A DNA stretch of 59,640 bases, taken from positions 1 to 59,640 of the forward strand of contig JAMOPY010000036.1 of NCBI GenBank assembly GCA_027064305.1, written 5' to 3'. The DNA is from Methanobacteriota archaeon (GTDB lineage Archaea; JAADCQ01; Methanopyri; Methanopyrales; Methanopyraceae). Under the pieces are notes generated by a model. The model saw only the letters and a list, made by a program, of their open reading frames with translations. It made no database searches and was not told the origin of the DNA. This document shows positions 1 through 59,640 of this stretch, piece after piece. Within the stretch, counting starts at the first letter, position 1; every line of letters begins with the position of its first letter. A program made the translations under genes and the position numbers.

Positions 1-2
1 CG

Positions 3-368
3 GTGGTCTGCGCGTTCGATCTGGAGGCGGCCGGGTGCGGGCTCACCGAGGCCCGGGCCGGGGACGTCGGGATGGAGGTGGTCTCGGCGACCGTCAGCTC
101 GACGACCCGGGCCCGGTACTACCCGGGGGGAGAGGACCTCACGGTGAAGCTCGTCGCCGACGCCCACACCCATCGGATCGTGGGCGCTCAGGCGGTGGGC
201 GGGGAGCGGGTGCGAGAGCGAGTGGACGCGATCGCCCTGGCGATCCGACTGGGAGCGAAGGTGGAGGACCTGCTGTCCTGGGACTACTCGTACTCCCCGC
301 CGGTGGGCCGCGTGGTGGAGCCCTTCTACGAGGCCGCAGAGCGGCTGCGGGAGGAGCTCCGAGGATGA
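3..368 (+). CDS. C-terminal (dimerisation) part of an FAD-dependent pyridine nucleotide-disulfide oxidoreductase (NADH oxidase/CoA-disulfide reductase family); 5'-truncated by the window edge
   Basis: GLTE..A, RARYYPG, IVGAQAVG, 'YSPP' motifs typical of the Nox/CoADR C-terminus. Confidence 0.85.
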   Translation: MVCAFDLEAAGCGLTEARAGDVGMEVVSATVSSTTRARYYPGGEDLTVKLVADAHTHRIVGAQAVGGERVRERVDAIALAIRLGAKVEDLLSWDYSYSPPVGRVVEPFYEAAERLREELRG

Positions 369-877
369 ACCCCACCCGTGACCTCCTCGCGGCCCTCTCC
401 TCCCTGGCCGCCCTCGTGGCGATGGAGTCGTTCACCGGGTTCTCCCTGGAAGCGTTGAAGTCGAAGTGGGCCCGCCACCCCGAGCTGCTGGCGATGCTAC
501 CGGCGCTGATGGACTTCCGAGGGAACATCGCCCTGGCCCACTCCTCCCGCATGACGACGGCCGAGCACCTGGGGGACTCCGACCGGGCGGTGGAGAGCAC
601 CGTGGCCGCCCTGCTCGCGAGCCTCCTCATCCCCCCGATCATCGCCCTGGTGACGCGCTGGTCTTACGGCGGCGACCTGGGCACCCTCGTCGCGGTCGCG
701 CTCCTGACGGTGGTCTCGGTGGCCGCGGTGGTGACCCCGGCCACGATCGGCGTGGTGCGGCTCTCCCTCCGGCTGGGCGCGGACCCGGACCGGGTGGCAC
801 CCGCCGTCACGACGGCGCTGTCGGACGTGCTCACGGTCGTCTTCCTGTTCACCCTGTCGGAGGTGATCCTCCTTTGA
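365..877 (+). CDS. MgtE-type divalent cation transporter membrane domain (first copy)
   Basis: ATG at 365 overlaps the previous stop; 'PALMDFRGNI..SSRMTT' and 'LGADPDRVA.AVTT..SD' MgtE membrane motifs. Confidence 0.8.
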   Translation: MNPTRDLLAALSSLAALVAMESFTGFSLEALKSKWARHPELLAMLPALMDFRGNIALAHSSRMTTAEHLGDSDRAVESTVAALLASLLIPPIIALVTRWSYGGDLGTLVAVALLTVVSVAAVVTPATIGVVRLSLRLGADPDRVAPAVTTALSDVLTVVFLFTLSEVILL

Positions 878-1386
878 GGCGCGGACTGGTGGGCGCGCTG
901 ACCTCCATGCTCACGGTGTCGGCCCTGCTGGCCGCCTGGAGCTCCTACGTGGGCTCCTTCCTCGCCCGCCTGGAGGCCAAGCTGGAGCACAACCCGGGGC
1001 TGGCCGCCGTGCTCCCCGTGCTCATGGCCGCGACCGGAGCCGCGGCGTCCTCCGTCGGCAGCAGCATCGCCACCCACGTGCACCTCGGCACGGTCAGCGC
1101 CCGCCGGGTCGCGTACGACACCGCCGTCCAGGGGTCCGCCCTGATCCTGGTCACGCTCGCGTACACGCTCGCGGTCACGCTCACGTTCTCCGGCCGATCC
1201 TCCCTGGTGACCACCGTCCTACTCTCCGCGACCCTCACGTACCTGCTCGCGGTACTCGTCGCGGTCATCTCCACCTTCGCGAGCGTGAGGCTGGGGCTCG
1301 ACCCCGACGACGTGGTGGGACCCGTCGTGACGACGGCGGCCGACTCCGCCGGCATCCTGATCACGCTGCTGCTGGCCCCGGGGTAG
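874..1386 (+). CDS. MgtE-type divalent cation transporter membrane domain (second copy)
   Basis: TTG at 874 overlapping the previous TGA; 'PVLMAATG', 'LGLDPDDVVGPVVTTAAD'. Confidence 0.8.
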   Translation: MRRGLVGALTSMLTVSALLAAWSSYVGSFLARLEAKLEHNPGLAAVLPVLMAATGAAASSVGSSIATHVHLGTVSARRVAYDTAVQGSALILVTLAYTLAVTLTFSGRSSLVTTVLLSATLTYLLAVLVAVISTFASVRLGLDPDDVVGPVVTTAADSAGILITLLLAPG

Positions 1387-1392
1387 GTCTCC

Positions 1393-2028
1393 TTGAGCGG
1401 GGAAGGGAAGGAAGAGGAGGAGAAGGACCTGAAGCGGATTGAGGATATTCTCAAGCGCCGGACCGTCGTCGACCTGCTGATCGAGATGAAGAACCTGGCG
1501 CAGCTCTCCGTGGACCTCTCCTACGCCGTCCTCCTGTCCGGGAGCGAGGAGCTGGCGGACGAGGTGAGCAGGATCGAGTCCCGGCTCGACGAGCTCTCCC
1601 TGGCCCTCCGAGCCAAGCTGGCGCTGGCGGTTCGGAGCGTGGAGGACGTGAAGCGGCTGCTCCCCATCATGGAGCTGGCACAGGCCATGGAGGTGATCAC
1701 CGACGCGGCCAACGATGTCGCCGAGACCGTCGCGATGGGGGCCGAACCCCACCCGATCGTGAAGGAGGCGATCGAGAAGTCCGAGGAGAAGTTCAAGCTG
1801 GTGCGCGTCGAGGAGGGGTCCGAGCTCGACGGCCGCACCCTGGGCGAGCTGAAGCTCGCCAGCGAGACGGGGATGCACGTGGTGGCCATCCGACGGGGAG
1901 AGACCTGGATCGTGGGGCCCGACAAGCACACCGAGATCCGGGCCGGGGACGTGCTCATCGTCCGCGGCCGAGAGGAGGGGTTTAAGCGGCTGAAGCGCCT
2001 CGCCAGGGGAGCCCGCGAGGGTGAGTGA
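1393..2028 (+). CDS. PhoU-like + TrkA-C (RCK C) domain protein
   Basis: 'EMKNLAQLSVDLSYA', 'MEVITDAA' then 'LDGRTLGEL...VVAIRRG...I.AGDVLIVRG'. Confidence 0.85.
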   Translation: MSGEGKEEEEKDLKRIEDILKRRTVVDLLIEMKNLAQLSVDLSYAVLLSGSEELADEVSRIESRLDELSLALRAKLALAVRSVEDVKRLLPIMELAQAMEVITDAANDVAETVAMGAEPHPIVKEAIEKSEEKFKLVRVEEGSELDGRTLGELKLASETGMHVVAIRRGETWIVGPDKHTEIRAGDVLIVRGREEGFKRLKRLARGAREGE

Positions 2029-2317
2029 GTGGAGGACCCGGCGCGAGAAGATCATTCAACTCCTGACGGAGTCCCGCGAGCCCCTGACCATCGACGAGAT
2101 CGCCGCCATGGTCGGCGAGGACGACCGGAGGAAGATCATCGAGGACCTGGAACACATCGCCAAGACCGTCCGAAAGGAGGGGAAGCGGCTCCTGATGGAA
2201 CCGGCCCGGTGCAACAAGTGCGGCTACGTGTTCAAGAGCGCCCGCGTTCGACCCCCCTCCCGGTGCCCCCGGTGCAAGTCCGAGTGGATTCAGCCTCCCC
2301 GATTCACCATCCGCTAG
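2021..2317 (+). CDS. HTH + Zn-ribbon predicted transcriptional regulator (COG3357-like)
   Basis: TRREKII..L, 'EDLEHIAKT', CxxCG...PSRCPxCKSEWI. Confidence 0.85.
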   Translation: MSEWRTRREKIIQLLTESREPLTIDEIAAMVGEDDRRKIIEDLEHIAKTVRKEGKRLLMEPARCNKCGYVFKSARVRPPSRCPRCKSEWIQPPRFTIR

Positions 2318-2907
2318 GCCTCCTCCCGGAGCAGACCCAGGTGAAGCTCCAGCCACCCTTCCCCGACGGGCACCCTCAGGTAATCACCCACCACCCGGGC
2401 CCGACCCACCGGCCTCACGCCGGACTCCGACGCCTCCACCACCTCCAGCCGCTCCGTCACCCCGATCATGCGGCCCGGGCGAACGAATCCCAGCGGTCGA
2501 CACCGCGCTCCGTCCACCTCCAGGTAACCCGACTGCAGGTTGAACGCGAGCCGATCCCACCGGATCCAAACGCCGTCCCTCTCCCCGGTCACGACCAGGC
2601 TCTCGTGCGTCCTGACCGTGAAGTTCCGACCGAAAAAGGCCAGGACGTACCGGCCCCCCACCCGCCGGATGTCCAGGTAGACCTCGCCCACCCGCCGGTG
2701 GGGAACCATCGAGGGGACGACGATCCCCCGGCCCACCTTCTGCACCCGAACCGGCTCCACCAGCGCCCCCTCCTCCGCGCGCACGGGCACCGCGTAGTAC
2801 CCGGCCCTCGACCTCACCGTCACCAGGCACATCGTCCGGAATTTCTCCAGCCCCGCCACCCTACCCAACTCCACGTACCCATCGTGGGAGCGCCTCATCA
2901 CCTCCAT
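2314..2907 (-). CDS. Hypothetical beta-rich protein
   Basis: Fills the gap between neighbours with typical codon usage; ATG at 2907 abuts the upstream gene stop. Confidence 0.55.
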   Translation of the reverse strand: MEVMRRSHDGYVELGRVAGLEKFRTMCLVTVRSRAGYYAVPVRAEEGALVEPVRVQKVGRGIVVPSMVPHRRVGEVYLDIRRVGGRYVLAFFGRNFTVRTHESLVVTGERDGVWIRWDRLAFNLQSGYLEVDGARCRPLGFVRPGRMIGVTERLEVVEASESGVRPVGRARVVGDYLRVPVGEGWLELHLGLLREEA

Positions 2908-2908
2908 C

Positions 2909-3721
2909 CTACTCCCGATCTCCGGGCCGTCGCACCGCACCGGAGGCTCCTGCACGTTCTCGGGGAGACGCAGCATCCAGCAGCTCCCCCTCGACCTCGA
3001 CGACCCTTTCCACGAGGTCCATCACGATCTCCGAGGTCCTCCCAGACACGACCGCAGGGCTCCAGCTGAACATCCGGTACCCGGAGTTCCTGGACGTCAG
3101 CACGCCCGCCGCCTCCAACGCGTCCAGGAGCCGGGTCCCCAGACTGAACCTGCGCAGGTCGGGGCACAGTCCCCGGAGGATCTCCGTGGCCGACAGGTAC
3201 TCCAGGCGCACCTTCCGCACGTCCCACCTCGCGATCCGACCCAGGACCGCGGACCCCGTCCTTCGCACGAACGCGCGCACGTTCCGCTCCATCTCCTCCG
3301 CCCGCAGCCCCTCGACCGCGGGACACACCCCGTGCGGGGGCCAGGAAGCCAGCTCGTTCCCGCCTCCCCGGTCCGACCTCACGAACTCAACTTCAACCCT
3401 CCGGTGCAGCCTCGAGGGTATGAAGTCCAGGAACACCTGAGAGTACACCAGCAGCCAGGCCTTCCGGACCCTCCTCATCAGCGCGGAGAGCACGTTGTGC
3501 ACCTTCGACCTCATCACGCGCAGCGGGTGCTCGTCCGAGCACCCCACCCACTCGTGCGCCGCCGGCACGTCGATGTGGCGCAGCACCAGCCTCTCCTCCG
3601 ACCCGACCTCGGACGTGATCCCGGAGAGCGAGGACGCGCGCGACGCGTCCAGAACCTCACCGTCCTCCGGGAGCGCCGGGGCGGGATCGTAGCACGGGGG
3701 GCAGACCACGACCCTGAGCAT
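2909..3721 (-). CDS. Hypothetical protein, possibly degenerate P-loop domain plus C-terminal winged helix
   Basis: Coupled to truA; 'LLDALEAAGVLTSR' resembles a wH recognition helix and wing. Confidence 0.55.
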   Translation of the reverse strand: MLRVVVCPPCYDPAPALPEDGEVLDASRASSLSGITSEVGSEERLVLRHIDVPAAHEWVGCSDEHPLRVMRSKVHNVLSALMRRVRKAWLLVYSQVFLDFIPSRLHRRVEVEFVRSDRGGGNELASWPPHGVCPAVEGLRAEEMERNVRAFVRRTGSAVLGRIARWDVRKVRLEYLSATEILRGLCPDLRRFSLGTRLLDALEAAGVLTSRNSGYRMFSWSPAVVSGRTSEIVMDLVERVVEVEGELLDAASPRERAGASGAVRRPGDRE

Positions 3722-3725
3722 GCCC

Positions 3726-4487
3726 TCAGCCCTCCCCACCGACCCTTAGTAATAACTTGCCCCCGTGCGGTATTATATCCGTGTGAGGGAACCAGCACTC
3801 GCACTCATCCAGATTGACCTCGCGGTACTCCACCCGCCAGAGCACCAGGCCCTCGGCGGGCAGGCACCGAGGCTTCTCCCCCGGTCCGTACTCGCCCGAC
3901 AGGAGCCGGTCCGCGTCCTCCGGCTCCCGGTGACCCCACCCCACCTCCCACACGAACCCCGCCATCCTCCGCACCATCTCCCACAGAAACCGCTCGGCCC
4001 GCACGCGCAGCACGTGAACCCCGGGCGCCCACTCGACGAGCTCGCACTCCTCGACCCGCACCCTCGGATCACGACCGTCCTCCCGACGGAACGCGGAGAA
4101 ATCGTGCTTCCCCGACAGCCTCCTCGCCGCCTCCTCGGCCGACTCCGGGTCCCTCAGCGGGCCCAGGAAGTACCGATACTCCTTCGCCACGGCGTCCCGC
4201 CTCGGGTCGAAGTCCGGGTTCACCCGAGCGGACGACACCACCCGGATGTCCTCCGGCAGCCGGGCGTTCAGGGCCCCTGGCACCGCCCGCTCGAGCTCGC
4301 CCCTCACCGTCACCACCTGGTACCGCGCGTGGGCCCCGGCGTCGGTCCTCGAGGCGTAGCCGACCAGCTCCAACCCCAGCTCCGACAGCGCGCGCCGCAG
4401 CTCCCCCTCCACCGTGGGCACGTCGGGCTGGTACTGGAACCCGTGGTAGTTGGACCCGTCGTAGGCGACCCGCAGGGCCGCCGGCAC
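3726..4487 (-). CDS. truA: tRNA pseudouridine(38-40) synthase
   Basis: 'VAYDGSNYHGFQYQP', catalytic 'SRTDAGAHA', 'G.HDFSAF', 'FLWEMVRR'. Confidence 0.93.
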   Translation of the reverse strand: MPAALRVAYDGSNYHGFQYQPDVPTVEGELRRALSELGLELVGYASRTDAGAHARYQVVTVRGELERAVPGALNARLPEDIRVVSSARVNPDFDPRRDAVAKEYRYFLGPLRDPESAEEAARRLSGKHDFSAFRREDGRDPRVRVEECELVEWAPGVHVLRVRAERFLWEMVRRMAGFVWEVGWGHREPEDADRLLSGEYGPGEKPRCLPAEGLVLWRVEYREVNLDECECWFPHTDIIPHGGKLLLRVGGEG

Positions 4488-4493
4488 CCGGGC

Positions 4494-5396
4494 CTACCCC
4501 GGCGGCTTGTACGGCAACCGCTTGAAAACCTCGATCATCTCCTCCCGGGAGACGAGCTCCCGATCCCCGAACCACACCCCGGGCTCCTCGACGATCTCCC
4601 CCGCCACGGTGAACGGGCAGTCCTCCTCGAACGCGATCTCGGCCGCCCGCTCCACGTCGTCCGGGTGGATGCACACCATGAAAACGCCCAGGTAGCCCGT
4701 CCAGGTGGAGTAAGGCATCGACCGCAGCACGACCCCGCGGCGGGCCTTACCCAGCATCTCCAACAGGTTCCCCAGGATCCCGCCCCGACTGGCGTCCTTG
4801 GCCGCGCTGATGTCGAGCCCCTCCCGGAGGAACCTTAGGAAGGCGTTGAACTTCACCCGGGCCCGCCGCACCCGCTCCCCCACCTCCCCGCGCACCGGCT
4901 CGCCCAGGAAGACCAGCTTGTCACCCGGTCGCGCCGTCCCGTCCGGGATCGGCTCCTCGGCGACGAGTCGGCCGATCACGGTCACGGACACGCACGGGAC
5001 GAGCTCCGGATGGGACTGCGTGTTCCCGCCCAGGATCCGGATCCCCAGCCCCTCCGCCTGCCGGTGCAGGTCCTCGAGGATCTCCTCCGCCTGCTCCTCG
5101 TCCTCCGCCTGCACGGAGTCGAAGGCCACCAGGGGCTCCCCACCCGTCACCACCACGTCCGCGGCCGAGTGAATGATCGCCGTCTTCCGCCCGATCTTCG
5201 CCGGGTACGGCCCCTCCATGTTGATAACCAGGCGCTCGCCGCCCACCTCCAGGACCGTCGCGTCGTCCCCCTGCAGCGGGCCCAGGAGCACCTCCCACTC
5301 CTCCGGGCCCTCCCGGAACAGCCGCCGGCAGAAGTTCGTCTCCTCGATGTGCTCCAGCAGCCGCTCCAGGTCCACCTCCTCCGGGAGCTCGCTCAA
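4494..5396 (-). CDS. AIR synthase-related (PurM/HypE/ThiL-like) protein
   Basis: 'GDDA', 'ADVVVTGGEP', 'ILGGNT', 'ARPGD', 'AAKDAS.GGI..NL.EM'; TTG start at 5396. Confidence 0.8.
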   Translation of the reverse strand: MSELPEEVDLERLLEHIEETNFCRRLFREGPEEWEVLLGPLQGDDATVLEVGGERLVINMEGPYPAKIGRKTAIIHSAADVVVTGGEPLVAFDSVQAEDEEQAEEILEDLHRQAEGLGIRILGGNTQSHPELVPCVSVTVIGRLVAEEPIPDGTARPGDKLVFLGEPVRGEVGERVRRARVKFNAFLRFLREGLDISAAKDASRGGILGNLLEMLGKARRGVVLRSMPYSTWTGYLGVFMVCIHPDDVERAAEIAFEEDCPFTVAGEIVEEPGVWFGDRELVSREEMIEVFKRLPYKPPG

Positions 5397-6568
5397 CCCC
5401 ACACCCCCGCGAGCCTCAGCGCCGTGGGCACGGCGAGCGCGGCGCTGCACACCGACGGATCCACGCCCCTCCTCAGCGCGTAAATCCCTATTCCCGAGCA
5501 GACCAGGCAGAGGCCCAGCGCGCCCGGCCCCCGGCCCGCCGACAGCGCCAGGAGCGCCAGGGTCACGACCACGGTCGCCACCTGGGCGCGGGCCCCGGTC
5601 AGCACCGCCCCGAAGACCCGCGAGGAGCGCACCAGCAACCACGTTCCGACCGGCAGGGTCGCGGCGTACAGGCCGGCGGCCTCCAACGCCTCCCCCCACG
5701 TCATCCCGCCCAGGTGCTCCTGCAGGAACACCGAGGCCCCGCTCCGAGGGTTGCCCAGCGCGTAGAGCGCGACGATGGAGGTGAGGTTGTCGGAGGCGTC
5801 CACCCCGGAGACCACCATGATGTACTCGTCCGCCCGCCGGATCCCCAGCCGCCGTAAGAGGGACACCACGTTCGCCGGCCCCAACCCGGGCAGCAGTCCT
5901 AGCACCACCCCGGTGAGCGTCCCCAGAACGCCGCAGCGGAGCAGGTCAACGCCGGAGACGCGCGGCCTCGCCCGACCCTGCCCCGGGATCTCGGGCCGGT
6001 TCAGCGCGCAGGAGAGCCCGGGACCGACCGCGTAAAACCCGGTCAGCATCGACTCGATCGGCCCCGGAACGTTCATCGAGCCCCACAGCAGGGCCAGGCA
6101 ACCCACGCCCGCGCTGGCCCCGGAGACCACCAGCCCGTCCAGCCCGTTGTCCACCGCCTGGACCCCGATCACCGCGAGCACGAGCGCGGGCACCGCCGGA
6201 CGGAGCGCCCCGTAAACCTTGGGTGCCACCCCGGACAGCGCCAGCACGAGCGGTGCGGTGATCAGGGCCGTCGACAGGGTGCCCAGGGCGGAGAGCCGGG
6301 CGGCCTCCTCCGCCCGGCCGGCGAGCGCGTACCGCTGAAACGGAACCAGCACGGCCGTCGTCGTCTGATCGTCCGGCACGCCCAGAAACATGCTTTCAAG
6401 CTTGGATACCGGGGCGTTGATCGCGGAAGCCGTCACGGCAAACGATAACAGGTCGTCACGACCCACCGGGCCCGGGTCGTACTCCGAGAAGAACGTGTTC
6501 GGGTGCAGCCCTGGAACGTACCCGGAGAGCACGCCGGCCAGCAGTCCTAAGAACGAGCCCCCGAGCAA
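5393..6568 (-). CDS. Archaeal TctA/DUF112-family membrane protein
   Basis: 'SG.VPGLHPN', 'FLGVPD', 'LPGLG', 'GNPRSG' motifs; many TM helices. Confidence 0.8.
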   Translation of the reverse strand: MLGGSFLGLLAGVLSGYVPGLHPNTFFSEYDPGPVGRDDLLSFAVTASAINAPVSKLESMFLGVPDDQTTTAVLVPFQRYALAGRAEEAARLSALGTLSTALITAPLVLALSGVAPKVYGALRPAVPALVLAVIGVQAVDNGLDGLVVSGASAGVGCLALLWGSMNVPGPIESMLTGFYAVGPGLSCALNRPEIPGQGRARPRVSGVDLLRCGVLGTLTGVVLGLLPGLGPANVVSLLRRLGIRRADEYIMVVSGVDASDNLTSIVALYALGNPRSGASVFLQEHLGGMTWGEALEAAGLYAATLPVGTWLLVRSSRVFGAVLTGARAQVATVVVTLALLALSAGRGPGALGLCLVCSGIGIYALRRGVDPSVCSAALAVPTALRLAGVWG

Positions 6569-6585
6569 TTAAACCCCTCCGGGGA

Positions 6586-7146
6586 GTGCCGGCCGAGATG
6601 TTGAAGCAGCTCTGGAACTCGTTTGCGGTGGGGATGGGAGCCGCCTGGATCCTGGGCCTGGTGGCCCTGCCGATCGCAACCCTGGGGGCGGTACCCACCC
6701 TACTGCTGCTGCTGACGGCCTCGCTCGTGATAGGGATGTCCGCGTACCGGACCCTCTCCCCCCTCTCGGCGACGATCCGAGGGGCGGGCCTACTGGCGCT
6801 GCTGCTGGTGAACCTGGCCCGACTCCGGTACCCGAACCCCCTCCTGGCGGCCGCCGTGCTGATCCCGCTGTTCTTCATCGACCGACGCTGGTTCCTGGCG
6901 GTCCTGGCCGCGTCCGGACTCGTGCTGATCCTCCGAGCCGTGGTGGAGTTCCACCTGGCGATGATGGAGGTGAACCCGGAGTACCGGGTCCGGGTCGCCT
7001 GGCTGGCCGAGCTCCTCTCCAGGATCTGGAGCGGAACGATGGAGTGGCTTCGGGAGCTCGTAACGGTCTCCCGGGCGCACGGGAGCGAGCTACGCGGCTC
7101 GCTGACGGTCTGGGGGAAGCGGCTGCTCCGGTGGGCGATGAGCTAG
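6586..7146 (+). CDS. Hypothetical membrane protein
   Basis: About five hydrophobic helices; fills the gap. Confidence 0.6.
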   Translation: MPAEMLKQLWNSFAVGMGAAWILGLVALPIATLGAVPTLLLLLTASLVIGMSAYRTLSPLSATIRGAGLLALLLVNLARLRYPNPLLAAAVLIPLFFIDRRWFLAVLAASGLVLILRAVVEFHLAMMEVNPEYRVRVAWLAELLSRIWSGTMEWLRELVTVSRAHGSELRGSLTVWGKRLLRWAMS

Positions 7147-7209
7147 GGGCGCGTCCGCGGTCCAATCGTCATCATCGATCAGCAGCGCGGGACGTCGTCA
7201 TCCGCGCCC
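7147..7209 (-). ncRNA. Box C/D guide sRNA
   Basis: gggcgcg-g-AUGACGA-cgucccgcgcug-CUGA-ucg-AUGAUGA-cgauuggaccg-CGGA-cgcgccc; 7-bp terminal stem, 11-12 nt guides. Confidence 0.88.
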
Positions 7210-8469
7210 GTCCCAGTCCACGAGCACGTCGTCCACCAGCATCTTACCCTCCGGGACGTTCTTACGCACGACCGCGCCCGGGGCCGTGGCCGCGTACGGA
7301 CCGAGCTTCCGACCCGGGAGGATCGAGGTGTTGATCCCTGTCTTCACCCCGTCCCCGAGCACCGCCCCGAACTTCCGGCGACCCGTATCTTCCAGCTCGC
7401 CCTTCACGACCACCCTCACGTTCCGCTCGTCGTGCCGGAGGTTGGCGATCACCGTGCCGGCACCCAGGTTGCACTCGGCCCCGATGACGCTGTCCCCGAC
7501 GTAGGAGAGGTGACTCACGTTCGTGCCCTCCATGACGATCGAGTTCTTGATCTCCACCGCCTGCCCCACGCGCACGTTCCCGACCAGCGTCGTGGCGGGC
7601 CGCACGTAGCAGTTGGGACCCAGCTCGCACCCCGGCCCGATGTACGCGGGCCCCTCCACGACCGTGCCCGGCCTGAGCACGGCACCCTCCGCCACCCACA
7701 CCGGGCCCCGGAGCTCGACGCCCTCCTCCACGACCCCCTCCACCTCCGGCCGGCCCATGACGTTCCTGAGCGCCCACTCGTTCGCGTCCAGCAGGTCCCA
7801 CGGCCGACCCACGTCCAGCCAGTACACGTCCTGCGGAACGCCCTTGACCCCCTCCTCCCGCGCCGCCGCCAGCAGCGCGTCCGTGAGCTCGAACTCGCCC
7901 CTCGGGGACAGCCTCACCTCCTCCAGATACCGCCCGAACTCCGGCTCCAGCACGTACACGCCCGCGTTCGCCAGGTTCGAGGGTGCCTCCCCAGGATCCG
8001 GCTTCTCCACCAGCTCCCGCACGTACCCGTCCTCCAACCTCACCACGCCGAACTCGGAGGGATCGTCCACCTCCACCAGGGCCATCGAGGCGATACCCTC
8101 GTGCTCCTCCACCGTCCGCTCCACGAGCGCGGGATCGAACACCAGGTCACCGTTCGTCACGAGCACGGGCTCGTCCGGATCCACCTCCCGCCACGCCACG
8201 TACACGGCGTGCGCCGTCCCCAGCGGCTCCCCCTGCCTAACGAACGAGAGCTCGACCTCGCCACCCCACCGATCCTCCACGTACCGTTCCACCTCCTCCG
8301 CCCGGTACTCCGTAACCACCACCAGCCGCTCCACACCCACACCCACCAGTGCCTCGATGGAGAAATCGATCAGCCTGCGGTCCGCCACCGGCAGCAGCAC
8401 CTTAGGTCGAGTCCGCGTCAGCGGCCGCATCCGCGTTCCCTCACCGGCGGCGAGCACGACGCCGATCAT
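7198..8469 (-). CDS. glmU: Bifunctional sugar-1-phosphate nucleotidyltransferase/acetyltransferase (archaeal GlmU)
   Basis: 'LAAGEGTRMRPLT..RPK', 'EKP', hexapeptide repeats, 'HLSYVGDS', 'TGRRKFGA'; next to glmM. Confidence 0.88.
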   Translation of the reverse strand: MIGVVLAAGEGTRMRPLTRTRPKVLLPVADRRLIDFSIEALVGVGVERLVVVTEYRAEEVERYVEDRWGGEVELSFVRQGEPLGTAHAVYVAWREVDPDEPVLVTNGDLVFDPALVERTVEEHEGIASMALVEVDDPSEFGVVRLEDGYVRELVEKPDPGEAPSNLANAGVYVLEPEFGRYLEEVRLSPRGEFELTDALLAAAREEGVKGVPQDVYWLDVGRPWDLLDANEWALRNVMGRPEVEGVVEEGVELRGPVWVAEGAVLRPGTVVEGPAYIGPGCELGPNCYVRPATTLVGNVRVGQAVEIKNSIVMEGTNVSHLSYVGDSVIGAECNLGAGTVIANLRHDERNVRVVVKGELEDTGRRKFGAVLGDGVKTGINTSILPGRKLGPYAATAPGAVVRKNVPEGKMLVDDVLVDWDGRG

Positions 8470-9824
8470 CCTCCCACCTCCCTCAGGCACTCCCTCACCA
8501 GCCGTACGAACTCATCCCTCAACTCCTCCGCACGCTCCCTCGACTCCGCCTCCACCGTGACCCGGACCAGCGGCTCGGTCCCGGACGGCCGAACCAGGGC
8601 CCACCCATCCTCCAGCTCAACCCGAACCCCGTCCACCGTGTCGATCCGATCGTACTCCTCCCGCACGCGCCGCTCGACGCACTCCATCACCCTGGGCTTA
8701 AGCTCCTCCGGGCACTCCACGCTCTCCCTCAGCGTCGGGTACCGAGGCACCTCCTCCAACAGCTCGGACAGCGGCCGATCCTCCTCCACGAGCAGACTCA
8801 CCATCCAGGCCGCGGAGAGCGGGCCGTCCGGGCACAGGTGCACGTCCGGGTGAATCCACGTCCCGTTCGGCTCCCCACCGAACACGCAACCCTCCCGCTT
8901 GATCGCCTCCGCCACGTACACGTCGCCCACCCTCGTCCGGACCACCTCACCGCCCAGCTCCCGCACGACCTCGTCCACCACCATCGAGGCGTCCACGTTG
9001 ACCGCCACCTTGCCCGCGCCCTTCTCCTCCAGGATCCTACGACACACGAGCGCCAGCACCTCGTCGTACCCGGCGAACTCGCCCTCCTCCGTCACGAACA
9101 CGACCCGATCCGCGTCCCCATCGTGCGCGATCCCGAGGTCGGCGCCGACCGACCGCACCGCCCGCATGAGGTCCTCCAGGTGCTCCGGCCGGGGCTCCGG
9201 GTGCCGGCCCGGAAAGTGCCCGTCCAGGTGCGCGTTGAGCGTGATCACCTCGCACCCCATCTCCCGCAGCACCACCGGGGTGACCAGGGCCGACGGGCCG
9301 TTCGCGCAGTCCACCACCACGCGCAGGCCCTCACCGTCCGCGCCCACCTCCTCCAGGATCCGCTCCACGTGCACGCGGGGCGCGCTCCCATCCCCCTCAG
9401 CCTCCCGAAACTCCCGCCACCCCGGGTAGCTCAGCTCGCCGTCCATGAGCTCCTCGATCTCGCGCTCCTGATCCGGGGTGAAGGCCATCCCATCCTCGTT
9501 CCAGAACTTGATCCCGTTGTACTCCGGGGGATTGTGCGAGGCCGTAACCATCACGCCCGCGTCCAGCCCCTCCTCGACCACGTAACAGCCCAGCGTGGGC
9601 GTGCAGACCACGCCCACGTCCACGACCCGACAACCCTGAGAGAGCAGGCCCGCGATCACCGCCGAGGCGATGGCCTGACCGTGCACCCGAGCGTCCCGGC
9701 CCACGGCCACCTCGCCACCGCCCAGGTACTCACCCAGCGCCCGGCCGGCCCGCAACGCGAGCTCCGGCGTCAGGAACTCGCCCACCTTACCCCGGATCCC
9801 GGACGTCCCGAAGTACCTGCCCAA
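8466..9824 (-). CDS. glmM: Phosphoglucosamine mutase
   Basis: 'FGTSGIRG', 'TASHNP', 'DGDADR', 'RPSGTEP'; TTG start at 9824. Confidence 0.85.
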   Translation of the reverse strand: MGRYFGTSGIRGKVGEFLTPELALRAGRALGEYLGGGEVAVGRDARVHGQAIASAVIAGLLSQGCRVVDVGVVCTPTLGCYVVEEGLDAGVMVTASHNPPEYNGIKFWNEDGMAFTPDQEREIEELMDGELSYPGWREFREAEGDGSAPRVHVERILEEVGADGEGLRVVVDCANGPSALVTPVVLREMGCEVITLNAHLDGHFPGRHPEPRPEHLEDLMRAVRSVGADLGIAHDGDADRVVFVTEEGEFAGYDEVLALVCRRILEEKGAGKVAVNVDASMVVDEVVRELGGEVVRTRVGDVYVAEAIKREGCVFGGEPNGTWIHPDVHLCPDGPLSAAWMVSLLVEEDRPLSELLEEVPRYPTLRESVECPEELKPRVMECVERRVREEYDRIDTVDGVRVELEDGWALVRPSGTEPLVRVTVEAESRERAEELRDEFVRLVRECLREVGG

Positions 9825-9836
9825 GGGGGACCCCCC

Positions 9837-10643
9837 GTGCACGCGTTCCTGCTGGCGGGGGACAACGTCGAGCTGGCGTTAATGGAATTAAAGGGCGCGC
9901 TCCGGGCGGAGGTGGGCGAGGGGAAAATTGAGGTTCGGGACCGGGTCGCGGTGGTGAAGGGCCTCACTGACGAGGAGGCGCGCCGCGTCATCCGCCGACT
10001 CGCGCGATCCCACGCGGTCTACCGGCTGGGGGAAGGAGAGCGGAGGCTCAAGGTGGGGGACGAAGTCCACCCGGCCCGACCGCTCGCCCGCCGCGAGAAG
10101 CTCTCGGACCGCAAACCGCACAAGCGCCCCGAGTTCATGCCCGACTCCACGGAACCGTTCCTCGCCCGCGCCCTGGTCAACCTGGCCGAGGCGCGGCGCG
10201 GGGAAAGGCTGCTCGATCCCATGTGCAACGTGGGTGGGATCCTCATCGAGGCCGGCCTGATCGGCTGCGTGCCCGTGGGCGTGGAGGTCCGAAGGGAACT
10301 CGTGAGGCGGGCGGAGCGTAACCTAAGGCACTACGGAATCGAGGAGTACGAGCTGCACGCGGGCCGGGCGGAGGAGGTGGACGAGATCCTGGAAGAACCC
10401 GTGCAGGCCGCCGCCGTGGACCCACCGTACGGTCGGTCCTCGTACATCGAGGGGGGCCCGGTCGAGCGGCTGCTACTGAACACCCTGGACGCACTCTCCG
10501 AGGTCGTCGAGGGCAAGATCGCCCTGACGGTCCCCGAGGAGGCCTGGGAGGAGGTGAGGGAGGGCGTCTCCCGGGTGGAAGCGGAGGTTCGGGACCGCGT
10601 GCACCGAAGCCTCACCAGGATCATCGCCGTGGTGAGACCGTAA
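9837..10643 (+). CDS. Trm11/Trm14-like RNA N2-guanine methyltransferase
   Basis: 'P.LARALVNLA', 'LLDPMC..GGILIEAG', 'DPPYG', 'VHRSLTR'; GTG at 9837. Confidence 0.8.
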   Translation: MHAFLLAGDNVELALMELKGALRAEVGEGKIEVRDRVAVVKGLTDEEARRVIRRLARSHAVYRLGEGERRLKVGDEVHPARPLARREKLSDRKPHKRPEFMPDSTEPFLARALVNLAEARRGERLLDPMCNVGGILIEAGLIGCVPVGVEVRRELVRRAERNLRHYGIEEYELHAGRAEEVDEILEEPVQAAAVDPPYGRSSYIEGGPVERLLLNTLDALSEVVEGKIALTVPEEAWEEVREGVSRVEAEVRDRVHRSLTRIIAVVRP

Positions 10644-10648
10644 CGTTC

Positions 10649-10702
10649 GGATGATGACCGCGGACCGCGCCTGACGCGTGATGAATTTTCGGGGAGCTGA
10701 CA
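10649..10702 (+). ncRNA. Box C/D guide sRNA (canonical boxes)
   Basis: AUGAUGA(10651)-ccgcggaccgcgc-CUGA-cgc-GUGAUGA-auuuucggggag-CUGA(10700) in an intergenic gap. Confidence 0.92.
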
Positions 10703-10707
10703 CCCCC

Positions 10708-12087
10708 TCACAGGAGCCGCCGCAGGTACGTTATCACCGCCCGGGCCCCGGACGTGATTATCCGCTTGAACAGGAACAGCTTGCCCTCGCGCAGGGCATC
10801 CAGCAGGTACCTGGGGTTGAGGTAGTACGAAATGTACGCCCGCTGCAGCAGCCGACCCAACTCCTCCCGGCTCAGGTGCTCGGTCCTCATCACCGGATCC
10901 AGCGTGGTGTACTTGGACCAGTCTCGCACCTCGATTAGCCCCTTCTCCTCGGCTATATCGTACAACGGGGTGCCCGGGTAAGGCGTGCATACCGTGAACT
11001 GTACGTAGTCTGGTCTAACTCGGTGAGCGAACTTAATCGTCCTTAGAACGTCCTCCCTATCCTCCCATGGAAACCCCAGTATGAACGACAGTAGTATCTC
11101 TAATCCGTACCGCTTCGCCACCTTTCTACATCCAATAATATCTCGAACCGTGATCCCTTTGTTAATTTTCTTCAGCGTCTCATCGCTGGCCGACTCCGCC
11201 CCCACGTAAACCGCGGTGCACCCGTGATCACGCAGGATTTTGGCGACCTCGGGCGTGAGCAGGTCCGCCCGCGCGCCGCAGTCCCAGGGGACGTCGATCC
11301 CCTCCTCCCGCATTCCCTCGCAGATCTCCTTCAGCCGGCGCTTGTACACGGTGAACACGTCGTCCACGAACTCGATCCTGTCCACCTTGAGCTCCTCCAC
11401 CAGGTAGCGCAGCTCTTCCACCACGAGCTCCGGGCTCTTCCCCCTCCACCTCGGCCCGAAGAGTCGGGACGAGGCGCAGAAGATGCACCGGAACGGGCAC
11501 CCGCGGCTCGTAATCACCGGGGCGAACCTGACTCCATCCGCCGCGTAGTTATCCAGGTTCACCTTATCGTACGCCGGAATCGGCAGTCGGTCTAGGTCCT
11601 CCGGCTTCCTTCGGTCCGGGTTCCGCACGATCCGGGAGCCGTCCCGGTACGTGACGCCCTCGATGTCGGAGAAGTCGGGCTCGCCCCACCCGTCCACCTC
11701 CTCCAGCACCCGGGTGGTCGTCGTCTCCCCCTCGCCCCGGATGACCACGTCGGCTCGACCCTCCCTCAGGGCCTCCCGGTCCATGAAGGTGGGGTGCGGC
11801 CCGCCCAGGAACACGAACTTACCCAGCTCCTTCGCCAGCCTGGCGACCCGGTAGGCGGACGGGGCCACCGGGGTGGTGGCCGTGATGCCGATCGCGTCGT
11901 ACTTCTTCAGCACGCCGGGCAAGTCCTCCATGCCGACGCCCTCGGCGGGGCAGTCCAGGACGTCCACGTGGAACCCCTCTTCCTCGAGCTTGGCGGCCAG
12001 GTGCACCAGCCCGAGCGGGAACGAGGAGACCCCGAGCACCCGGGCGATGTTATCCTCGAACGGCGGCTGAACGAGCAGCACCTTCAT
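10708..12087 (-). CDS. B12-binding radical SAM protein
   Basis: N-terminal 'PLGL..LAA', 'GGPHPT', 'GEGE'; 'TSRGCPFRCIFC'; 'TPYPGT'. Confidence 0.9.
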   Translation of the reverse strand: MKVLLVQPPFEDNIARVLGVSSFPLGLVHLAAKLEEEGFHVDVLDCPAEGVGMEDLPGVLKKYDAIGITATTPVAPSAYRVARLAKELGKFVFLGGPHPTFMDREALREGRADVVIRGEGETTTTRVLEEVDGWGEPDFSDIEGVTYRDGSRIVRNPDRRKPEDLDRLPIPAYDKVNLDNYAADGVRFAPVITSRGCPFRCIFCASSRLFGPRWRGKSPELVVEELRYLVEELKVDRIEFVDDVFTVYKRRLKEICEGMREEGIDVPWDCGARADLLTPEVAKILRDHGCTAVYVGAESASDETLKKINKGITVRDIIGCRKVAKRYGLEILLSFILGFPWEDREDVLRTIKFAHRVRPDYVQFTVCTPYPGTPLYDIAEEKGLIEVRDWSKYTTLDPVMRTEHLSREELGRLLQRAYISYYLNPRYLLDALREGKLFLFKRIITSGARAVITYLRRLL

Positions 12088-13490
12088 TCCTCGGATCCCC
12101 CGGCCACGACGCACCCGGGGTCCGGGCCGCGCACGTCGCCCGTGATCGCGTAGGCGCGGGCCCTGCACCCGCCGCACACGTACCGGAACTCGCACTCACC
12201 GCACGGGTCCTTCAGCCCGTCGCGGTCCCGGCACGCCCAGAAGACCTCGTGATCCCACAGATCCTCCGGGTCGTCCTCCAGGATGTTCCCCACCTTGACC
12301 GGCAGGAACACGCACGGCTGCACGTCGCCGTTCGGTCGGATGGCCATCAGGAACCGACCGGCCCCGCACCCGCCCAGGAACTCCAGCAGCGGCTCGATCC
12401 ACCTACCCTTCCCCGCGTACGCGAAGTGCGTGCCGTAGAGAATCTCCGAGTCGCCCGCCTCGTTCATATCCAGGCTCACGCGGGCCATCTGCGGCGCGGT
12501 GGAGTAGATCAGGATGTCCCGATCGGAGGCCTCCCGGACGAGCGTGCGGAGCACCTCCTCCCGCAGCTCCGGCGGCAGGTCCAGCTCCCGTCGGAATCGA
12601 CCCTGCCCCGTGGGGATGAAGTTGAACACGGCCACGCCGTCGACCCCGAGGTCCTCGGCCAGGTCCAGCAGCCTTGGGATCTCGCTCACGTTGTTTCGGT
12701 GCACGGTGAAGGCGATGACGGTCATCATGTCCGTCTCGACGCAGTGGCGGATGCCTTCCACCGCGCGCTCCCAGGCACCCTTCACGCCGCGAAACCGGTC
12801 GTGCGTCTCGGGATCGGCCCCGTCCAGGCTGATCTCCACGTACTCCACGCCGGCGGCCTCCAGCCGCTCCGCCGTGTCCCGGTCGATGAGGGTCCCGTTC
12901 GTGGCGAGGGCCGTGAACATGCCCTCGTCGGCGGAGGCCTCCGCCAGCTCGAAGAAGTCATCCCGCATCAGGGGCTCGCCGCCGGAGAACGCCAGTCCTG
13001 GCACGTTCCACCCCGAGAGCCGCTCGATGACCTCAAGGGCCCTCTCGGTGTTCAGCTCCCCGGGCGCGGGTCGGCCCGCGTTCGAGTAGCAGTGCTTGCA
13101 GCGCAGGTTGCACAGCCCTGTCACGTCCCAGATCGCCATGTACGGGGCGGAGGGGACGAAGGGTTTCCGGACCCCGTACCGGTAGATGCCCAGCAGCGTC
13201 ACCGCGATCCCGCGCCGGTACGAGTCCGCCGATAGCATCTCCCTGAGCCGCTCCTCCCCTACGCCGACCGCTCCGGCCGTCTTCTCCAGGAACTTCCGCA
13301 CCAGCCGGGCCGCGGTCCTGCACTTCCAGCACGCGTCCTCCCGGTCGCCGTAGGCCACGTCCAGCGCGACCTTGATGCGCACGTCCCCACACGACTCGCA
13401 CCGCTTGACGCCCATCTTCATCAGCTTCCGGCCGGGGCCCGAGCTCAGCACCTTGTCCAGGACTCGGACGAACTCCCCAACCTTCGTCAT
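12084..13490 (-). CDS. Radical SAM/SPASM protein with N-terminal Cys-containing extension
   Basis: 'CNLRCKHC', 'SGGEPL', SPASM 'CGAG...PC...CGECEFRYVCGGCRARA...DPGC'. Confidence 0.88.
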   Translation of the reverse strand: MTKVGEFVRVLDKVLSSGPGRKLMKMGVKRCESCGDVRIKVALDVAYGDREDACWKCRTAARLVRKFLEKTAGAVGVGEERLREMLSADSYRRGIAVTLLGIYRYGVRKPFVPSAPYMAIWDVTGLCNLRCKHCYSNAGRPAPGELNTERALEVIERLSGWNVPGLAFSGGEPLMRDDFFELAEASADEGMFTALATNGTLIDRDTAERLEAAGVEYVEISLDGADPETHDRFRGVKGAWERAVEGIRHCVETDMMTVIAFTVHRNNVSEIPRLLDLAEDLGVDGVAVFNFIPTGQGRFRRELDLPPELREEVLRTLVREASDRDILIYSTAPQMARVSLDMNEAGDSEILYGTHFAYAGKGRWIEPLLEFLGGCGAGRFLMAIRPNGDVQPCVFLPVKVGNILEDDPEDLWDHEVFWACRDRDGLKDPCGECEFRYVCGGCRARAYAITGDVRGPDPGCVVAGGSEE

Positions 13491-13507
13491 GACGGGATGC
13501 ACCTCCG

Positions 13508-14596
13508 CTAGTACACCTTCACGGGCTCGTAGAGCGTGGTGCGCTGCACGGGGGTGAACCCCGCCTCGCGGATGATCTCCACCATCTCCTCGGGCTCGAG
13601 ACGCTCGCCCTCGGTCGCCCCCGCCTCCCGCGAGATGTTCTCCTCCATGAGCGTCCCACCCAGGTCGTTCGCGCCCGCGTGCAGGGCGGCCTGGGCGAGC
13701 TTGACCCCCAGCTTGACCCACGAGGCCTGGACGTTCGGGATCACGGGTCCCAGGTACAGGCGCGCGACGGCGTGCACTAGCAAGTCGGTCATCCCGGAGA
13801 CGCCGGGCCGGGCTTGACCCTCCCGGTACAGCGGCGAGTTCGCGTGCACGAACGAGAGCGGGACAAACTCCGTGAACCCGCCCGTGTCCTCCTGGATGCT
13901 CCGAAGCCGCTTAAGGTGATCGATCCAGTCGCGCGGGGAGTCCACGTGGCCGTACATCATCGTGCAGGTGGTCGGGATGCCCATCTCGTGCGCCGTCCGA
14001 ACGATCCGCTCCCACTCGTCCGCGTCGATCTTGTCCGGGCAGATCCGCCTGCGAACCCGGGGGGAGAAGATCTCCGCCGCCGTGCCCGGCATCGAGTCCA
14101 GCCCGGCCCGCTTCAGCTCCCGTAACACCTCCTCGAGCTCCTCACCGGCCAGCCGGCAGCAGTACTTGACCTCCATCGGGGAGTAACCGTGGACGTGAAT
14201 GTCCGGGGCCTGCGACTTGATCTCCTCCAGGATCTCCAGGTAGTACTCGAACGTGGCGTCAGGGTGCAGCGCGCCCTGCACGCAGACCTCCGTCGCCCCC
14301 CGGTCCCGGGCCTCGGCCGCCCGCTCCCCCACCTCCTCGGGCGACATCATGTAGGCGTCCGGGTCGTCCGGGTCCCGCCGGAACGCGCAGAACCTGCACC
14401 GGTTAATGCACACGTTGGTGAAGTTAATGTTTCGATTCACAACGAACGTAACCTGCTCCCCGACCAGCCTCAGCCGGGCCTCGTGCGCGGCCTCCAGCAC
14501 CTTGTACGGGTTGATCTTCCCCTCCAGCGCCCGCAGCGCGGTCCCCTCGTCGATCCCGCCCGACACCGCCATGTTGACCAGCTCGTCCACGCTCAC
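13508..14596 (-). CDS. cofH: FO synthase subunit 2
   Basis: 'NRNINFTNVC..RCRFCAF', 'SMPGTAAEI', 'GGFTEFVPL', 'GANDLGGTLMEE'; adjacent to cofG. Confidence 0.92.
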   Translation of the reverse strand: MSVDELVNMAVSGGIDEGTALRALEGKINPYKVLEAAHEARLRLVGEQVTFVVNRNINFTNVCINRCRFCAFRRDPDDPDAYMMSPEEVGERAAEARDRGATEVCVQGALHPDATFEYYLEILEEIKSQAPDIHVHGYSPMEVKYCCRLAGEELEEVLRELKRAGLDSMPGTAAEIFSPRVRRRICPDKIDADEWERIVRTAHEMGIPTTCTMMYGHVDSPRDWIDHLKRLRSIQEDTGGFTEFVPLSFVHANSPLYREGQARPGVSGMTDLLVHAVARLYLGPVIPNVQASWVKLGVKLAQAALHAGANDLGGTLMEENISREAGATEGERLEPEEMVEIIREAGFTPVQRTTLYEPVKVY

Positions 14597-14603
14597 GTCG
14601 TCC

Positions 14604-15686
14604 TCATCCTCCCGCCGCGAACCCCTCCTCGTCCGCGAGCTCCTCGATGAGGTCCGCGAGGTTCGCATGGTACCAGCCCCTACGCACGTACTCCGGGTAT
14701 ATGGGCAGGCGCTCCCGTAGCCGTAGTCCCACCTCCTCGGTGAGTCTTTTCAGCTCTTCAATCTCCGGCCACGGGGCCTCGGGATTCACGTAATCCTTCG
14801 TGACCGGGGAGACGCCGCCCCAGTCGTTGGCCCCCGCCAGCAGCGCCAGCTGCCCGGTCTCCCGGTTCAGGTTGGGCGGCACCTGCACCGGCACGTCCGG
14901 GAGCGTGAGCCGCGCCCACGCCACCGTCCTGAGCAGGTCCGCCGGCGTCGGCTCCGGGTGATCCTCCATCGGGATCCCCGGCTTGGCCCGGAAATTCTGG
15001 ACGATCACCTCCTGCACGTGCCCGTACCGCTCGTGCAGCTCGCGGATCCTCTCCAGCGTCTCCACCCGCTCCTCCCACGTCTCCCCGATCCCGATGAGGA
15101 TCCCGGTGGTGAACGGGACCTTCAACCGCCCCGCGTGCTTGAGCACCCGCAGCCGCTCCTCCGGCCGCTTGCCCGGCGAGCGCTCGTGCGGCCCACCCTC
15201 CCCGCACAGTCGGTCCGAGAGGATCTCCATCATCAGGCCCAGGCTCGCGTTCCACCGGCGCAGCTTCCGCATCTCCGACCGGGTGATCACCCCGGGGTTG
15301 CTGTGCGGAAGCATTCGGTACTCCTCCACGCACCGCCGGCACAGGTCGACCAGGTACTCGATCGTGCTCGAGTACCCGTGCTCCTCCAGCCACTCCAGCG
15401 CCTCGTCGTACCGCTCCTCGGGCCGCTCCCCGAACGTGAACAGGACCTCCTTGCAGCCGGCGCGCCGGCCCGCCTCCACTATCTTGAAAACCTCCTCCGG
15501 GGGGAGGTAGGGGGACTCCACCTCGTCCGGCTCCCGCCGGAACGTGCAGTACCGGCACCGGTTCCGGCAGAGCCTCGTCAGCGGTACGAACACGTTCTTC
15601 GAGTAGGAGACCACGTTACCGAACCTTTTTCGGGCCACCTCGTGGGCGCGCCGCATCAGGTCCAGCAGCTCCGACCCGACGACCAC
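14604..15686 (-). CDS. cofG: FO synthase subunit 1
   Basis: 'YSKNVFVPLTRLCRNRCRYC', 'PFTTGILIGIGE', 'QVPPNL', 'DWGGVSP'. Confidence 0.93.
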   Translation of the reverse strand: MVVGSELLDLMRRAHEVARKRFGNVVSYSKNVFVPLTRLCRNRCRYCTFRREPDEVESPYLPPEEVFKIVEAGRRAGCKEVLFTFGERPEERYDEALEWLEEHGYSSTIEYLVDLCRRCVEEYRMLPHSNPGVITRSEMRKLRRWNASLGLMMEILSDRLCGEGGPHERSPGKRPEERLRVLKHAGRLKVPFTTGILIGIGETWEERVETLERIRELHERYGHVQEVIVQNFRAKPGIPMEDHPEPTPADLLRTVAWARLTLPDVPVQVPPNLNRETGQLALLAGANDWGGVSPVTKDYVNPEAPWPEIEELKRLTEEVGLRLRERLPIYPEYVRRGWYHANLADLIEELADEEGFAAGG

Positions 15687-15715
15687 CGGGACCGCCCCCA
15701 GACGGGGGTCTGGGG

Positions 15716-18700
15716 TTGGAGCCCGGCCCCGAGCTGGAGCGCGAGATCCAGGAGCGCTGGGAGCGGGAGGACCTGCTGGGTAAGGTCCGCGAGAGGAACC
15801 GGGACGGGCCCATCTTTTACTTCCTGGACGGGCCCCCGTACGCCAGCGGCTCGATCCACCTGGGCACCGCCTGGAACAAGATCATCAAGGACGCCGTCAA
15901 CCGGTACCGGCTCATGCGCGGGTACCGGGTCCGCCTGCAGCCCGGCTGGGACTGCCACGGCCTCCCGATCGAGGTGAAGGTCGAGCAGGAGGTCCTCTCG
16001 GACGAGATCGAGTGCAAGAAGGACATCGAGGAGAAGGTCGGCGTCGACCGGTTCGTCGAGAAGTGCAAGGAGTTCGCCCTCAAGCACGTCGAGATCATGA
16101 CGGAGCAGTTCAAGCGCCTCGGCGTCCTGATGGATTGGGACCACCCGTACATGACCCTGGACAACGAGTACATCGAGGGCGCCTGGTACACGCTCAAGCG
16201 CGCCCACGAGCGCGGCCTCCTCGCCCGCGACGTGCGCATCGTCAACTGGTGCCCCCGGTGCGAGACCGCGCTCGCCGACCACGAGGTCGAGTACAAGGAG
16301 ATCGAGGACCCCTCCATCTTCGTCCTGTTCCCCGTCGAGGACGACTCGGAGGCCGAGGTGGACCTGCCCGACAACGCCGCCCTGCTGATCTGGACGACCA
16401 CGCCCTGGACCCTGCCGGCCAACCTGGCCGTCGCCGTGCACCCCGAGGAGGAGTACGTGCTCGCGCGCGCCGAGGTGAACGGCGAGGAGTGGCACCTCAT
16501 CGTCGCGGACAAGCTCAAGGTCGTCCTCTCCGCCGTGGCGGACTCGTACGAGATCGTGGACCGGTTTCCGGGCGAGGCGCTCGAGGGCGTGCGCTACCGG
16601 CCCGCCCTCTGGGACGAGGTGCCCCGGCTCCGCGAGCTGCACGGGGAGAACGACCGCGTCCACCGGGTTTACACCGCCGAGTGGGTCACGATGGAGGAGG
16701 GCACGGGCTGCGTCCACGTCGCCCCCGGTCACGGTGAGGAGGACTTCGAGCTGGGCCGCGAGGTCGGGCTGCCCCCGCACTGCCCCGTGGCCGAGGACGG
16801 CACGTTCACCGAGGAGGGCGGCCGGTACGAGGGCCTCTACGTGCGCGACGCGAACGAGCGGATCATCGAGGACCTGCGGGAGAAGGGCCTCCTCGCGCAC
16901 GAGGACACGGTTAGGCACCGGTACGGCCACTGCTGGCGGTGCAAGACCCCCATCATCTACCGCGCCACCGAGCAGTGGTTCCTGAAGGTGACCGAGGTCA
17001 AGGACGAGATGCTGGATTGGATCGAGCGGGTCGAGTGGATCCCCGAGTGGGCGGGTCACTCGCGGTTCAGGGACTGGGTCGAGAACGCGCGGGACTGGTG
17101 CATCTCCCGGCAGCGGTACTGGGGCATCCCGCTGCCCGTCTGGGAGTGCGAGGAGTGCGGACACCTCGAGGTCGTCGGCTCGCTCGACGAGCTGAAGGAG
17201 AAGGCCAGGGAGCTGCCCGACGGCGAGCCGGACCTCCACCGGCCCTGGGTCGACCGGGTGATCCTCGAGTGCCCGGAGTGCGGCGGCGAGATGCGGCGCG
17301 TGCCGGACGTGCTGGACGTCTGGGTCGACTCCGGCGTCGCCGCCTGGGCCTCCCTGGGGTACCCGAGGCGCCGGGACGAGTTCGAGGAGTGGTTCCTCAA
17401 GGAGGGCTCCTGCCGCCCGGAGGACGAGGAGGCGGGCGCTGACTTCATCACCGAGGGTCACGACCAGACCCGCGGCTGGTTCTACTCGCAGCTCGGCTGC
17501 GGCGTGATCACGTTCGGCGCGTGCCCGTACCGCACCGTCCTCATGCACGGGTTCACGCTGGACGAGGAAGGCCGCAAGATGAGCAAGTCGCTCGGCAACG
17601 TGGTCGACCCCATGGACATCGTGGAGGAGTACGGCGCCGACACGCTCCGGTGGTACGTCCTGCGGTCCAACGCCCCGTGGCGCGACATGCACTTCAGCTG
17701 GCGGGACGTGCGCGACACGCACCGCGCCCTGAACGTGCTCTGGAACGCCTACCGGTTCACCAAGATGTACTCCGAGCTGGACGGGTTCGACCCGGAGGAG
17801 CACCCGCTGGAGGAGCTCGAGGAGCACCTGCAGCCGGAGGACCGGTGGCTCCTGTCCCGGATCCACACCCTCGTCCGCGAGGTAACGGACGCGATGGAAC
17901 GGTACCACGTGCACGAGGCCGCCCGCGCCCTGTACGAGTTCGTAACCGAGGACCTCAGCCGCTGGTACATCCGACTGGTCCGAGAGCGCGTCTGGCTCGA
18001 GCGCGACGACCCGCGCAAGCTCGCCGTGTACGCGGTCCTGTACCACGCGTTCGACCGCCTCGTGAGGCTGCTGAACCCGATCGTGCCGCACGTGGCCGAG
18101 CACATCTACCGGGACCTACTCCGGGGCGAGGACGACCCGGAGAGCGTCCAGCTCCTCGACTGGCCCGAGCCCGAGGAGGGATGGATAGACGAGGAACTGG
18201 AGGAGGCCATGGAGACCGTGCGCGACGCCGCCGAGGCGGCGCTCTCCCTGCGGCAGCGGGCCGGGGTCAAGACCCGGTGGCCGCTGCGGAGGCTGTTCGT
18301 GGAGGTGGAGGACCCGGAGCGGCTCGAGGACCTTCGGGACGTGCTGGCCCGGGTGGTCAACGTCAAGGAGGTCGAACTGGGCGAGCGGTTCGAGGAGAAG
18401 GTCCCGGTCGCGCGGCCCCGACCGGACAAGATCGGGCCCGAGTTCCGGGACCTTGCCGGACGGATCATCCGGCACGTGGAGGAGCACAGCGAGGAGGTCG
18501 CCCGGGCGATCCTGGAATCGGGCGAGTACCGGACGGAGGTGGACGGGGAAGAGATCATCCTCACGGAGGAGCACGTGGAGATCGAGGAGCGGCTGCCCGA
18601 GGGCTGGGCGTCCGCCGAGTTCGAAGGGGGTCGGGTGTACCTGTACACCGAGATGGACGAGGAGCTGCGCCGGGAGGCGTGGGCGCGGGAGGTCATCCGA

Positions 18701-18934
18701 CGCGTGCAGGAGATGCGCAAGGAGCTGGACCTGGACCTCGAGGAGCGGATCGAGGTGTGGATCGACGGGGACCGGGAGGTCCTGGAGGCCGTGCGGGAGC
18801 ACCGAGACGAGATCGCGCGGGAGGTGCGCGCCCGGGAGCTCAGCCTCGAGGCGCCACCCGAGGACTGCGACCTCGAGCGCGAGTGGGAGGTAGAGGACCG
18901 TAGCATCGTGATCGGCCTCCGACGGGGGGCCTAG
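15716..18934 (+). CDS. ileS: Isoleucyl-tRNA synthetase
   Basis: 'DGPPYASG.IHLG', 'GWDCHGLPIE', 'WTTTPWTLP', 'DQTRGWF', 'KMSKS'. Confidence 0.97.
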   Translation: MEPGPELEREIQERWEREDLLGKVRERNRDGPIFYFLDGPPYASGSIHLGTAWNKIIKDAVNRYRLMRGYRVRLQPGWDCHGLPIEVKVEQEVLSDEIECKKDIEEKVGVDRFVEKCKEFALKHVEIMTEQFKRLGVLMDWDHPYMTLDNEYIEGAWYTLKRAHERGLLARDVRIVNWCPRCETALADHEVEYKEIEDPSIFVLFPVEDDSEAEVDLPDNAALLIWTTTPWTLPANLAVAVHPEEEYVLARAEVNGEEWHLIVADKLKVVLSAVADSYEIVDRFPGEALEGVRYRPALWDEVPRLRELHGENDRVHRVYTAEWVTMEEGTGCVHVAPGHGEEDFELGREVGLPPHCPVAEDGTFTEEGGRYEGLYVRDANERIIEDLREKGLLAHEDTVRHRYGHCWRCKTPIIYRATEQWFLKVTEVKDEMLDWIERVEWIPEWAGHSRFRDWVENARDWCISRQRYWGIPLPVWECEECGHLEVVGSLDELKEKARELPDGEPDLHRPWVDRVILECPECGGEMRRVPDVLDVWVDSGVAAWASLGYPRRRDEFEEWFLKEGSCRPEDEEAGADFITEGHDQTRGWFYSQLGCGVITFGACPYRTVLMHGFTLDEEGRKMSKSLGNVVDPMDIVEEYGADTLRWYVLRSNAPWRDMHFSWRDVRDTHRALNVLWNAYRFTKMYSELDGFDPEEHPLEELEEHLQPEDRWLLSRIHTLVREVTDAMERYHVHEAARALYEFVTEDLSRWYIRLVRERVWLERDDPRKLAVYAVLYHAFDRLVRLLNPIVPHVAEHIYRDLLRGEDDPESVQLLDWPEPEEGWIDEELEEAMETVRDAAEAALSLRQRAGVKTRWPLRRLFVEVEDPERLEDLRDVLARVVNVKEVELGERFEEKVPVARPRPDKIGPEFRDLAGRIIRHVEEHSEEVARAILESGEYRTEVDGEEIILTEEHVEIEERLPEGWASAEFEGGRVYLYTEMDEELRREAWAREVIRRVQEMRKELDLDLEERIEVWIDGDREVLEAVREHRDEIAREVRARELSLEAPPEDCDLEREWEVEDRSIVIGLRRGA

Positions 18935-18937
18935 GCC

Positions 18938-21688
18938 GTGCGGGTCGACCCCTCCGAGTTCAGGCTGGAGTTCTTCGAGGAGATCGGGTTCGAGCGGAAG
19001 CGGTGCCCGAAGTGCGGTGAACACTTTTGGGCCCCGCCCGACGTGGAGGTCTGCAACGAGGCCCCGTGCGTCGAGTACTCCTTCATCGGGAACCCCCCGG
19101 CGCGCGCCCGGCTGGACGTCCGGGAGGCGGGTGAGCGGTTCCTCCGGTTCTTCGAGCGGCACGATCACGAGGTCATCGACCGGTACCCGGTCGTGGCCCG
19201 ATGGCGCGAGGACATCCACCTGACCATCGCCTCCATCGCCTGCTTCCAGCCCTGGGTCACCTCCGGTGAGGTTCCCCCGCCCGCCAACCCCCTCGTCATC
19301 AACCAGCCCTGCATCCGGCTCAACGACATCGACAACGTGGGGCGGACGGGGCGCCACTTCACCCTCTTCCACATGGGCGGCCACCACGCGTTCAACCGCC
19401 ACCCGCACGACCCGCGGGACGTGTACTGGAAGGAGGATACCGTCCGCCTGTGCTACGAGTTCACCGTGGAGGAGCTCGGCATCCCGGAGGAGAAGATCGC
19501 GTTCAAGGAATCCTGGTGGGAGGGAGGCGGCAACGCCGGTCCCTGCTTCGAGGTCGTGGTCGATGGCCTCGAGCTCGCCACCCTGGTCTTCATGCAGTAC
19601 GAGCGGGTCGGCGGCGAGTACCGGGAGCTACCGCAGAGGATCGTGGACACCGGGTACGGGATCGAGCGCTACGCCTGGATCACCACGGGCGAGCCCACGG
19701 CCTACGACGCCGTCTTCGGTGACCTGGTGGACCGCGTGGCCTCCGACCTGGGCGTGAGGCCCGACCGCGAGGCCCGCCGCGTCCTAGGCGAGCTGGCCCG
19801 CATCGCCGGCCTCTTCGACCTCGAGGGTGAGTCCGACCTGGAACGGCTGCGCGAGCGCGCGGCGCGGCGGCTCGACCTGGACGTGGAGGAGCTACGGCGC
19901 ATCGCCGAGCCCGTCGAGAGCGTCTACGCCCTGCTGGACCACGCCCGCTGCCTGGCCTTCATGCTCGGGGACGGCGTCGTCCCGTCCAACGCCGGAGAGG
20001 GCTACCTGGCCCGACTGGTCCTGAGGCGCGCCCTACGCCTGCTGGAGACGCTCGACGCCGAGCACGAGTACCTCCTGGACCTCGTGGACCTGATGCTCGA
20101 AGAGCACGCCGAGGACTACCCGGAGCTGAGGGAACGGTCCGACTACGTGCGGGACGCGATCGAGTGCGAAATCGAACGGTACCGGCGCACGCTGAAGCGC
20201 GGTCGAAGGGAGGTCCGCCGGCGGCTCCGCGAGAAGAAGGAGCTCACGTTCGACGACCTGGTGGAACTCTACGACTCGCACGGCGTGCCGCCGGAGCTGG
20301 TCCGGGAGATCGCGGAGGAGGAGGGCGTCGAGGTCGAGGTACCCGACGACTTCTACTCACGGGTCGCCGAGCGGCACGAGGGCGAGGAGGAAGAGGAGGA
20401 GCCCGAGGTCCTGGCCGAGCTCGAGCGGGCGGCCGTCGACAGGGACCTGCCCGAAACGCCGCTCAGGTTCTACGAGGACGAGCGGCGTCGCGAGTTCGAG
20501 GCCGAGGTGATCGACGTGGTGGAGACCGGGGACGGCGACTGGATCGTCCTCGACGAGACGTACTTCTATCCGGAGGGCGGCGGTCAGGAGGCCGACCGCG
20601 GCGCGCTCGAGTGGGACGGCGGTCGGGCCGAGGTCGTCGACGTCCAGAAGGTGCGGGGCGTGGTCTTCCACCGGGTGGAGGGTGACGTGCCCGAGCCGGG
20701 GACGAAGGTCAGGGCACGCATCGACCGCGAGCGGCGCGAGCGGCTCACCCGGCACCACACGGCCACGCACGTCATCCTCGAGGCCGCCCGGCGCGTGCTG
20801 GGGGACCACGTCTGGCAGGCCGGGGCGCACAAATCGCCCACGGAGGCCCGACTGGACATCACCCATCACCGACGCGTGACCAACGAGGAGCTCCGGGAGA
20901 TCGAGCGGTTGGCGAACGAGATCGTCATGCGCGACCTGCCCGTCCGCAAGTCCTTCATGGACCGGAACGAGGCCGAGCGGCGGTACGGGCTCGAGCTCTA
21001 CCAGGGCGGCGTGGTACCGGGTCGGGAGATCCGGGTCGTCGAGATCGAGGACTGGAACGTGCAGGCCTGCGCCGGCACGCACTGCGACCGGACCGGCGAG
21101 ATCGGCCCCATCAAGATCTTGGGCCGGGAGCGGATCCAGGACGGCGTCGAGCGGCTCCGGTTCGCCGCGGGTGAGGCCGCCCTGGAGCGGATCTGGGAGC
21201 TGGAGGACACCCTGAGCGAGGCCTGCAGCGTGCTCGACGTCGACCCGAAGAGCCTGCCGAGGACCGTGGAACGGTTCTTCAACGAGTGGAAGGAGCAGCG
21301 GAAGCGGATCCGGGAGCTCGAGCAGCGCCTGGTGAAGGCGGAGCTGATGGCCGCCCCCGAGCGCGCCGAGTCGATCGACGGCCTCCGGGTCGCTTACCTG
21401 GAGCTGGAGGGTGTGGAGCTCAAACCGGTGGTCAGCACGGTGCAGGAGCTCGTCAAGGAGCACCCGGACCTCGTCATGGTGGTCAAGATCACCTCCGGCG
21501 ACTCGTGCCAGGTCGTGGTGGGTAGCGGCGAGAACGCGCCCCCGGCCGTAGACCTAATGCGGAGGATCGGGGAGATCGTAAGCGGCGGGGGTGGAGGCGA
21601 CGAGACGGTGGCCCAGGGCGGCGGGTCGGCCCCGGACAGGCTCACGAGGGAGAAGGCGCTCGAGGTGGTGCGAGAAGCGCTGGAATGA
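18938..21688 (+). CDS. alaS: Alanyl-tRNA synthetase (archaeal type)
   Basis: 'IASIA.FQP', 'DTGYGIER', editing 'HTATH...CAGTH', C-terminal GGGG. Confidence 0.97.
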   Translation: MRVDPSEFRLEFFEEIGFERKRCPKCGEHFWAPPDVEVCNEAPCVEYSFIGNPPARARLDVREAGERFLRFFERHDHEVIDRYPVVARWREDIHLTIASIACFQPWVTSGEVPPPANPLVINQPCIRLNDIDNVGRTGRHFTLFHMGGHHAFNRHPHDPRDVYWKEDTVRLCYEFTVEELGIPEEKIAFKESWWEGGGNAGPCFEVVVDGLELATLVFMQYERVGGEYRELPQRIVDTGYGIERYAWITTGEPTAYDAVFGDLVDRVASDLGVRPDREARRVLGELARIAGLFDLEGESDLERLRERAARRLDLDVEELRRIAEPVESVYALLDHARCLAFMLGDGVVPSNAGEGYLARLVLRRALRLLETLDAEHEYLLDLVDLMLEEHAEDYPELRERSDYVRDAIECEIERYRRTLKRGRREVRRRLREKKELTFDDLVELYDSHGVPPELVREIAEEEGVEVEVPDDFYSRVAERHEGEEEEEEPEVLAELERAAVDRDLPETPLRFYEDERRREFEAEVIDVVETGDGDWIVLDETYFYPEGGGQEADRGALEWDGGRAEVVDVQKVRGVVFHRVEGDVPEPGTKVRARIDRERRERLTRHHTATHVILEAARRVLGDHVWQAGAHKSPTEARLDITHHRRVTNEELREIERLANEIVMRDLPVRKSFMDRNEAERRYGLELYQGGVVPGREIRVVEIEDWNVQACAGTHCDRTGEIGPIKILGRERIQDGVERLRFAAGEAALERIWELEDTLSEACSVLDVDPKSLPRTVERFFNEWKEQRKRIRELEQRLVKAELMAAPERAESIDGLRVAYLELEGVELKPVVSTVQELVKEHPDLVMVVKITSGDSCQVVVGSGENAPPAVDLMRRIGEIVSGGGGGDETVAQGGGSAPDRLTREKALEVVREALE

Positions 21689-21748
21689 GGAGCACCCCCG
21701 GCACCGACCCGGAGCGGGATGACGAGGGTGGTCCTTGCACCCGACCTC
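21683..21748 (+). ncRNA. Box C/D guide sRNA overlapping the alaS stop
   Basis: AUGAGGA(21685)-gcacccccggca-CCGA-cccggagcggg-AUGACGA-ggguggucuuugcac-like 15-nt guide (21726-21740)-CCGA(21744). Confidence 0.75.
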
Positions 21749-21757
21749 TTCAGGGAT

Positions 21758-21763
21758 AAAAAA
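21758..21763 (-). terminator. Oligo-T archaeal terminator candidate
   Basis: T6 tract on the minus strand about 12 nt after the stop of the 21775-22683 gene. Confidence 0.5.
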
Positions 21764-21774
21764 CAGGGGTGGGG

Positions 21775-22683
21775 CTACCCGCGCCGCATCCGAGCCGGTA
21801 GGACCAGCGCGACCAGCGCCAGCGCCGACACCGGCAGCTTCCCGTACGCCTCCTCGGCCTCCCGCGCCACCTGCACCGCGGTCATGATGTCACTCAGGTA
21901 TCGCCGGGCGAAGTCCAGCGCCGCCTGAGCCTCGCTCATCATCCGATCCATATTCTCCCGGTTGGAGAAGAAGTTCAGCAGCTCCCGCGCTACCTCTCGG
22001 CCCGATTCGGCCAGCCTCTGCAGCTCGGACCGATTCAGCTGGAAGAACTCGGACGTGTTGGCCCGGACCGTGGCCTGCACGTCCAAGCTGACGCGGGCCC
22101 GCACGGACACCTCCTGGGGTACGGAGGCCTCGGTCACCCACACGATGACCTGCGCCCTTCGACTCCACCGGTCCGGGCTAACGACGCTCTCTACCCGCCG
22201 CACTACCTGCTGAACCCAGTCCGGCTTCAGGAACCTCTTCTCCACCTTCGGACCGGTCACCGTGACCACCTTGACCTGCACGAACCGCTCCTTGACCTCC
22301 TCCCACGTGGGCACGACCATCTCACCGACCGGGTGACGCCCCATCGGGTTCAGGCAGTACGCCGAGATCACCCGACCGACAAGGTCACCCGGGAAGGTCA
22401 CCCGAGTGCCCTCGACGCTCACCTTTTCCCTCGGGATCGGCAGCAGGAACGGCTGCGTCTTGAACGGGCCGGAACCCTGCAGGTCCCCCTTCTCCACCAT
22501 GATCAGGTCCACGTAGCGGTCTCCTATGATCACCGCGTACTTCTGGGTGTCCACGGGCTCGGCCCTGGTGATCTTCACCTTGAACGGCCCGACCACCTCA
22601 CCCGCCACTGGGTACTCTTCCGCGGCCGAGGCGCCCGTCACCGCCGCCATCAGGACCGCGGCGAGCAGCAGCGTCGCCCTCAC
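21775..22683 (-). CDS. Secreted/surface protein with signal peptide and C-terminal anchor
   Basis: N-term 'MRATLLLAAVLMAAVTGASA'; C-term 'LPVSALALVALVLPARMRRG'. Confidence 0.75.
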   Translation of the reverse strand: MRATLLLAAVLMAAVTGASAAEEYPVAGEVVGPFKVKITRAEPVDTQKYAVIIGDRYVDLIMVEKGDLQGSGPFKTQPFLLPIPREKVSVEGTRVTFPGDLVGRVISAYCLNPMGRHPVGEMVVPTWEEVKERFVQVKVVTVTGPKVEKRFLKPDWVQQVVRRVESVVSPDRWSRRAQVIVWVTEASVPQEVSVRARVSLDVQATVRANTSEFFQLNRSELQRLAESGREVARELLNFFSNRENMDRMMSEAQAALDFARRYLSDIMTAVQVAREAEEAYGKLPVSALALVALVLPARMRRG

Positions 22684-22704
22684 GTTCCCTACCCCGGCCC
22701 CCTG

Positions 22705-23589
22705 TCACCTTACCGTGGGGTTAAGGGCTTTTCCATTCCGCACCCGGGGGCACCGTGGATCGGGCATGAGCCTCCCGGACACGTTCCAGGCGTACGCGTT
22801 ACATCCACCCTGACACTCCCCGTACCTCGGGCAGTCGCGGCACGGTCCCCGGGGCTCCAGCTCACTCAGCCGCTCGAACTCGTCCAGGTCCCTCAGCACG
22901 AACCCCTTCCAGTGTTGGCACGGGGTGAGCCGGGCATCGACCCGCACGTGCACGTTGTACTCGCCGTGTCGGCACGAGGTGAACGGGACCTCCTCCTGGA
23001 AGGGCATCCCGGCCAGGAGGGCCCGCTCCAGGCTCCTCACCAGCGCGGGCAGTCGGTCGTGCGGGTACCGGTCCAGCGGGTCGTCGCGGTCCCGCGGCAC
23101 GTAGGCGATGACGAAGTGCGCCGAGGCGCCCCGCTCGATCACGAGCTCGTTGACGCGTTCCAGGTCCTCGAACGTGTCCCGGCAAGCGACCGTGTTCGCG
23201 TAGAGCTCTCCGGGCTCCAGCCTCTCGACCCGCTCCCAGGCGCGCAGGGCGCCGCGTAGCCCGTACCCTCGGTGCGGTTCGACCGCCACGTACACGTGGT
23301 CCGCGTCGGAGAGCGCCGGGTGGACCTCGGTGGCCACGTTCACACCCACGCCCGCGTCGTAGCGCCGGGGCAGGTCCATCGCCTCCTCGAACCGGGGGTG
23401 CAGGCAGGGCTCGCCGCCCGTCAGGATGACGAACCCGACGTCGTACCGGTCGTCCAGCTCGCGGAGGAGCCGGTCCAGCTCGTCCAGGTCCAGGTCGCGC
23501 GCCCCGTACGCGTCCTGTCGGAGGTTGCAGTGGGGGCACGAGTGAGGGCATCGGGTGGTCAGGTCCACGGTCACGTGGAACTCTCCCAA
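22705..23589 (-). CDS. Radical SAM/SPASM protein
   Basis: 'CPHSCPHC', 'TGGEP', 'CRDC.....CQGGC...DPRCP'. Confidence 0.85.
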   Translation of the reverse strand: MGEFHVTVDLTTRCPHSCPHCNLRQDAYGARDLDLDELDRLLRELDDRYDVGFVILTGGEPCLHPRFEEAMDLPRRYDAGVGVNVATEVHPALSDADHVYVAVEPHRGYGLRGALRAWERVERLEPGELYANTVACRDTFEDLERVNELVIERGASAHFVIAYVPRDRDDPLDRYPHDRLPALVRSLERALLAGMPFQEEVPFTSCRHGEYNVHVRVDARLTPCQHWKGFVLRDLDEFERLSELEPRGPCRDCPRYGECQGGCNAYAWNVSGRLMPDPRCPRVRNGKALNPTVR

Positions 23590-23602
23590 CCCGGGCCCCC
23601 CA

Positions 23603-23625
23603 ATCGTTACGCTATCCTTAACGAT
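23603..23625. promoter_or_regulatory. Spaced palindrome ATCGTTA-N9-TAACGAT (copy 1)
   Basis: ATCGTTA cgctatcct TAACGAT between the nrdD stop and the radical SAM start; two more copies in the window. Confidence 0.75.
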
Positions 23626-23640
23626 AGGCCGTGGTCGGGG

Positions 23641-25425
23641 TTAGAGGGAGTGGCGGTACCGCTCCCGGTGCTCCTGCTTCTTACCGTCCACGAACGAGTC
23701 CACGGGGGCCAGGTACCCGGTCACCCGGGACCACACCGTGGTCCGGGTCCCGCACTCCGGGCACCGCTCCACGACGCCCTCGTAGGTGCGTTGGCACCGG
23801 TCGCAGACGCTGTAGTCCCGGGTGAAGGCCAGGAACCCGACGGTGTTCTTGCGCATGAGTCGCACGCCGAACTTGGCCAGGGTCTCCGGGAAGTCCACGC
23901 GCTCCCCCAGCCAGATGTGCGCGATGTGCCCACCGAGCGTGAGCGGATGGAACCTCGCCTCTAGCTCCACGCGGTCCACGACGTCGAGCTCCACGTCGTA
24001 CGGCACGTGGCACGAGTTGGTCAGGTACGGGCGCTCCCTGGTCCCGCGGACGACGGCCTCGTCCCCGAACTTCCTCAGGTAGGCGCGGGCGAGCCGCTCG
24101 GCCGCGGACTCCGCGGGGGACTGGACGACCGACCACCGGCGCCCGTCCCGCTCGTGGAACTCCTCGCGGATCTCGTTCAGGTACTCCACGACCCGAAGGG
24201 CCAGCCGGAGGGCCGACCGATCCTCCCAGAAGTGGGACCCGGTGAGCACCTCGATCGCCTCGGCGAGCCCCACGAACCCGAGGCTCCAGGTCGTGTGCTC
24301 GTACCGGAAGTAGGGCTCTCCCTCCCCGTTCGGCCGCCAGTTCTGGCACCCGTCGTACAGCCCCGCCTCGAGGCACCGCTTCACGCACCGCCACCGGGCC
24401 AGGAGGGCCCGCCGAGCGAGCTCGCAGTACTCCCGGAGCCGCTCGAGGAACGCGTCCTCGTCCCCCGCCTCGTGCGCGATCAGGGGCAGGTTCAGCGTCA
24501 CGTACTCGAAGTTGCCCGTGCGGATGGTGTCCACGTCCCACTCGCCCGTCCAGTTCGTCGCCAGGCAGGTCCGACAGCCCATGTAGTTCACGTTCTCGCC
24601 CACGATCCGACGCCACTTCGGGTTGAGCAGGTTGGCGAAGTACACGGCCCCGTTCTCGGCCGCCACCCGGAAGGCGAGCTCCAGCGTCTCCTCGTCGTAC
24701 CCCGGCCGCACCTTGACGATCAGCTGCGGGAACTTGAGCGGGGCCCCGGCCGCATCCCCCTCCAGCTGCACCTCCAGCAGGGCCCGGGCGAACATGATCG
24801 CCTCCTCCTCGAAGTCCCCGTAGGTTCCCACCACCCGACCCCGGGGACCGATCGCCGGCTCGTCCTCCAGGAACTCCGGGCAGGTGAGCTCGAGGTTCAC
24901 GTTGGTGAACGCGGGCTGGCCGCCTCGGGCCACGAGGTCCTGCGTCGCCTCGAACATCATGATCTGCGCCAGCTGCTTGACCTCCCCGTAGCTGAGCCCC
25001 TCCTCCGCGATGTAGGGGGCCACGAGGAAGTTCACGAAGTCCTGACCCTGACCCCCGGCGAAGAAGTTCTGCGACGTCATCAGCCACTTCAGGATGTGCA
25101 GGACCGCCACCTCCGCGTGCTTCGCCGGCTTGCTCACGCACGTGAGTCGACCGATGGGGCTGCGCGCGTACAGCCCGTGCCTCAGTACCCACCGGCAGTC
25201 GTGCTGACAGCAGTTGGACCGGGTCAGGGCGTAGTCCAGGTCGTGAATGTGCAGGTAACCCTCCCGGTGCGCCCGGGCCACCTCGGGCTCCAGCACGTCG
25301 TTCAGGAACCGCTCCTTCTGCACCCGGTCCTGCAGCAGCTTCGAGACCACCTCCGGCGTGGGGAGCATGTTCGCGTTCCGGGCCGCCCGGATCGGCTCCT
25401 CCAGCACCTCTTCCGGCAGCTCCAC
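23641..25425 (-). CDS. nrdD: Class III (anaerobic) ribonucleoside-triphosphate reductase, no ATP cone
   Basis: 'H..G.LHIHDLD', 'NCC', 'AGGQ', 'YMGCRT', 'GN..YVTLNLP', 'YLTNS', Zn CxxC..CPxCG, glycyl-radical 'SRVTGY'. Confidence 0.93.
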   Translation of the reverse strand: MELPEEVLEEPIRAARNANMLPTPEVVSKLLQDRVQKERFLNDVLEPEVARAHREGYLHIHDLDYALTRSNCCQHDCRWVLRHGLYARSPIGRLTCVSKPAKHAEVAVLHILKWLMTSQNFFAGGQGQDFVNFLVAPYIAEEGLSYGEVKQLAQIMMFEATQDLVARGGQPAFTNVNLELTCPEFLEDEPAIGPRGRVVGTYGDFEEEAIMFARALLEVQLEGDAAGAPLKFPQLIVKVRPGYDEETLELAFRVAAENGAVYFANLLNPKWRRIVGENVNYMGCRTCLATNWTGEWDVDTIRTGNFEYVTLNLPLIAHEAGDEDAFLERLREYCELARRALLARWRCVKRCLEAGLYDGCQNWRPNGEGEPYFRYEHTTWSLGFVGLAEAIEVLTGSHFWEDRSALRLALRVVEYLNEIREEFHERDGRRWSVVQSPAESAAERLARAYLRKFGDEAVVRGTRERPYLTNSCHVPYDVELDVVDRVELEARFHPLTLGGHIAHIWLGERVDFPETLAKFGVRLMRKNTVGFLAFTRDYSVCDRCQRTYEGVVERCPECGTRTTVWSRVTGYLAPVDSFVDGKKQEHRERYRHSL

Positions 25426-25573
25426 CTCGACGCCCTGACCGGGAGCGGACCGCGCCGGGTTAAGCCCCCTTCGCCCGCGTTCGCCCCGGGAGCCCCGCGC
25501 TCACCGCGGGCGCGTCGATCACACCCCGCCGGGGCGCCCGGTATGTTTTCCGTTTGGAAAAAGTTGCCGATAC

Positions 25574-27202
25574 CTAAGGTTCTCCCGAAATGTCACGAAC
25601 CCATTCCAGCGCCTCAAACCTTAGCTTTGGCCCCTCATGCGCGAGCCTCAACAGGTTCACCGCCGCCTCACTACCCCGCTCCCGGCACAGCCGCCGAAAC
25701 AGCTTCAGCGCGCGCCGCTCCGAGGCCAACGCCGTCCGAACGTACTCCCGTTCGAACTCCTCCGACTCCACGATCTCCGGCCGCTCCACCAGCTCCTCCA
25801 TCACGTCCTCACCGACGTTACCCAGCGAGGCCACCCACCACGGCAGCAGCGTCGCCTCCTCCCACCCCACCGTCACCTCTCCACCGTCCCACCGAATCCG
25901 GATCCCCTCCAACGGCTCCAACGAGCCCAACGACACGCCCACCGGAAACGCCCGCAGCGCCTCCCTCACCGGGCGCGTCCCCACCCGATCCGCCACCTCG
26001 CCCACCGCATCCAGCACCGACACCGGATCGTGCGCCTCCGCCGGCGGGTTCAGCGTCATGGCGAACCCCAGCCCGACGCCCGACAGGCAGGCCGCCTCGA
26101 ACGCCTCCTCCGGCTCCCCCTCCACCACCACCTCCCACGGCGTCTCCACCCGCACGTCCACCCCCTCCACCTCACCCAGGAGCACCTCCGGCAGCATCCC
26201 CAGGTCCGCCCGGCGCGCGAACCACGCCAGACGGGAGAGCGACATCGGAGCCCCCCTCAGCGGGCGGAACCGGCGACCCCGCCACCACCCCCACCACCGG
26301 TACAGGCCCGCCCACGCGTCCCCCTCCCCCGGCGAGGGCACCTCACCCCGCTCCTCACCCAACCGAGCCTGCCGCACCCGGTCCACCAGCGGATCCGCGT
26401 CCTCCCGGGGCCGGATCGGACCCCGGACGGCCACCCACACGTTCCAGTCCCCGGCCTCCTCCAGCACGTCCTCCGGCTCCACCGGGACCCGACCGTCCCC
26501 GGCCCTCACCACCAGACCCAGGAAGCACCGGTCCGTCTGGTAGACCACCAGCTCGGGGTGATCCACGAACTCCGCCGCCACCGGCTCCACCTCCCCCACC
26601 GCCTCCACCAGCCACAGCTCCAGCCCCGGCGTCCTAACCCTCGGAAGCTTCTTGCCCAGCGCCAACCACTCCAGCGCCTCCAGCCGGTCCCGCTGGTACC
26701 GGGGGAGCTCCCTCGCCTCGGGCGCGTCCAGCACCGGCGACAGCTCGTCCACGCACCGCCACGGGTCCCCCCGGTACCCCAACGCCTGCAGCAACGGCGC
26801 GCACGCGAGCGCGGCCGCCGCGTGCAGGAGGTCCTCCGACTCCCCCTCCCCCTCCACCAGCGCCGCGGTCAGCGCCAGGAATGCCCGCCCGTGCGTGGCG
26901 AACCCCACGTCGCAGTACTCGATCTCCGGGTAGAGCCGTCCGCCCCGGGCCACGAACGGCCGGGCCGGCACGACCAGGTCCAGGGTGGACGTCTGCAGGC
27001 TCTCCAGCAGGCCGCCGGGACCGCGGTACCGCTCCGCCAGCAGCTCGCTGGCGTCACCCACGGGATCCTCGCACCGGGCCCGGTACTCCAGGTACACCGG
27101 CTCCCGCCGGAACGCCACCCGGAACGCGTGCCGACCCGGCCGGAGACGCCGCTTCCTCGGGCTCCCCAGGAAAACGTCTTGTAGCTCGAACCCCACCTCC
27201 AA
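25574..27202 (-). CDS. Hypothetical protein (about 540 aa)
   Basis: Long ORF with E/V/G-rich composition like neighbouring genes; TTG start at 27202. Confidence 0.65.
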   Translation of the reverse strand: MEVGFELQDVFLGSPRKRRLRPGRHAFRVAFRREPVYLEYRARCEDPVGDASELLAERYRGPGGLLESLQTSTLDLVVPARPFVARGGRLYPEIEYCDVGFATHGRAFLALTAALVEGEGESEDLLHAAAALACAPLLQALGYRGDPWRCVDELSPVLDAPEARELPRYQRDRLEALEWLALGKKLPRVRTPGLELWLVEAVGEVEPVAAEFVDHPELVVYQTDRCFLGLVVRAGDGRVPVEPEDVLEEAGDWNVWVAVRGPIRPREDADPLVDRVRQARLGEERGEVPSPGEGDAWAGLYRWWGWWRGRRFRPLRGAPMSLSRLAWFARRADLGMLPEVLLGEVEGVDVRVETPWEVVVEGEPEEAFEAACLSGVGLGFAMTLNPPAEAHDPVSVLDAVGEVADRVGTRPVREALRAFPVGVSLGSLEPLEGIRIRWDGGEVTVGWEEATLLPWWVASLGNVGEDVMEELVERPEIVESEEFEREYVRTALASERRALKLFRRLCRERGSEAAVNLLRLAHEGPKLRFEALEWVRDISGEP

Positions 27203-27210
27203 CCGGGATC

Positions 27211-27274
27211 CCCCCGATGAGGAGTGCACTACCGCCCGAGCTGAATGAGGAGGGGTCGCTTCGCCGAGGCGGGG
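27211..27274 (+). ncRNA. Box C/D guide sRNA
   Basis: AUGAGGA(27217)-gugcacuaccgc-CCGA-gcuga-AUGAGGA-ggggucgcuucg-CCGA(27267); two 12-nt guides; flanking cccc/gggg. Confidence 0.82.
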
Positions 27275-27281
27275 ACCGAGG

Positions 27282-27698
27282 TTGAGCGATCGCGCCCGAA
27301 AAATCGTGCGCGTAAAGGCCCGGGGCGAGGTCGTGCGCACCCTGTCCGAGGTGGTGGAGGAGGGCCTCGAGCTCAGCGTCTTAAACGCCACGGTGACCCC
27401 GGACTCGATCACCGCCGAGCTGGCCGTGCAGGCCCCCGAGGAGGGCCAGGTCCGCGAGTTCCTGCGCACGCTCCGAAGGTTCGGCCTGGAGGTGGAGGAG
27501 CTGGAGAAAACGCTGATTCACGACGAGGAAACGTGCGTGCACTGCACCGCCTGCCACTCCGTCTGCCCCGTCGGCGCCGTCCTCGTGGAGAACCACGAGG
27601 TGTCCTTCGACGAGGACGAGTGCATCGTGTGCGGCTCCTGCGTCGAGATCTGCCCCACCGGCGCCCTCAAGATCGCCTCGAAGGAGGGTGGGGAATGA
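27282..27698 (+). CDS. NIL-domain 2[4Fe-4S] ferredoxin (MA1822/MJ0099-like)
   Basis: 'LSVLNA.V' NIL-like domain; 'CVHCTACHSVCP', 'CIVCGSCVEICP'. Confidence 0.82.
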   Translation: MSDRARKIVRVKARGEVVRTLSEVVEEGLELSVLNATVTPDSITAELAVQAPEEGQVREFLRTLRRFGLEVEELEKTLIHDEETCVHCTACHSVCPVGAVLVENHEVSFDEDECIVCGSCVEICPTGALKIASKEGGE

Positions 27699-28711
27699 GG
27701 TTCTGGGTCGCCCACCCCGGGCACACCCGCGGACTGAGGACCCTCCTCTCCGGGATCGAGGACCTGCGCCGCGTGGAGGCCGTGTACGCCGGCGGCTCCC
27801 CCGAGCGCATCGGCACGGGCCGCCCCAACCTGCATTACCCCACGATCGACGAGGTGCGCGAGCAGGTCGAGCTCGCCCACTCTCACGACGTCCGGTACGA
27901 CGTGGTCGTCAACTCCACCTGCCCCCTCCGCGGCGAGCCCACCCGCCGCGTCCTCGAGCGCTACGACCGGTACCTCCGGGACCTCGAGCGGGCGGGCGTC
28001 GACGGGATCGTCGCCGCCGACCCGATCATCCTGGAGCTGGCCGCCGAGTACTTCGACCGGGTGACCGTCTCCTGCCTCGCCTTCGTCAACGACCCCGAGA
28101 AGGCGGAGCACTACGAGGACGTCGCCACCGCGATCACCCTCGACACGTCGCACAACCGGCGCTTCGAGACCCTGGAGGCGCTCTCCCGGCTGGGGATGGA
28201 GCTCAAGGTCATCGTCAACGAGGGCTGCCTGCTGGACTGCCCCTACCGACCCTTCCACTTCAACCTGTTCTCGCACCTGTACGGGCCCGACGAGGTCTCC
28301 GTGTACGATGACTACTACTACCGGCGGTGCATCGCGGACCGCCTCCGCCACCCGGAGCTGATCATCAAGTCCCCGTGGATCCGGCCCGAGGACCTCGAGC
28401 ACTACGAGCCCTACGTGGACGCGTTCAAGATCTCGGGGCGCTCGCACCAGGTGCGCTGGATCGTCAAGGTCGTTAACGCGTACCTGGAGGGGCGCTGGGA
28501 CGGGAACCTGCTCGACCTCCTGGACTGCCCCCGGGAGCTCCGGGACTACTTCTACCTGGACAACCGGGCGCTGGATGGGGCCATCGAGCGCTGGAAGGAG
28601 TGCGACCACCGGTGCCACGAGTGCGGGTTCTGCCGGGAGCTGGCGGAACGCGCCCTGCGCGTGAGGGAGTTTCGGCGCCCGGAGGCGGCGACCGCGGGTG
28701 AGCGGGCTTGA
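27695..28711 (+). CDS. Peptidase U32-family Fe-S protein
   Basis: 'G.GRP', 'GVDGIVAADP', 'VNEGCLLDCP', 'WIRPEDL', 'FKISGR', C-terminal Cys cluster. Confidence 0.85.
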   Translation: MRFWVAHPGHTRGLRTLLSGIEDLRRVEAVYAGGSPERIGTGRPNLHYPTIDEVREQVELAHSHDVRYDVVVNSTCPLRGEPTRRVLERYDRYLRDLERAGVDGIVAADPIILELAAEYFDRVTVSCLAFVNDPEKAEHYEDVATAITLDTSHNRRFETLEALSRLGMELKVIVNEGCLLDCPYRPFHFNLFSHLYGPDEVSVYDDYYYRRCIADRLRHPELIIKSPWIRPEDLEHYEPYVDAFKISGRSHQVRWIVKVVNAYLEGRWDGNLLDLLDCPRELRDYFYLDNRALDGAIERWKECDHRCHECGFCRELAERALRVREFRRPEAATAGERA

Positions 28712-29049
28712 TCGAGCGGTGCGCGGAGTACCTGCGCCGCCTGGAGGAGCGGCTCGAGGAGGGGATGGTCACCGAGGTGGACGCGTTCGTGGCCCGGTGC
28801 GGCTGCGTGGGCGTCGTCTTCATGCTCCGGGGCGTCCGCCTGGACGACGTCACCGACGGGGTCATCGCCGTCGTTCAGCGCGCGGCCCGGGAGGTGGGGG
28901 CGGACCCCGACATCATGTACGCCCGGGTGGTCCCGGGTACGGACCTGGTCATCGACCTGGGCGCGCGCACCCTCTGCGAGACGTGCGAGCGCGAGTTCTC
29001 CGGCGAGGAACCGCGGCCCGACCTGAGGGTGCTCCGGGGCGGTCGGTGA
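28708..29049 (+). CDS. Small conserved methanogen-type Cys protein
   Basis: 'DAFVARCGCVG', 'CETC..EF'; translationally coupled on both sides. Confidence 0.65.
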   Translation: MIERCAEYLRRLEERLEEGMVTEVDAFVARCGCVGVVFMLRGVRLDDVTDGVIAVVQRAAREVGADPDIMYARVVPGTDLVIDLGARTLCETCEREFSGEEPRPDLRVLRGGR

Positions 29050-29744
29050 TGCGCTGGTACCTCTGCGCGTCCGAGCACCAGCTCGAGCACCTGCCCGACG
29101 ACGCCGACGGGGTGGTCGTCCCCTACCCGGGGCTCGGGGTCGCCACGCTGCTGCCCCGGTACCCCTCCGAGTCCGAGGCCGAGCGGATGATCCGCGAGGC
29201 GGCGGACCGGGGCTTGCGGGTGCAGGCGCTCGCCGACTTCACGTGTTCCGGGTGCGAGCACCTGTCCGCGTCCGGGCACGGGACGTTCCGCTCCACCCTG
29301 GAGTACCTGGCGCACGACCTGGAGGTGGACGGCCTGGTGGTCGCGGACCCGTACGCGGTGGAGCTGGCGGCCGGGCTCGACGTGACCGTGGTCGTCTCGC
29401 ACACCGCCGCCGTGGACACGCCCGAGAAGGCCTGGTACTTCGACCGACTCGGGGCCGACGTGATCACGGTGGACCCGTCCCTGAACGAGGACGAGTCGAC
29501 CGTCGACGCCGTACGGGAGCGCGTCTCCGCCCGCCTGCGCGCGGCCGTTAACGCGGTGACCTGGCGGGACCCGGTCGCGTACTTCGAGCGGAACCTGCGG
29601 TCGCACCTCACCCGGCGCGGGGAGTCCCCCTCACCCTACAAGAACGACCCGTACGGGCCGCTCCGAAGGAGGAGGGTGGTGCGAGGGGTCCGGGAGGAGC
29701 TCTTCGACGAGGTGCTCATCATCCTCGGCGGAGAGCCTCCGTGA
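29049..29744 (+). CDS. Short U32-like protein
   Basis: 'VDGLVVADPY', 'VSH.A.VDT', 'LGADVIT.D..LN' resemble the U32 N-terminal region. Confidence 0.7.
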   Translation: MRWYLCASEHQLEHLPDDADGVVVPYPGLGVATLLPRYPSESEAERMIREAADRGLRVQALADFTCSGCEHLSASGHGTFRSTLEYLAHDLEVDGLVVADPYAVELAAGLDVTVVVSHTAAVDTPEKAWYFDRLGADVITVDPSLNEDESTVDAVRERVSARLRAAVNAVTWRDPVAYFERNLRSHLTRRGESPSPYKNDPYGPLRRRRVVRGVREELFDEVLIILGGEPP

Positions 29745-31218
29745 TGTCCGTCCGGGTGACGATCCCCACCACCCGATTCTCCTCGTCCACCACGGGCAGG
29801 CAGGAGATGTTGTGCCGGTTCATCCGCTCCAGCGCCTCGTTCACGGTCTCGTGCGGCCGGATCGTCACCACGTCCTCGGTCATGATCTCCCTCAACCGCT
29901 TCTTACCCTCCGCCACCGCGGCCGCGATGTCCCAGGAGGTGACGATGCCGACGAGCCTACCCTCCTCGTCCACGACCGGAACGTGGTTGATCTCCTCCTC
30001 GATGAGCTTCCTCGCCACCTCCTCGATGCTCTCATCCGGGTGGGCCGTGATCACCCGCCTCGTCATGATGTCCCTGATCCGAGGCAGGTGAGGGGGCCGG
30101 CTCGGCATCGGCCTCGGGCTCACGTCCCGGGGCAGCCGCTCGACCGGCTCCGTGAGCAGGAACTCACCCTCCTCGATCTCCTCCCGCAGCCGCTCCGCGA
30201 TCTCCCGGGCCATCCGGTAGCTCGACAGGGCCCCGGTCCGCACCCTCCGCCCCTCGATCTCCACCCTGCCGGACCGCAGCTCCGCGTAGGTGACCCGGGC
30301 CACCACCGGCCGGTCCCGGGACCGCACCCCGTAGTCCACCACCGGCACCTCGATGTCCTCGTCCCGGACCGCCGTTGACTCGGCCACCTTCTCGTCCAGC
30401 ACCGGGATGGGCACGCCGATGCCCACCGCCAGGCTCACGCCGTAGTTCTTCAGCACGACCGGGCGCAGGAACTCCGGGTCCGCCTCCTTCAAGTCCCCCC
30501 TCACCATCAGGGTGGCCATGCCGCCCCGCGGGTCGTGCTGCGTGCCCTCCCCGATGACGTACCCGCGCGAGCCCGCCAGCCAGATCCGCGTCCCGATCCC
30601 GATCGTGCGGAGCTCGGGATCGTTGGCGAGCGGGTTCAGCTGCCCCGCCCCGCAGTAGGTCACGTTCCCGTACTCCGGGAGCAGCACCCCCATGTAGGTG
30701 TACAGCGTCTCCTCGGACGAGTTCGTGGCGGCCACGTACCGCTGGTAGCAGTTCCTGGGGTTCACCAGCACCGCCTGGTTCAGATCCTCGATCGTGATGA
30801 GCGTCTCCACGGACTCCTTCGGGTAACAGTCCGTCCCGGCCCCCTCGGCCCGCAGGACGACCTCCTCACCCGCCGCCAGCTCGTGGATCACGTGCGCTCC
30901 ACCGTACTCGATCCCCCGATCCTCGCTCGGCTGGGCCGCCCCCAGGTACGCGTCCACCGCCGCCAGACCCGTGTACGCCTCCACCTCGTTCAACCACACG
31001 CGCTGCATCTTGATGGGCGGGTCCGAGTGCCCGAAGTTCAGGAACACGCCGGAGCTGCACATGGGCCCGAACGTCGCGCACGTGACCACGTCCACCTCCT
31101 TCGCGGCCCGCTCCGCCCCCACGTCCTCCACGATCTCGATCATCTCCTCCGCGGTGACGACGCAGGCCTCACCGCGCCTGATCCGCTCGTTGATCTCCTC
31201 CACGCTCTTCCGCCGCAA
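29719..31218 (-). CDS. DUF39 + CBS protein; L-aspartate-semialdehyde sulfurtransferase (MJ0100/MA1821-type homocysteine synthesis)
   Basis: 'VDVVT.ATFGPMCSSG', 'YGGAHVI', 'NPRN.YQ', 'IG.GTRI'; two C-terminal CBS domains. Confidence 0.9.
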   Translation of the reverse strand: MRRKSVEEINERIRRGEACVVTAEEMIEIVEDVGAERAAKEVDVVTCATFGPMCSSGVFLNFGHSDPPIKMQRVWLNEVEAYTGLAAVDAYLGAAQPSEDRGIEYGGAHVIHELAAGEEVVLRAEGAGTDCYPKESVETLITIEDLNQAVLVNPRNCYQRYVAATNSSEETLYTYMGVLLPEYGNVTYCGAGQLNPLANDPELRTIGIGTRIWLAGSRGYVIGEGTQHDPRGGMATLMVRGDLKEADPEFLRPVVLKNYGVSLAVGIGVPIPVLDEKVAESTAVRDEDIEVPVVDYGVRSRDRPVVARVTYAELRSGRVEIEGRRVRTGALSSYRMAREIAERLREEIEEGEFLLTEPVERLPRDVSPRPMPSRPPHLPRIRDIMTRRVITAHPDESIEEVARKLIEEEINHVPVVDEEGRLVGIVTSWDIAAAVAEGKKRLREIMTEDVVTIRPHETVNEALERMNRHNISCLPVVDEENRVVGIVTRTDITEALRRG

Positions 31219-32323
31219 CGCCCGAACCCCGCAGACCGCGCTGCAGGACGCCCAACCGCTCCTCCAGCCTTAGCACCTTACCCGGCCGGGCCCGCTTTAC
31301 CGGGTTCCTGGGCGCCAACCGGCACGACGCGTGCCGGCGAGACACCTCAAAGAACCCCAACCGCTCGGACAACCGCTGCACCTCGTTCTTGTCCATACCG
31401 GCCAGGGGCCGGAACACCGGGAACCGGGCCACCCGATCGATCACGGCCAGGTTGTCCGGCACCTGACTCGCCACCTGACCGATCACGTCGCCCGTGACCA
31501 CCCCCACCCCACCCACCCGCTCGCACAGCGCGCACGCCCTCCGCAGCATCTCCCGCTTGCAGAGCACGCACCGGTACCGCGCCTCCTCACCCCGCAGCGA
31601 CGCGAGCGCCTCCATGAACCCCTCGAAGTCCTCCACCTCCAACCGCACCTCGCCCGGGATCCACTCCGAGAACCGCTCCGCCAGCTCCTCCACCACGTCC
31701 ACCTCCGACCCGAACCGCCCCCGATCCAGGTGCAACCACACCACCTCGCACCCACGCCTCGCCGCGTACCACGCCGCCACCGGGCTGTCGATACCCCCGG
31801 ACACCAGGCACACCACCGGCGACTGCGACCCGTACGGCAGCCCACCCGGCCCCTCCCGCACCCACGAGCCCAGGTACGCGAAGCTCCCCTCCCGCCGCAG
31901 CTCCACGTGCACCTCCACGTCCGGATCGTCCAAATCCACCGACCAGCCCGTATGCCGACGCACCAGCTCCCCCAGCTCCACGTTCATATCCCGCGAGGAC
32001 GGGGCCCCCTCCCACGCCCGACGCGACCGAACCGCGAACGAGCCCGCCCGAACCCCCTCCAAGCACGGCCGGATCGCCCGAAACACCTCCTCAGGCTCGT
32101 ACGAGTCCACCCACACCACCCTGGTCCACTTCGCCACCCCGAACACCCGACCCAACGCCTCCGGCTCCTCCGGATCCCGCACCAGCAACCGACCCTCCAA
32201 CCGCTCCACCTCACCGCCCGCCTGCCTCCGCACGTTCCGCGCCAGCGTCCGCTCCATCTCCCTCCGAACCCGAGGAGACTTAACCGCCAGCTCCCCGTAC
32301 ATCACCAGGTAGCAGCGGCTCAC
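31169..32323 (-). CDS. thiI: tRNA 4-thiouridine(8) synthase
   Basis: 'YGEL.VKS', THUMP domain, 'GGLP.G', PP-loop 'SGGIDSPVA', CxxC, 'GQVASQ', 'RPL.GMDK'. Confidence 0.88.
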   Translation of the reverse strand: MSRCYLVMYGELAVKSPRVRREMERTLARNVRRQAGGEVERLEGRLLVRDPEEPEALGRVFGVAKWTRVVWVDSYEPEEVFRAIRPCLEGVRAGSFAVRSRRAWEGAPSSRDMNVELGELVRRHTGWSVDLDDPDVEVHVELRREGSFAYLGSWVREGPGGLPYGSQSPVVCLVSGGIDSPVAAWYAARRGCEVVWLHLDRGRFGSEVDVVEELAERFSEWIPGEVRLEVEDFEGFMEALASLRGEEARYRCVLCKREMLRRACALCERVGGVGVVTGDVIGQVASQVPDNLAVIDRVARFPVFRPLAGMDKNEVQRLSERLGFFEVSRRHASCRLAPRNPVKRARPGKVLRLEERLGVLQRGLRGSGVAAEERGGDQRADQAR

Positions 32324-32351
32324 GACGGATCACCCGCCCGGGGGAACCACC

Positions 32352-33182
32352 GTGGGGCTCCTCGACGCCCTCTTCGGCGACGAGGGCGCCGACCGGGGCG
32401 AAACCGAGGTGGAGAAGGTTCGAGAGGAAGTCCTCCGGGTCCGCCTCCTCCGCGGCCCGGCCTACTTTAAAAACGACAGCGTCATCGCGGCCCGGGGCGA
32501 CCTGGAGTTCTCCGCCACCCGACCCGTCCGCACGTCCGGCGGCCTCACCGGGCTCCTGGAGAAGGTACTCAAGGTCAAGCTGCTGGGAATGCGACGCCAC
32601 TTCGTCCGCGCGGACGGCTCCGGCGTGGTGTACGCCGGCGACGGCGGCCGAATCCACGTGCTCGACGTTCCCGAGGGCGAGCGCCTCACCGTGAACCAGG
32701 ACCGCCTCCTGTTCACCGACGCCCCCGCCGACGTGGTCGCCCAGCTGGACGCCAGCATCCTGAGCACCGGACTCGTCGACCTGGGATTCGAGGGACCGTG
32801 CCGGGTCGCGGTCACCGCGGAGTGCGACCCGGTGACCCTGGAGGTGAGCGACGGGGAACCCGTCCTCGTGGACCCGGAGTGCCTGATCGCGTGGACGGGC
32901 GACGTCACCTTCGAGGCCACCTGGCAGGGCAGCGCCCTGGACCTGCTCCTGGGCCGCAAGCACGGGGAGGAACTCATGCTCAGGGCGCGCGGGTCCGGAA
33001 AGGTGCTCGTGTCCCCGTACGACGAGCGACTCCGGAGGCTCGAGCGGATGGTGCGTCGGGCGATGAGCGCCCGCGAGGAGCACCTCCACCACGGCGACTC
33101 CGAGGCGTGGGAGGACGAGACCGAGGCCGACGACGCGCTCGACCTGGACCTCGACGACTTCCTCGACTTCGACCTGGACTGA
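32352..33182 (+). CDS. AIM24/DUF124-like protein with acidic tail
   Basis: 'GSGVVY', 'VDP..LIAW', 'GE...L.ARGSGKVLV'. Confidence 0.7.
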   Translation: MGLLDALFGDEGADRGETEVEKVREEVLRVRLLRGPAYFKNDSVIAARGDLEFSATRPVRTSGGLTGLLEKVLKVKLLGMRRHFVRADGSGVVYAGDGGRIHVLDVPEGERLTVNQDRLLFTDAPADVVAQLDASILSTGLVDLGFEGPCRVAVTAECDPVTLEVSDGEPVLVDPECLIAWTGDVTFEATWQGSALDLLLGRKHGEELMLRARGSGKVLVSPYDERLRRLERMVRRAMSAREEHLHHGDSEAWEDETEADDALDLDLDDFLDFDLD

Positions 33183-33203
33183 CCTCCCGCCTCCCGCGGG
33201 CCG

Positions 33204-33226
33204 ATCGTTATGATTTTCATAACGAT
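33204..33226. promoter_or_regulatory. Spaced palindrome ATCGTTA-N9-TAACGAT (copy 2; perfect 10-bp arms)
   Basis: ATCGTTATGA ttt TCATAACGAT, 6 nt past the tRNA-His CCA. Confidence 0.78.
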
Positions 33227-33232
33227 TGCCGC

Positions 33233-33310
33233 TGGGGCCGCGGCCGGGATTTGAACCCGGGACCACCGGCTCCACAGGCCGGCGCTCTAACCAGGCTGAG
33301 CTGCCGCGGC
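33233..33310 (-). tRNA. tRNA-His(GUG); CCA encoded, C8, C73, no encoded G-1
   Basis: gccgcgg-ca-gctc-agcctggtta-gagc-g-ccggc-ctGTGga-gccgg-tggtc-ccggg-ttcaaat-cccgg-ccgcggc-c-cca. Confidence 0.96.
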
Positions 33311-33340
33311 GCCCTCCCAACCCACGGAGCCCCGCGTCCT

Positions 33341-33356
33341 CATTATAAAGATTTCC
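33341..33356 (-). promoter_or_regulatory. BRE/TATA promoter of tRNA-His
   Basis: ggaaatcTTTATAAtg on the minus strand about 33 nt upstream of the tRNA; overlaps the TAA stop of the upstream gene. Confidence 0.7.
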
Positions 33357-35376
33357 GACCCGCGCCCCCCAGCACCGCCAGCAGCAGCGCCAAACTCAGC
33401 AGGTACGCCCACCGCTGATGCCGCTCCCACCCCACGTACCGGAGCTCGAGCGACCCGCCACGCGCCCGAATCATCGTGAACGGTCCCACCGGGCACGCCT
33501 CGCCCTCCCGCCCGTTCACCGCCCAGAACGGCGCCCAACCCCACGGGACCACCACGCACCCGGACCCCGCGTCCCTCACCCGGATCAGATCCCAACGCCA
33601 GCTTACCACCCCCCGGACCGTGGCGCCGACCGAGACGTACGGGAGCACCCTGCGGGCCGCCTCCTCGACGCTGACCCCTCCCCTCCACGGGGCGAGCGGG
33701 TAGTCCACCCTGATCACGCGCCCGGCCCGCCGCACCAACCCGGTCTTCACCGCCCACCGCCAGCCCACCCGGTCCACGACCAGCACCTCGCCCGTCCACG
33801 GCACCTCCCACGGGGACGGTTCCTGACCCGCCCTCACGGCCTCGGGGTAGAACCCGGGGAGGATCGGCGGGCGGCCCAACCGACCGGCCAGCTCGGCCCA
33901 CAACACGCCGTACGCGCTGAACGACCCCACGTAGATCGCGCGGACCCGGCGAACCACCACGGCGTCCCTCAGCGAGATCGAGGGGTTCACGACCACCCGG
34001 ACCCGACCGATCACCCGGTTCCCGATCTCGCTCGGCAGGATCGGGTTCGGCCGGCTTAACAGCGTCACGTCCACCACCCGCACCGGCAACGACCGCAGGT
34101 AGGCGCGGCCGCGCTCCCTCAGGACCCGCTCGTAGCACTCGTCGAACCACCGCGTGACGGCGGCGTTCGCCATGTACCAGTTGGAGGCCAGGTGGGAGGC
34201 CCTGAGGTATTCCATCGCGGGCCCCAGGGCGTGCAGCTGCGGCTCGGAGGCCCCCTGGTAGAACGCCCCTCCCAGCTCGTACACCGGCCACCCCGGCCAC
34301 ACCGGAGAGGCGGGCTCGAACCCGCGGCCCCCGTCCACCAGCACCCGGTACGGGCCGACGGAGTACCCTCTCACCGGTCGGAAGGCGTCGAAGGCGGCGA
34401 TCGCGTGGAACACCACCAGCGCCGTCAGGGACGATAACACCGCCAACATCACCAGCCGCTCGCGCGGACGCTTGGCCTCCGAGACGCCGACGATCAGCGC
34501 GGGCAGAAAGGACCTCCAGCTATCCACGAACTTCGCCACCCCCACGGGACCCGCCAGGATCACCCCCAGGCCGGCCGCGGCCGTCGCGAGGCCGAATCGC
34601 CCTCCCCCGGCCTCGACCGAGGGGATCAACGCGATCGCGTCCAGGAGGGCGATGGAGACCGCCAGGACGGTCTTTTCCGACAGTTGGTCGCCGTGCAGGA
34701 ACCACGTTCCGGGCGCGTAGGTGAAGGCCGTGTGAAGGTACCACCAGCCGAGCGCCGTCACGGGCACCGACGGGATCAGGGACAGCGCGATCACCGGTTT
34801 CCTCGCCGCTTCCAGCAGGAACGCCGGCAGCGTGTAAATCGGGTTCCCGAGGAACGATAGCGACCAGGCTAGCAGCACCGGCCACGCGCGCCTCACCCGG
34901 GAGCGGGCGAGCAGGATCGCCGAGACCGCCAGACCGACGGAGAACGTGGTCGCCACGCGGACCGTGAAGACCTCCACCACCTGCGCCGGGAGCGTGGCGA
35001 CGTAGACCAGGATCGCGGCCTCCGATCGACGGGTGGCCAGCCCCGTACGTTGCAGCAGCAGCCAGAGCCAGCAGGGCGCGGACCGGTACAGCGCGTCCAC
35101 CACCACGCACGCCAGGTACGGGTTCCCGGTGAGCTTGAACAGCGCGACGGCCGGTAGGAAGGGTAGGACCGGGTAGTCGATCATCGGTGGTCGGCCCGTG
35201 TACGAGTACGGGTCCCAGTCCCCGCGGGCCAGTCCGGCCGTGCCCAGCAGGTAGACCTGGTGGGCGTGCACGGCCAGATCCATCACGACCGCGTGCTCGC
35301 CGCGCAGCTCCGGCGCCAGTGGGGCCAGCGACGCCAGGATGAAGAGCAGGGTGAGCGCTAGGTCCAGTCGGCGCAT
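33343..35376 (-). CDS. Polytopic membrane protein, PTPS-related/YfhO-like putative GT-C glycosyltransferase (paralog 1)
   Basis: TM1 then 'D...H', 'WDPYSYTGRP..DYP..P', many TM helices, extracellular domain, C-terminal 'PFWAVNG' and TM. Confidence 0.65.
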   Translation of the reverse strand: MRRLDLALTLLFILASLAPLAPELRGEHAVVMDLAVHAHQVYLLGTAGLARGDWDPYSYTGRPPMIDYPVLPFLPAVALFKLTGNPYLACVVVDALYRSAPCWLWLLLQRTGLATRRSEAAILVYVATLPAQVVEVFTVRVATTFSVGLAVSAILLARSRVRRAWPVLLAWSLSFLGNPIYTLPAFLLEAARKPVIALSLIPSVPVTALGWWYLHTAFTYAPGTWFLHGDQLSEKTVLAVSIALLDAIALIPSVEAGGGRFGLATAAAGLGVILAGPVGVAKFVDSWRSFLPALIVGVSEAKRPRERLVMLAVLSSLTALVVFHAIAAFDAFRPVRGYSVGPYRVLVDGGRGFEPASPVWPGWPVYELGGAFYQGASEPQLHALGPAMEYLRASHLASNWYMANAAVTRWFDECYERVLRERGRAYLRSLPVRVVDVTLLSRPNPILPSEIGNRVIGRVRVVVNPSISLRDAVVVRRVRAIYVGSFSAYGVLWAELAGRLGRPPILPGFYPEAVRAGQEPSPWEVPWTGEVLVVDRVGWRWAVKTGLVRRAGRVIRVDYPLAPWRGGVSVEEAARRVLPYVSVGATVRGVVSWRWDLIRVRDAGSGCVVVPWGWAPFWAVNGREGEACPVGPFTMIRARGGSLELRYVGWERHQRWAYLLSLALLLAVLGGAGRKSL

Positions 35377-35387
35377 CCGGGCCGCCC

Positions 35388-37082
35388 TCAGTCGTACTTC
35401 AACGCCTCGCACTCCTCCTCGTACGTGGAGTAGAAGTACGGGGACACGGCCGCGAACTCCGCCGCGCACGTGTCCACCAGCTTGTACGTGGCCTCCACGC
35501 CCACGCCCAGCCGCGCCTCCCGTACCTCGTCCTCGCTCACCCCGAGCAGCTCCGCCAGCTGCTCGTCGGAGAAGCCCATCCGCTTGATTTCCCGGACGAA
35601 CTCGCGCGTCCCCTCGTCCACCTCCTCGCCGCGGATCAGCGCCAGCAGCTCCTCCCTCCGCTCCCTGATCTCCCGCTCCATTTCCACGATCCGTTGGATC
35701 TTCTCGATGAACCACGGGTCGATGCCGGACAGCTTCGAGGCCTCCTCCACGTCCATGAGCCCCCGCTTCAGGGCCGCGTAGATGTAGAAGATGCGCCGGT
35801 CGTTCGGCCGCTCGACGTTCCTCCGGATCTCCTCCGGGCTCGCCTCCAGCTCCTCCGGGGAGGGACCCAGGCCCGGCTCCCCGATCTCCAGGGACCGGAT
35901 CGCCTTCTGCAGCGCCTCCTCGAACGTGCGCCCGATCGCCATCACCTCACCGACCGACTTCATCTCCGTACCCAGCGTCCGGTCCGCCTCCGGGAACTTG
36001 TCGAACGGCCACCGCGGGATCTTCACCACCACGTAGTCCAGCGCGGGCTCGAACGCCGCGTACGTCTCCCCGGTCACCTGGTTCTCGATCTCGTCCAGGC
36101 GCAGCCCGATCGCGATCTTGGCCGCGATCCGCGCGATCGGATACCCCGTCGCCTTCGAGGCCAGCGCCGACGATCGGCTCACCCGCGGGTTCACCTCGAT
36201 GACCCGGTACTCGCCCGTCTCCCGGTGCAGCGCGAACTGAATGTTGCAGCCACCCTCCACCCCCAGCTCGTCGATGATGTGCAGCGCCGCGCTGCGCAGC
36301 ATCTGGTGCTCCTCCTCCGTCAGCGTCTGCGCCGGCGCCACCACGATCGACTCGCCCGTGTGCACGCCCATCGGATCCACGTTCTCCATGCTGCACACCG
36401 TGATGCAGTTGCCCGCACCGTCCCGCATCACCTCGTACTCGATCTCCGCCCAACCACCCACGTACTCCTCGATCAGCACCTGATTCACCCGGCTGTACTC
36501 CAGCCCCCGCTCCACCACCCGCTCCAGCTCCTCCTCATCCTCCGCGATACCGCCACCGGTACCGCCCAGCGTGTAGGCCGGCCGCACCACCACCGGGTAC
36601 CCGATCTCCTCCGCCACCTCCTTCGCCTCCTCCACCGACGAGACCGCCTCGCTCCGGCACACCGGCTCCCCGATCCTCTCCATGAACGCTCGGAACTCGT
36701 CCCGATCCTCCGCCCGCACGATCGTCTCCACCGGCGTGCCCAGGACCTCGACGTCGTACTCCTCCAGCACGCCCATCTCGTCCAGCTCCACCGCGATGTT
36801 CAGCCCCGTCTGACCGCCCAGCGTCGGCAGAATCCCGTCCGGCGTCTCCTTCTCGATCACCTTGGCCACGATCCGCGCGTCCAACGGCTCGATGTAGACG
36901 CGGTCCGCCATGTTCGGATCCGTCATGATCGTCGCCGGGTTGCTGTTCACCAGAACGACCTCGACGCCCTCCTCCCGCAACGCCTTGCACGCCTGAGAAC
37001 CAGAGTAATCGAACTCCGCCGCCTGGCCGACGACGATCGGACCCGACCCAATGATCAGAACCTTATCGGGGGTCTCGGGCAA
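35388..37082 (-). CDS. carB: Carbamoyl-phosphate synthase large subunit, N-terminal half
   Basis: '[18 protein letters not shown]', '[10 protein letters not shown]', '[20 protein letters not shown]'; ends after 'VDTCAAEF...YSTY'. Confidence 0.95.
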
Positions 37083-37107
37083 CAGAACCCGCTACCGCCC
37101 CCTCAAC

Positions 37108-37122
37108 GCACGTTAATAAAGC
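37108..37122 (+). promoter_or_regulatory. TATA-like element in the divergent carB/membrane gene gap
   Basis: cgTTAATAAAg is the only AT-rich tract in the 75-bp gap. Confidence 0.55.
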
Positions 37123-37157
37123 CATCGACGGCACGGCCGGCCGGGGTGAGGCGCCCG

Positions 37158-38663
37158 GTGCCCCCGCTGACCCGGCGCGGCGTCGACGCCATCGCGCTGA
37201 CCTCCCTCGCGCTGATCTCACTGATCTTCCTAATCGAGGTCCCCCTCCACGTACCCCTCACCCCCTACCTGTACGTCACCGGGGCGGCGAACCTCAAGGC
37301 CGTCACCGAGAGCCTCCGAGCGCGCGAGCTCCCCGAGTGGAACCCGTACCTGGGCGGCGGATACCCGCTGGCCCCCACCCCTTACTACCTGCTCTACGGG
37401 CTGGGCAAGTGGACCCTGATACCCACCCTGCTGGCCCTCTCCGCGTGGACGTACCGGGCCTGGAGATCCCGGCTCCTGGCCGCCATCGCCTCCGTGACGG
37501 GACTCACCGCGTCCCTTTACACCCTCAGTCCGGCGCCGGCGCTGCTCTCCTGCTACCTATCCGGGCTGGCGGCGGACTCGCCCGCCCGACGGGCTCTGGG
37601 CTCCCTCTTCTCACCGGAACTAGCCCTGAGCGCGGAGCTGTCGCTCCGGCGCGCCTCCCCCTGGCCGATCCTCGTCTCCGCCTCCTGCGCCGCCGACGAC
37701 GCCCTCGCCCTACTGTACCCAGCGACCGCCCAGTTCACCGGGATAACCCTGATCTCGCACCTGACGATACTGACGGTGGCCCTCCTCGCGACGTCGGCCA
37801 CCTCCTACTTCCTGAGCCGGACGATCAACACCCGGTGGAAGGCCCCGATGGCCCTCTCGGCCGGGATGTCGGTCGCCTCGCTGATGTACCCGGGGGCTGC
37901 ACTGAGCCTGGCGTTCCCGTACACGGTGCTCCTGTCGTGGGCGCTCCGGCGCGCCGACCTCACCCTTTCGCGGCTGGAGCGGCGATACCGGCCGATGCTC
38001 CTAACCGCCGCGCTGACCCCACTGACGCTCACCCAGGCAGCCCTCGCACCCCTGTCCACCCTGTCGGAGCCCCGGATGACCGTGGCCGGCACGATCACCG
38101 TGGGACCCGGCGGGCCCGGGGTCGCCACCGCGATCGTGTCGAGCGACCCGTGGTTCACGGAGGTCGTGCGCCGGGTGCTGCGAGGAGAGGTCGTGGTCAA
38201 CCCGCCCTCGGTGTCCACCACGCCCGCGTCGATCACGCTGGCGTTGCTGATGAGCCAGGTAGGGGACACCCGGTACCTGACCGTCAACCCGACGGCGGCG
38301 CCGGCGATGGTCCTACCGCGGTTCAAGGTGGCGAGGATCGTCTCCCCAAGCCGCCTGGCGATCCGCTCCCTGGACCAGGCGACCCTCGCGACCGAGTGGG
38401 TCCGACGGAATCGGGGCGCCCGGATCCTCCGGGAACCGCGCGCGGTAACCCCCCGGACCATACTCGGTCATGGCCTGGTGGCGCAATCGTTCAGTCCCTG
38501 GTGGAGGCCCGCGGCCAACCGGAGGCCCGGACCCGGCGGGCTGATGATCCTCCACGGTCGGGTCCGTTACGATCGTCCCACGGCCCCGGTCAGCCTCCTC
38601 CTCACCCTAGCGGGCGTCGCCGCCGCGATCCCGGCGAGGAAGAGGAGGACGGAGCAAGCGTAA
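37158..38663 (+). CDS. Polytopic membrane protein, PTPS-related/YfhO-like (paralog 2, divergent)
   Basis: 'LPEWNPYLGGGYP', multiple TM helices, 'SFSPWW', C-terminal TM plus RKRR; GTG after GGGGTGAGG. Confidence 0.6.
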   Translation: MPPLTRRGVDAIALTSLALISLIFLIEVPLHVPLTPYLYVTGAANLKAVTESLRARELPEWNPYLGGGYPLAPTPYYLLYGLGKWTLIPTLLALSAWTYRAWRSRLLAAIASVTGLTASLYTLSPAPALLSCYLSGLAADSPARRALGSLFSPELALSAELSLRRASPWPILVSASCAADDALALLYPATAQFTGITLISHLTILTVALLATSATSYFLSRTINTRWKAPMALSAGMSVASLMYPGAALSLAFPYTVLLSWALRRADLTLSRLERRYRPMLLTAALTPLTLTQAALAPLSTLSEPRMTVAGTITVGPGGPGVATAIVSSDPWFTEVVRRVLRGEVVVNPPSVSTTPASITLALLMSQVGDTRYLTVNPTAAPAMVLPRFKVARIVSPSRLAIRSLDQATLATEWVRRNRGARILREPRAVTPRTILGHGLVAQSFSPWWRPAANRRPGPGGLMILHGRVRYDRPTAPVSLLLTLAGVAAAIPARKRRTEQA

Positions 38664-40750
38664 GCCGGTCGCTGATGCCGCTCCCATCCCACGTAGTGAA
38701 GCCTGGCCACCCCACCCTCCAGCCTGACCAGCGTGTACGGGCCGACGGGGCACGTCTTCCCCTCCCGCCCGTTCACCGCCCAGAACGGCGCCCAACCCCA
38801 CGGGATCAGGGCCAGCCTGGCCCGCACGCCAGTCACCACCATCCGATCGTTCGAGACCAGCCGGACGGAGTGCTCCCGCCGAGCCTCCGACCACCGGACG
38901 GTTGATACCAGGAGGGGCCGCAGGACGCGTCCCGGCAGGGGCCGGTGCACCGGGCCCACCACGAGGGGCCGCTTGCCGTACCGACGCACGAGACGGACGA
39001 TCCTCCCGGGGTCAGACCCGTCCAGCGCCGGTGAGGAGTAAGCGACGATGACGATCCTGGCCTTCCTTACCAGTCGACTCAGGCCCGGGTATCCGGCGGC
39101 CTCCGGGTCCACGACCAGCACGTCGCCAGTCCAGTACCGGGACGCATCCAGCTGCTGACGGTGCAAGAGGTCCGTGGGGCGCAGGCACGGGATCACGGGG
39201 AGGCTCCCGTCGGGCGCGTGCCGCACCACGTTCAGCCATAGGTAGCTGTAGTCCGTGAAGGAACCCACGTAAAGCACTCGGACCCGGTCGACCGGGAGCG
39301 CGTCCCAGAGCCGCACCTCGGATCGCACCCGCGGCGGTCGCACCACGTCGTACGGTCCATTCATGCCGGTGGGCCAGGACGAGACCTCCAGCCTCCCGGT
39401 GGGTAACAGGGTCAGCACCTTCCGGGCCGACTCCAGGTCGAAGGGCTGGTTGGCCCCGGGCCGATGAACGTAGTCGCTGTACCCGCTGGCCTCCAACCCC
39501 AGCGGGTAGTACGCGGCCGTCAGCACCCTGATCGTCGGCTCCGAGGACCCCTGGTGGAACGCCCCGGCCAGCGAGAAACCCAGCCTTCCCTGCCTCCACG
39601 GGAAGATGGAGTCGGCCGTGCCGGCGATCAAGTCCCGGTGCGCGTGCCCGTCGCAGCGTCCCACCAGGAGGCTCGACAGGTGCGTCCACGGCAGCGCGAT
39701 CGATCCGAGCGTCACGAGCCCGACCAGCGGGATCCCCAGCAGCGCCCACGTCGGCGACGGCGACCGCCGGCGACCGACCCGAGCGACCCCGACCGTCAGG
39801 GCCAGGGACGGGACGATGGGCAGCCGCTGCAGGTCCAGCTGCGTGAGCGTCTTCAGCGATCCCACCATGAGCTTCCCGGCCCCGGGCGAGACCATGCATA
39901 GGCCCGCGAGCGTCGCCAGGCAGGCCGTGGAACCCAGGTACACCGCCGTCCGACGCGAGTCCAGCAGGGAGACGAGCACCGTCACGACGGTGAGCGCGGA
40001 GAGCAGCAGCAGGTGCAGCGACGCTATGGCCGTCGACACCGGGTAGATGAGGTGACACGAGGCGGGCACGTTGCTGAAGCTCAGCCGCCCGAACTCGTAC
40101 GCGACGTAGAGCACCGGGGACGCGGCCAGCACCGGTACCAGGAAGAACCGGGACTCCAGGAGCGCCAGCGCGACGGTCGGGAGCAGCATGTAGACGAAGT
40201 TCGACAGGATTGAGACGTAGAGCAGCGACGCGGAGGCCAGGAGTCGGGGACCCTCACCCAGCCTCGAGTACCACACGATCACGGCGGTGGTGAACGCGCA
40301 GTACGCCAGCGTCGTCGCGACCCGCACGTACGCCGCGTTGTGCACCAGGTACACCGGGTACAGGAGCAGATAGGCGAGTAGGGCCCCGAGGGAGCCCGGG
40401 GTGTCGGCCCCCAGCAGCCGGAGCGCGACCCAGGCCAACACCGGTACCATCCGGTACGCGTACTCGGACACCGCGCACGCCAGGGCCGGATCCAGGTACC
40501 GCGTTAACAGCGCCGGGAGGAGGAACGGCACCACCGGGTAGTTGACCAGGGGCGGCCGACCCAGGTACGAGTACGGGTCCCAGTCCCCGCCCGACGGCCC
40601 GTACCGACCGAGCAGGTACGCCTTCACCGCCTGAACGACCAAGTCGAGGTCCGTCGGCAGCGAGCCCGCGCCCGTGCAGCAGTCCCAGACCATCGGCGCC
40701 AGCATCAGAACCACGAGCCCGATGAGCACCACCGTAACCTCGGTCTCCAA
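38567..40750 (-). CDS. Polytopic membrane protein, PTPS-related/YfhO-like putative GT-C glycosyltransferase (paralog 3)
   Basis: 'GDWDPYSYLGRPP..NYPV.PFL', 'VRVATT', 'GAF.QG.SEP', 'YVGSF..Y', 'PWGWAPFWAVNGREG' shared with paralog 1. Confidence 0.65.
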   Translation of the reverse strand: METEVTVVLIGLVVLMLAPMVWDCCTGAGSLPTDLDLVVQAVKAYLLGRYGPSGGDWDPYSYLGRPPLVNYPVVPFLLPALLTRYLDPALACAVSEYAYRMVPVLAWVALRLLGADTPGSLGALLAYLLLYPVYLVHNAAYVRVATTLAYCAFTTAVIVWYSRLGEGPRLLASASLLYVSILSNFVYMLLPTVALALLESRFFLVPVLAASPVLYVAYEFGRLSFSNVPASCHLIYPVSTAIASLHLLLLSALTVVTVLVSLLDSRRTAVYLGSTACLATLAGLCMVSPGAGKLMVGSLKTLTQLDLQRLPIVPSLALTVGVARVGRRRSPSPTWALLGIPLVGLVTLGSIALPWTHLSSLLVGRCDGHAHRDLIAGTADSIFPWRQGRLGFSLAGAFHQGSSEPTIRVLTAAYYPLGLEASGYSDYVHRPGANQPFDLESARKVLTLLPTGRLEVSSWPTGMNGPYDVVRPPRVRSEVRLWDALPVDRVRVLYVGSFTDYSYLWLNVVRHAPDGSLPVIPCLRPTDLLHRQQLDASRYWTGDVLVVDPEAAGYPGLSRLVRKARIVIVAYSSPALDGSDPGRIVRLVRRYGKRPLVVGPVHRPLPGRVLRPLLVSTVRWSEARREHSVRLVSNDRMVVTGVRARLALIPWGWAPFWAVNGREGKTCPVGPYTLVRLEGGVARLHYVGWERHQRPAYACSVLLFLAGIAAATPARVRRRLTGAVGRS

Positions 40751-41295
40751 ACGTAGACTCCCCTGAACGCGCGCTCGGGTAACACGGCGATCACCGAGCC
40801 GCGCTCGAGGATCAGGTAGACCTCCCCGAACGCGCGCCGCACCTCGACCCGATCACCCCGCACCACCACCGGACCGCGCGGGCACAGGATGACGAGCCCC
40901 CGACCCGTCGGCACCGGGAACCCGCGGAGAAGCAGCTCGGCCCTGGAGGCCGCCATCCCGTACCCCGACACCCTCGCGTCGTCCGACACCTTTAGCAACC
41001 GGGCCCACCCCTCCCCCGGCGAGGCGACGGAGGGGCCGAGCGCGAGCCGGCCCGGACCGTCCACCCGCCACCCCCAGACGAGGATCTCCGAGGCCTGGGT
41101 GACCCTCCACGGCTCCCACGCGTCCGTCGCCGGCCCCACCACCACCGGCAGCTCCGTCACCCTGAGCGCGTCACGAAGCCACGGGTAGGTTACCTTCCCC
41201 TCCCGGATCACGTATCGGGGCTCCGACGACGCCCAAGCCACCGCGATCCACAGCCCGAGAACGAGGACCGCCGCCGCGATCTTCACGACCCTCAC
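40705..41295 (-). CDS. Hypothetical exported protein
   Basis: Signal-like N-term 'VKIAAAVLVLGLWIAVAWA'; coupled to paralog 3. Confidence 0.55.
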   Translation of the reverse strand: MRVVKIAAAVLVLGLWIAVAWASSEPRYVIREGKVTYPWLRDALRVTELPVVVGPATDAWEPWRVTQASEILVWGWRVDGPGRLALGPSVASPGEGWARLLKVSDDARVSGYGMAASRAELLLRGFPVPTGRGLVILCPRGPVVVRGDRVEVRRAFGEVYLILERGSVIAVLPERAFRGVYVWRPRLRWCSSGSWF

Positions 41296-41320
41296 GCCGG
41301 CGCTCACGGGGGCGAGATCG

Positions 41321-42097
41321 GTGCCCAACGAGGCCCGCCCGCCCCTACCCCTGCGATCCTCGGTCGTTGCGGCGCTGGCCGTGATCATGCTGGCGAAAGG
41401 GTACTTTCACGCGTGGACGGCCGCGACGACGGAGCACGTTCACCGCGCGGTGAAGGTTATGAGCGTTAAAAGGTTGCCGGCAGAGACCGCGGGTGACCTG
41501 GAGCCGGGCCCTCACCCGGTGTTCGCGTGGTACCGGGACCCCACCGCCTACGCGACCGTCCGCTTTCAGGGAGGCTACGAGGTGGTGCCGGTGCCGCACA
41601 CCCTGCTCCGATACCGAGCGGTGGTCCGTGGGAGCCGAGTGGACGTGCATCTGGGCCCGGTGTCGGCACCGTTCACGATCGTCTGCAGGGGCGTGCCGCG
41701 GGTCTCGGTGAGCTACCCGGAGGTTCGGGTGAGCGGGCCGTGCTCCATCGTGTTCCTCCGATCCTACGTCTGGTCTGGTCGGGGCTCGTGTCCGATCCCC
41801 GCGACGATCGTCCACGGCAAGATGCTCAGGGGGTACCGAGGTAAGGCCCGCTCCGTGACCGTCCTTTCCCTGGCCAGGATACCCGTGGTCACCTCGGTGC
41901 TGCTGTTCTTCGGCGCCACCGTCCCGCTGGAGATCGTGTCCGTGAAGGCCGAGTCCGGGTACTTGGAGGTCGACGGCGTTCAAGGGGTCATCCGATCCCG
42001 GGGGACGGTCTCGATCCGGTGGGAGCCCATCGTCGTGCCCAACCTGACCTACCAGGACCTGGTGTGGAGGTGCGCCGGCTGGCCCTACCGCCTCTAG
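41321..42097 (+). CDS. Hypothetical exported beta-rich protein
   Basis: N-terminal hydrophobic segment, Val-rich body; fills the gap. Confidence 0.55.
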   Translation: MPNEARPPLPLRSSVVAALAVIMLAKGYFHAWTAATTEHVHRAVKVMSVKRLPAETAGDLEPGPHPVFAWYRDPTAYATVRFQGGYEVVPVPHTLLRYRAVVRGSRVDVHLGPVSAPFTIVCRGVPRVSVSYPEVRVSGPCSIVFLRSYVWSGRGSCPIPATIVHGKMLRGYRGKARSVTVLSLARIPVVTSVLLFFGATVPLEIVSVKAESGYLEVDGVQGVIRSRGTVSIRWEPIVVPNLTYQDLVWRCAGWPYRL

Positions 42098-42660
42098 CCG
42101 CCCGCCGGCCGCTTCATCCTTAGGAGGATCCACCACGTCATCGCCTCCAGCCCCACCGCCGCGCCCACCGCCGCCAGGAACTGCGGAATCACCGAGGGTA
42201 GCGGCACGATGGGCCACGCTTGGTACCTGTACGCGGCCACGAGAACGTTGGACGCCGCCGTGATCACCGAGCCGAGGGCCAGCGACTCCCGCGGTCCCGG
42301 CCTCCGAATCTCGCTCACGATCCACGCCGCGGTCAGCGCGCCCGAGTAGAGCACGTCCGCCCACTGGTCCACGCCCGCGGTCACGACCGCGAGCGCCGAC
42401 CCCACGGCGTAGACCAGGATCGCCGCGTCCACCACCCCGTACGTCAGCAGCACCGGGGCCCCGGTGAGGTACGCGTACAGGTTGCCGGGCACGGGAATGA
42501 AGATCCCGTACGTCAGGAGCAGGACCGGGGACAGGTAAACCAGCGAGTACAGCTGGACCAGCGTGCCGCCCAGCCTGCGCGCCACCAGGTACAGCGAGAC
42601 CGCGAACGGCAGGCTCGTGATCGCGGTGTTAACGATCACCACCGTCCTCGGATCCAACAT
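42094..42660 (-). CDS. Hypothetical membrane protein
   Basis: About six hydrophobic helices. Confidence 0.65.
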   Translation of the reverse strand: MLDPRTVVIVNTAITSLPFAVSLYLVARRLGGTLVQLYSLVYLSPVLLLTYGIFIPVPGNLYAYLTGAPVLLTYGVVDAAILVYAVGSALAVVTAGVDQWADVLYSGALTAAWIVSEIRRPGPRESLALGSVITAASNVLVAAYRYQAWPIVPLPSVIPQFLAAVGAAVGLEAMTWWILLRMKRPAGG

Positions 42661-43057
42661 GCGCGGATCTCCCGACGAACGCCCTCGTGAGCTCTCGCAG
42701 GTAGAGGCGCAGGGCGCTCCGGACGTCGCCCTCCTTCAGGGCCCGTTCCAGCTCCTCCTCCGACCCCGTTTCCAGGGACTCGCGCCGGCGATCGGCCAGT
42801 CCTCGGGCCGCCTCTAGCAGCGTCCTCTCCCCGGTCAACCCGTACAGGGCGACCAACGCGGCCTCCGACGCGAGGCTGAACTCCGGCGGGGTCCACGGGA
42901 CCCGGGAGAACACGATCACGAAGGCGATCATCAGCGTCAGCGCGATCAGCAGCGGGGCCAGCGCGATCACCAGGACGATCAGGAGGGCGGGGAGCACGAC
43001 GACCAGGAAGAAAACGTACGCGAGGGATCGGACCGCCTCGCCGCGAGCCTCACCCAC
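42629..43057 (-). CDS. Hypothetical membrane protein (two TM helices plus helical domain)
   Basis: Hydrophobic N-half; directly follows the nucleotidyltransferase stop. Confidence 0.6.
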   Translation of the reverse strand: MGEARGEAVRSLAYVFFLVVVLPALLIVLVIALAPLLIALTLMIAFVIVFSRVPWTPPEFSLASEAALVALYGLTGERTLLEAARGLADRRRESLETGSEEELERALKEGDVRSALRLYLRELTRAFVGRSAHVGSEDGGDR

Positions 43058-44158
43058 CTAGATCACCCACCGGTCCTCCAGGTCCTCGCTCACTTCCTTA
43101 CCGGGGGCCACCCGGACGGACCTCAGCGTGCACCCCTCCACCTCGGCGTCGTGCCCGAGCACGCACCCATCCAGCTCGGCGTCCCGAACCCGGCACCGCT
43201 CCGCAACGATCGAGTCCCGAATCTCCGCGTTCTCCACGCGCGCATCCGCCAGGATGACCGAGTTCTCGATCACGGACCCGCCGATCCGGACCCGCCCCCC
43301 GACGTACACGTAGGGCCCGATCGTCGAGCCCCGGAGCTCGCTCATCGGGTCGATCACCACGGGATCCCGTAAGGTCGCGCCGTCCGACCTGACCCCCACC
43401 AGCGCCCGGTCCGAGCACTCGTGATCCATGAGCATCCGGTGGGCCTCCAGGTACGTCTCCGGGAGCCCGACGTCGATCCAGTACCCCTCGAACCTGAACC
43501 CGTACAGGAGCCCCTCCTCGGCCAGCCGCGGAAAGACCTCGCGCTCGATGGAGACGGGCCGACCCTCGGGGATGTAATCGAGCACCTCCCGGTCCAGGAC
43601 GTAGGCGCCGGCGTTGATCAGGTTGGACGGCGCCTCCTCCGGGTCCGGCTTCTCGACGAAGCGGCGGATCCGATCCTCCCCGTCCAGCTCCACGACGCCG
43701 AACCGGGAGACCTCGTCCTCGGGCACCGGGTACAGGGCGACCGTCGCGATGCCGTCGTGCTCCCGGTGGAACCTGAGCATCTCGCGCACGTTCAGGGACG
43801 AAATAACATCCCCGTTGAAGACGATGAACGCGTCGGCGGTCGAGTCCCTGCAGGCGAACTTGATCGCGCCCGCCGTGTCCAGGGGCCGGGGCTCCACCCT
43901 CAGACGGAGCCGACGCGGCAGCGGGTTGCACTCGACGTACCGCTCCAGCTTCTCGGAGCTGAAGCCCGCGGCCAGGTACACGTGCACGACGTCGTCGGGC
44001 AGCCCCCGGATCACCCACTCAAGCAGCGGCCGACCGAGGATCGGGACCAGGGGCTTGGGCGTGTCCCACGTGAGCGGCCTCAGCCGGGTGCCGAACCCGC
44101 CCGCCAGGACCACCGCGTCCACGTTCAACGTCGCGACCCCGGCTACAGGTGCTCCCAC
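43058..44158 (-). CDS. NDP-sugar pyrophosphorylase (mannose-1-phosphate guanylyltransferase-like)
   Basis: 'LAGGFGTRLRPLT...PKP', 'PLDTAGA', 'FVEKP', 'INAG.Y', 'SIERE.FP', left-handed beta-helix tail. Confidence 0.85.
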   Translation of the reverse strand: MGAPVAGVATLNVDAVVLAGGFGTRLRPLTWDTPKPLVPILGRPLLEWVIRGLPDDVVHVYLAAGFSSEKLERYVECNPLPRRLRLRVEPRPLDTAGAIKFACRDSTADAFIVFNGDVISSLNVREMLRFHREHDGIATVALYPVPEDEVSRFGVVELDGEDRIRRFVEKPDPEEAPSNLINAGAYVLDREVLDYIPEGRPVSIEREVFPRLAEEGLLYGFRFEGYWIDVGLPETYLEAHRMLMDHECSDRALVGVRSDGATLRDPVVIDPMSELRGSTIGPYVYVGGRVRIGGSVIENSVILADARVENAEIRDSIVAERCRVRDAELDGCVLGHDAEVEGCTLRSVRVAPGKEVSEDLEDRWVI

Positions 44159-45072
44159 CAGTCCTTGGCGCGGGACGTGTTGACTGGCCCGTACGCCGCG
44201 TCGATCGCCAGGTACAGGCTGGGTAGGGCCACGATCGGCGCGTTCGGGTCGTCCGGATCGACCTTAACGTTTACCGCCTCCTCCGGCTCGAAGACGTGAG
44301 CCTCGCCCCCGGAGCGCTCCTCGATGAGCTCCGCGCTCCCCTCGTTCAGGCACACGTACAACCGGCGCGAGTGATCCCCGAAGAACCGGCCGTGAAAGAG
44401 CTCGTCGGTCGTGGTGGCCAGGGCGTTTGCGTCCCCCACCTCGACGGCCTTGAGGGCGGCCTGCTCGGCGGCGACGTGCAGGTACCCGTCCCCCACGAAG
44501 AACACCTTCTCGCACGCGCGCAGCGCCTCGACCAGCTCCTCGTTCGGCCCGCCCTCCAGGGCCCGCTCCACGCTCTCCGGAACCCCCGGATCCACCAGGT
44601 CCCGACCGACCATCTCGGAGACGTAGAGGCAGAACGCGTACATCGCGGCGACGATGGTCCGCGTGTTCAGGAAGCCCTCCTCCCGCTCCACCGGGATCAC
44701 GAGGACGGAGTCGGCCACGCGAGCCAGCGGGGAGTCCTCCTCGCACGTGACGGCCACCACCTCCGCGCGCTCGAAGCTCCGGGCCACCTCGTGGGAGTCC
44801 TTCCCCCCGGAGATGGAGAAGACGATGACCGCGTCCGACCCGTCCACCCACGGGGCCATCTTCCCGGGGTAGGGGGCAGCGGCCACCCGAGCCTCCCGGG
44901 TGAGCAGCATCGAGGCGTAGTAAGCCACGTGGTAACTGCTGCCGGAGCCCGTCGTGACGATGAACTCATGCCCCGTGAGGTCCGGACCCGTCGGTCGCTC
45001 CCTCAGGACGGCCCTGAGGGCCTCGGGCGTCCTCCTAACGTCGTTGACCATCCGCTCGCTCAAGCAGGACAC
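44143..45072 (-). CDS. Double SIS-domain phosphosugar isomerase-like protein
   Basis: 'TGSGSSY', 'SISG', 'SPLARVAD', 'ALKAVE', 'ELFHG'. Confidence 0.75.
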   Translation of the reverse strand: MSCLSERMVNDVRRTPEALRAVLRERPTGPDLTGHEFIVTTGSGSSYHVAYYASMLLTREARVAAAPYPGKMAPWVDGSDAVIVFSISGGKDSHEVARSFERAEVVAVTCEEDSPLARVADSVLVIPVEREEGFLNTRTIVAAMYAFCLYVSEMVGRDLVDPGVPESVERALEGGPNEELVEALRACEKVFFVGDGYLHVAAEQAALKAVEVGDANALATTTDELFHGRFFGDHSRRLYVCLNEGSAELIEERSGGEAHVFEPEEAVNVKVDPDDPNAPIVALPSLYLAIDAAYGPVNTSRAKDWWEHL

Positions 45073-45496
45073 CCCAGGTGATCACGTTGTTCATCCAGTA
45101 GTTCCACAGGGTGGCCGCCGCGATCCCGAACAGGGCCGAAACCATATAGTAAATATGGAGAAATGAGGTCAGCACCCATAGGACGGCTGTGTTTATCACC
45201 ATCCCACCCGCGCAGATCACGTTGAAGGACGCGAGACGCTTCAGGAAGTTGATCAAACCGGGATCGCGCCGGTCCCTCCACGTCCACAAGTCGTTCAATA
45301 TAAAGTTTGATACTATGGACACCTCCACTGCAATCACGTTTGAAATCAAGTAATATATGCCCACGATCTCGGTTAGAAACCACAGCAGCCCTAAGTTCAC
45401 GAAAACCCCGCTCAGCCCGACCAGTGAGAACTTCAGGAACCTCTCCGGGTCGTCGACGCCCGGCACCCTCTCCAGCAGCTCGAGTATCGGCCTCAA
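45035..45496 (-). CDS. GtrA-family (lipid-linked sugar flippase-like) protein
   Basis: 'FLKFSLVGLSGVFVNLG', 'SNFILNDLWTW', 'WNY..N..ITW'; TTG at 45496. Confidence 0.88.
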   Translation of the reverse strand: MRPILELLERVPGVDDPERFLKFSLVGLSGVFVNLGLLWFLTEIVGIYYLISNVIAVEVSIVSNFILNDLWTWRDRRDPGLINFLKRLASFNVICAGGMVINTAVLWVLTSFLHIYYMVSALFGIAAATLWNYWMNNVITWGVLLERADGQRR

Positions 45497-45521
45497 CGCT
45501 CCCTCACCCGGGGGAGACCCG

Positions 45522-46898
45522 ATGGGCCGGCTGTTCGGCACGTTCGGCGTCCGGGGCGTGGTCGGGGAGGACCTGACGGAGGATCTCGCGCGGCGGTTGG
45601 GCCTCGCCTTCGGCACGTACCTGGGGGGCGACGCCGAAGTCTTAATCGGTGGCGACACGAGGACCAGCACGGACACGCTCAAAGACGCGCTCGCCGCCGG
45701 ACTCACGGCCGCGGGCTGCGACGTGACCGACGTCGGCGTCGCGCCCACCCCGGCCGTGCAGTACCTCGTCGAGGCCGAGGGGTTCGACGCGGGCGCCGTG
45801 GTCACGGCCTCGCACAATCCACCCGAGTTCAACGGGATCAAGCTGCTGGGCCCCGACGGGTGCGGGCTCTCGAAGGAGGCGGAGCGGGAGATCGAGCGGA
45901 TCTACTTCGAGGAGGATGGGGAGCGGGTGGGCTGGCGGTCCGTCGGCGAGCGGACCCGCGCCCCCGAGCTCCTGAACGGCTTCGTGGACGCCGTCCTGGA
46001 CTACGTCGGCGACTTCGACGGCGAGGGACTCCGCGTCGTCGTCGACGCCGCCAACGGGGCCGGCGCCACGATCACGCCGCGCCTGCTCTCGGAGCTGGGG
46101 GTGGAGGTCGTCAGCGTGAACGCGCACCCGGACGGGCGCTTCCCGGGCCGCGAACCGGAACCCTCCGAGGAGAACCTGCGCGAGACCATGAGCATGGTCC
46201 GCGCCTCCGACGCCGACTTCGGCATGGCGCACGACGGGGACGCGGACCGGCTTATCCTGATCACCGGGGACGGCCAGTTCGTTCCCGGTGACTACTCCCT
46301 CGCCCTCCTCAGCGCATGGGCGCTGGAGGAGGGTAAGGGGCGCCAGATCGTCACCCCCGTCAGCTCGTCCATGTGCGTGCAGGAGGTGGCGGAGGAGCAC
46401 GGAGGCGAGGTCATCTGGACGAAGGTGGGCGAGCCGGTCGTCGTCGAGGAGCTCAAGCGCGCGGACGATCCCGCGCTCGGCGGGGAGGAGAACGGGGGGA
46501 TCATCTACCCGGACTTCCACCTCTCCCGGAACGGCATCATCACCGCCCTGCTGATCTGCCGGCTCGTCGCCGAGGAGGGATCGCTGAGCGACCTGCTGGC
46601 CCGGATCCCCCGATACCACCTGCACAAGACCGGCGTCGAGTGCCCCGACGACCTGAAGCCGCGCGTGATGGAGGAGGTGGAGTCCCTCGTTGAGGAGGAG
46701 CGGGAGGACGTCGAGGACGTGATCACCATCGACGGGGTGAAGCTGGTCTACGAGGACGGGTGGGTACTCATCCGACCCTCCGGTACGGAGCCCCTGATCC
46801 GCGTGTTCGGGGAGGCCCGGGACGAGGACACGGCCGTGCGGCGCGTGGAGAAGTGGCGCCGGCGCGTGAGGGAGATCGTCCGGAACCTGCAGGGGTAG
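45522..46898 (+). CDS. Phosphomannomutase/phosphoglucomutase (second phosphohexomutase)
   Basis: 'FGTFGVRG', 'TASHNP', 'DGDADR', 'GGEENG', 'RPSGTEP'. Confidence 0.88.
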   Translation: MGRLFGTFGVRGVVGEDLTEDLARRLGLAFGTYLGGDAEVLIGGDTRTSTDTLKDALAAGLTAAGCDVTDVGVAPTPAVQYLVEAEGFDAGAVVTASHNPPEFNGIKLLGPDGCGLSKEAEREIERIYFEEDGERVGWRSVGERTRAPELLNGFVDAVLDYVGDFDGEGLRVVVDAANGAGATITPRLLSELGVEVVSVNAHPDGRFPGREPEPSEENLRETMSMVRASDADFGMAHDGDADRLILITGDGQFVPGDYSLALLSAWALEEGKGRQIVTPVSSSMCVQEVAEEHGGEVIWTKVGEPVVVEELKRADDPALGGEENGGIIYPDFHLSRNGIITALLICRLVAEEGSLSDLLARIPRYHLHKTGVECPDDLKPRVMEEVESLVEEEREDVEDVITIDGVKLVYEDGWVLIRPSGTEPLIRVFGEARDEDTAVRRVEKWRRRVREIVRNLQG

Positions 46899-46902
46899 CC
46901 GG

Positions 46903-48339
46903 ATGGAGCGGCTACGGTGGCGCGAGGCCTCCCCCGCCGAGTTCTTCGAGCGCAACCGGGAGATGCTGGGCTTCGACGGCCCCGTCAAGAGCCTCGTGAT
47001 GGTCGTCCACGAGCTGGTCACCAACGCCATGGACGCCTGCCACCTCCATCGCATCCGACCCGACGTCCGCGTGCACGTGCGACGGACGGGCGAGGACACC
47101 TACCGAGTGCGGGTGCGGGACAACGGCCCGGGCATCCCCCCGGAGCGCGTGCCCTCGGTCTTCGGCAAGTTCCTCGCCGGCGACAAGTTCGATCCCGTGT
47201 ACGGCCTCCAGTCCATGGGACAGCAGGGCATCGGGGCGGCCGGGGTCGCCCTCTACGCCTACATGACCACGGGAGAGCCCGTGCGCGTGCTCACCTCCAC
47301 CGACGGGAGGACCGCCCACTACTTCGAGGTGCACCCCGACCCCAGCGAGAACGAGCCCGTCGTGCTCCGCCGAGAGCGACGACCGGCCACCGAGCGCGGG
47401 ACCCTGGTGGAGGTCACCGTGGGGGAGGCGCGCTACGAGTCCGGGCGCCGAGGACCCCGAGAGTACCTCCGGCGGCTCCACGCCGCCAACCCTCACGCCC
47501 GACTCCTCCTCCGCGACCCGCGCGACCGCGTCCACCGGTGGACGCCCCGGGTGGAGGAGCTCCCGGAACCGCCCAGGGTGCTCAAGCCTCACCCCCACTC
47601 CTTAGACGCCCACAAGCTGCTCCGGCTGGCGGAGCGGACCAACCGGAGGACCGTGCGAACGTTGCTGACGGAGGAGCTCTGCCGCTTCTCTCGCGAGCGG
47701 CTCAACGAGCTGCGAGAGAAACTGCCCGAGGACGTAGACCTGGAAAAAGACCCCCGGGAGCTGACCCGCCGCGAGGCCGAGGCCATCGTCGAGGCGCTTC
47801 GAAGGATGCGGTTCATGCGCCCACCCTCCAACGTCCTCTCGCCCATCGGCGAGGACGCGCTCAAGGCCGCGGTGCGGGCCGAGGGATGCCGGCTGGTCGC
47901 CGCCGTGTCCCGGGACCCCGTCACCACCCGCGATAACGTGCTGCAGGTGGAGGTGGCGGTGGGGCTCGTGGAGGAAGGAGGCGGAGACCTGTGGAGGTAC
48001 GCGAACAGGGCCCCGCTGATGTTCCGCTCCGGCGGCTGCTCGATCACCCAGGGCGTGGAGGATGTGGACTACCATCGCTACGATCTGGACGAGGAGCGGC
48101 TCCTGATCCTGGCGAACGTGAACTCCCCGTTCGTCCCCTTCAGCGGACCCTCCAAGCAGGAGATCGGGAGCGAGCTCGTCCGGGAGGAAGTTAAAAAAGC
48201 GGTGCAGCACGCGTGTCGCCGGCTGGGCCGCGAGGTCCGCCGGTTGAGGCGGGAGCGACGGGAGCGGGAGCGGCTCCGCCGGATCCGCCGGTACCGGGCC
48301 ATCGCCCGGCGTAAGGCCCGAGAGATCCTGGGCCGGTGA
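46903..48339 (+). CDS. top6B: DNA topoisomerase VI subunit B (-like)
   Basis: 'SPAEFFERN..MLGF', GHKL 'ELVTNAMDA', 'DNGPGI', 'GQQGIG', 'KPHP', 'RYANR.PL'. Confidence 0.85.
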   Translation: MERLRWREASPAEFFERNREMLGFDGPVKSLVMVVHELVTNAMDACHLHRIRPDVRVHVRRTGEDTYRVRVRDNGPGIPPERVPSVFGKFLAGDKFDPVYGLQSMGQQGIGAAGVALYAYMTTGEPVRVLTSTDGRTAHYFEVHPDPSENEPVVLRRERRPATERGTLVEVTVGEARYESGRRGPREYLRRLHAANPHARLLLRDPRDRVHRWTPRVEELPEPPRVLKPHPHSLDAHKLLRLAERTNRRTVRTLLTEELCRFSRERLNELREKLPEDVDLEKDPRELTRREAEAIVEALRRMRFMRPPSNVLSPIGEDALKAAVRAEGCRLVAAVSRDPVTTRDNVLQVEVAVGLVEEGGGDLWRYANRAPLMFRSGGCSITQGVEDVDYHRYDLDEERLLILANVNSPFVPFSGPSKQEIGSELVREEVKKAVQHACRRLGREVRRLRRERRERERLRRIRRYRAIARRKAREILGR

Positions 48340-48393
48340 TGAGCTCACGACGGGGAGACCGGTCGGGATGATCGGCCCCCTGGCAGGCTGAAA
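48333..48393 (+). ncRNA. Box C/D guide sRNA overlapping the top6B stop
   Basis: GUGAUGA(48336)-gcucacgacggg-GAGA-ccggucggg-AUGAUCG-gcccccuggcagg-CUGA(48391). Confidence 0.75.
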
Positions 48394-48395
48394 AC

Positions 48396-48480
48396 GGCGC
48401 GGGACGAGGTAGCCGGCGGGGAGCGCACGGGCCTAGACCCGCCGCAATGAGCCGCCGGATGCCGCGGCCGCGCCACACCC
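48396..48480 (+). ncRNA. Single-hairpin H/ACA guide sRNA
   Basis: Lower stem ggcgcgg/ccgcgcc followed by ACA-ccc; pocket gacgagguag/augccgcgg; upper stem ccggcgg/ccgccgg; K-turn gGA...aaUGA. Confidence 0.8.
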
Positions 48481-48494
48481 CCCCGGAAACGGGG

Positions 48495-48561
48495 TCCCGA
48501 TGACGAGCTTCACCCTGTCCGACGCGCCGTGAGGGTGAGGAGGGGAGCGTTTGCCGAGGGG
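48495..48561 (+). ncRNA. Box C/D guide sRNA
   Basis: AUGACGA(48500)-gcuucacccugu-CCGA-12 nt-GUGAGGA-ggggagcguuug-CCGA(48557). Confidence 0.75.
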
Positions 48562-48614
48562 TCAGGGGCGGGAGTACTCTTCACCCATCCGCGGCTTGCA
48601 TGATCATCATCCCC
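48558..48614 (-). ncRNA. Box C/D guide sRNA
   Basis: gggg-AUGAUGA-ucaugcaagccg-CGGA-ugg-GUGAAGA-guacucccgccc-CUGA-cccc. Confidence 0.88.
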
Positions 48615-48621
48615 GACCGCA

Positions 48622-48644
48622 ATCGTTACGAACATCATAACGAT
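48622..48644. promoter_or_regulatory. Spaced palindrome ATCGTTA-N9-TAACGAT (copy 3)
   Basis: aATCGTTA cgaacatca TAACGATt, 7 nt past the tRNA-Asn CCA. Confidence 0.78.
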
Positions 48645-48651
48645 TCGGCGT

Positions 48652-48727
48652 TGGCGCCGCGGCCCGGACTTGAACCGGGGGCCACGGGATTAACAGTCCC
48701 GCGCTCTACCTACTGAGCTGCCGCGGC
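48652..48727 (-). tRNA. tRNA-Asn(GUU); CCA encoded, C8
   Basis: gccgcgg-ca-gctc-agtaggta-gagc-g-cggga-ctGTTaa-tcccg-tggcc-cccgg-ttcaagt-ccggg-ccgcggc-g-cca. Confidence 0.96.
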
Positions 48728-48760
48728 CTCGCCCGGGGCCATCGACCACCCGGGCCCCTG

Positions 48761-48777
48761 CAAATATAACGTTTTCG
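48761..48777 (-). promoter_or_regulatory. BRE/TATA promoter of tRNA-Asn
   Basis: cgaaaacgTTATATTtg on the minus strand about 35 nt upstream of the tRNA. Confidence 0.7.
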
Positions 48778-48789
48778 GGGGAGGGAACG

Positions 48790-49368
48790 GTGCCGGTGAG
48801 CCTGAGGGTGATCGGGCCCGAGGACCTCGAACGGTCGCTGCGCGATCGACTCTCCCTGCTGCAGCCCTCCGAGGAGGTAAGCGTGCTCTTCGACCGACCG
48901 GCCGAGATGCTCAAGGTCTCCTCCCCCAACACCAGGATCCGGGTGCGACCGGAGTCCGCCTACGTGTCGACCAAGGGTCGAATCAGCGAGGACGCGGTGG
49001 CGGCGGTCTCGGTGGTCCTGCCGGAGCTCGGGGTTCGAGAGCCGGTGGAGCGGTTCCTCTCGTCGGTCGTGGACGTGGGTCGAACGGTCCCCCGGGACCG
49101 CGAGCTGGTGGCGGTGGTGAAGGGAAGGGACGCGGTGCTCAAGTTCCGGGCCGAGCCCGACCGGGGCGGTTACGCCCTGGAGTCCCGGGGGAACGTGCTG
49201 ATCCGCAGGACCCGCTCGACGTGCGAGATCGAGGTGCTGACCACGGTCGGCGGGGTGGAGACGCTGGCCAGGCGGGCCCAACGCATTTGGAGGCAGCTAT
49301 CCCTGCTCTCCGGGGGCGAGGAGGCGGGGAACGTGATCACGGAGGTACTCCGGGCGGTAGGGAGGTGA
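48790..49368 (+). CDS. Hypothetical protein
   Basis: Typical codon usage; coupled to the next gene through GGAGGTGA. Confidence 0.6.
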   Translation: MPVSLRVIGPEDLERSLRDRLSLLQPSEEVSVLFDRPAEMLKVSSPNTRIRVRPESAYVSTKGRISEDAVAAVSVVLPELGVREPVERFLSSVVDVGRTVPRDRELVAVVKGRDAVLKFRAEPDRGGYALESRGNVLIRRTRSTCEIEVLTTVGGVETLARRAQRIWRQLSLLSGGEEAGNVITEVLRAVGR

Positions 49369-49372
49369 ACGG

Positions 49373-50266
49373 GTGAAGTGGTGGAGGCTCGCGGAGACGC
49401 TGGCGGCCATGTACGCGGGGATCCTGCTGGCCTCCGTGGTCGGATCCCGGCCGCGGTGCGTCCGGGCGATGGTCCGTCCCCTGCGACCGCTCCTGGGAGA
49501 GGACCGAATGGGCCGGGCCGCCGTGCTCTCCGTGCTGAGCTCCTCCGTGGCCATGTACGCGGCGCGCGACGCGGTCCGGGGAACCCGAGACGTCGTCGCG
49601 CTCCTCCTGCTGATGGCGTTCCCGTCCTCGATCGCCGCCGCCGTCCAGTTCTACCTCCCCGTGGTGGCCCCGCTGGTGGGCCCGGCCTGCCCGGTCCTCG
49701 TGGCCGTCTCCACGTCCTCCGCGTTGATCACCACGCTGATCGGCCGGGCGTCGCGCCGGGTCCGGGACGACGGGCTGGGTCCCGTCGAGGACCTCCGACT
49801 CGTGAGGGAGCCCGTGAGAACCGCCAACCTGGTGTTCCTGCGGGTCGGGCCGCCGGTGGTGGCCGTCATCCTGCTCTTCCACTGGTGCGAGCGGAACCGG
49901 CTGCTGGACCCCCTGGTGCTCCACCTGGCCCCGCTGGCCTCCTGGTTCCACCTCCCGCCCGCGTCGTCCCTGGTGATCCTTGGGTGCCTGGCCAACGTGT
50001 CGGTGGGCGCGGTGATCGGCGCGGAGCTCATGGACGCGGGTCGGCTGGACTGGTGGGACGCGGCCCTCTCGCTGTCGCTGGGCCGCGCGGTCTCGCTGCT
50101 CCGAATCCACGCCCAGTTCCTGGCCCCGCCCGCCGCCTCCTTCTTCGGCCACGCCGGGATCGCGGGCGTCGCGGTCAGGACGCTCGTGGAGTCCGCCGTG
50201 AACGCGGCACTGGTATGGGTGTTATCACTGGCAACTCACCCGCACCACTGCTGGACCCGGTGCTGA
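49373..50266 (+). CDS. Membrane protein with gate/nucleoside-recognition-like repeats (COG3366-like)
   Basis: Two hydrophobic halves; 'FYLP...PL.G', 'PL...FHLPP', 'P...SFFG'. Confidence 0.55.
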   Translation: MKWWRLAETLAAMYAGILLASVVGSRPRCVRAMVRPLRPLLGEDRMGRAAVLSVLSSSVAMYAARDAVRGTRDVVALLLLMAFPSSIAAAVQFYLPVVAPLVGPACPVLVAVSTSSALITTLIGRASRRVRDDGLGPVEDLRLVREPVRTANLVFLRVGPPVVAVILLFHWCERNRLLDPLVLHLAPLASWFHLPPASSLVILGCLANVSVGAVIGAELMDAGRLDWWDAALSLSLGRAVSLLRIHAQFLAPPAASFFGHAGIAGVAVRTLVESAVNAALVWVLSLATHPHHCWTRC

Positions 50267-51125
50267 CGCCGCGCTCGAGCGGCTCGTAGCCGGCCGCCCA
50301 GATCAGCGACCTCGCCAGGAACTTCCACGCCCCGACCCGATCGGTGAGCTCCGGATGCACACCGAAGAGCACGAACCGGCCCCGGGGCACCCACCCGTTC
50401 CCCCTCCTCAGGTAGTACCGGCCCAGGACGATGGCCCAGCCCTCCACCGTGCTGAGGTACTGCCCGACGCCCCGCACCGTCACCTTGATCTCCCGCCCGT
50501 CGAGCGAGACGCACTCGTACCACTCCCGATCGGACACGATCACCGAACCGCTCTCCGGGCCCAGCCCCGGACCGTTGGCGTACACGTACTGGAACACCCG
50601 GCCCCACGTGCTCGGTGGGGTCAGCGGGTTCTCGTACAGCAGCACCGGCACCTCGCCCTCCCCTCGATTCCCGTCGATGGCCGTCACCCCGTCCACGAAC
50701 ACGTCCTCCCCGATGCCACCCCGGCTCGTGACCCCGGCGTGCAGGTAGGCGCCCGCGCAGACGCCCACGTACCCGATCCCCAGGTCGATCTGCGCGTGAT
50801 AGAGCGCGCTGACCCAGTCGAAGTCCCAGTGCCACTCCGGGTGGAACCCGCCCGGCACGTAGATCACGTCGATCCGCTGCCCGGTCTGCGGATCCCGGCC
50901 CGTCTCGAGCACGTACCGCCAGTCGGCACTCGAGTAATAAGGGATGACGTTGATGAAGAACCGAGCCCCGTCCGGGGATTGGTTCCAGTAGTTGATGGCC
51001 TCCAGGGAACGCTCCACGCAGTTCTCCGCGGCCCCCTCTCCCGCCCACATCGCCACCGTGACGGTGACGCCGGCCGCCCCCTGAACCAGGGCGAGCGCGA
51101 CCGCGATCAGAACGATCGCCCTCAT
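50175..51125 (-). CDS. Secreted BPL_N/class I glutamine-amidotransferase-like protein
   Basis: Signal peptide; 'VIYVPGG', nucleophile elbow 'GYVGVCAGAY', 'YANGP', 'GVHPE'. Confidence 0.75.
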   Translation of the reverse strand: MRAIVLIAVALALVQGAAGVTVTVAMWAGEGAAENCVERSLEAINYWNQSPDGARFFINVIPYYSSADWRYVLETGRDPQTGQRIDVIYVPGGFHPEWHWDFDWVSALYHAQIDLGIGYVGVCAGAYLHAGVTSRGGIGEDVFVDGVTAIDGNRGEGEVPVLLYENPLTPPSTWGRVFQYVYANGPGLGPESGSVIVSDREWYECVSLDGREIKVTVRGVGQYLSTVEGWAIVLGRYYLRRGNGWVPRGRFVLFGVHPELTDRVGAWKFLARSLIWAAGYEPLERGVSTGSSSGAGELPVITPIPVPRSRRTPRAS

Positions 51126-51162
51126 CGATCCTCCCCCGGCCGCACGGTGACCGAGAAAGGGG

Positions 51163-52596
51163 ATGAAAAGGTTGAGGACGGCGGTGGCGGAACTCGCGGG
51201 CAGGCTGGCCCTACACCTGGTCAAGCTCGGCCCCGGCATGGGGCGCAGCTTCCCGGGCTGGCTCACGATCAAGCTCGGCGGGCTCCGGGCCGTCCGCCGA
51301 CTGGCGCGCCGACCCCGGTACGGCGTCGTCCTCATCACCGGCACGAACGGGAAGACCACCACCACGCGCCTGACCTGCCGCCTCCTGTCCCGGGACGCGA
51401 ACACCTCCTGCAACTACGACAGCAACACGATCAACGCCGTCGCCACGGGACTCCTGCGCGGTCGCTCCGCGGACCTCGTGGTCACCGAGTACGGCATCCG
51501 CAGCCGCGAGTACGGGATCCCGGACGTCGTGTGCAAGACCGTGGACCCCATCGCCATCGCGTACACGACCATCTCCAAGGAGCACTACAAGGAGAACGCG
51601 GACAAGGAGGACCCGTTCGGCGCGTACTTCGAGGCCAAGCGCCTCCTCGCCCGACCCCTGAGAGACGGGGCCCTGGTCCTCAACGCCGACGACCCCCGGG
51701 TCACCTACATCCGGGAGGAGAAGCGCGGAGACCCCGTGACGTACACCTTCTACGGCCTGGAAGCCGACGTCCGCGACCTGACGGCACCCACGGAGGAGCT
51801 CGAGTGCCCGGCCTGCGGCGCCGGGCTCGAGTACGAGCGCCGCTACTTCAACCACAAGGGCCGCTACGCGTGCCCCGAGTGCGGGTTCTCCCGACCGGAC
51901 CCCCACGTGCGCGCCGTCGAGCTCAAGGGTGGGCCCGATCGGTGGAAGGTGCGAGTCGAGTTCAGGGTGAACAACGTGGTGACGGGTGAGGAGCTGGAAG
52001 GGGACGTCTCCTACCGGCTCCCGCTCCCGGGCCTGCACAACGTGTACAACAGCCTCTGCGCGGTGGCCCTGTACCTGACCGTGACCCCGAACCCCCACGA
52101 CGCCGAGCGAACCATCCGGGAGACGCTGGAGGGGATCGACCCGGAGTCGTTCATCCCGCCCGGGCGATTCGAGGTGATGGACGTGAACGGCCGCCTGGTC
52201 GGGGCCGGTCAGGGCGACAACGGGGACGCGTTCAAGGCCAACGCCAACCTGATGCTGGAGCAGGCCGGCGAGGTGAGGACCTGCGTGTACACGACCCCGG
52301 ACGCGGGGGAGCGACCCATCTTCGAGATGCACCGGCGCGTCCTCAGGGAGCTGGACCCGGTGGAACTGCACGTCTTCCCGGGCCGCGAATCCGTCCGGGC
52401 GGCCCGCAAGTACTACCGCGACCTGTCCGAGGAGTTCGACTCGGTGGAGTTCCACGGGATCCCCCACGACCGGATGGACGAGAAAGTGGAGGCGATCGCC
52501 GAGATCTGCCGAACGTCGCGGGACCCCGTCTTCGCCTCCGGCTGCGGGCCCGAGCACGAGCTGTGGGAGGCGCTGAAGCGTCGGCTCAGGGGATGA
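51163..52596 (+). CDS. Mur ligase, MurT-like with Zn ribbon
   Basis: 'G.SFPG', P-loop 'ITGTNGKTTTT', 'LNADDP', 'CPACG...CPECGF.RP', 'LPGLHNVYN', 'GRFE'. Confidence 0.82.
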   Translation: MKRLRTAVAELAGRLALHLVKLGPGMGRSFPGWLTIKLGGLRAVRRLARRPRYGVVLITGTNGKTTTTRLTCRLLSRDANTSCNYDSNTINAVATGLLRGRSADLVVTEYGIRSREYGIPDVVCKTVDPIAIAYTTISKEHYKENADKEDPFGAYFEAKRLLARPLRDGALVLNADDPRVTYIREEKRGDPVTYTFYGLEADVRDLTAPTEELECPACGAGLEYERRYFNHKGRYACPECGFSRPDPHVRAVELKGGPDRWKVRVEFRVNNVVTGEELEGDVSYRLPLPGLHNVYNSLCAVALYLTVTPNPHDAERTIRETLEGIDPESFIPPGRFEVMDVNGRLVGAGQGDNGDAFKANANLMLEQAGEVRTCVYTTPDAGERPIFEMHRRVLRELDPVELHVFPGRESVRAARKYYRDLSEEFDSVEFHGIPHDRMDEKVEAIAEICRTSRDPVFASGCGPEHELWEALKRRLRG

Positions 52597-52599
52597 GGG

Positions 52600-53367
52600 A
52601 TGCGGGTCCTCCGGGCCCTAAAGCTCACCGTCCCGATCCTGCTCCTCTCCTACCTCGCCCTGCTGCTGACCGAGTACCGCTCCTTCCAGGCCGTCCTGGG
52701 CGACCCCTGGGGCCGGGCCGTCTACGTCAAGCTGCACAATCCCGACATCGCCCCCGGGACCCCGCACATCGAGCGCCTCACCCGGTTCGCCCGGGAGCAC
52801 GGGTACCGCAAGATCCTCGTGATCCACAACGCGGGCAAGGTCGGGTACAGCCACTTCTGGTACAACGGCGTCCTGATCGTGCAGCTCGCCTGGTACGACT
52901 ACCGGACCGTCTTCGCGAACCCCGACTGGAACCTCATCCTGAAGGACATCCTCTACGGCCATCGCGGCATGGTGGGGGAGTGGGTGGCCGACCGCCAGAC
53001 CTTCGGCACGACCGACCAGGCCGTCCGACACGTTCGAGACCTCCTGCGCTCGGTCCCCGGTCCCACCATGGTCGTCTGGCACGGCTCGTGCCGATGGGGC
53101 CACCCGATCTGGCGGCTGGGCTGCGGCTCGGAGCCGTACTACTGGATCCTGGCCCGGTACGGGGGGCGCGTGCTGGCCCTCACCCTCGTGGCCCTCGGCG
53201 ACTTCTCACCCTTCGTGTTCTACGGTCGGGACGCCTGGGCCGAGCTGAGGAATCACCGCAAGATCCAGGAGCTGTACAACTCCGGCTACCTGAACGCGCA
53301 CTCGATCGACCCGAACCTGCGCGAGGTCCCGCCACCGGAAGCCGCTCCCCGGGGTGCCTACGAGTGA
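52600..53367 (+). CDS. Hypothetical membrane-anchored protein
   Basis: N-terminal TM, aromatic-rich body; coupled to both neighbours. Confidence 0.65.
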   Translation: MRVLRALKLTVPILLLSYLALLLTEYRSFQAVLGDPWGRAVYVKLHNPDIAPGTPHIERLTRFAREHGYRKILVIHNAGKVGYSHFWYNGVLIVQLAWYDYRTVFANPDWNLILKDILYGHRGMVGEWVADRQTFGTTDQAVRHVRDLLRSVPGPTMVVWHGSCRWGHPIWRLGCGSEPYYWILARYGGRVLALTLVALGDFSPFVFYGRDAWAELRNHRKIQELYNSGYLNAHSIDPNLREVPPPEAAPRGAYE

Positions 53368-54392
53368 TGAGGATCGACGCGCTGCGGGACTACCACGAGA
53401 TCGAGCGCGACCGGCTCCCGGCCCGCTACCTCGTGGCCAAATCCGTCCCGGTGGAGGTCCTGGAGGGCGACCTGGACGAGCTGTGGAGGGAGCACGACGA
53501 GGCCATGGAGGAGTTCCGTGCCCGGTGGGAGGAGCGCCCCTCCCCCACGGACGTCGAGCCCGCGAGCCCCAACCTGCTGGAGCTCAAGGTCACCATCGCC
53601 CGCCGCCTGCTCGAGCGCTGCACCTTCTGCGAGCGACGCTGCGAGGTGGACAGGACGCGGGAACGGGGCTTTTGCCGCGTGCCGCCGTCCCCCCGAGTCT
53701 CCTCCGAGTTCTTGCACATGGGCGAGGAGCGCGTGCTGGTCCCCTCACACACGATCTTCTTCTGCGGGTGCACGTTCCGCTGCGTCTACTGCCAGAACTG
53801 GGACATCGCCTTCCACCCGGAGAACGGGGTAAAGGTGGAGCCGGAGCGGCTGGCCCGGATCATCCGGCACCGCCGCTCCGAGGGGGCGAGGAACGTCAAC
53901 TGGGTGGGCGGCGATCCAACACCCAACCTACACTACATCCTCCGCGTGCTGACCGTCCTGGACGTGAACGTCCCGCAGGTCTGGAACTCGAACATGTACC
54001 TCACGGAGGAGGCGATGCGACTGCTGGACGGGGTGATCGATGTCTACCTCACCGACTTCAAGTACGGGCGGAACGAGTGCGCCGAGCGGTACTCGAGCGC
54101 CCCCGAGTACTGGGAGATCGTCACCCGCAACCACCTGGAGGCGCGTCGGCAGTGCGAGATGATCGTCCGGCACCTGGTCCTGCCCGGGCACGTCGAGTGC
54201 TGCACCCACCGGATCCTGGAGTGGATCGCGGAGAACCTGGGCACGGACACGCCGCTCAACGTGATGCCGCAGTACCGGCCGGAGCACCGGGCGCACGAGT
54301 ACCCGGAGATAAACCGCCGCCCCTCCGCGGAAGAATTAGAGAGCGCGTGGAAAAAGGCGAGGGAGCTGGGGTTCCGGCACTACCGGCTCTAG
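53367..54392 (+). CDS. PflX-like radical SAM protein
   Basis: '[12 protein letters not shown]...GFC', 'H.GEE', '[15 protein letters not shown]', 'WVGGDPTP', 'DFKYG', 'RHLVLPGH'. Confidence 0.88.
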
Positions 54393-55306
54393 AGCTGCTC
54401 GTGCACCTTGCCCGGCTCCGGCAGGCCCAGCTCCTTCCGCTCCTCGATTTCCTTCTGGTTCTTGTTCTTCTTCGCCTGCGCCAGCTTCTCGACCAGGCCC
54501 AGCCCCGGCTTCACCTCCTCGATGCTCTTCACCTCCAGCAGGCCCTGCTCGACCATCTCCTCGAGCAGCTCCAGCGCCTTCTCCGTGCGGACGATCACCG
54601 TGCTCCAGCCGTCCGGGGAGCCCACCGAGCCCGCGGTCAGGTCGGAGAGCTCGGCGCAGTAGTCCGTGCACACGTGGCACGGCTCGCCCTCGAACGGGTG
54701 CGTCTCGTCGATCGGGATGGACTTGACCTCCCCGTCGTCCGTGTACACCCAGAACTTGCCCTTACCGATGTCCATCTTGGCGACCTCGCGCATCCACACG
54801 CCGCACAGCTGCTCCACCATCGTCTTGAGACCCTCGTACGGGAAGTTCTCCATGCAGATGATGCCGATCAACAGCTCGATCTTGTCGGGCACGTGACGCA
54901 TGCCCACGGGCAGCAGCTGCGCCTTCCGGACCGCCCGCACCTGGCACGGCGTGCCGACCATCGCGACGCGCTCGCAGCCGTGGCTCCGGACCGCCTCCTT
55001 CAGCACGCTCACGTTGGGGCAGTACGTGTACTTCGTGCCGGCCGCCTCCAGCACCTCGTCCGGGTCCGTGATGACCACCGGCCGCGGCTTCCACGGCTCC
55101 TCCGGGTCGTCCGGGTCCGCCACGGCGGCGATCACGCCGTCGAACTTACCCTCCTCCAGCCCGTAGACCATGATCGAGGAGACGATACCGCCGTCCTGAG
55201 TCACCCGCAGGATCCGCCGCTCGGTGGACCGGGCCGTGAACACGCCCAGGTGCTCACCCAGCAGCCCCTCGTCGCCCTTCACCATGATCTCCTTCAGCTC
55301 GCTCAC
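54389..55306 (-). CDS. fruB: F420-reducing hydrogenase beta subunit
   Basis: 'QDGGIVS', 'AGTKY..CPN', 'VGTPCQ', 'IGI.CMENF', 'C..C.DY.AE.SD...GSVGSP.GWS'. Confidence 0.9.
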
Positions 55307-56010
55307 TCCTCCTCACCCCCCATCACGAGCTCCTTGATCGCATCGTCACCCGGCCAGATCGTCCGCGGGCACTGCGTGAAGCAGGCGCCGCACTTGATGC
55401 AGCGATCCTCGTTCACCACCGGCCGGCCGTCCACGATCTCGATCGCCCGGGTCGGGCAGGCGGCCGCGCACGTGCCGCAGCCCATGCACATGTTCTTGTT
55501 CACCACGTGGTACATCAGGTCGCAACCGCAGTACTCCGTCTTCCCCTCCGCCAGCTTGGCGAAAGGCTCCAGCAGGTCCGTCTTACCCTCCAGGAGCAGC
55601 GTCAGGAACCGCTCGATCGCCTCCGGGGCCGGCGGGCAGCCGGGGATCGCGTAATCCACGTCCACCACCTCGGTCAGCGGCACGAACGCCTCGTGCGTGG
55701 GGGCGGACTGCTCGTTGCCCCGCGAGTACCGCATGAAGTTGCCCGTCGCCGCGCAGGCCCCGAGCGCCACGATGGTGTCGGCCTTCTCCTCCAGCCCTCG
55801 AGCCACTTCCACGCACTCCTCGTGGTTCAGGCAGACGGCTCCCTCAACGACGGCCACGTCGCACTCCGGGATCTCCCGCTCGTCCATCAGCGTCTGGCAG
55901 TAGACCAGCTCCACCTCATCGAGGATGTCCAATAGCCGCTCGTACGTGTCGGCCAGCGAGACCAGGCACCCGCAGCACCCGGCCAGCTGCACGTACGCGA
56001 GCCGAACCAA
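55303..56010 (-). CDS. fruG: F420-reducing hydrogenase gamma subunit
   Basis: 'GCCGC..SL.D.YE', 'GACAATG', 'PGCPP', 'CGCD', two ferredoxin motifs. Confidence 0.9.
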
Positions 56011-56125
56011 CGGCACACCCCCGGGGCAACGGTGGGAAGGGGACGAAGGGAGGGGAACGGGAGGAAGACGAAGGGTGCGAAGGGTGGGAAAGGGGAGGCG
56101 ACGGCCCCCGCGTGGGGGGCCGGTC

Positions 56126-56162
56126 CCGCCGCGGGTCCCCCTTTCGGGGTTCCCCGCGGCGG
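56126..56162 (-). promoter_or_regulatory. Archaeal SECIS element in the fruA 3' UTR
   Basis: ccgccgcggg-GAA-cccc-gaaag-gggg-A-cccgcggcgg immediately after the true stop. Confidence 0.9.
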
Positions 56163-57413
56163 TCATCCCTTCAGGCTGATGAGGGACTCACCCAGCTTCT
56201 CGCCGGAGTCGGCATCCCGAACCTCCTTGACCACGTGAGCGGCGCACGATGCTCATATGTCGTAACAGCGCATGATGACCTCGGCGTACTCCTGATGCTC
56301 GCCCTCGATCGCCTTCTCCACTACCGGGAAGTTCCACGTGGACGCCGCGATGATGCGGTAGTCCTCGACGATCCCCTTCTCGTTGACCGTGGCGATGTGC
56401 ACGTTCGTGCCCCGCGGCGCCTCGTGCACGCCCACGCCGGTGCCGGCCCGCGGCTCCCACTCCGCGAGCGTCTTACCGCTCGTGTTGAGCTCCTCCAGGA
56501 TGTTCAGGCACCGGTCGATGGCCGCCAGCGTCTCCTGCGACCTCAGGATGTGGATGTACAGGACGCCCCGCGGGTCCACGCCGTCGAACACCACGTACCT
56601 GGACCGCGGCCCTACCTCGACCGGGACGCCGTCGTACAGCGGGATCTGGCCGTTGTGCTCGTACGCCTCCTCCTTGTGCTCCTCACCGTAGTACTCGATC
56701 GGCAGGACCTCGACCACGCGGTCCAGGTCCAGCCGCTCCGGGTCCCCGTACGTCGGGTGCGTGGCCATGAAGGGCTGATCGTGACGCCCGAACTCGTCCA
56801 GGTCCAGGTCGTTCTCCTCCGCGAACCGCTCCACGATCTCCCGCATGAACTCGTGCTGCTCCTCCATCAGCTCCCGGGCCTCGCGCAGCCGCCGGTAGAG
56901 CCGCTTCCGCGCGCTCTCCGAGATGTTCTCCGCCATGCCGCCGATCCGGATGTTCGGCGGGTGGATGCCCTCCCCGCCCACCACGTCCACCACGTACTGG
57001 CCGATCTTGCGGATCTGCTGGATCCGCTTGATCGCCTCCACCTTCTCCTTCTCCTCCTCCACGAAGTCGTCCAGCACCAGCAGCTGGTGCAGGACGTGGG
57101 ACTGGATCCGGTTACCCAGCGCGCAGAGCTCCCGCAGCAGCCGCCCGTCCCGCGGCGGCTCGATCCCCATCGCGCGCTCGAACGCCTCGGCGGACGCGGT
57201 GCCGTGCGTGGCCTGACAGATGCCGCAGATTCGCATCACGGCCACCTGCACGAACTCAGCGGGCCGTCCCTTGGCCATCGCCTCGAAGCCTCGGATCGCC
57301 GACGTGTTCAGGTAGAACGCGCGCTCCACGTACCCTTCGTCGTCCACGTACAGAACGAGCTTACCGTGACCCTCGTGCCTGGTCGTGGGCTGAATCTCCA
57401 CCTGCTCCGACAA
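56163..57413 (-). CDS. fruA: Selenocysteine-containing F420-reducing [NiFeSe] hydrogenase alpha subunit
   Basis: 'TTRHEGH.K', L1 'RICGIC'; in-frame TGA at 56253-56255 gives L2 'YDI-U-ASCAAH' and continues to a stop at 56163. Confidence 0.93.
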
Positions 57414-57516
57414 CTCCTCACCCCCTGAACCGGCCGTTCCGGTGGACGGAGATCATCGTAAAAGGAGCGAGACGTGAGTTGGGCGTGAACGACGGAGAAA
57501 CTCAACCGGCGCGCGG

Positions 57517-59085
57517 GTGCCCATCGACTTGACCGAGCGCGCGCTGATCGTCGACGCGCTGGGGGCCGGGTCCGGGCGCCGCATGCGCTCCCGGGACGTG
57601 ATCGGCGCGGGCCCCCGCCTCGTCGCCTCCATCCTATCCGAGCACGGGTACGAGGCCGACCTGGTCGAGTTCGAGCGGCTGAGGGACCCGGGACCCTACG
57701 ACCACGTGGGCGTCAGCGTGATGACGGGCGACGAGCGCGCCGCCCGCCGCGTCTTCGAGCGGTATCCCGACGCCTTCAAGTTCCTCGGCGGCCCCGGGGC
57801 CGCGGACCCCAACGCCCTCCTCAAGACCGGGGCCGACGCGGCGGTCGTGGGGGAGTGCGAGCGCACCCTACCTGAGCTCCTCGAGCGTCGCGGCCCCGTC
57901 AAGGGCGCCTACTGGAGGCGGGGCGACGACGTCGAGTTCCCCGGCCCCCGCCCCGTGACCGAGAAGCCGGGCACCCCACGGCCCGAGTTCATCCGGGCCT
58001 ACCCCACCCGCTGGGCCGCGCGCGTGTACGTCGAGGTGGTGCGCGGGTGCAGCAACTCGTACCGCACGACCCTCGAGCTACCGGACGGCCGGAAGTGCAC
58101 CGGCTGCGGCCGGTGCCGGGAGGGGGAGGGGAGGGAACGGTGGGAGTGCCCCGAGGGGATCCCGCCCGGCTGCGGGTTCTGCTCGGTCCCCTCCCTGTTC
58201 GGACCCTCCCGCTCCCGACCGCTGAGGGACATCGCCCGGGAGGTGCGCGGCCTCGTCAGGGAGGGCGTGAGGAGGATCGTGCTCAGCGCCTCGGACGTGC
58301 TGGACTACCGGCGGGGGAAGGAGCCCCTTACGGACCCCCGACACCCGCCCCCGAACCTGGACGCCCTGGAGCGGCTGCTCCGACGCGTCTCCAAGCGGGC
58401 CGAGGTCGTGTTCGTGGAGAACGTGAAGGCCTGCCTCGTGGACGGGGAGGTCGCGGAGCTACTGGGCGAGTACTGCCGGGGCACCTCCGTGAGCGTGGGC
58501 GTGGAGACGGGGGACCCGCGACTCCTGCGGGCGATCGGTAAGCCGTCCACCGTGAAGGAGGCCCTCCGGGCCGTGCGACTGCTCCGCCGGGCGGGCCTGA
58601 GACCGCACGTGTACTTCGTGTACGGCCTGCCCGGCCAGACGACGGACTCGGCCCGGGCGACCGTCCGAGTGATGCGGCGCGCGGTCGAGCTCGGCGCGGA
58701 GAAGGTGACCGTGTACCGGTTCCGCCCGCTCCCCGCCTCGGCCTTCGGCGACTTCCCCCCGGGCCCGCACCCCAGGGAGAGCCGCGCCAGCAAGCTCATC
58801 GCGGACGCGGCCCGGGAGCTCAACACCCGACTCAAGCGGCGGCTGGTGGGGAAGGAGCTCGAGGTCTTCGTGGCGGAGAAGGACCTGAGGAACCCGAGGA
58901 ACGCCGTCGGCTGGCCGGTGCTCGGCGGGCCGAAGGTCCTGATCAAGGGTGGCTCGGGGCTGCTCGGTACGCGGTGCAGGGTGCGCGTGGAGGGAGTCAT
59001 CTCCGACAAGATGGTGGCGGGGAAGGTCAGGGAGGTGCTGGAAGAAGTGGACCTCGAGGCGCTGGAATCACGGGTACCGGCGTAG
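57517..59085 (+). CDS. B12-binding/TRAM radical SAM protein (MiaB-like architecture)
   Basis: 'RD.IGAGPR', 'YVEVVRGCSN...GCGFC', 'GVETG', 'YGLPGQ', C-terminal TRAM-like domain. Confidence 0.82.
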   Translation: MPIDLTERALIVDALGAGSGRRMRSRDVIGAGPRLVASILSEHGYEADLVEFERLRDPGPYDHVGVSVMTGDERAARRVFERYPDAFKFLGGPGAADPNALLKTGADAAVVGECERTLPELLERRGPVKGAYWRRGDDVEFPGPRPVTEKPGTPRPEFIRAYPTRWAARVYVEVVRGCSNSYRTTLELPDGRKCTGCGRCREGEGRERWECPEGIPPGCGFCSVPSLFGPSRSRPLRDIAREVRGLVREGVRRIVLSASDVLDYRRGKEPLTDPRHPPPNLDALERLLRRVSKRAEVVFVENVKACLVDGEVAELLGEYCRGTSVSVGVETGDPRLLRAIGKPSTVKEALRAVRLLRRAGLRPHVYFVYGLPGQTTDSARATVRVMRRAVELGAEKVTVYRFRPLPASAFGDFPPGPHPRESRASKLIADAARELNTRLKRRLVGKELEVFVAEKDLRNPRNAVGWPVLGGPKVLIKGGSGLLGTRCRVRVEGVISDKMVAGKVREVLEEVDLEALESRVPA

Positions 59086-59223
59086 CGGGCTCGGGTACGT
59101 CGTGGACCAGCGAAGGAGCCACCACAGATGGCACGGACCCCTTCCGGGCCGACCCGGGCCGCCGCGCCAGCGACCCCGGCCACGCCACCTCATGTTAGGG
59201 CCGCCTAACGCTCGGCGCGCAGG

Positions 59224-59241
59224 GAAAACGTTAAGCGTTTC
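59224..59241. promoter_or_regulatory. BRE/TATA-like element, possibly bidirectional
   Basis: GAAAACGTTAAGC on + (about 30 nt before the sRNA); GAAACGCTTAACG on -. Confidence 0.55.
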
Positions 59242-59640
59242 GGTCCCCGCCCGGCCCGGGCCGTGGTGAGAATTCCTTTAGCCGACGCAAGGATGAGGAG
59301 TACTCCCCAGGCCGAGCCGCCCACTCCCCCACCCGGGACCCCTCCCCGTACTCGGACACCGCCCGGATCACCTCGCCGTAGTCCACCCACCCCGACTTCT
59401 CCCCGCACCGGGGGCAGACCAACCTCACCCGCTCCGGATCCTCACCCTGAAGCGTGGCGGGGTTCCCGCACTCCGGGCACCGGAGGTGGCGCACGAACCG
59501 GAACACGGGGCATCCCGAGCCCCGCATGCAGCGCGTGCACAGGTGGTACTCCCGGGCGCAGGGAACCTCCGCCTCCAGGCACGCGGTCAAGTCGACGCGC
59601 AGGCCGAAGTCCGGCTCCACCACGGCCGCGTCGACGTCCA
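59231..59640 (-). CDS. Cys-rich Zn-finger protein, probably 5'-truncated by the window edge
   Basis: 'HLCTRC....C', 'CPECG', 'CPRCG'. Confidence 0.6.
   Translation of the reverse strand, partial: DVDAAVVEPDFGLRVDLTACLEAEVPCAREYHLCTRCMRGSGCPVFRFVRHLRCPECGNPATLQGEDPERVRLVCPRCGEKSGWVDYGEVIRAVSEYGEGSRVGEWAARPGEYSSSLRRLKEFSPRPGPGGDRNA
59260..59320 (+). ncRNA. Box C/D guide sRNA, both guides complementary to conserved 16S rRNA
   Basis: GUGAGAA-uuccuuuag-CCGA-cgcaagg-AUGAGGA-guacuccccagg-CCGA; guides match 16S UAAAGGAAUU and CCUGGGGAGUAC. Confidence 0.85.

Follow-up and report, generated by a model that had tools for sequence, protein, structure and literature searches.

The spaced palindrome ATCGTTA-N9-TAACGAT that recurs in Methanopyrus genomes may be a two-way signal for transcript 3' ends, one that replaces the T-run and is read by a factor, most likely on the nascent RNA; judged from the placement of its copies, we put the probability of this reading at roughly 55%. 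The broader statement, that the motif is a predicted terminator or 3'-end signal of some kind, is probably correct, and the tie to gene 3' ends and the terminator-type role suggested in a first-pass annotation of this DNA fit the genome-wide placement. Within a 3'-end role, reading at the level of the RNA or of the transcribing complex falls somewhat short of an even chance, and reading by a DNA-bound dimer is a weaker possibility.

The palindrome in the window and in the source genome

The window (the whole stretch of DNA that was analysed, 59,640 nt) carries three exact copies, at 23603-23625, 33204-33226, and 48622-48644. The first-pass annotation had located them correctly and had called them non-random; indeed, 100 dinucleotide-preserving shuffles of the window gave no match. 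In copies 2 and 3, the symmetry reaches further inward (ATCGTTAYGA-N3-TCRTAACGAT), an extension that copy 1 does not have. A fourth match in the window (42614-42636, two mismatches) lies inside a CDS and is absent from the weight-matrix sites of at least 10 bits, and it was rejected as a chance match.

Copy 1 lies 15 nt past the stop codon of the anaerobic ribonucleotide reductase gene nrdD (23641-25425, minus strand; Pfam NRDD, E 1.9e-148), whose 3' end points toward it across a spacer (23626-23640) that is C-rich when read on the minus strand. Directly downstream is a radical SAM gene (22705-23589, minus strand). Its longest-ORF start is 13 nt from copy 1 and its likely start, a GTG (GVG) preceded by a Shine-Dalgarno (SD) sequence, is ~29 nt past the copy, too short a distance for the gene to have its own promoter. 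Copy 2 is common to two convergent genes, as had been noted before: it lies 21 nt past the stop codon of an AIM24-family CDS (32352-33182, plus strand), behind a C-rich spacer (33183-33203), and 6 nt (33227-33232) past the encoded CCA of tRNA-His (GTG; 33233-33310, minus strand). Copy 3 follows the encoded CCA of tRNA-Asn (GTT; 48652-48727, minus strand) after a 7-nt trailer (48645-48651), and the previously claimed distances of 15, 6, and 7 nt are correct. A C/D-box-sRNA-like gene (48558-48614, minus strand) begins 11 nt past copy 3, and the interval holds no promoter; going by the box consensus, the gene has a C box (ATGATGA), a C'-like box (GTGAAGA), and a D box (CTGA), together with a GGGG/CCCC end stem, and it gave no Rfam match at the gathering score.

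A scan of the source genome (1,208,994 bases, 69.8% GC) with zero to two mismatches, as had been proposed for checking the motif, found 18 exact, 36 one-mismatch, and 17 two-mismatch copies; ~88 palindrome copies are present, all with a 9-base spacer. Exact arms were paired 18 times at a spacer of 9 and once at a spacer of 3, and at no other spacer length from 0 to 24, and the reversed, uncomplemented pattern had no match at up to three mismatches. Single arms occur at the chance rate (24 versus 22.5 expected). A complete congener genome (61% GC) has the 9-base spacer in 38/38 pairs with at most one mismatch. The full element is (A)ATCGTTAYGA-N3-TCRTAACGAT(T), flanked by a C-rich 5' side of ~12 to 25 nt and a G-rich stretch on the 3' side.

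Placement and conservation at gene ends

In the source genome, the motif lies 5 to 10 nt, most commonly 6 nt, past the encoded CCA in all 25 assessable tRNA genes. It is also found 12 nt past the 5S rRNA and the SRP RNA, 15 nt past the RNase P RNA (a match of 82 bits, slightly below the Rfam cut-off of 84), and at 78 and 237 nt past the 16S rRNA. The picture is similar in the complete congener, with a motif 5 to 9 nt past the 3' end in 35 of 36 ARAGORN tRNA calls and motif starts at +9 (5S), +13 (SRP), +16 (RNase P), +83 (16S), and +146 (23S).

Protein genes share this arrangement: some 50 of them have the motif 12 to 30 nt past the stop codon. With gene ends taken from an in-house, crude ORF caller based on GC3, 49 CDS ends are linked to a motif in the source genome and 58 in the complete congener, the latter including those of the highly expressed genes for S10, S15, L7Ae, EF-1beta, EF-2, thermosome, histone, Mch, McrB, and FwdC. 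Stop-to-motif distances have a sharp floor, none of 47 non-negative distances being below 12 in the source genome and one of 56 below 11 in the complete congener. Among intergenic gaps of 10 to 400 nt, the motif is common in convergent ones (18/48 in the source genome, 22/110 in the complete congener), scarce in tandem ones (28/287 and 42/465), and nearly absent from divergent ones (1/106 and 3/166; convergent versus divergent, Fisher's P = 8e-10 and 3e-7), and 33 sites are flanked by a gene 3' end on each side. About 15% (67/447) of the gene ends with a gap of at least 25 nt have the motif, and T-runs of at least 5 within 80 nt past the gene are rare, both at these 67 ends (3%) and at the 380 motif-less ends (6%). 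This placement, together with the rarity of T-runs, argues for a two-way signal for transcript 3' ends.

The two arms are not equally conserved, and it matters which one faces the gene. At 107 one-sided sites, we counted 65 mismatches in the gene-facing arm and 108 in the far arm (P = 0.0013), and at the RNA-gene sites alone 15 and 41. The 33 two-sided sites have 0.64 mismatches per arm, compared to 0.61 in facing and 1.01 in far arms of one-sided sites, so that in conservation both of their arms resemble facing arms.

The motif is known from six Methanopyrus genomes, namely, the source genome and five congeners. The latter, in which a search of relatives had been advised, all contain it, with 25 to 63 copies each at up to one mismatch, compared to 0 to 2 in 25 other archaeal genomes. 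A strict pattern with 10-base arms matched 41 stretches among 185,579 species genomes: 37 come from three records titled Methanopyri or Methanobacteriota archaeon, unrelated bacteria account for the other 4 with one match each, and no lineage beyond Methanopyrus had more than one copy. Copy 2, at tRNA-His, is at the orthologous place in all five congeners, where its flanks have diverged; the nrdD copy is present in three of them and missing from two. No copy was found in the viral contigs searched.

Reading of the signal and rival explanations

The core stem is predicted to average −5.5 kcal/mol at 37°C and −0.8 at 70°C; at 95°C the value is 0 and the hairpin is predicted to be unfolded, in line with the earlier expectation that an AU-rich hairpin would be unstable in a hyperthermophile. 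The arms do not covary at any of the 11 possible pairs, and the sense strand shows G-U combinations as often as A-C ones. The strict spacing, the arms without covariation, and the hairpin predicted to come apart make a sequence-specific protein a plausible reader. Furthermore, the absence of covariation, the melting of the hairpin at growth temperature, and the better conservation of the facing arm argue for a sequence-specific factor and not for a free hairpin.

A plain RNA hairpin acting alone, as a bacterial-type intrinsic terminator or as a 3' stabiliser against exonucleases, would account for a palindrome behind genes that keeps 12 nt or more away from stop codons. Its stem might be extended by the C-rich and G-rich flanks, flank-to-flank pairs exceeding those in controls at 37°C (11.6 versus 5.0 to 5.5) and at 95°C (6.2 versus 2.8 to 3.6). 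However, such a hairpin is unlikely: the whole 73-nt element is about as stable at 95°C as random sequence of 70% GC (−2.1 versus −2.0), the native flanks have no folding advantage over flanks swapped among sites, the core stem is predicted to weaken to 0 kcal/mol at 95°C, covariation and a preference for G-U over A-C are both lacking, no U-tract was found past the motif, and sequence conservation beyond mere complementarity would stay unexplained. Rather more weight, though still that of a doubtful alternative, goes to a dimeric protein that binds the double-stranded palindrome and either acts as a polymerase roadblock or insulator or recruits a topoisomerase behind busy genes. At published roadblocks, the polymerase stalls ~11 to 14 nt upstream of the block, and with a motif start 5 to 10 nt past the CCA, such a stall would truncate tRNAs. 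The earlier proposal of a site for a dimeric protein is thus hard to uphold as a simple DNA roadblock, while its sequence-specific protein remains plausible. A DNA-bound dimer also gives no obvious reason for the 12-nt floor past stop codons or for the C-rich 5' flank, low-level RNA does pass through the motif, and no candidate protein was found. On the other hand, the strict spacing (18 of 19 exact pairs in the source genome, all 38 pairs in the complete congener) and conserved arms without covariation are no less compatible with a DNA-bound dimer than with a reader at the RNA level; the chance rate of single arms and the hairpin predicted to be unfolded also speak for it, as does the published RNA-seq account (PMC3695527), in which, as far as the part used here goes, tRNA 3' trailers do not stand out.

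The remaining explanations are much weaker. A signal for tRNA 3' maturation only, as proposed in 2017 (see below), would fit the nearly fixed distance from every tRNA gene, and 3' processing is described as the first step of tRNA maturation in M. kandleri (Su et al. 2013, PMC3695527), but tRNA genes account for just 25 of the 88 copies in the source genome, and the copies past rRNA, SRP RNA, RNase P RNA, and 49 and 58 CDS ends already contradict it as the sole role, so that we regard it as very improbable. Equally improbable is a selfish element of the REP type that a transposase would spread and that only gene-end spacers would tolerate. This would fit a short conserved palindrome with dozens of spacer copies, mainly at 3' ends, and an nrdD copy that only some of the congeners have. 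However, no Y1 (RAYT-type) transposase was found in the five genomes searched, all without a match where control genomes gave some, and the fixed position past every stable-RNA gene, the retention of the tRNA-His copy despite diverged flanks, the direction-dependent conservation, and the viral contigs without a copy do not fit such a repeat. Least likely of all, with hardly any weight left, is a promoter or operator of the downstream gene, and the simple promoter operator had already been judged unfit in the first-pass annotation. An arm and the 5' flank do resemble the local BRE/TATA consensus loosely, 28 of 56 sites share a single offset for their best promoter-matrix alignment, and certain downstream genes begin 13 to 35 nt past the motif; yet the matrix score is 2.6 bits, where true tRNA promoters score 14.6 and A/T-matched random sequence 0.9, and divergent spacers, with two promoters each, are nearly free of the motif, whereas convergent spacers, with none, carry it most often. 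Partition, chromosome-organising, or recombination sites, which had also been considered, leave a copy 5 to 16 nt past every stable-RNA gene unexplained.

In our model of a two-way transcript-3'-end signal, 3' ends would arise through termination, through nascent-RNA cleavage, or through both. The signal would be active in both directions, so that one copy could serve two convergent genes, and it would substitute for the T-run used by other archaea. After the polymerase has reached or transcribed the motif, a sequence-specific factor may read it, most likely on the nascent RNA; candidates are the universal cleavage/termination factor FttA/aCPSF1, an orthologue of which is encoded in the source genome (898 bits, cut-off 580), or a genus-specific partner. 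The upstream RNA would then be released or cut near its mature end. Because certain genes and small RNAs downstream lack a separate promoter, the signal is probably leaky. In the complete congener, 16 of 42 tandem sites leave fewer than 45 nt and no A/T run of at least 6 before the next gene; in the source genome, read by eye, ~11 of 18 tandem sites are followed at once by a start codon behind a G-rich, SD-like stretch. Such closely spaced downstream genes depend on read-through, so that the signal cannot act as a tight terminator. In addition, two C/D-box-like sRNA genes begin 6 to 11 nt past a copy. In contigs assembled from four small-RNA runs, A-tailed ends occur only at mature tRNA CCA ends, and RNA continues beyond the motif at low depth (~14 to 17, compared to several hundred or more, up to 1,461, in tRNA bins).

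Comparison with known systems

Sequence-specific, polar, protein-bound terminators directly behind rRNA or tRNA genes are known for eukaryotic Pol I (Reb1/TTF-I) and mitochondria (mTERF1), and the conserved 3' stem-loop of histone mRNAs directs cleavage by a CPSF73-type nuclease. The candidate Methanopyrus signal is like both, although its distance from tRNA genes looks too short for a pure roadblock. Bacterial Rho-independent terminators are likewise palindromes behind genes, out of reach of the terminating ribosome and two-way between convergent genes, but the A/U-rich stem of Methanopyrus shows sequence conservation and lacks covariation, a U-tract, and predicted stability at growth temperature. 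REP/BIME elements with RAYT transposases likewise consist of short extragenic palindromes, conserved and present in tens to hundreds of copies at the 3' ends of genes; the Methanopyrus motif, in contrast, is a single unit, fixed past stable-RNA genes and conserved at orthologous sites, and no Y1 transposase was found.

Within the archaea, intrinsic termination relies on poly-U and does not need a hairpin, according to a review (PMC7289017). As far as the portions of the accounts used here go, oligo-U and FttA/aCPSF1 termination (PMC7289017, PMC8716108, PMC7515710) is likewise located directly behind genes, leaky, and graded, and the gene of the factor is shared with the source genome; compared to oligo-U terminators, the Methanopyrus motif is a defined 23-base palindrome of fixed spacing without a T-run. 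The AGATC motif of Haloferax volcanii (Berkemer et al. 2020, PMC7237163) is a motif other than a T-stretch that is linked to transcript 3' ends in a high-GC archaeon, as is proposed for the Methanopyrus motif. In the part of that account drawn on here, it is a 5-mer in coding regions without a spaced palindrome or a tie to stable RNAs and has Term-seq and reporter support, whereas the Methanopyrus motif is known from sequence placement.

Contrary to the first-pass annotation, the motif had been described before: CGTTA(N)9TAACG was reported behind tRNA genes of M. kandleri AV19 (BMC Genomics 2017;18:27, PMC5217627). In the part of that report drawn on here, it lies ~10 bp past about half of the tRNA genes of one genome, is described as M. 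kandleri-specific, and is proposed as a tRNA 3' maturation signal. Core sequence, 9-base spacer, and placement past tRNA genes are alike, and we regard the two as the same motif. To this, our analysis adds all assessable tRNA genes, rRNA, SRP RNA, RNase P RNA, and ~50 protein genes, as well as six genomes, the polarity, the C- and G-rich flanks, and the distribution over gene ends. Hence, the core motif itself was already published in 2017, and what appears to be new is its general role at the ends of genes in Methanopyrus.

Sequence and spread of the palindrome

The three exact copies of ATCGTTA-N9-TAACGAT noticed in the first-pass annotation were recovered at 23603-23625, 33204-33226 and 48622-48644, and none occurred in 100 dinucleotide-preserving shuffles. 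Their distances from the upstream genes were also as described, 15 nt past the stop codon of nrdD (the anaerobic ribonucleotide reductase gene according to the Pfam model NRDD), 6 nt past tRNA-His and 7 nt past tRNA-Asn, and the second copy indeed lies between convergent genes, 21 nt from the convergent coding sequence. Another match in the window (42614-42636) has two mismatches, lies within a coding sequence and scores below 10 bits with the weight matrix, and is probably due to chance. The annotation had not recognized the palindrome as a described motif; the core CGTTA(N)9TAACG, which is contained in all three window copies, was however already reported in 2017. In M. kandleri AV19, about half of the tRNA genes were found to have it ~10 bp downstream, and a role as tRNA 3′ maturation signal was suggested (PMC5217627). 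The published position ~10 bp past tRNA genes and the confinement to Methanopyrus are both seen in our data. No further treatment of the motif was found in the open literature.

Scanned with mismatches, as the annotation had proposed, the genome that holds the window (G000; 50 contigs, 1,208,994 bases, 69.8% GC, 89% completeness) contains 18 exact, 36 one-mismatch, and 17 two-mismatch copies, and the reversed control pattern has no match at up to three mismatches. With a weight matrix and a threshold of at least 10 bits, 88 sites are found, compared to 1 with the reversed matrix. The spacer is 9 nt in 18 of the 19 exact-arm pairs. Single arms occur 24 times, with 22.5 expected; this chance rate rules out independent half-sites and indicates that the arms function only as a pair. 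The fuller consensus is (A)ATCGTTAYGA-N3-TCRTAACGAT. It is preceded by 20 C-rich nucleotides (at −20 to −11, C is ~0.5 and A and T are each <0.1) and followed by 10 G-rich ones (0.46), a bias that is absent at gene ends without the motif.

A second scan covered the complete genome of a congener (G002; 1,694,969 bases, 61.2% GC). It has 9, 29, 45, and 60 copies at 0, 1, 2, and 3 mismatches, respectively, with 9 nt as the sole spacer; the control gave 12 matches at three mismatches and none at fewer. Conservation in relatives was evident, with 25 to 63 copies at one mismatch or less in each of five congeners, compared to 0 to 2 in each of 25 other archaeal genomes. Among 185,579 species genomes, a strict pattern with 10-base arms hit 41 stretches, 37 of which belong to three records titled Methanopyri or Methanobacteriota archaeon; the other four are single matches in unrelated bacteria, and the pattern is multicopy solely in the Methanopyri-titled records. 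The viral contigs searched had no match. All five congeners have retained the arms next to tRNA-His at the orthologous position, with changes in the flanks and the inner spacer. Three congeners also retain the nrdD copy; it is missing in the other two, which have a different sequence 3′ of the gene. In G002 and a further congener (G001), nrdD is followed by two copies of a unit that contains cagtcgcacaaa and not the palindrome (G002, L017 1370-1460); these units could be small-RNA genes. A radical SAM gene adjoins nrdD in G000 (window 22705-25425) and in two further congeners (G003 and G005), but the two genes are ~500 kb apart in G002 (C1:854777 and 1366943) and therefore do not form a fixed operon.

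Placement at the 3′ ends of genes

Encoded CCA is present in all credible tRNA genes of G000. ARAGORN in intron mode made 55 calls in this genome; 23 look false, their "introns" all being >100 bases long and mostly several hundred to 3,000, and were discarded, as were, by our own judgement, five atypical calls without encoded CCA, none of which has the motif. Of the 27 genes kept, one has no downstream sequence and one has only 17 nt, in which the first arm is visible. In all 25 assessable genes, the motif lies 5 to 10 nt past the CCA, with a mode of 6 nt. The picture is the same in G002, where the motif is found 5 to 9 nt downstream in 35 of 36 ARAGORN tRNA calls and the exception has no CCA. 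A tRNA-Sec gene of G000 (C42:1622-1713), with its palindrome 5 nt downstream, is consistent with selenocysteine use by the organism. The most degenerate palindrome among the tRNA genes is that of tRNA-Val(TAC) in G002 (G002:C1:584970-585280), a gene directly preceding the promoter for 23S rRNA; this palindrome has four mismatches and both cores broken. That its degeneracy reflects cotranscription with 23S rRNA is made less likely by the canonical BRE/TATA that separates the two genes, although an RNA contig does extend 140 nt beyond the motif.

Other stable-RNA genes are likewise followed by the motif, in G000 at 12 nt (5S rRNA), 12 nt (SRP RNA), 15 nt (RNase P RNA, for which Rfam scored 82 bits, slightly below the cutoff of 84), and at 78 and 237 nt (16S rRNA). 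The 23S rRNA gene is absent from this assembly. In G002, the motif starts at +9 (5S), +13 (SRP RNA), +16 (RNase P RNA), +83 (16S), and +146 (23S) from the gene 3′ end. The 16S rRNA gene of G000 is isolated (C40:11209-12985). It is followed by a palindrome, 6 nt further on by a C/D-box-like sRNA, and then by another palindrome; the 5S gene (C40:18743-18866) lies 6 kb away on the opposite strand.

For protein genes, we used a crude ORF caller of our own based on GC3/GC2 contrast, with unambiguous stop codons. Mapping against gene ends, also proposed in the first-pass annotation, placed 60 of the 88 sites of G000 at −15 to 60 nt from an annotated 3′ end. The distance from stop codon to motif ranges from 12 to ~30 nt, with none at 0 to 11 nt, and ~15% of gene ends (67/447) carry the motif. 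Among the intergenic gaps of 10 to 400 nt in G000, sites are present in 18/48 gaps between convergent genes, 28/287 between tandem genes, and 1/106 between divergent genes; the corresponding figures in G002 are 22/110, 42/465, and 3/166. A distribution rich in convergent and poor in divergent gaps is expected of a gene-end element and is the opposite of that of a promoter or operator, a reading which was rejected on the basis of this distribution and the weight-matrix score. In G002, genes followed by the motif encode S10, S15, L7Ae, EF-1beta, EF-2, thermosome, histone, Mch, McrB, FwdC, GlnA, and P-II; others are ordinary genes of biosynthesis. No family match was obtained for 24 of the 53 motif-bearing protein genes. 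The EF-2 reading frame (L066:16063-19833, minus strand) is 1257 aa long, and its first ~555 residues match intein-bearing models; it may contain an intein or be an artifact of ORF calling.

Hairpin, repeat element or protein-read signal

A palindrome downstream of genes may act as a hairpin in the transcript. The core is predicted to fold with −5.5 kcal/mol at 37°C and with 0 kcal/mol at 95°C, in line with the first-pass expectation that an RNA hairpin would be unstable at the temperatures of a hyperthermophile. As a whole, the element does not exceed random sequence from this genome in stability, and covariation was found at none of the 11 possible pairs, with G-U and A-C combinations equally frequent in the transcribed sense. 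Lack of stability at 95°C, random-like folding of the whole element and lack of covariation argue against a free RNA hairpin. Specific pairing of the flanks was also dismissed, since exchanging the flanks between sites gave folds at least as stable (−21.7 kcal/mol) as those of the native flanks (−21.0 kcal/mol); only their general C-rich versus G-rich makeup is special. A bacterial Rho-independent terminator has a stable G+C-rich stem with compensatory changes and a U-tract directly 3′ of it, whereas the motif has neither, T being present at position +1 in 9 of 24 sites and at +2 in 3 of 24. Like REP elements, which are extragenic palindromes, the motif clusters at gene 3′ ends; however, the Y1 (IS200/IS605-type) transposase of a REP/RAYT system (PF01797) was found in none of five genomes searched, although the control genomes matched.

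The conservation of the motif is polar. At 107 one-sided sites, mismatches number 65 in the arm facing the gene 3′ end and 108 in the far arm (P = 0.0013), and at RNA genes the numbers are 15 and 41; at 33 two-sided sites, both arms are conserved at the rate of the facing arm. Thus, an arm matters more when the polymerase arrives from its side. Together with the sequence conservation and the spacer of fixed length, the evidence against a free hairpin points to a specific reader. Roadblock terminators of the Reb1/TTF-I or mTERF1 type consist of a double-stranded site of fixed geometry with a specific protein bound, and the fixed spacing and independently varying arms of the motif would suit such a putative protein-bound site; as far as this strict geometry is concerned, a pure DNA roadblock fits. 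Transcripts stalled at a roadblock end ~11 to 14 nt upstream of the block. With the motif 5 to 10 nt past the CCA, a pure roadblock would therefore truncate tRNAs. The 12-nt floor after stop codons, beyond the reach of a terminating ribosome, and the C-rich leader are a better fit to a signal that is read in the transcript.

Gene ends with few T-runs

The U-tract is the usual archaeal termination signal, and the organism reportedly has no cleavage factor TFS (review PMC7289017). Runs of at least five T's, which on the sense strand immediately 3′ of a gene would form the archaeal intrinsic oligo-U terminator, are not part of the motif, and within 80 nt after genes they were found at 3% of the ends with motif (n = 67) and 6% of those without. 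The usual signal is therefore largely missing here, and with few T-runs at 61 to 70% GC and the reported lack of TFS, this hyperthermophile must end its transcripts in another way. FttA/aCPSF1 is encoded (TIGR03675, 898 bits, at G000:C15:25992-27899) and is a natural candidate for the reader or effector of the motif. FttA/aCPSF1-dependent termination involves cleavage of the nascent RNA at the signal. The KH domains of the factor are reported to read U-tracts in Methanococcus (PMC8716108 and its preprint); the motif has no U-tract. In M. kandleri, 3′ processing comes first in tRNA maturation according to Su et al. 2013 (PMC3695527), which agrees with very early 3′-end formation.

The boldest reading, to which we give a probability of about 0.3, is that Methanopyrus has swapped the universal oligo-U terminator for a defined sequence signal that would be read by a sequence-specific factor, either FttA/aCPSF1 with retuned KH domains or a genus-specific partner, the transcript being cut or released in either direction. 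Such a terminator would resemble the poly(A) signal or the histone 3′ stem-loop.

The signal must allow some read-through, because some downstream genes and sRNAs lack a promoter of their own. In G002, 16 of the 42 tandem sites lack the space or the A/T tract that a downstream promoter would need; in G000, the motif at ~11 of the 18 tandem sites directly precedes an SD-like sequence with its start codon, as judged from our reading of the sequences. Furthermore, two C/D-box-like sRNA genes begin 6 to 11 nt after a copy. One of them (48558-48614, minus strand) starts 11 nt past the copy at tRNA-Asn with no promoter between; it has, in this order, a C box (ATGATGA), 12 nt, CGGA, a C′-like GTGAAGA, 12 nt, and a D box (CTGA), and a GGGG/CCCC end stem, and Rfam gave nothing at gathering score. 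Public RNA data that matched were four size-fractionated RNA-seq runs of 2013 and, with a small share of words, two vent metatranscriptomes. Assembled contigs of the four runs, placed on a 6-kb stretch of G002 with four motif copies, show mature tRNA ends and low-level RNA past the motif; contig breaks at the motif arise from sequence common to the tRNA-Ala and tRNA-Ile trailers and are therefore uninformative on RNA ends.

As far as our literature search shows, the occurrence of the motif after all classes of stable RNA and many protein genes is new, as are its gene-end distribution, genus-wide spread, flanks, polarity, and lack of covariation. With these features combined, what was a curiosity of tRNA genes becomes a candidate for a general terminator code. 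Archaeal termination is now explained by U-tracts with or without FttA, and the motif is a concrete candidate for an alternative signal. It is short, has ~90 to 120 natural copies of graded strength, and makes clear predictions for core, spacer, and orientation mutants; it could also improve the annotation of gene ends and small RNAs in Methanopyrus. If the boldest reading is true, the palindrome would be the first known sequence-specific, factor-read terminator code in archaea, serving all stable RNAs and many highly expressed genes.
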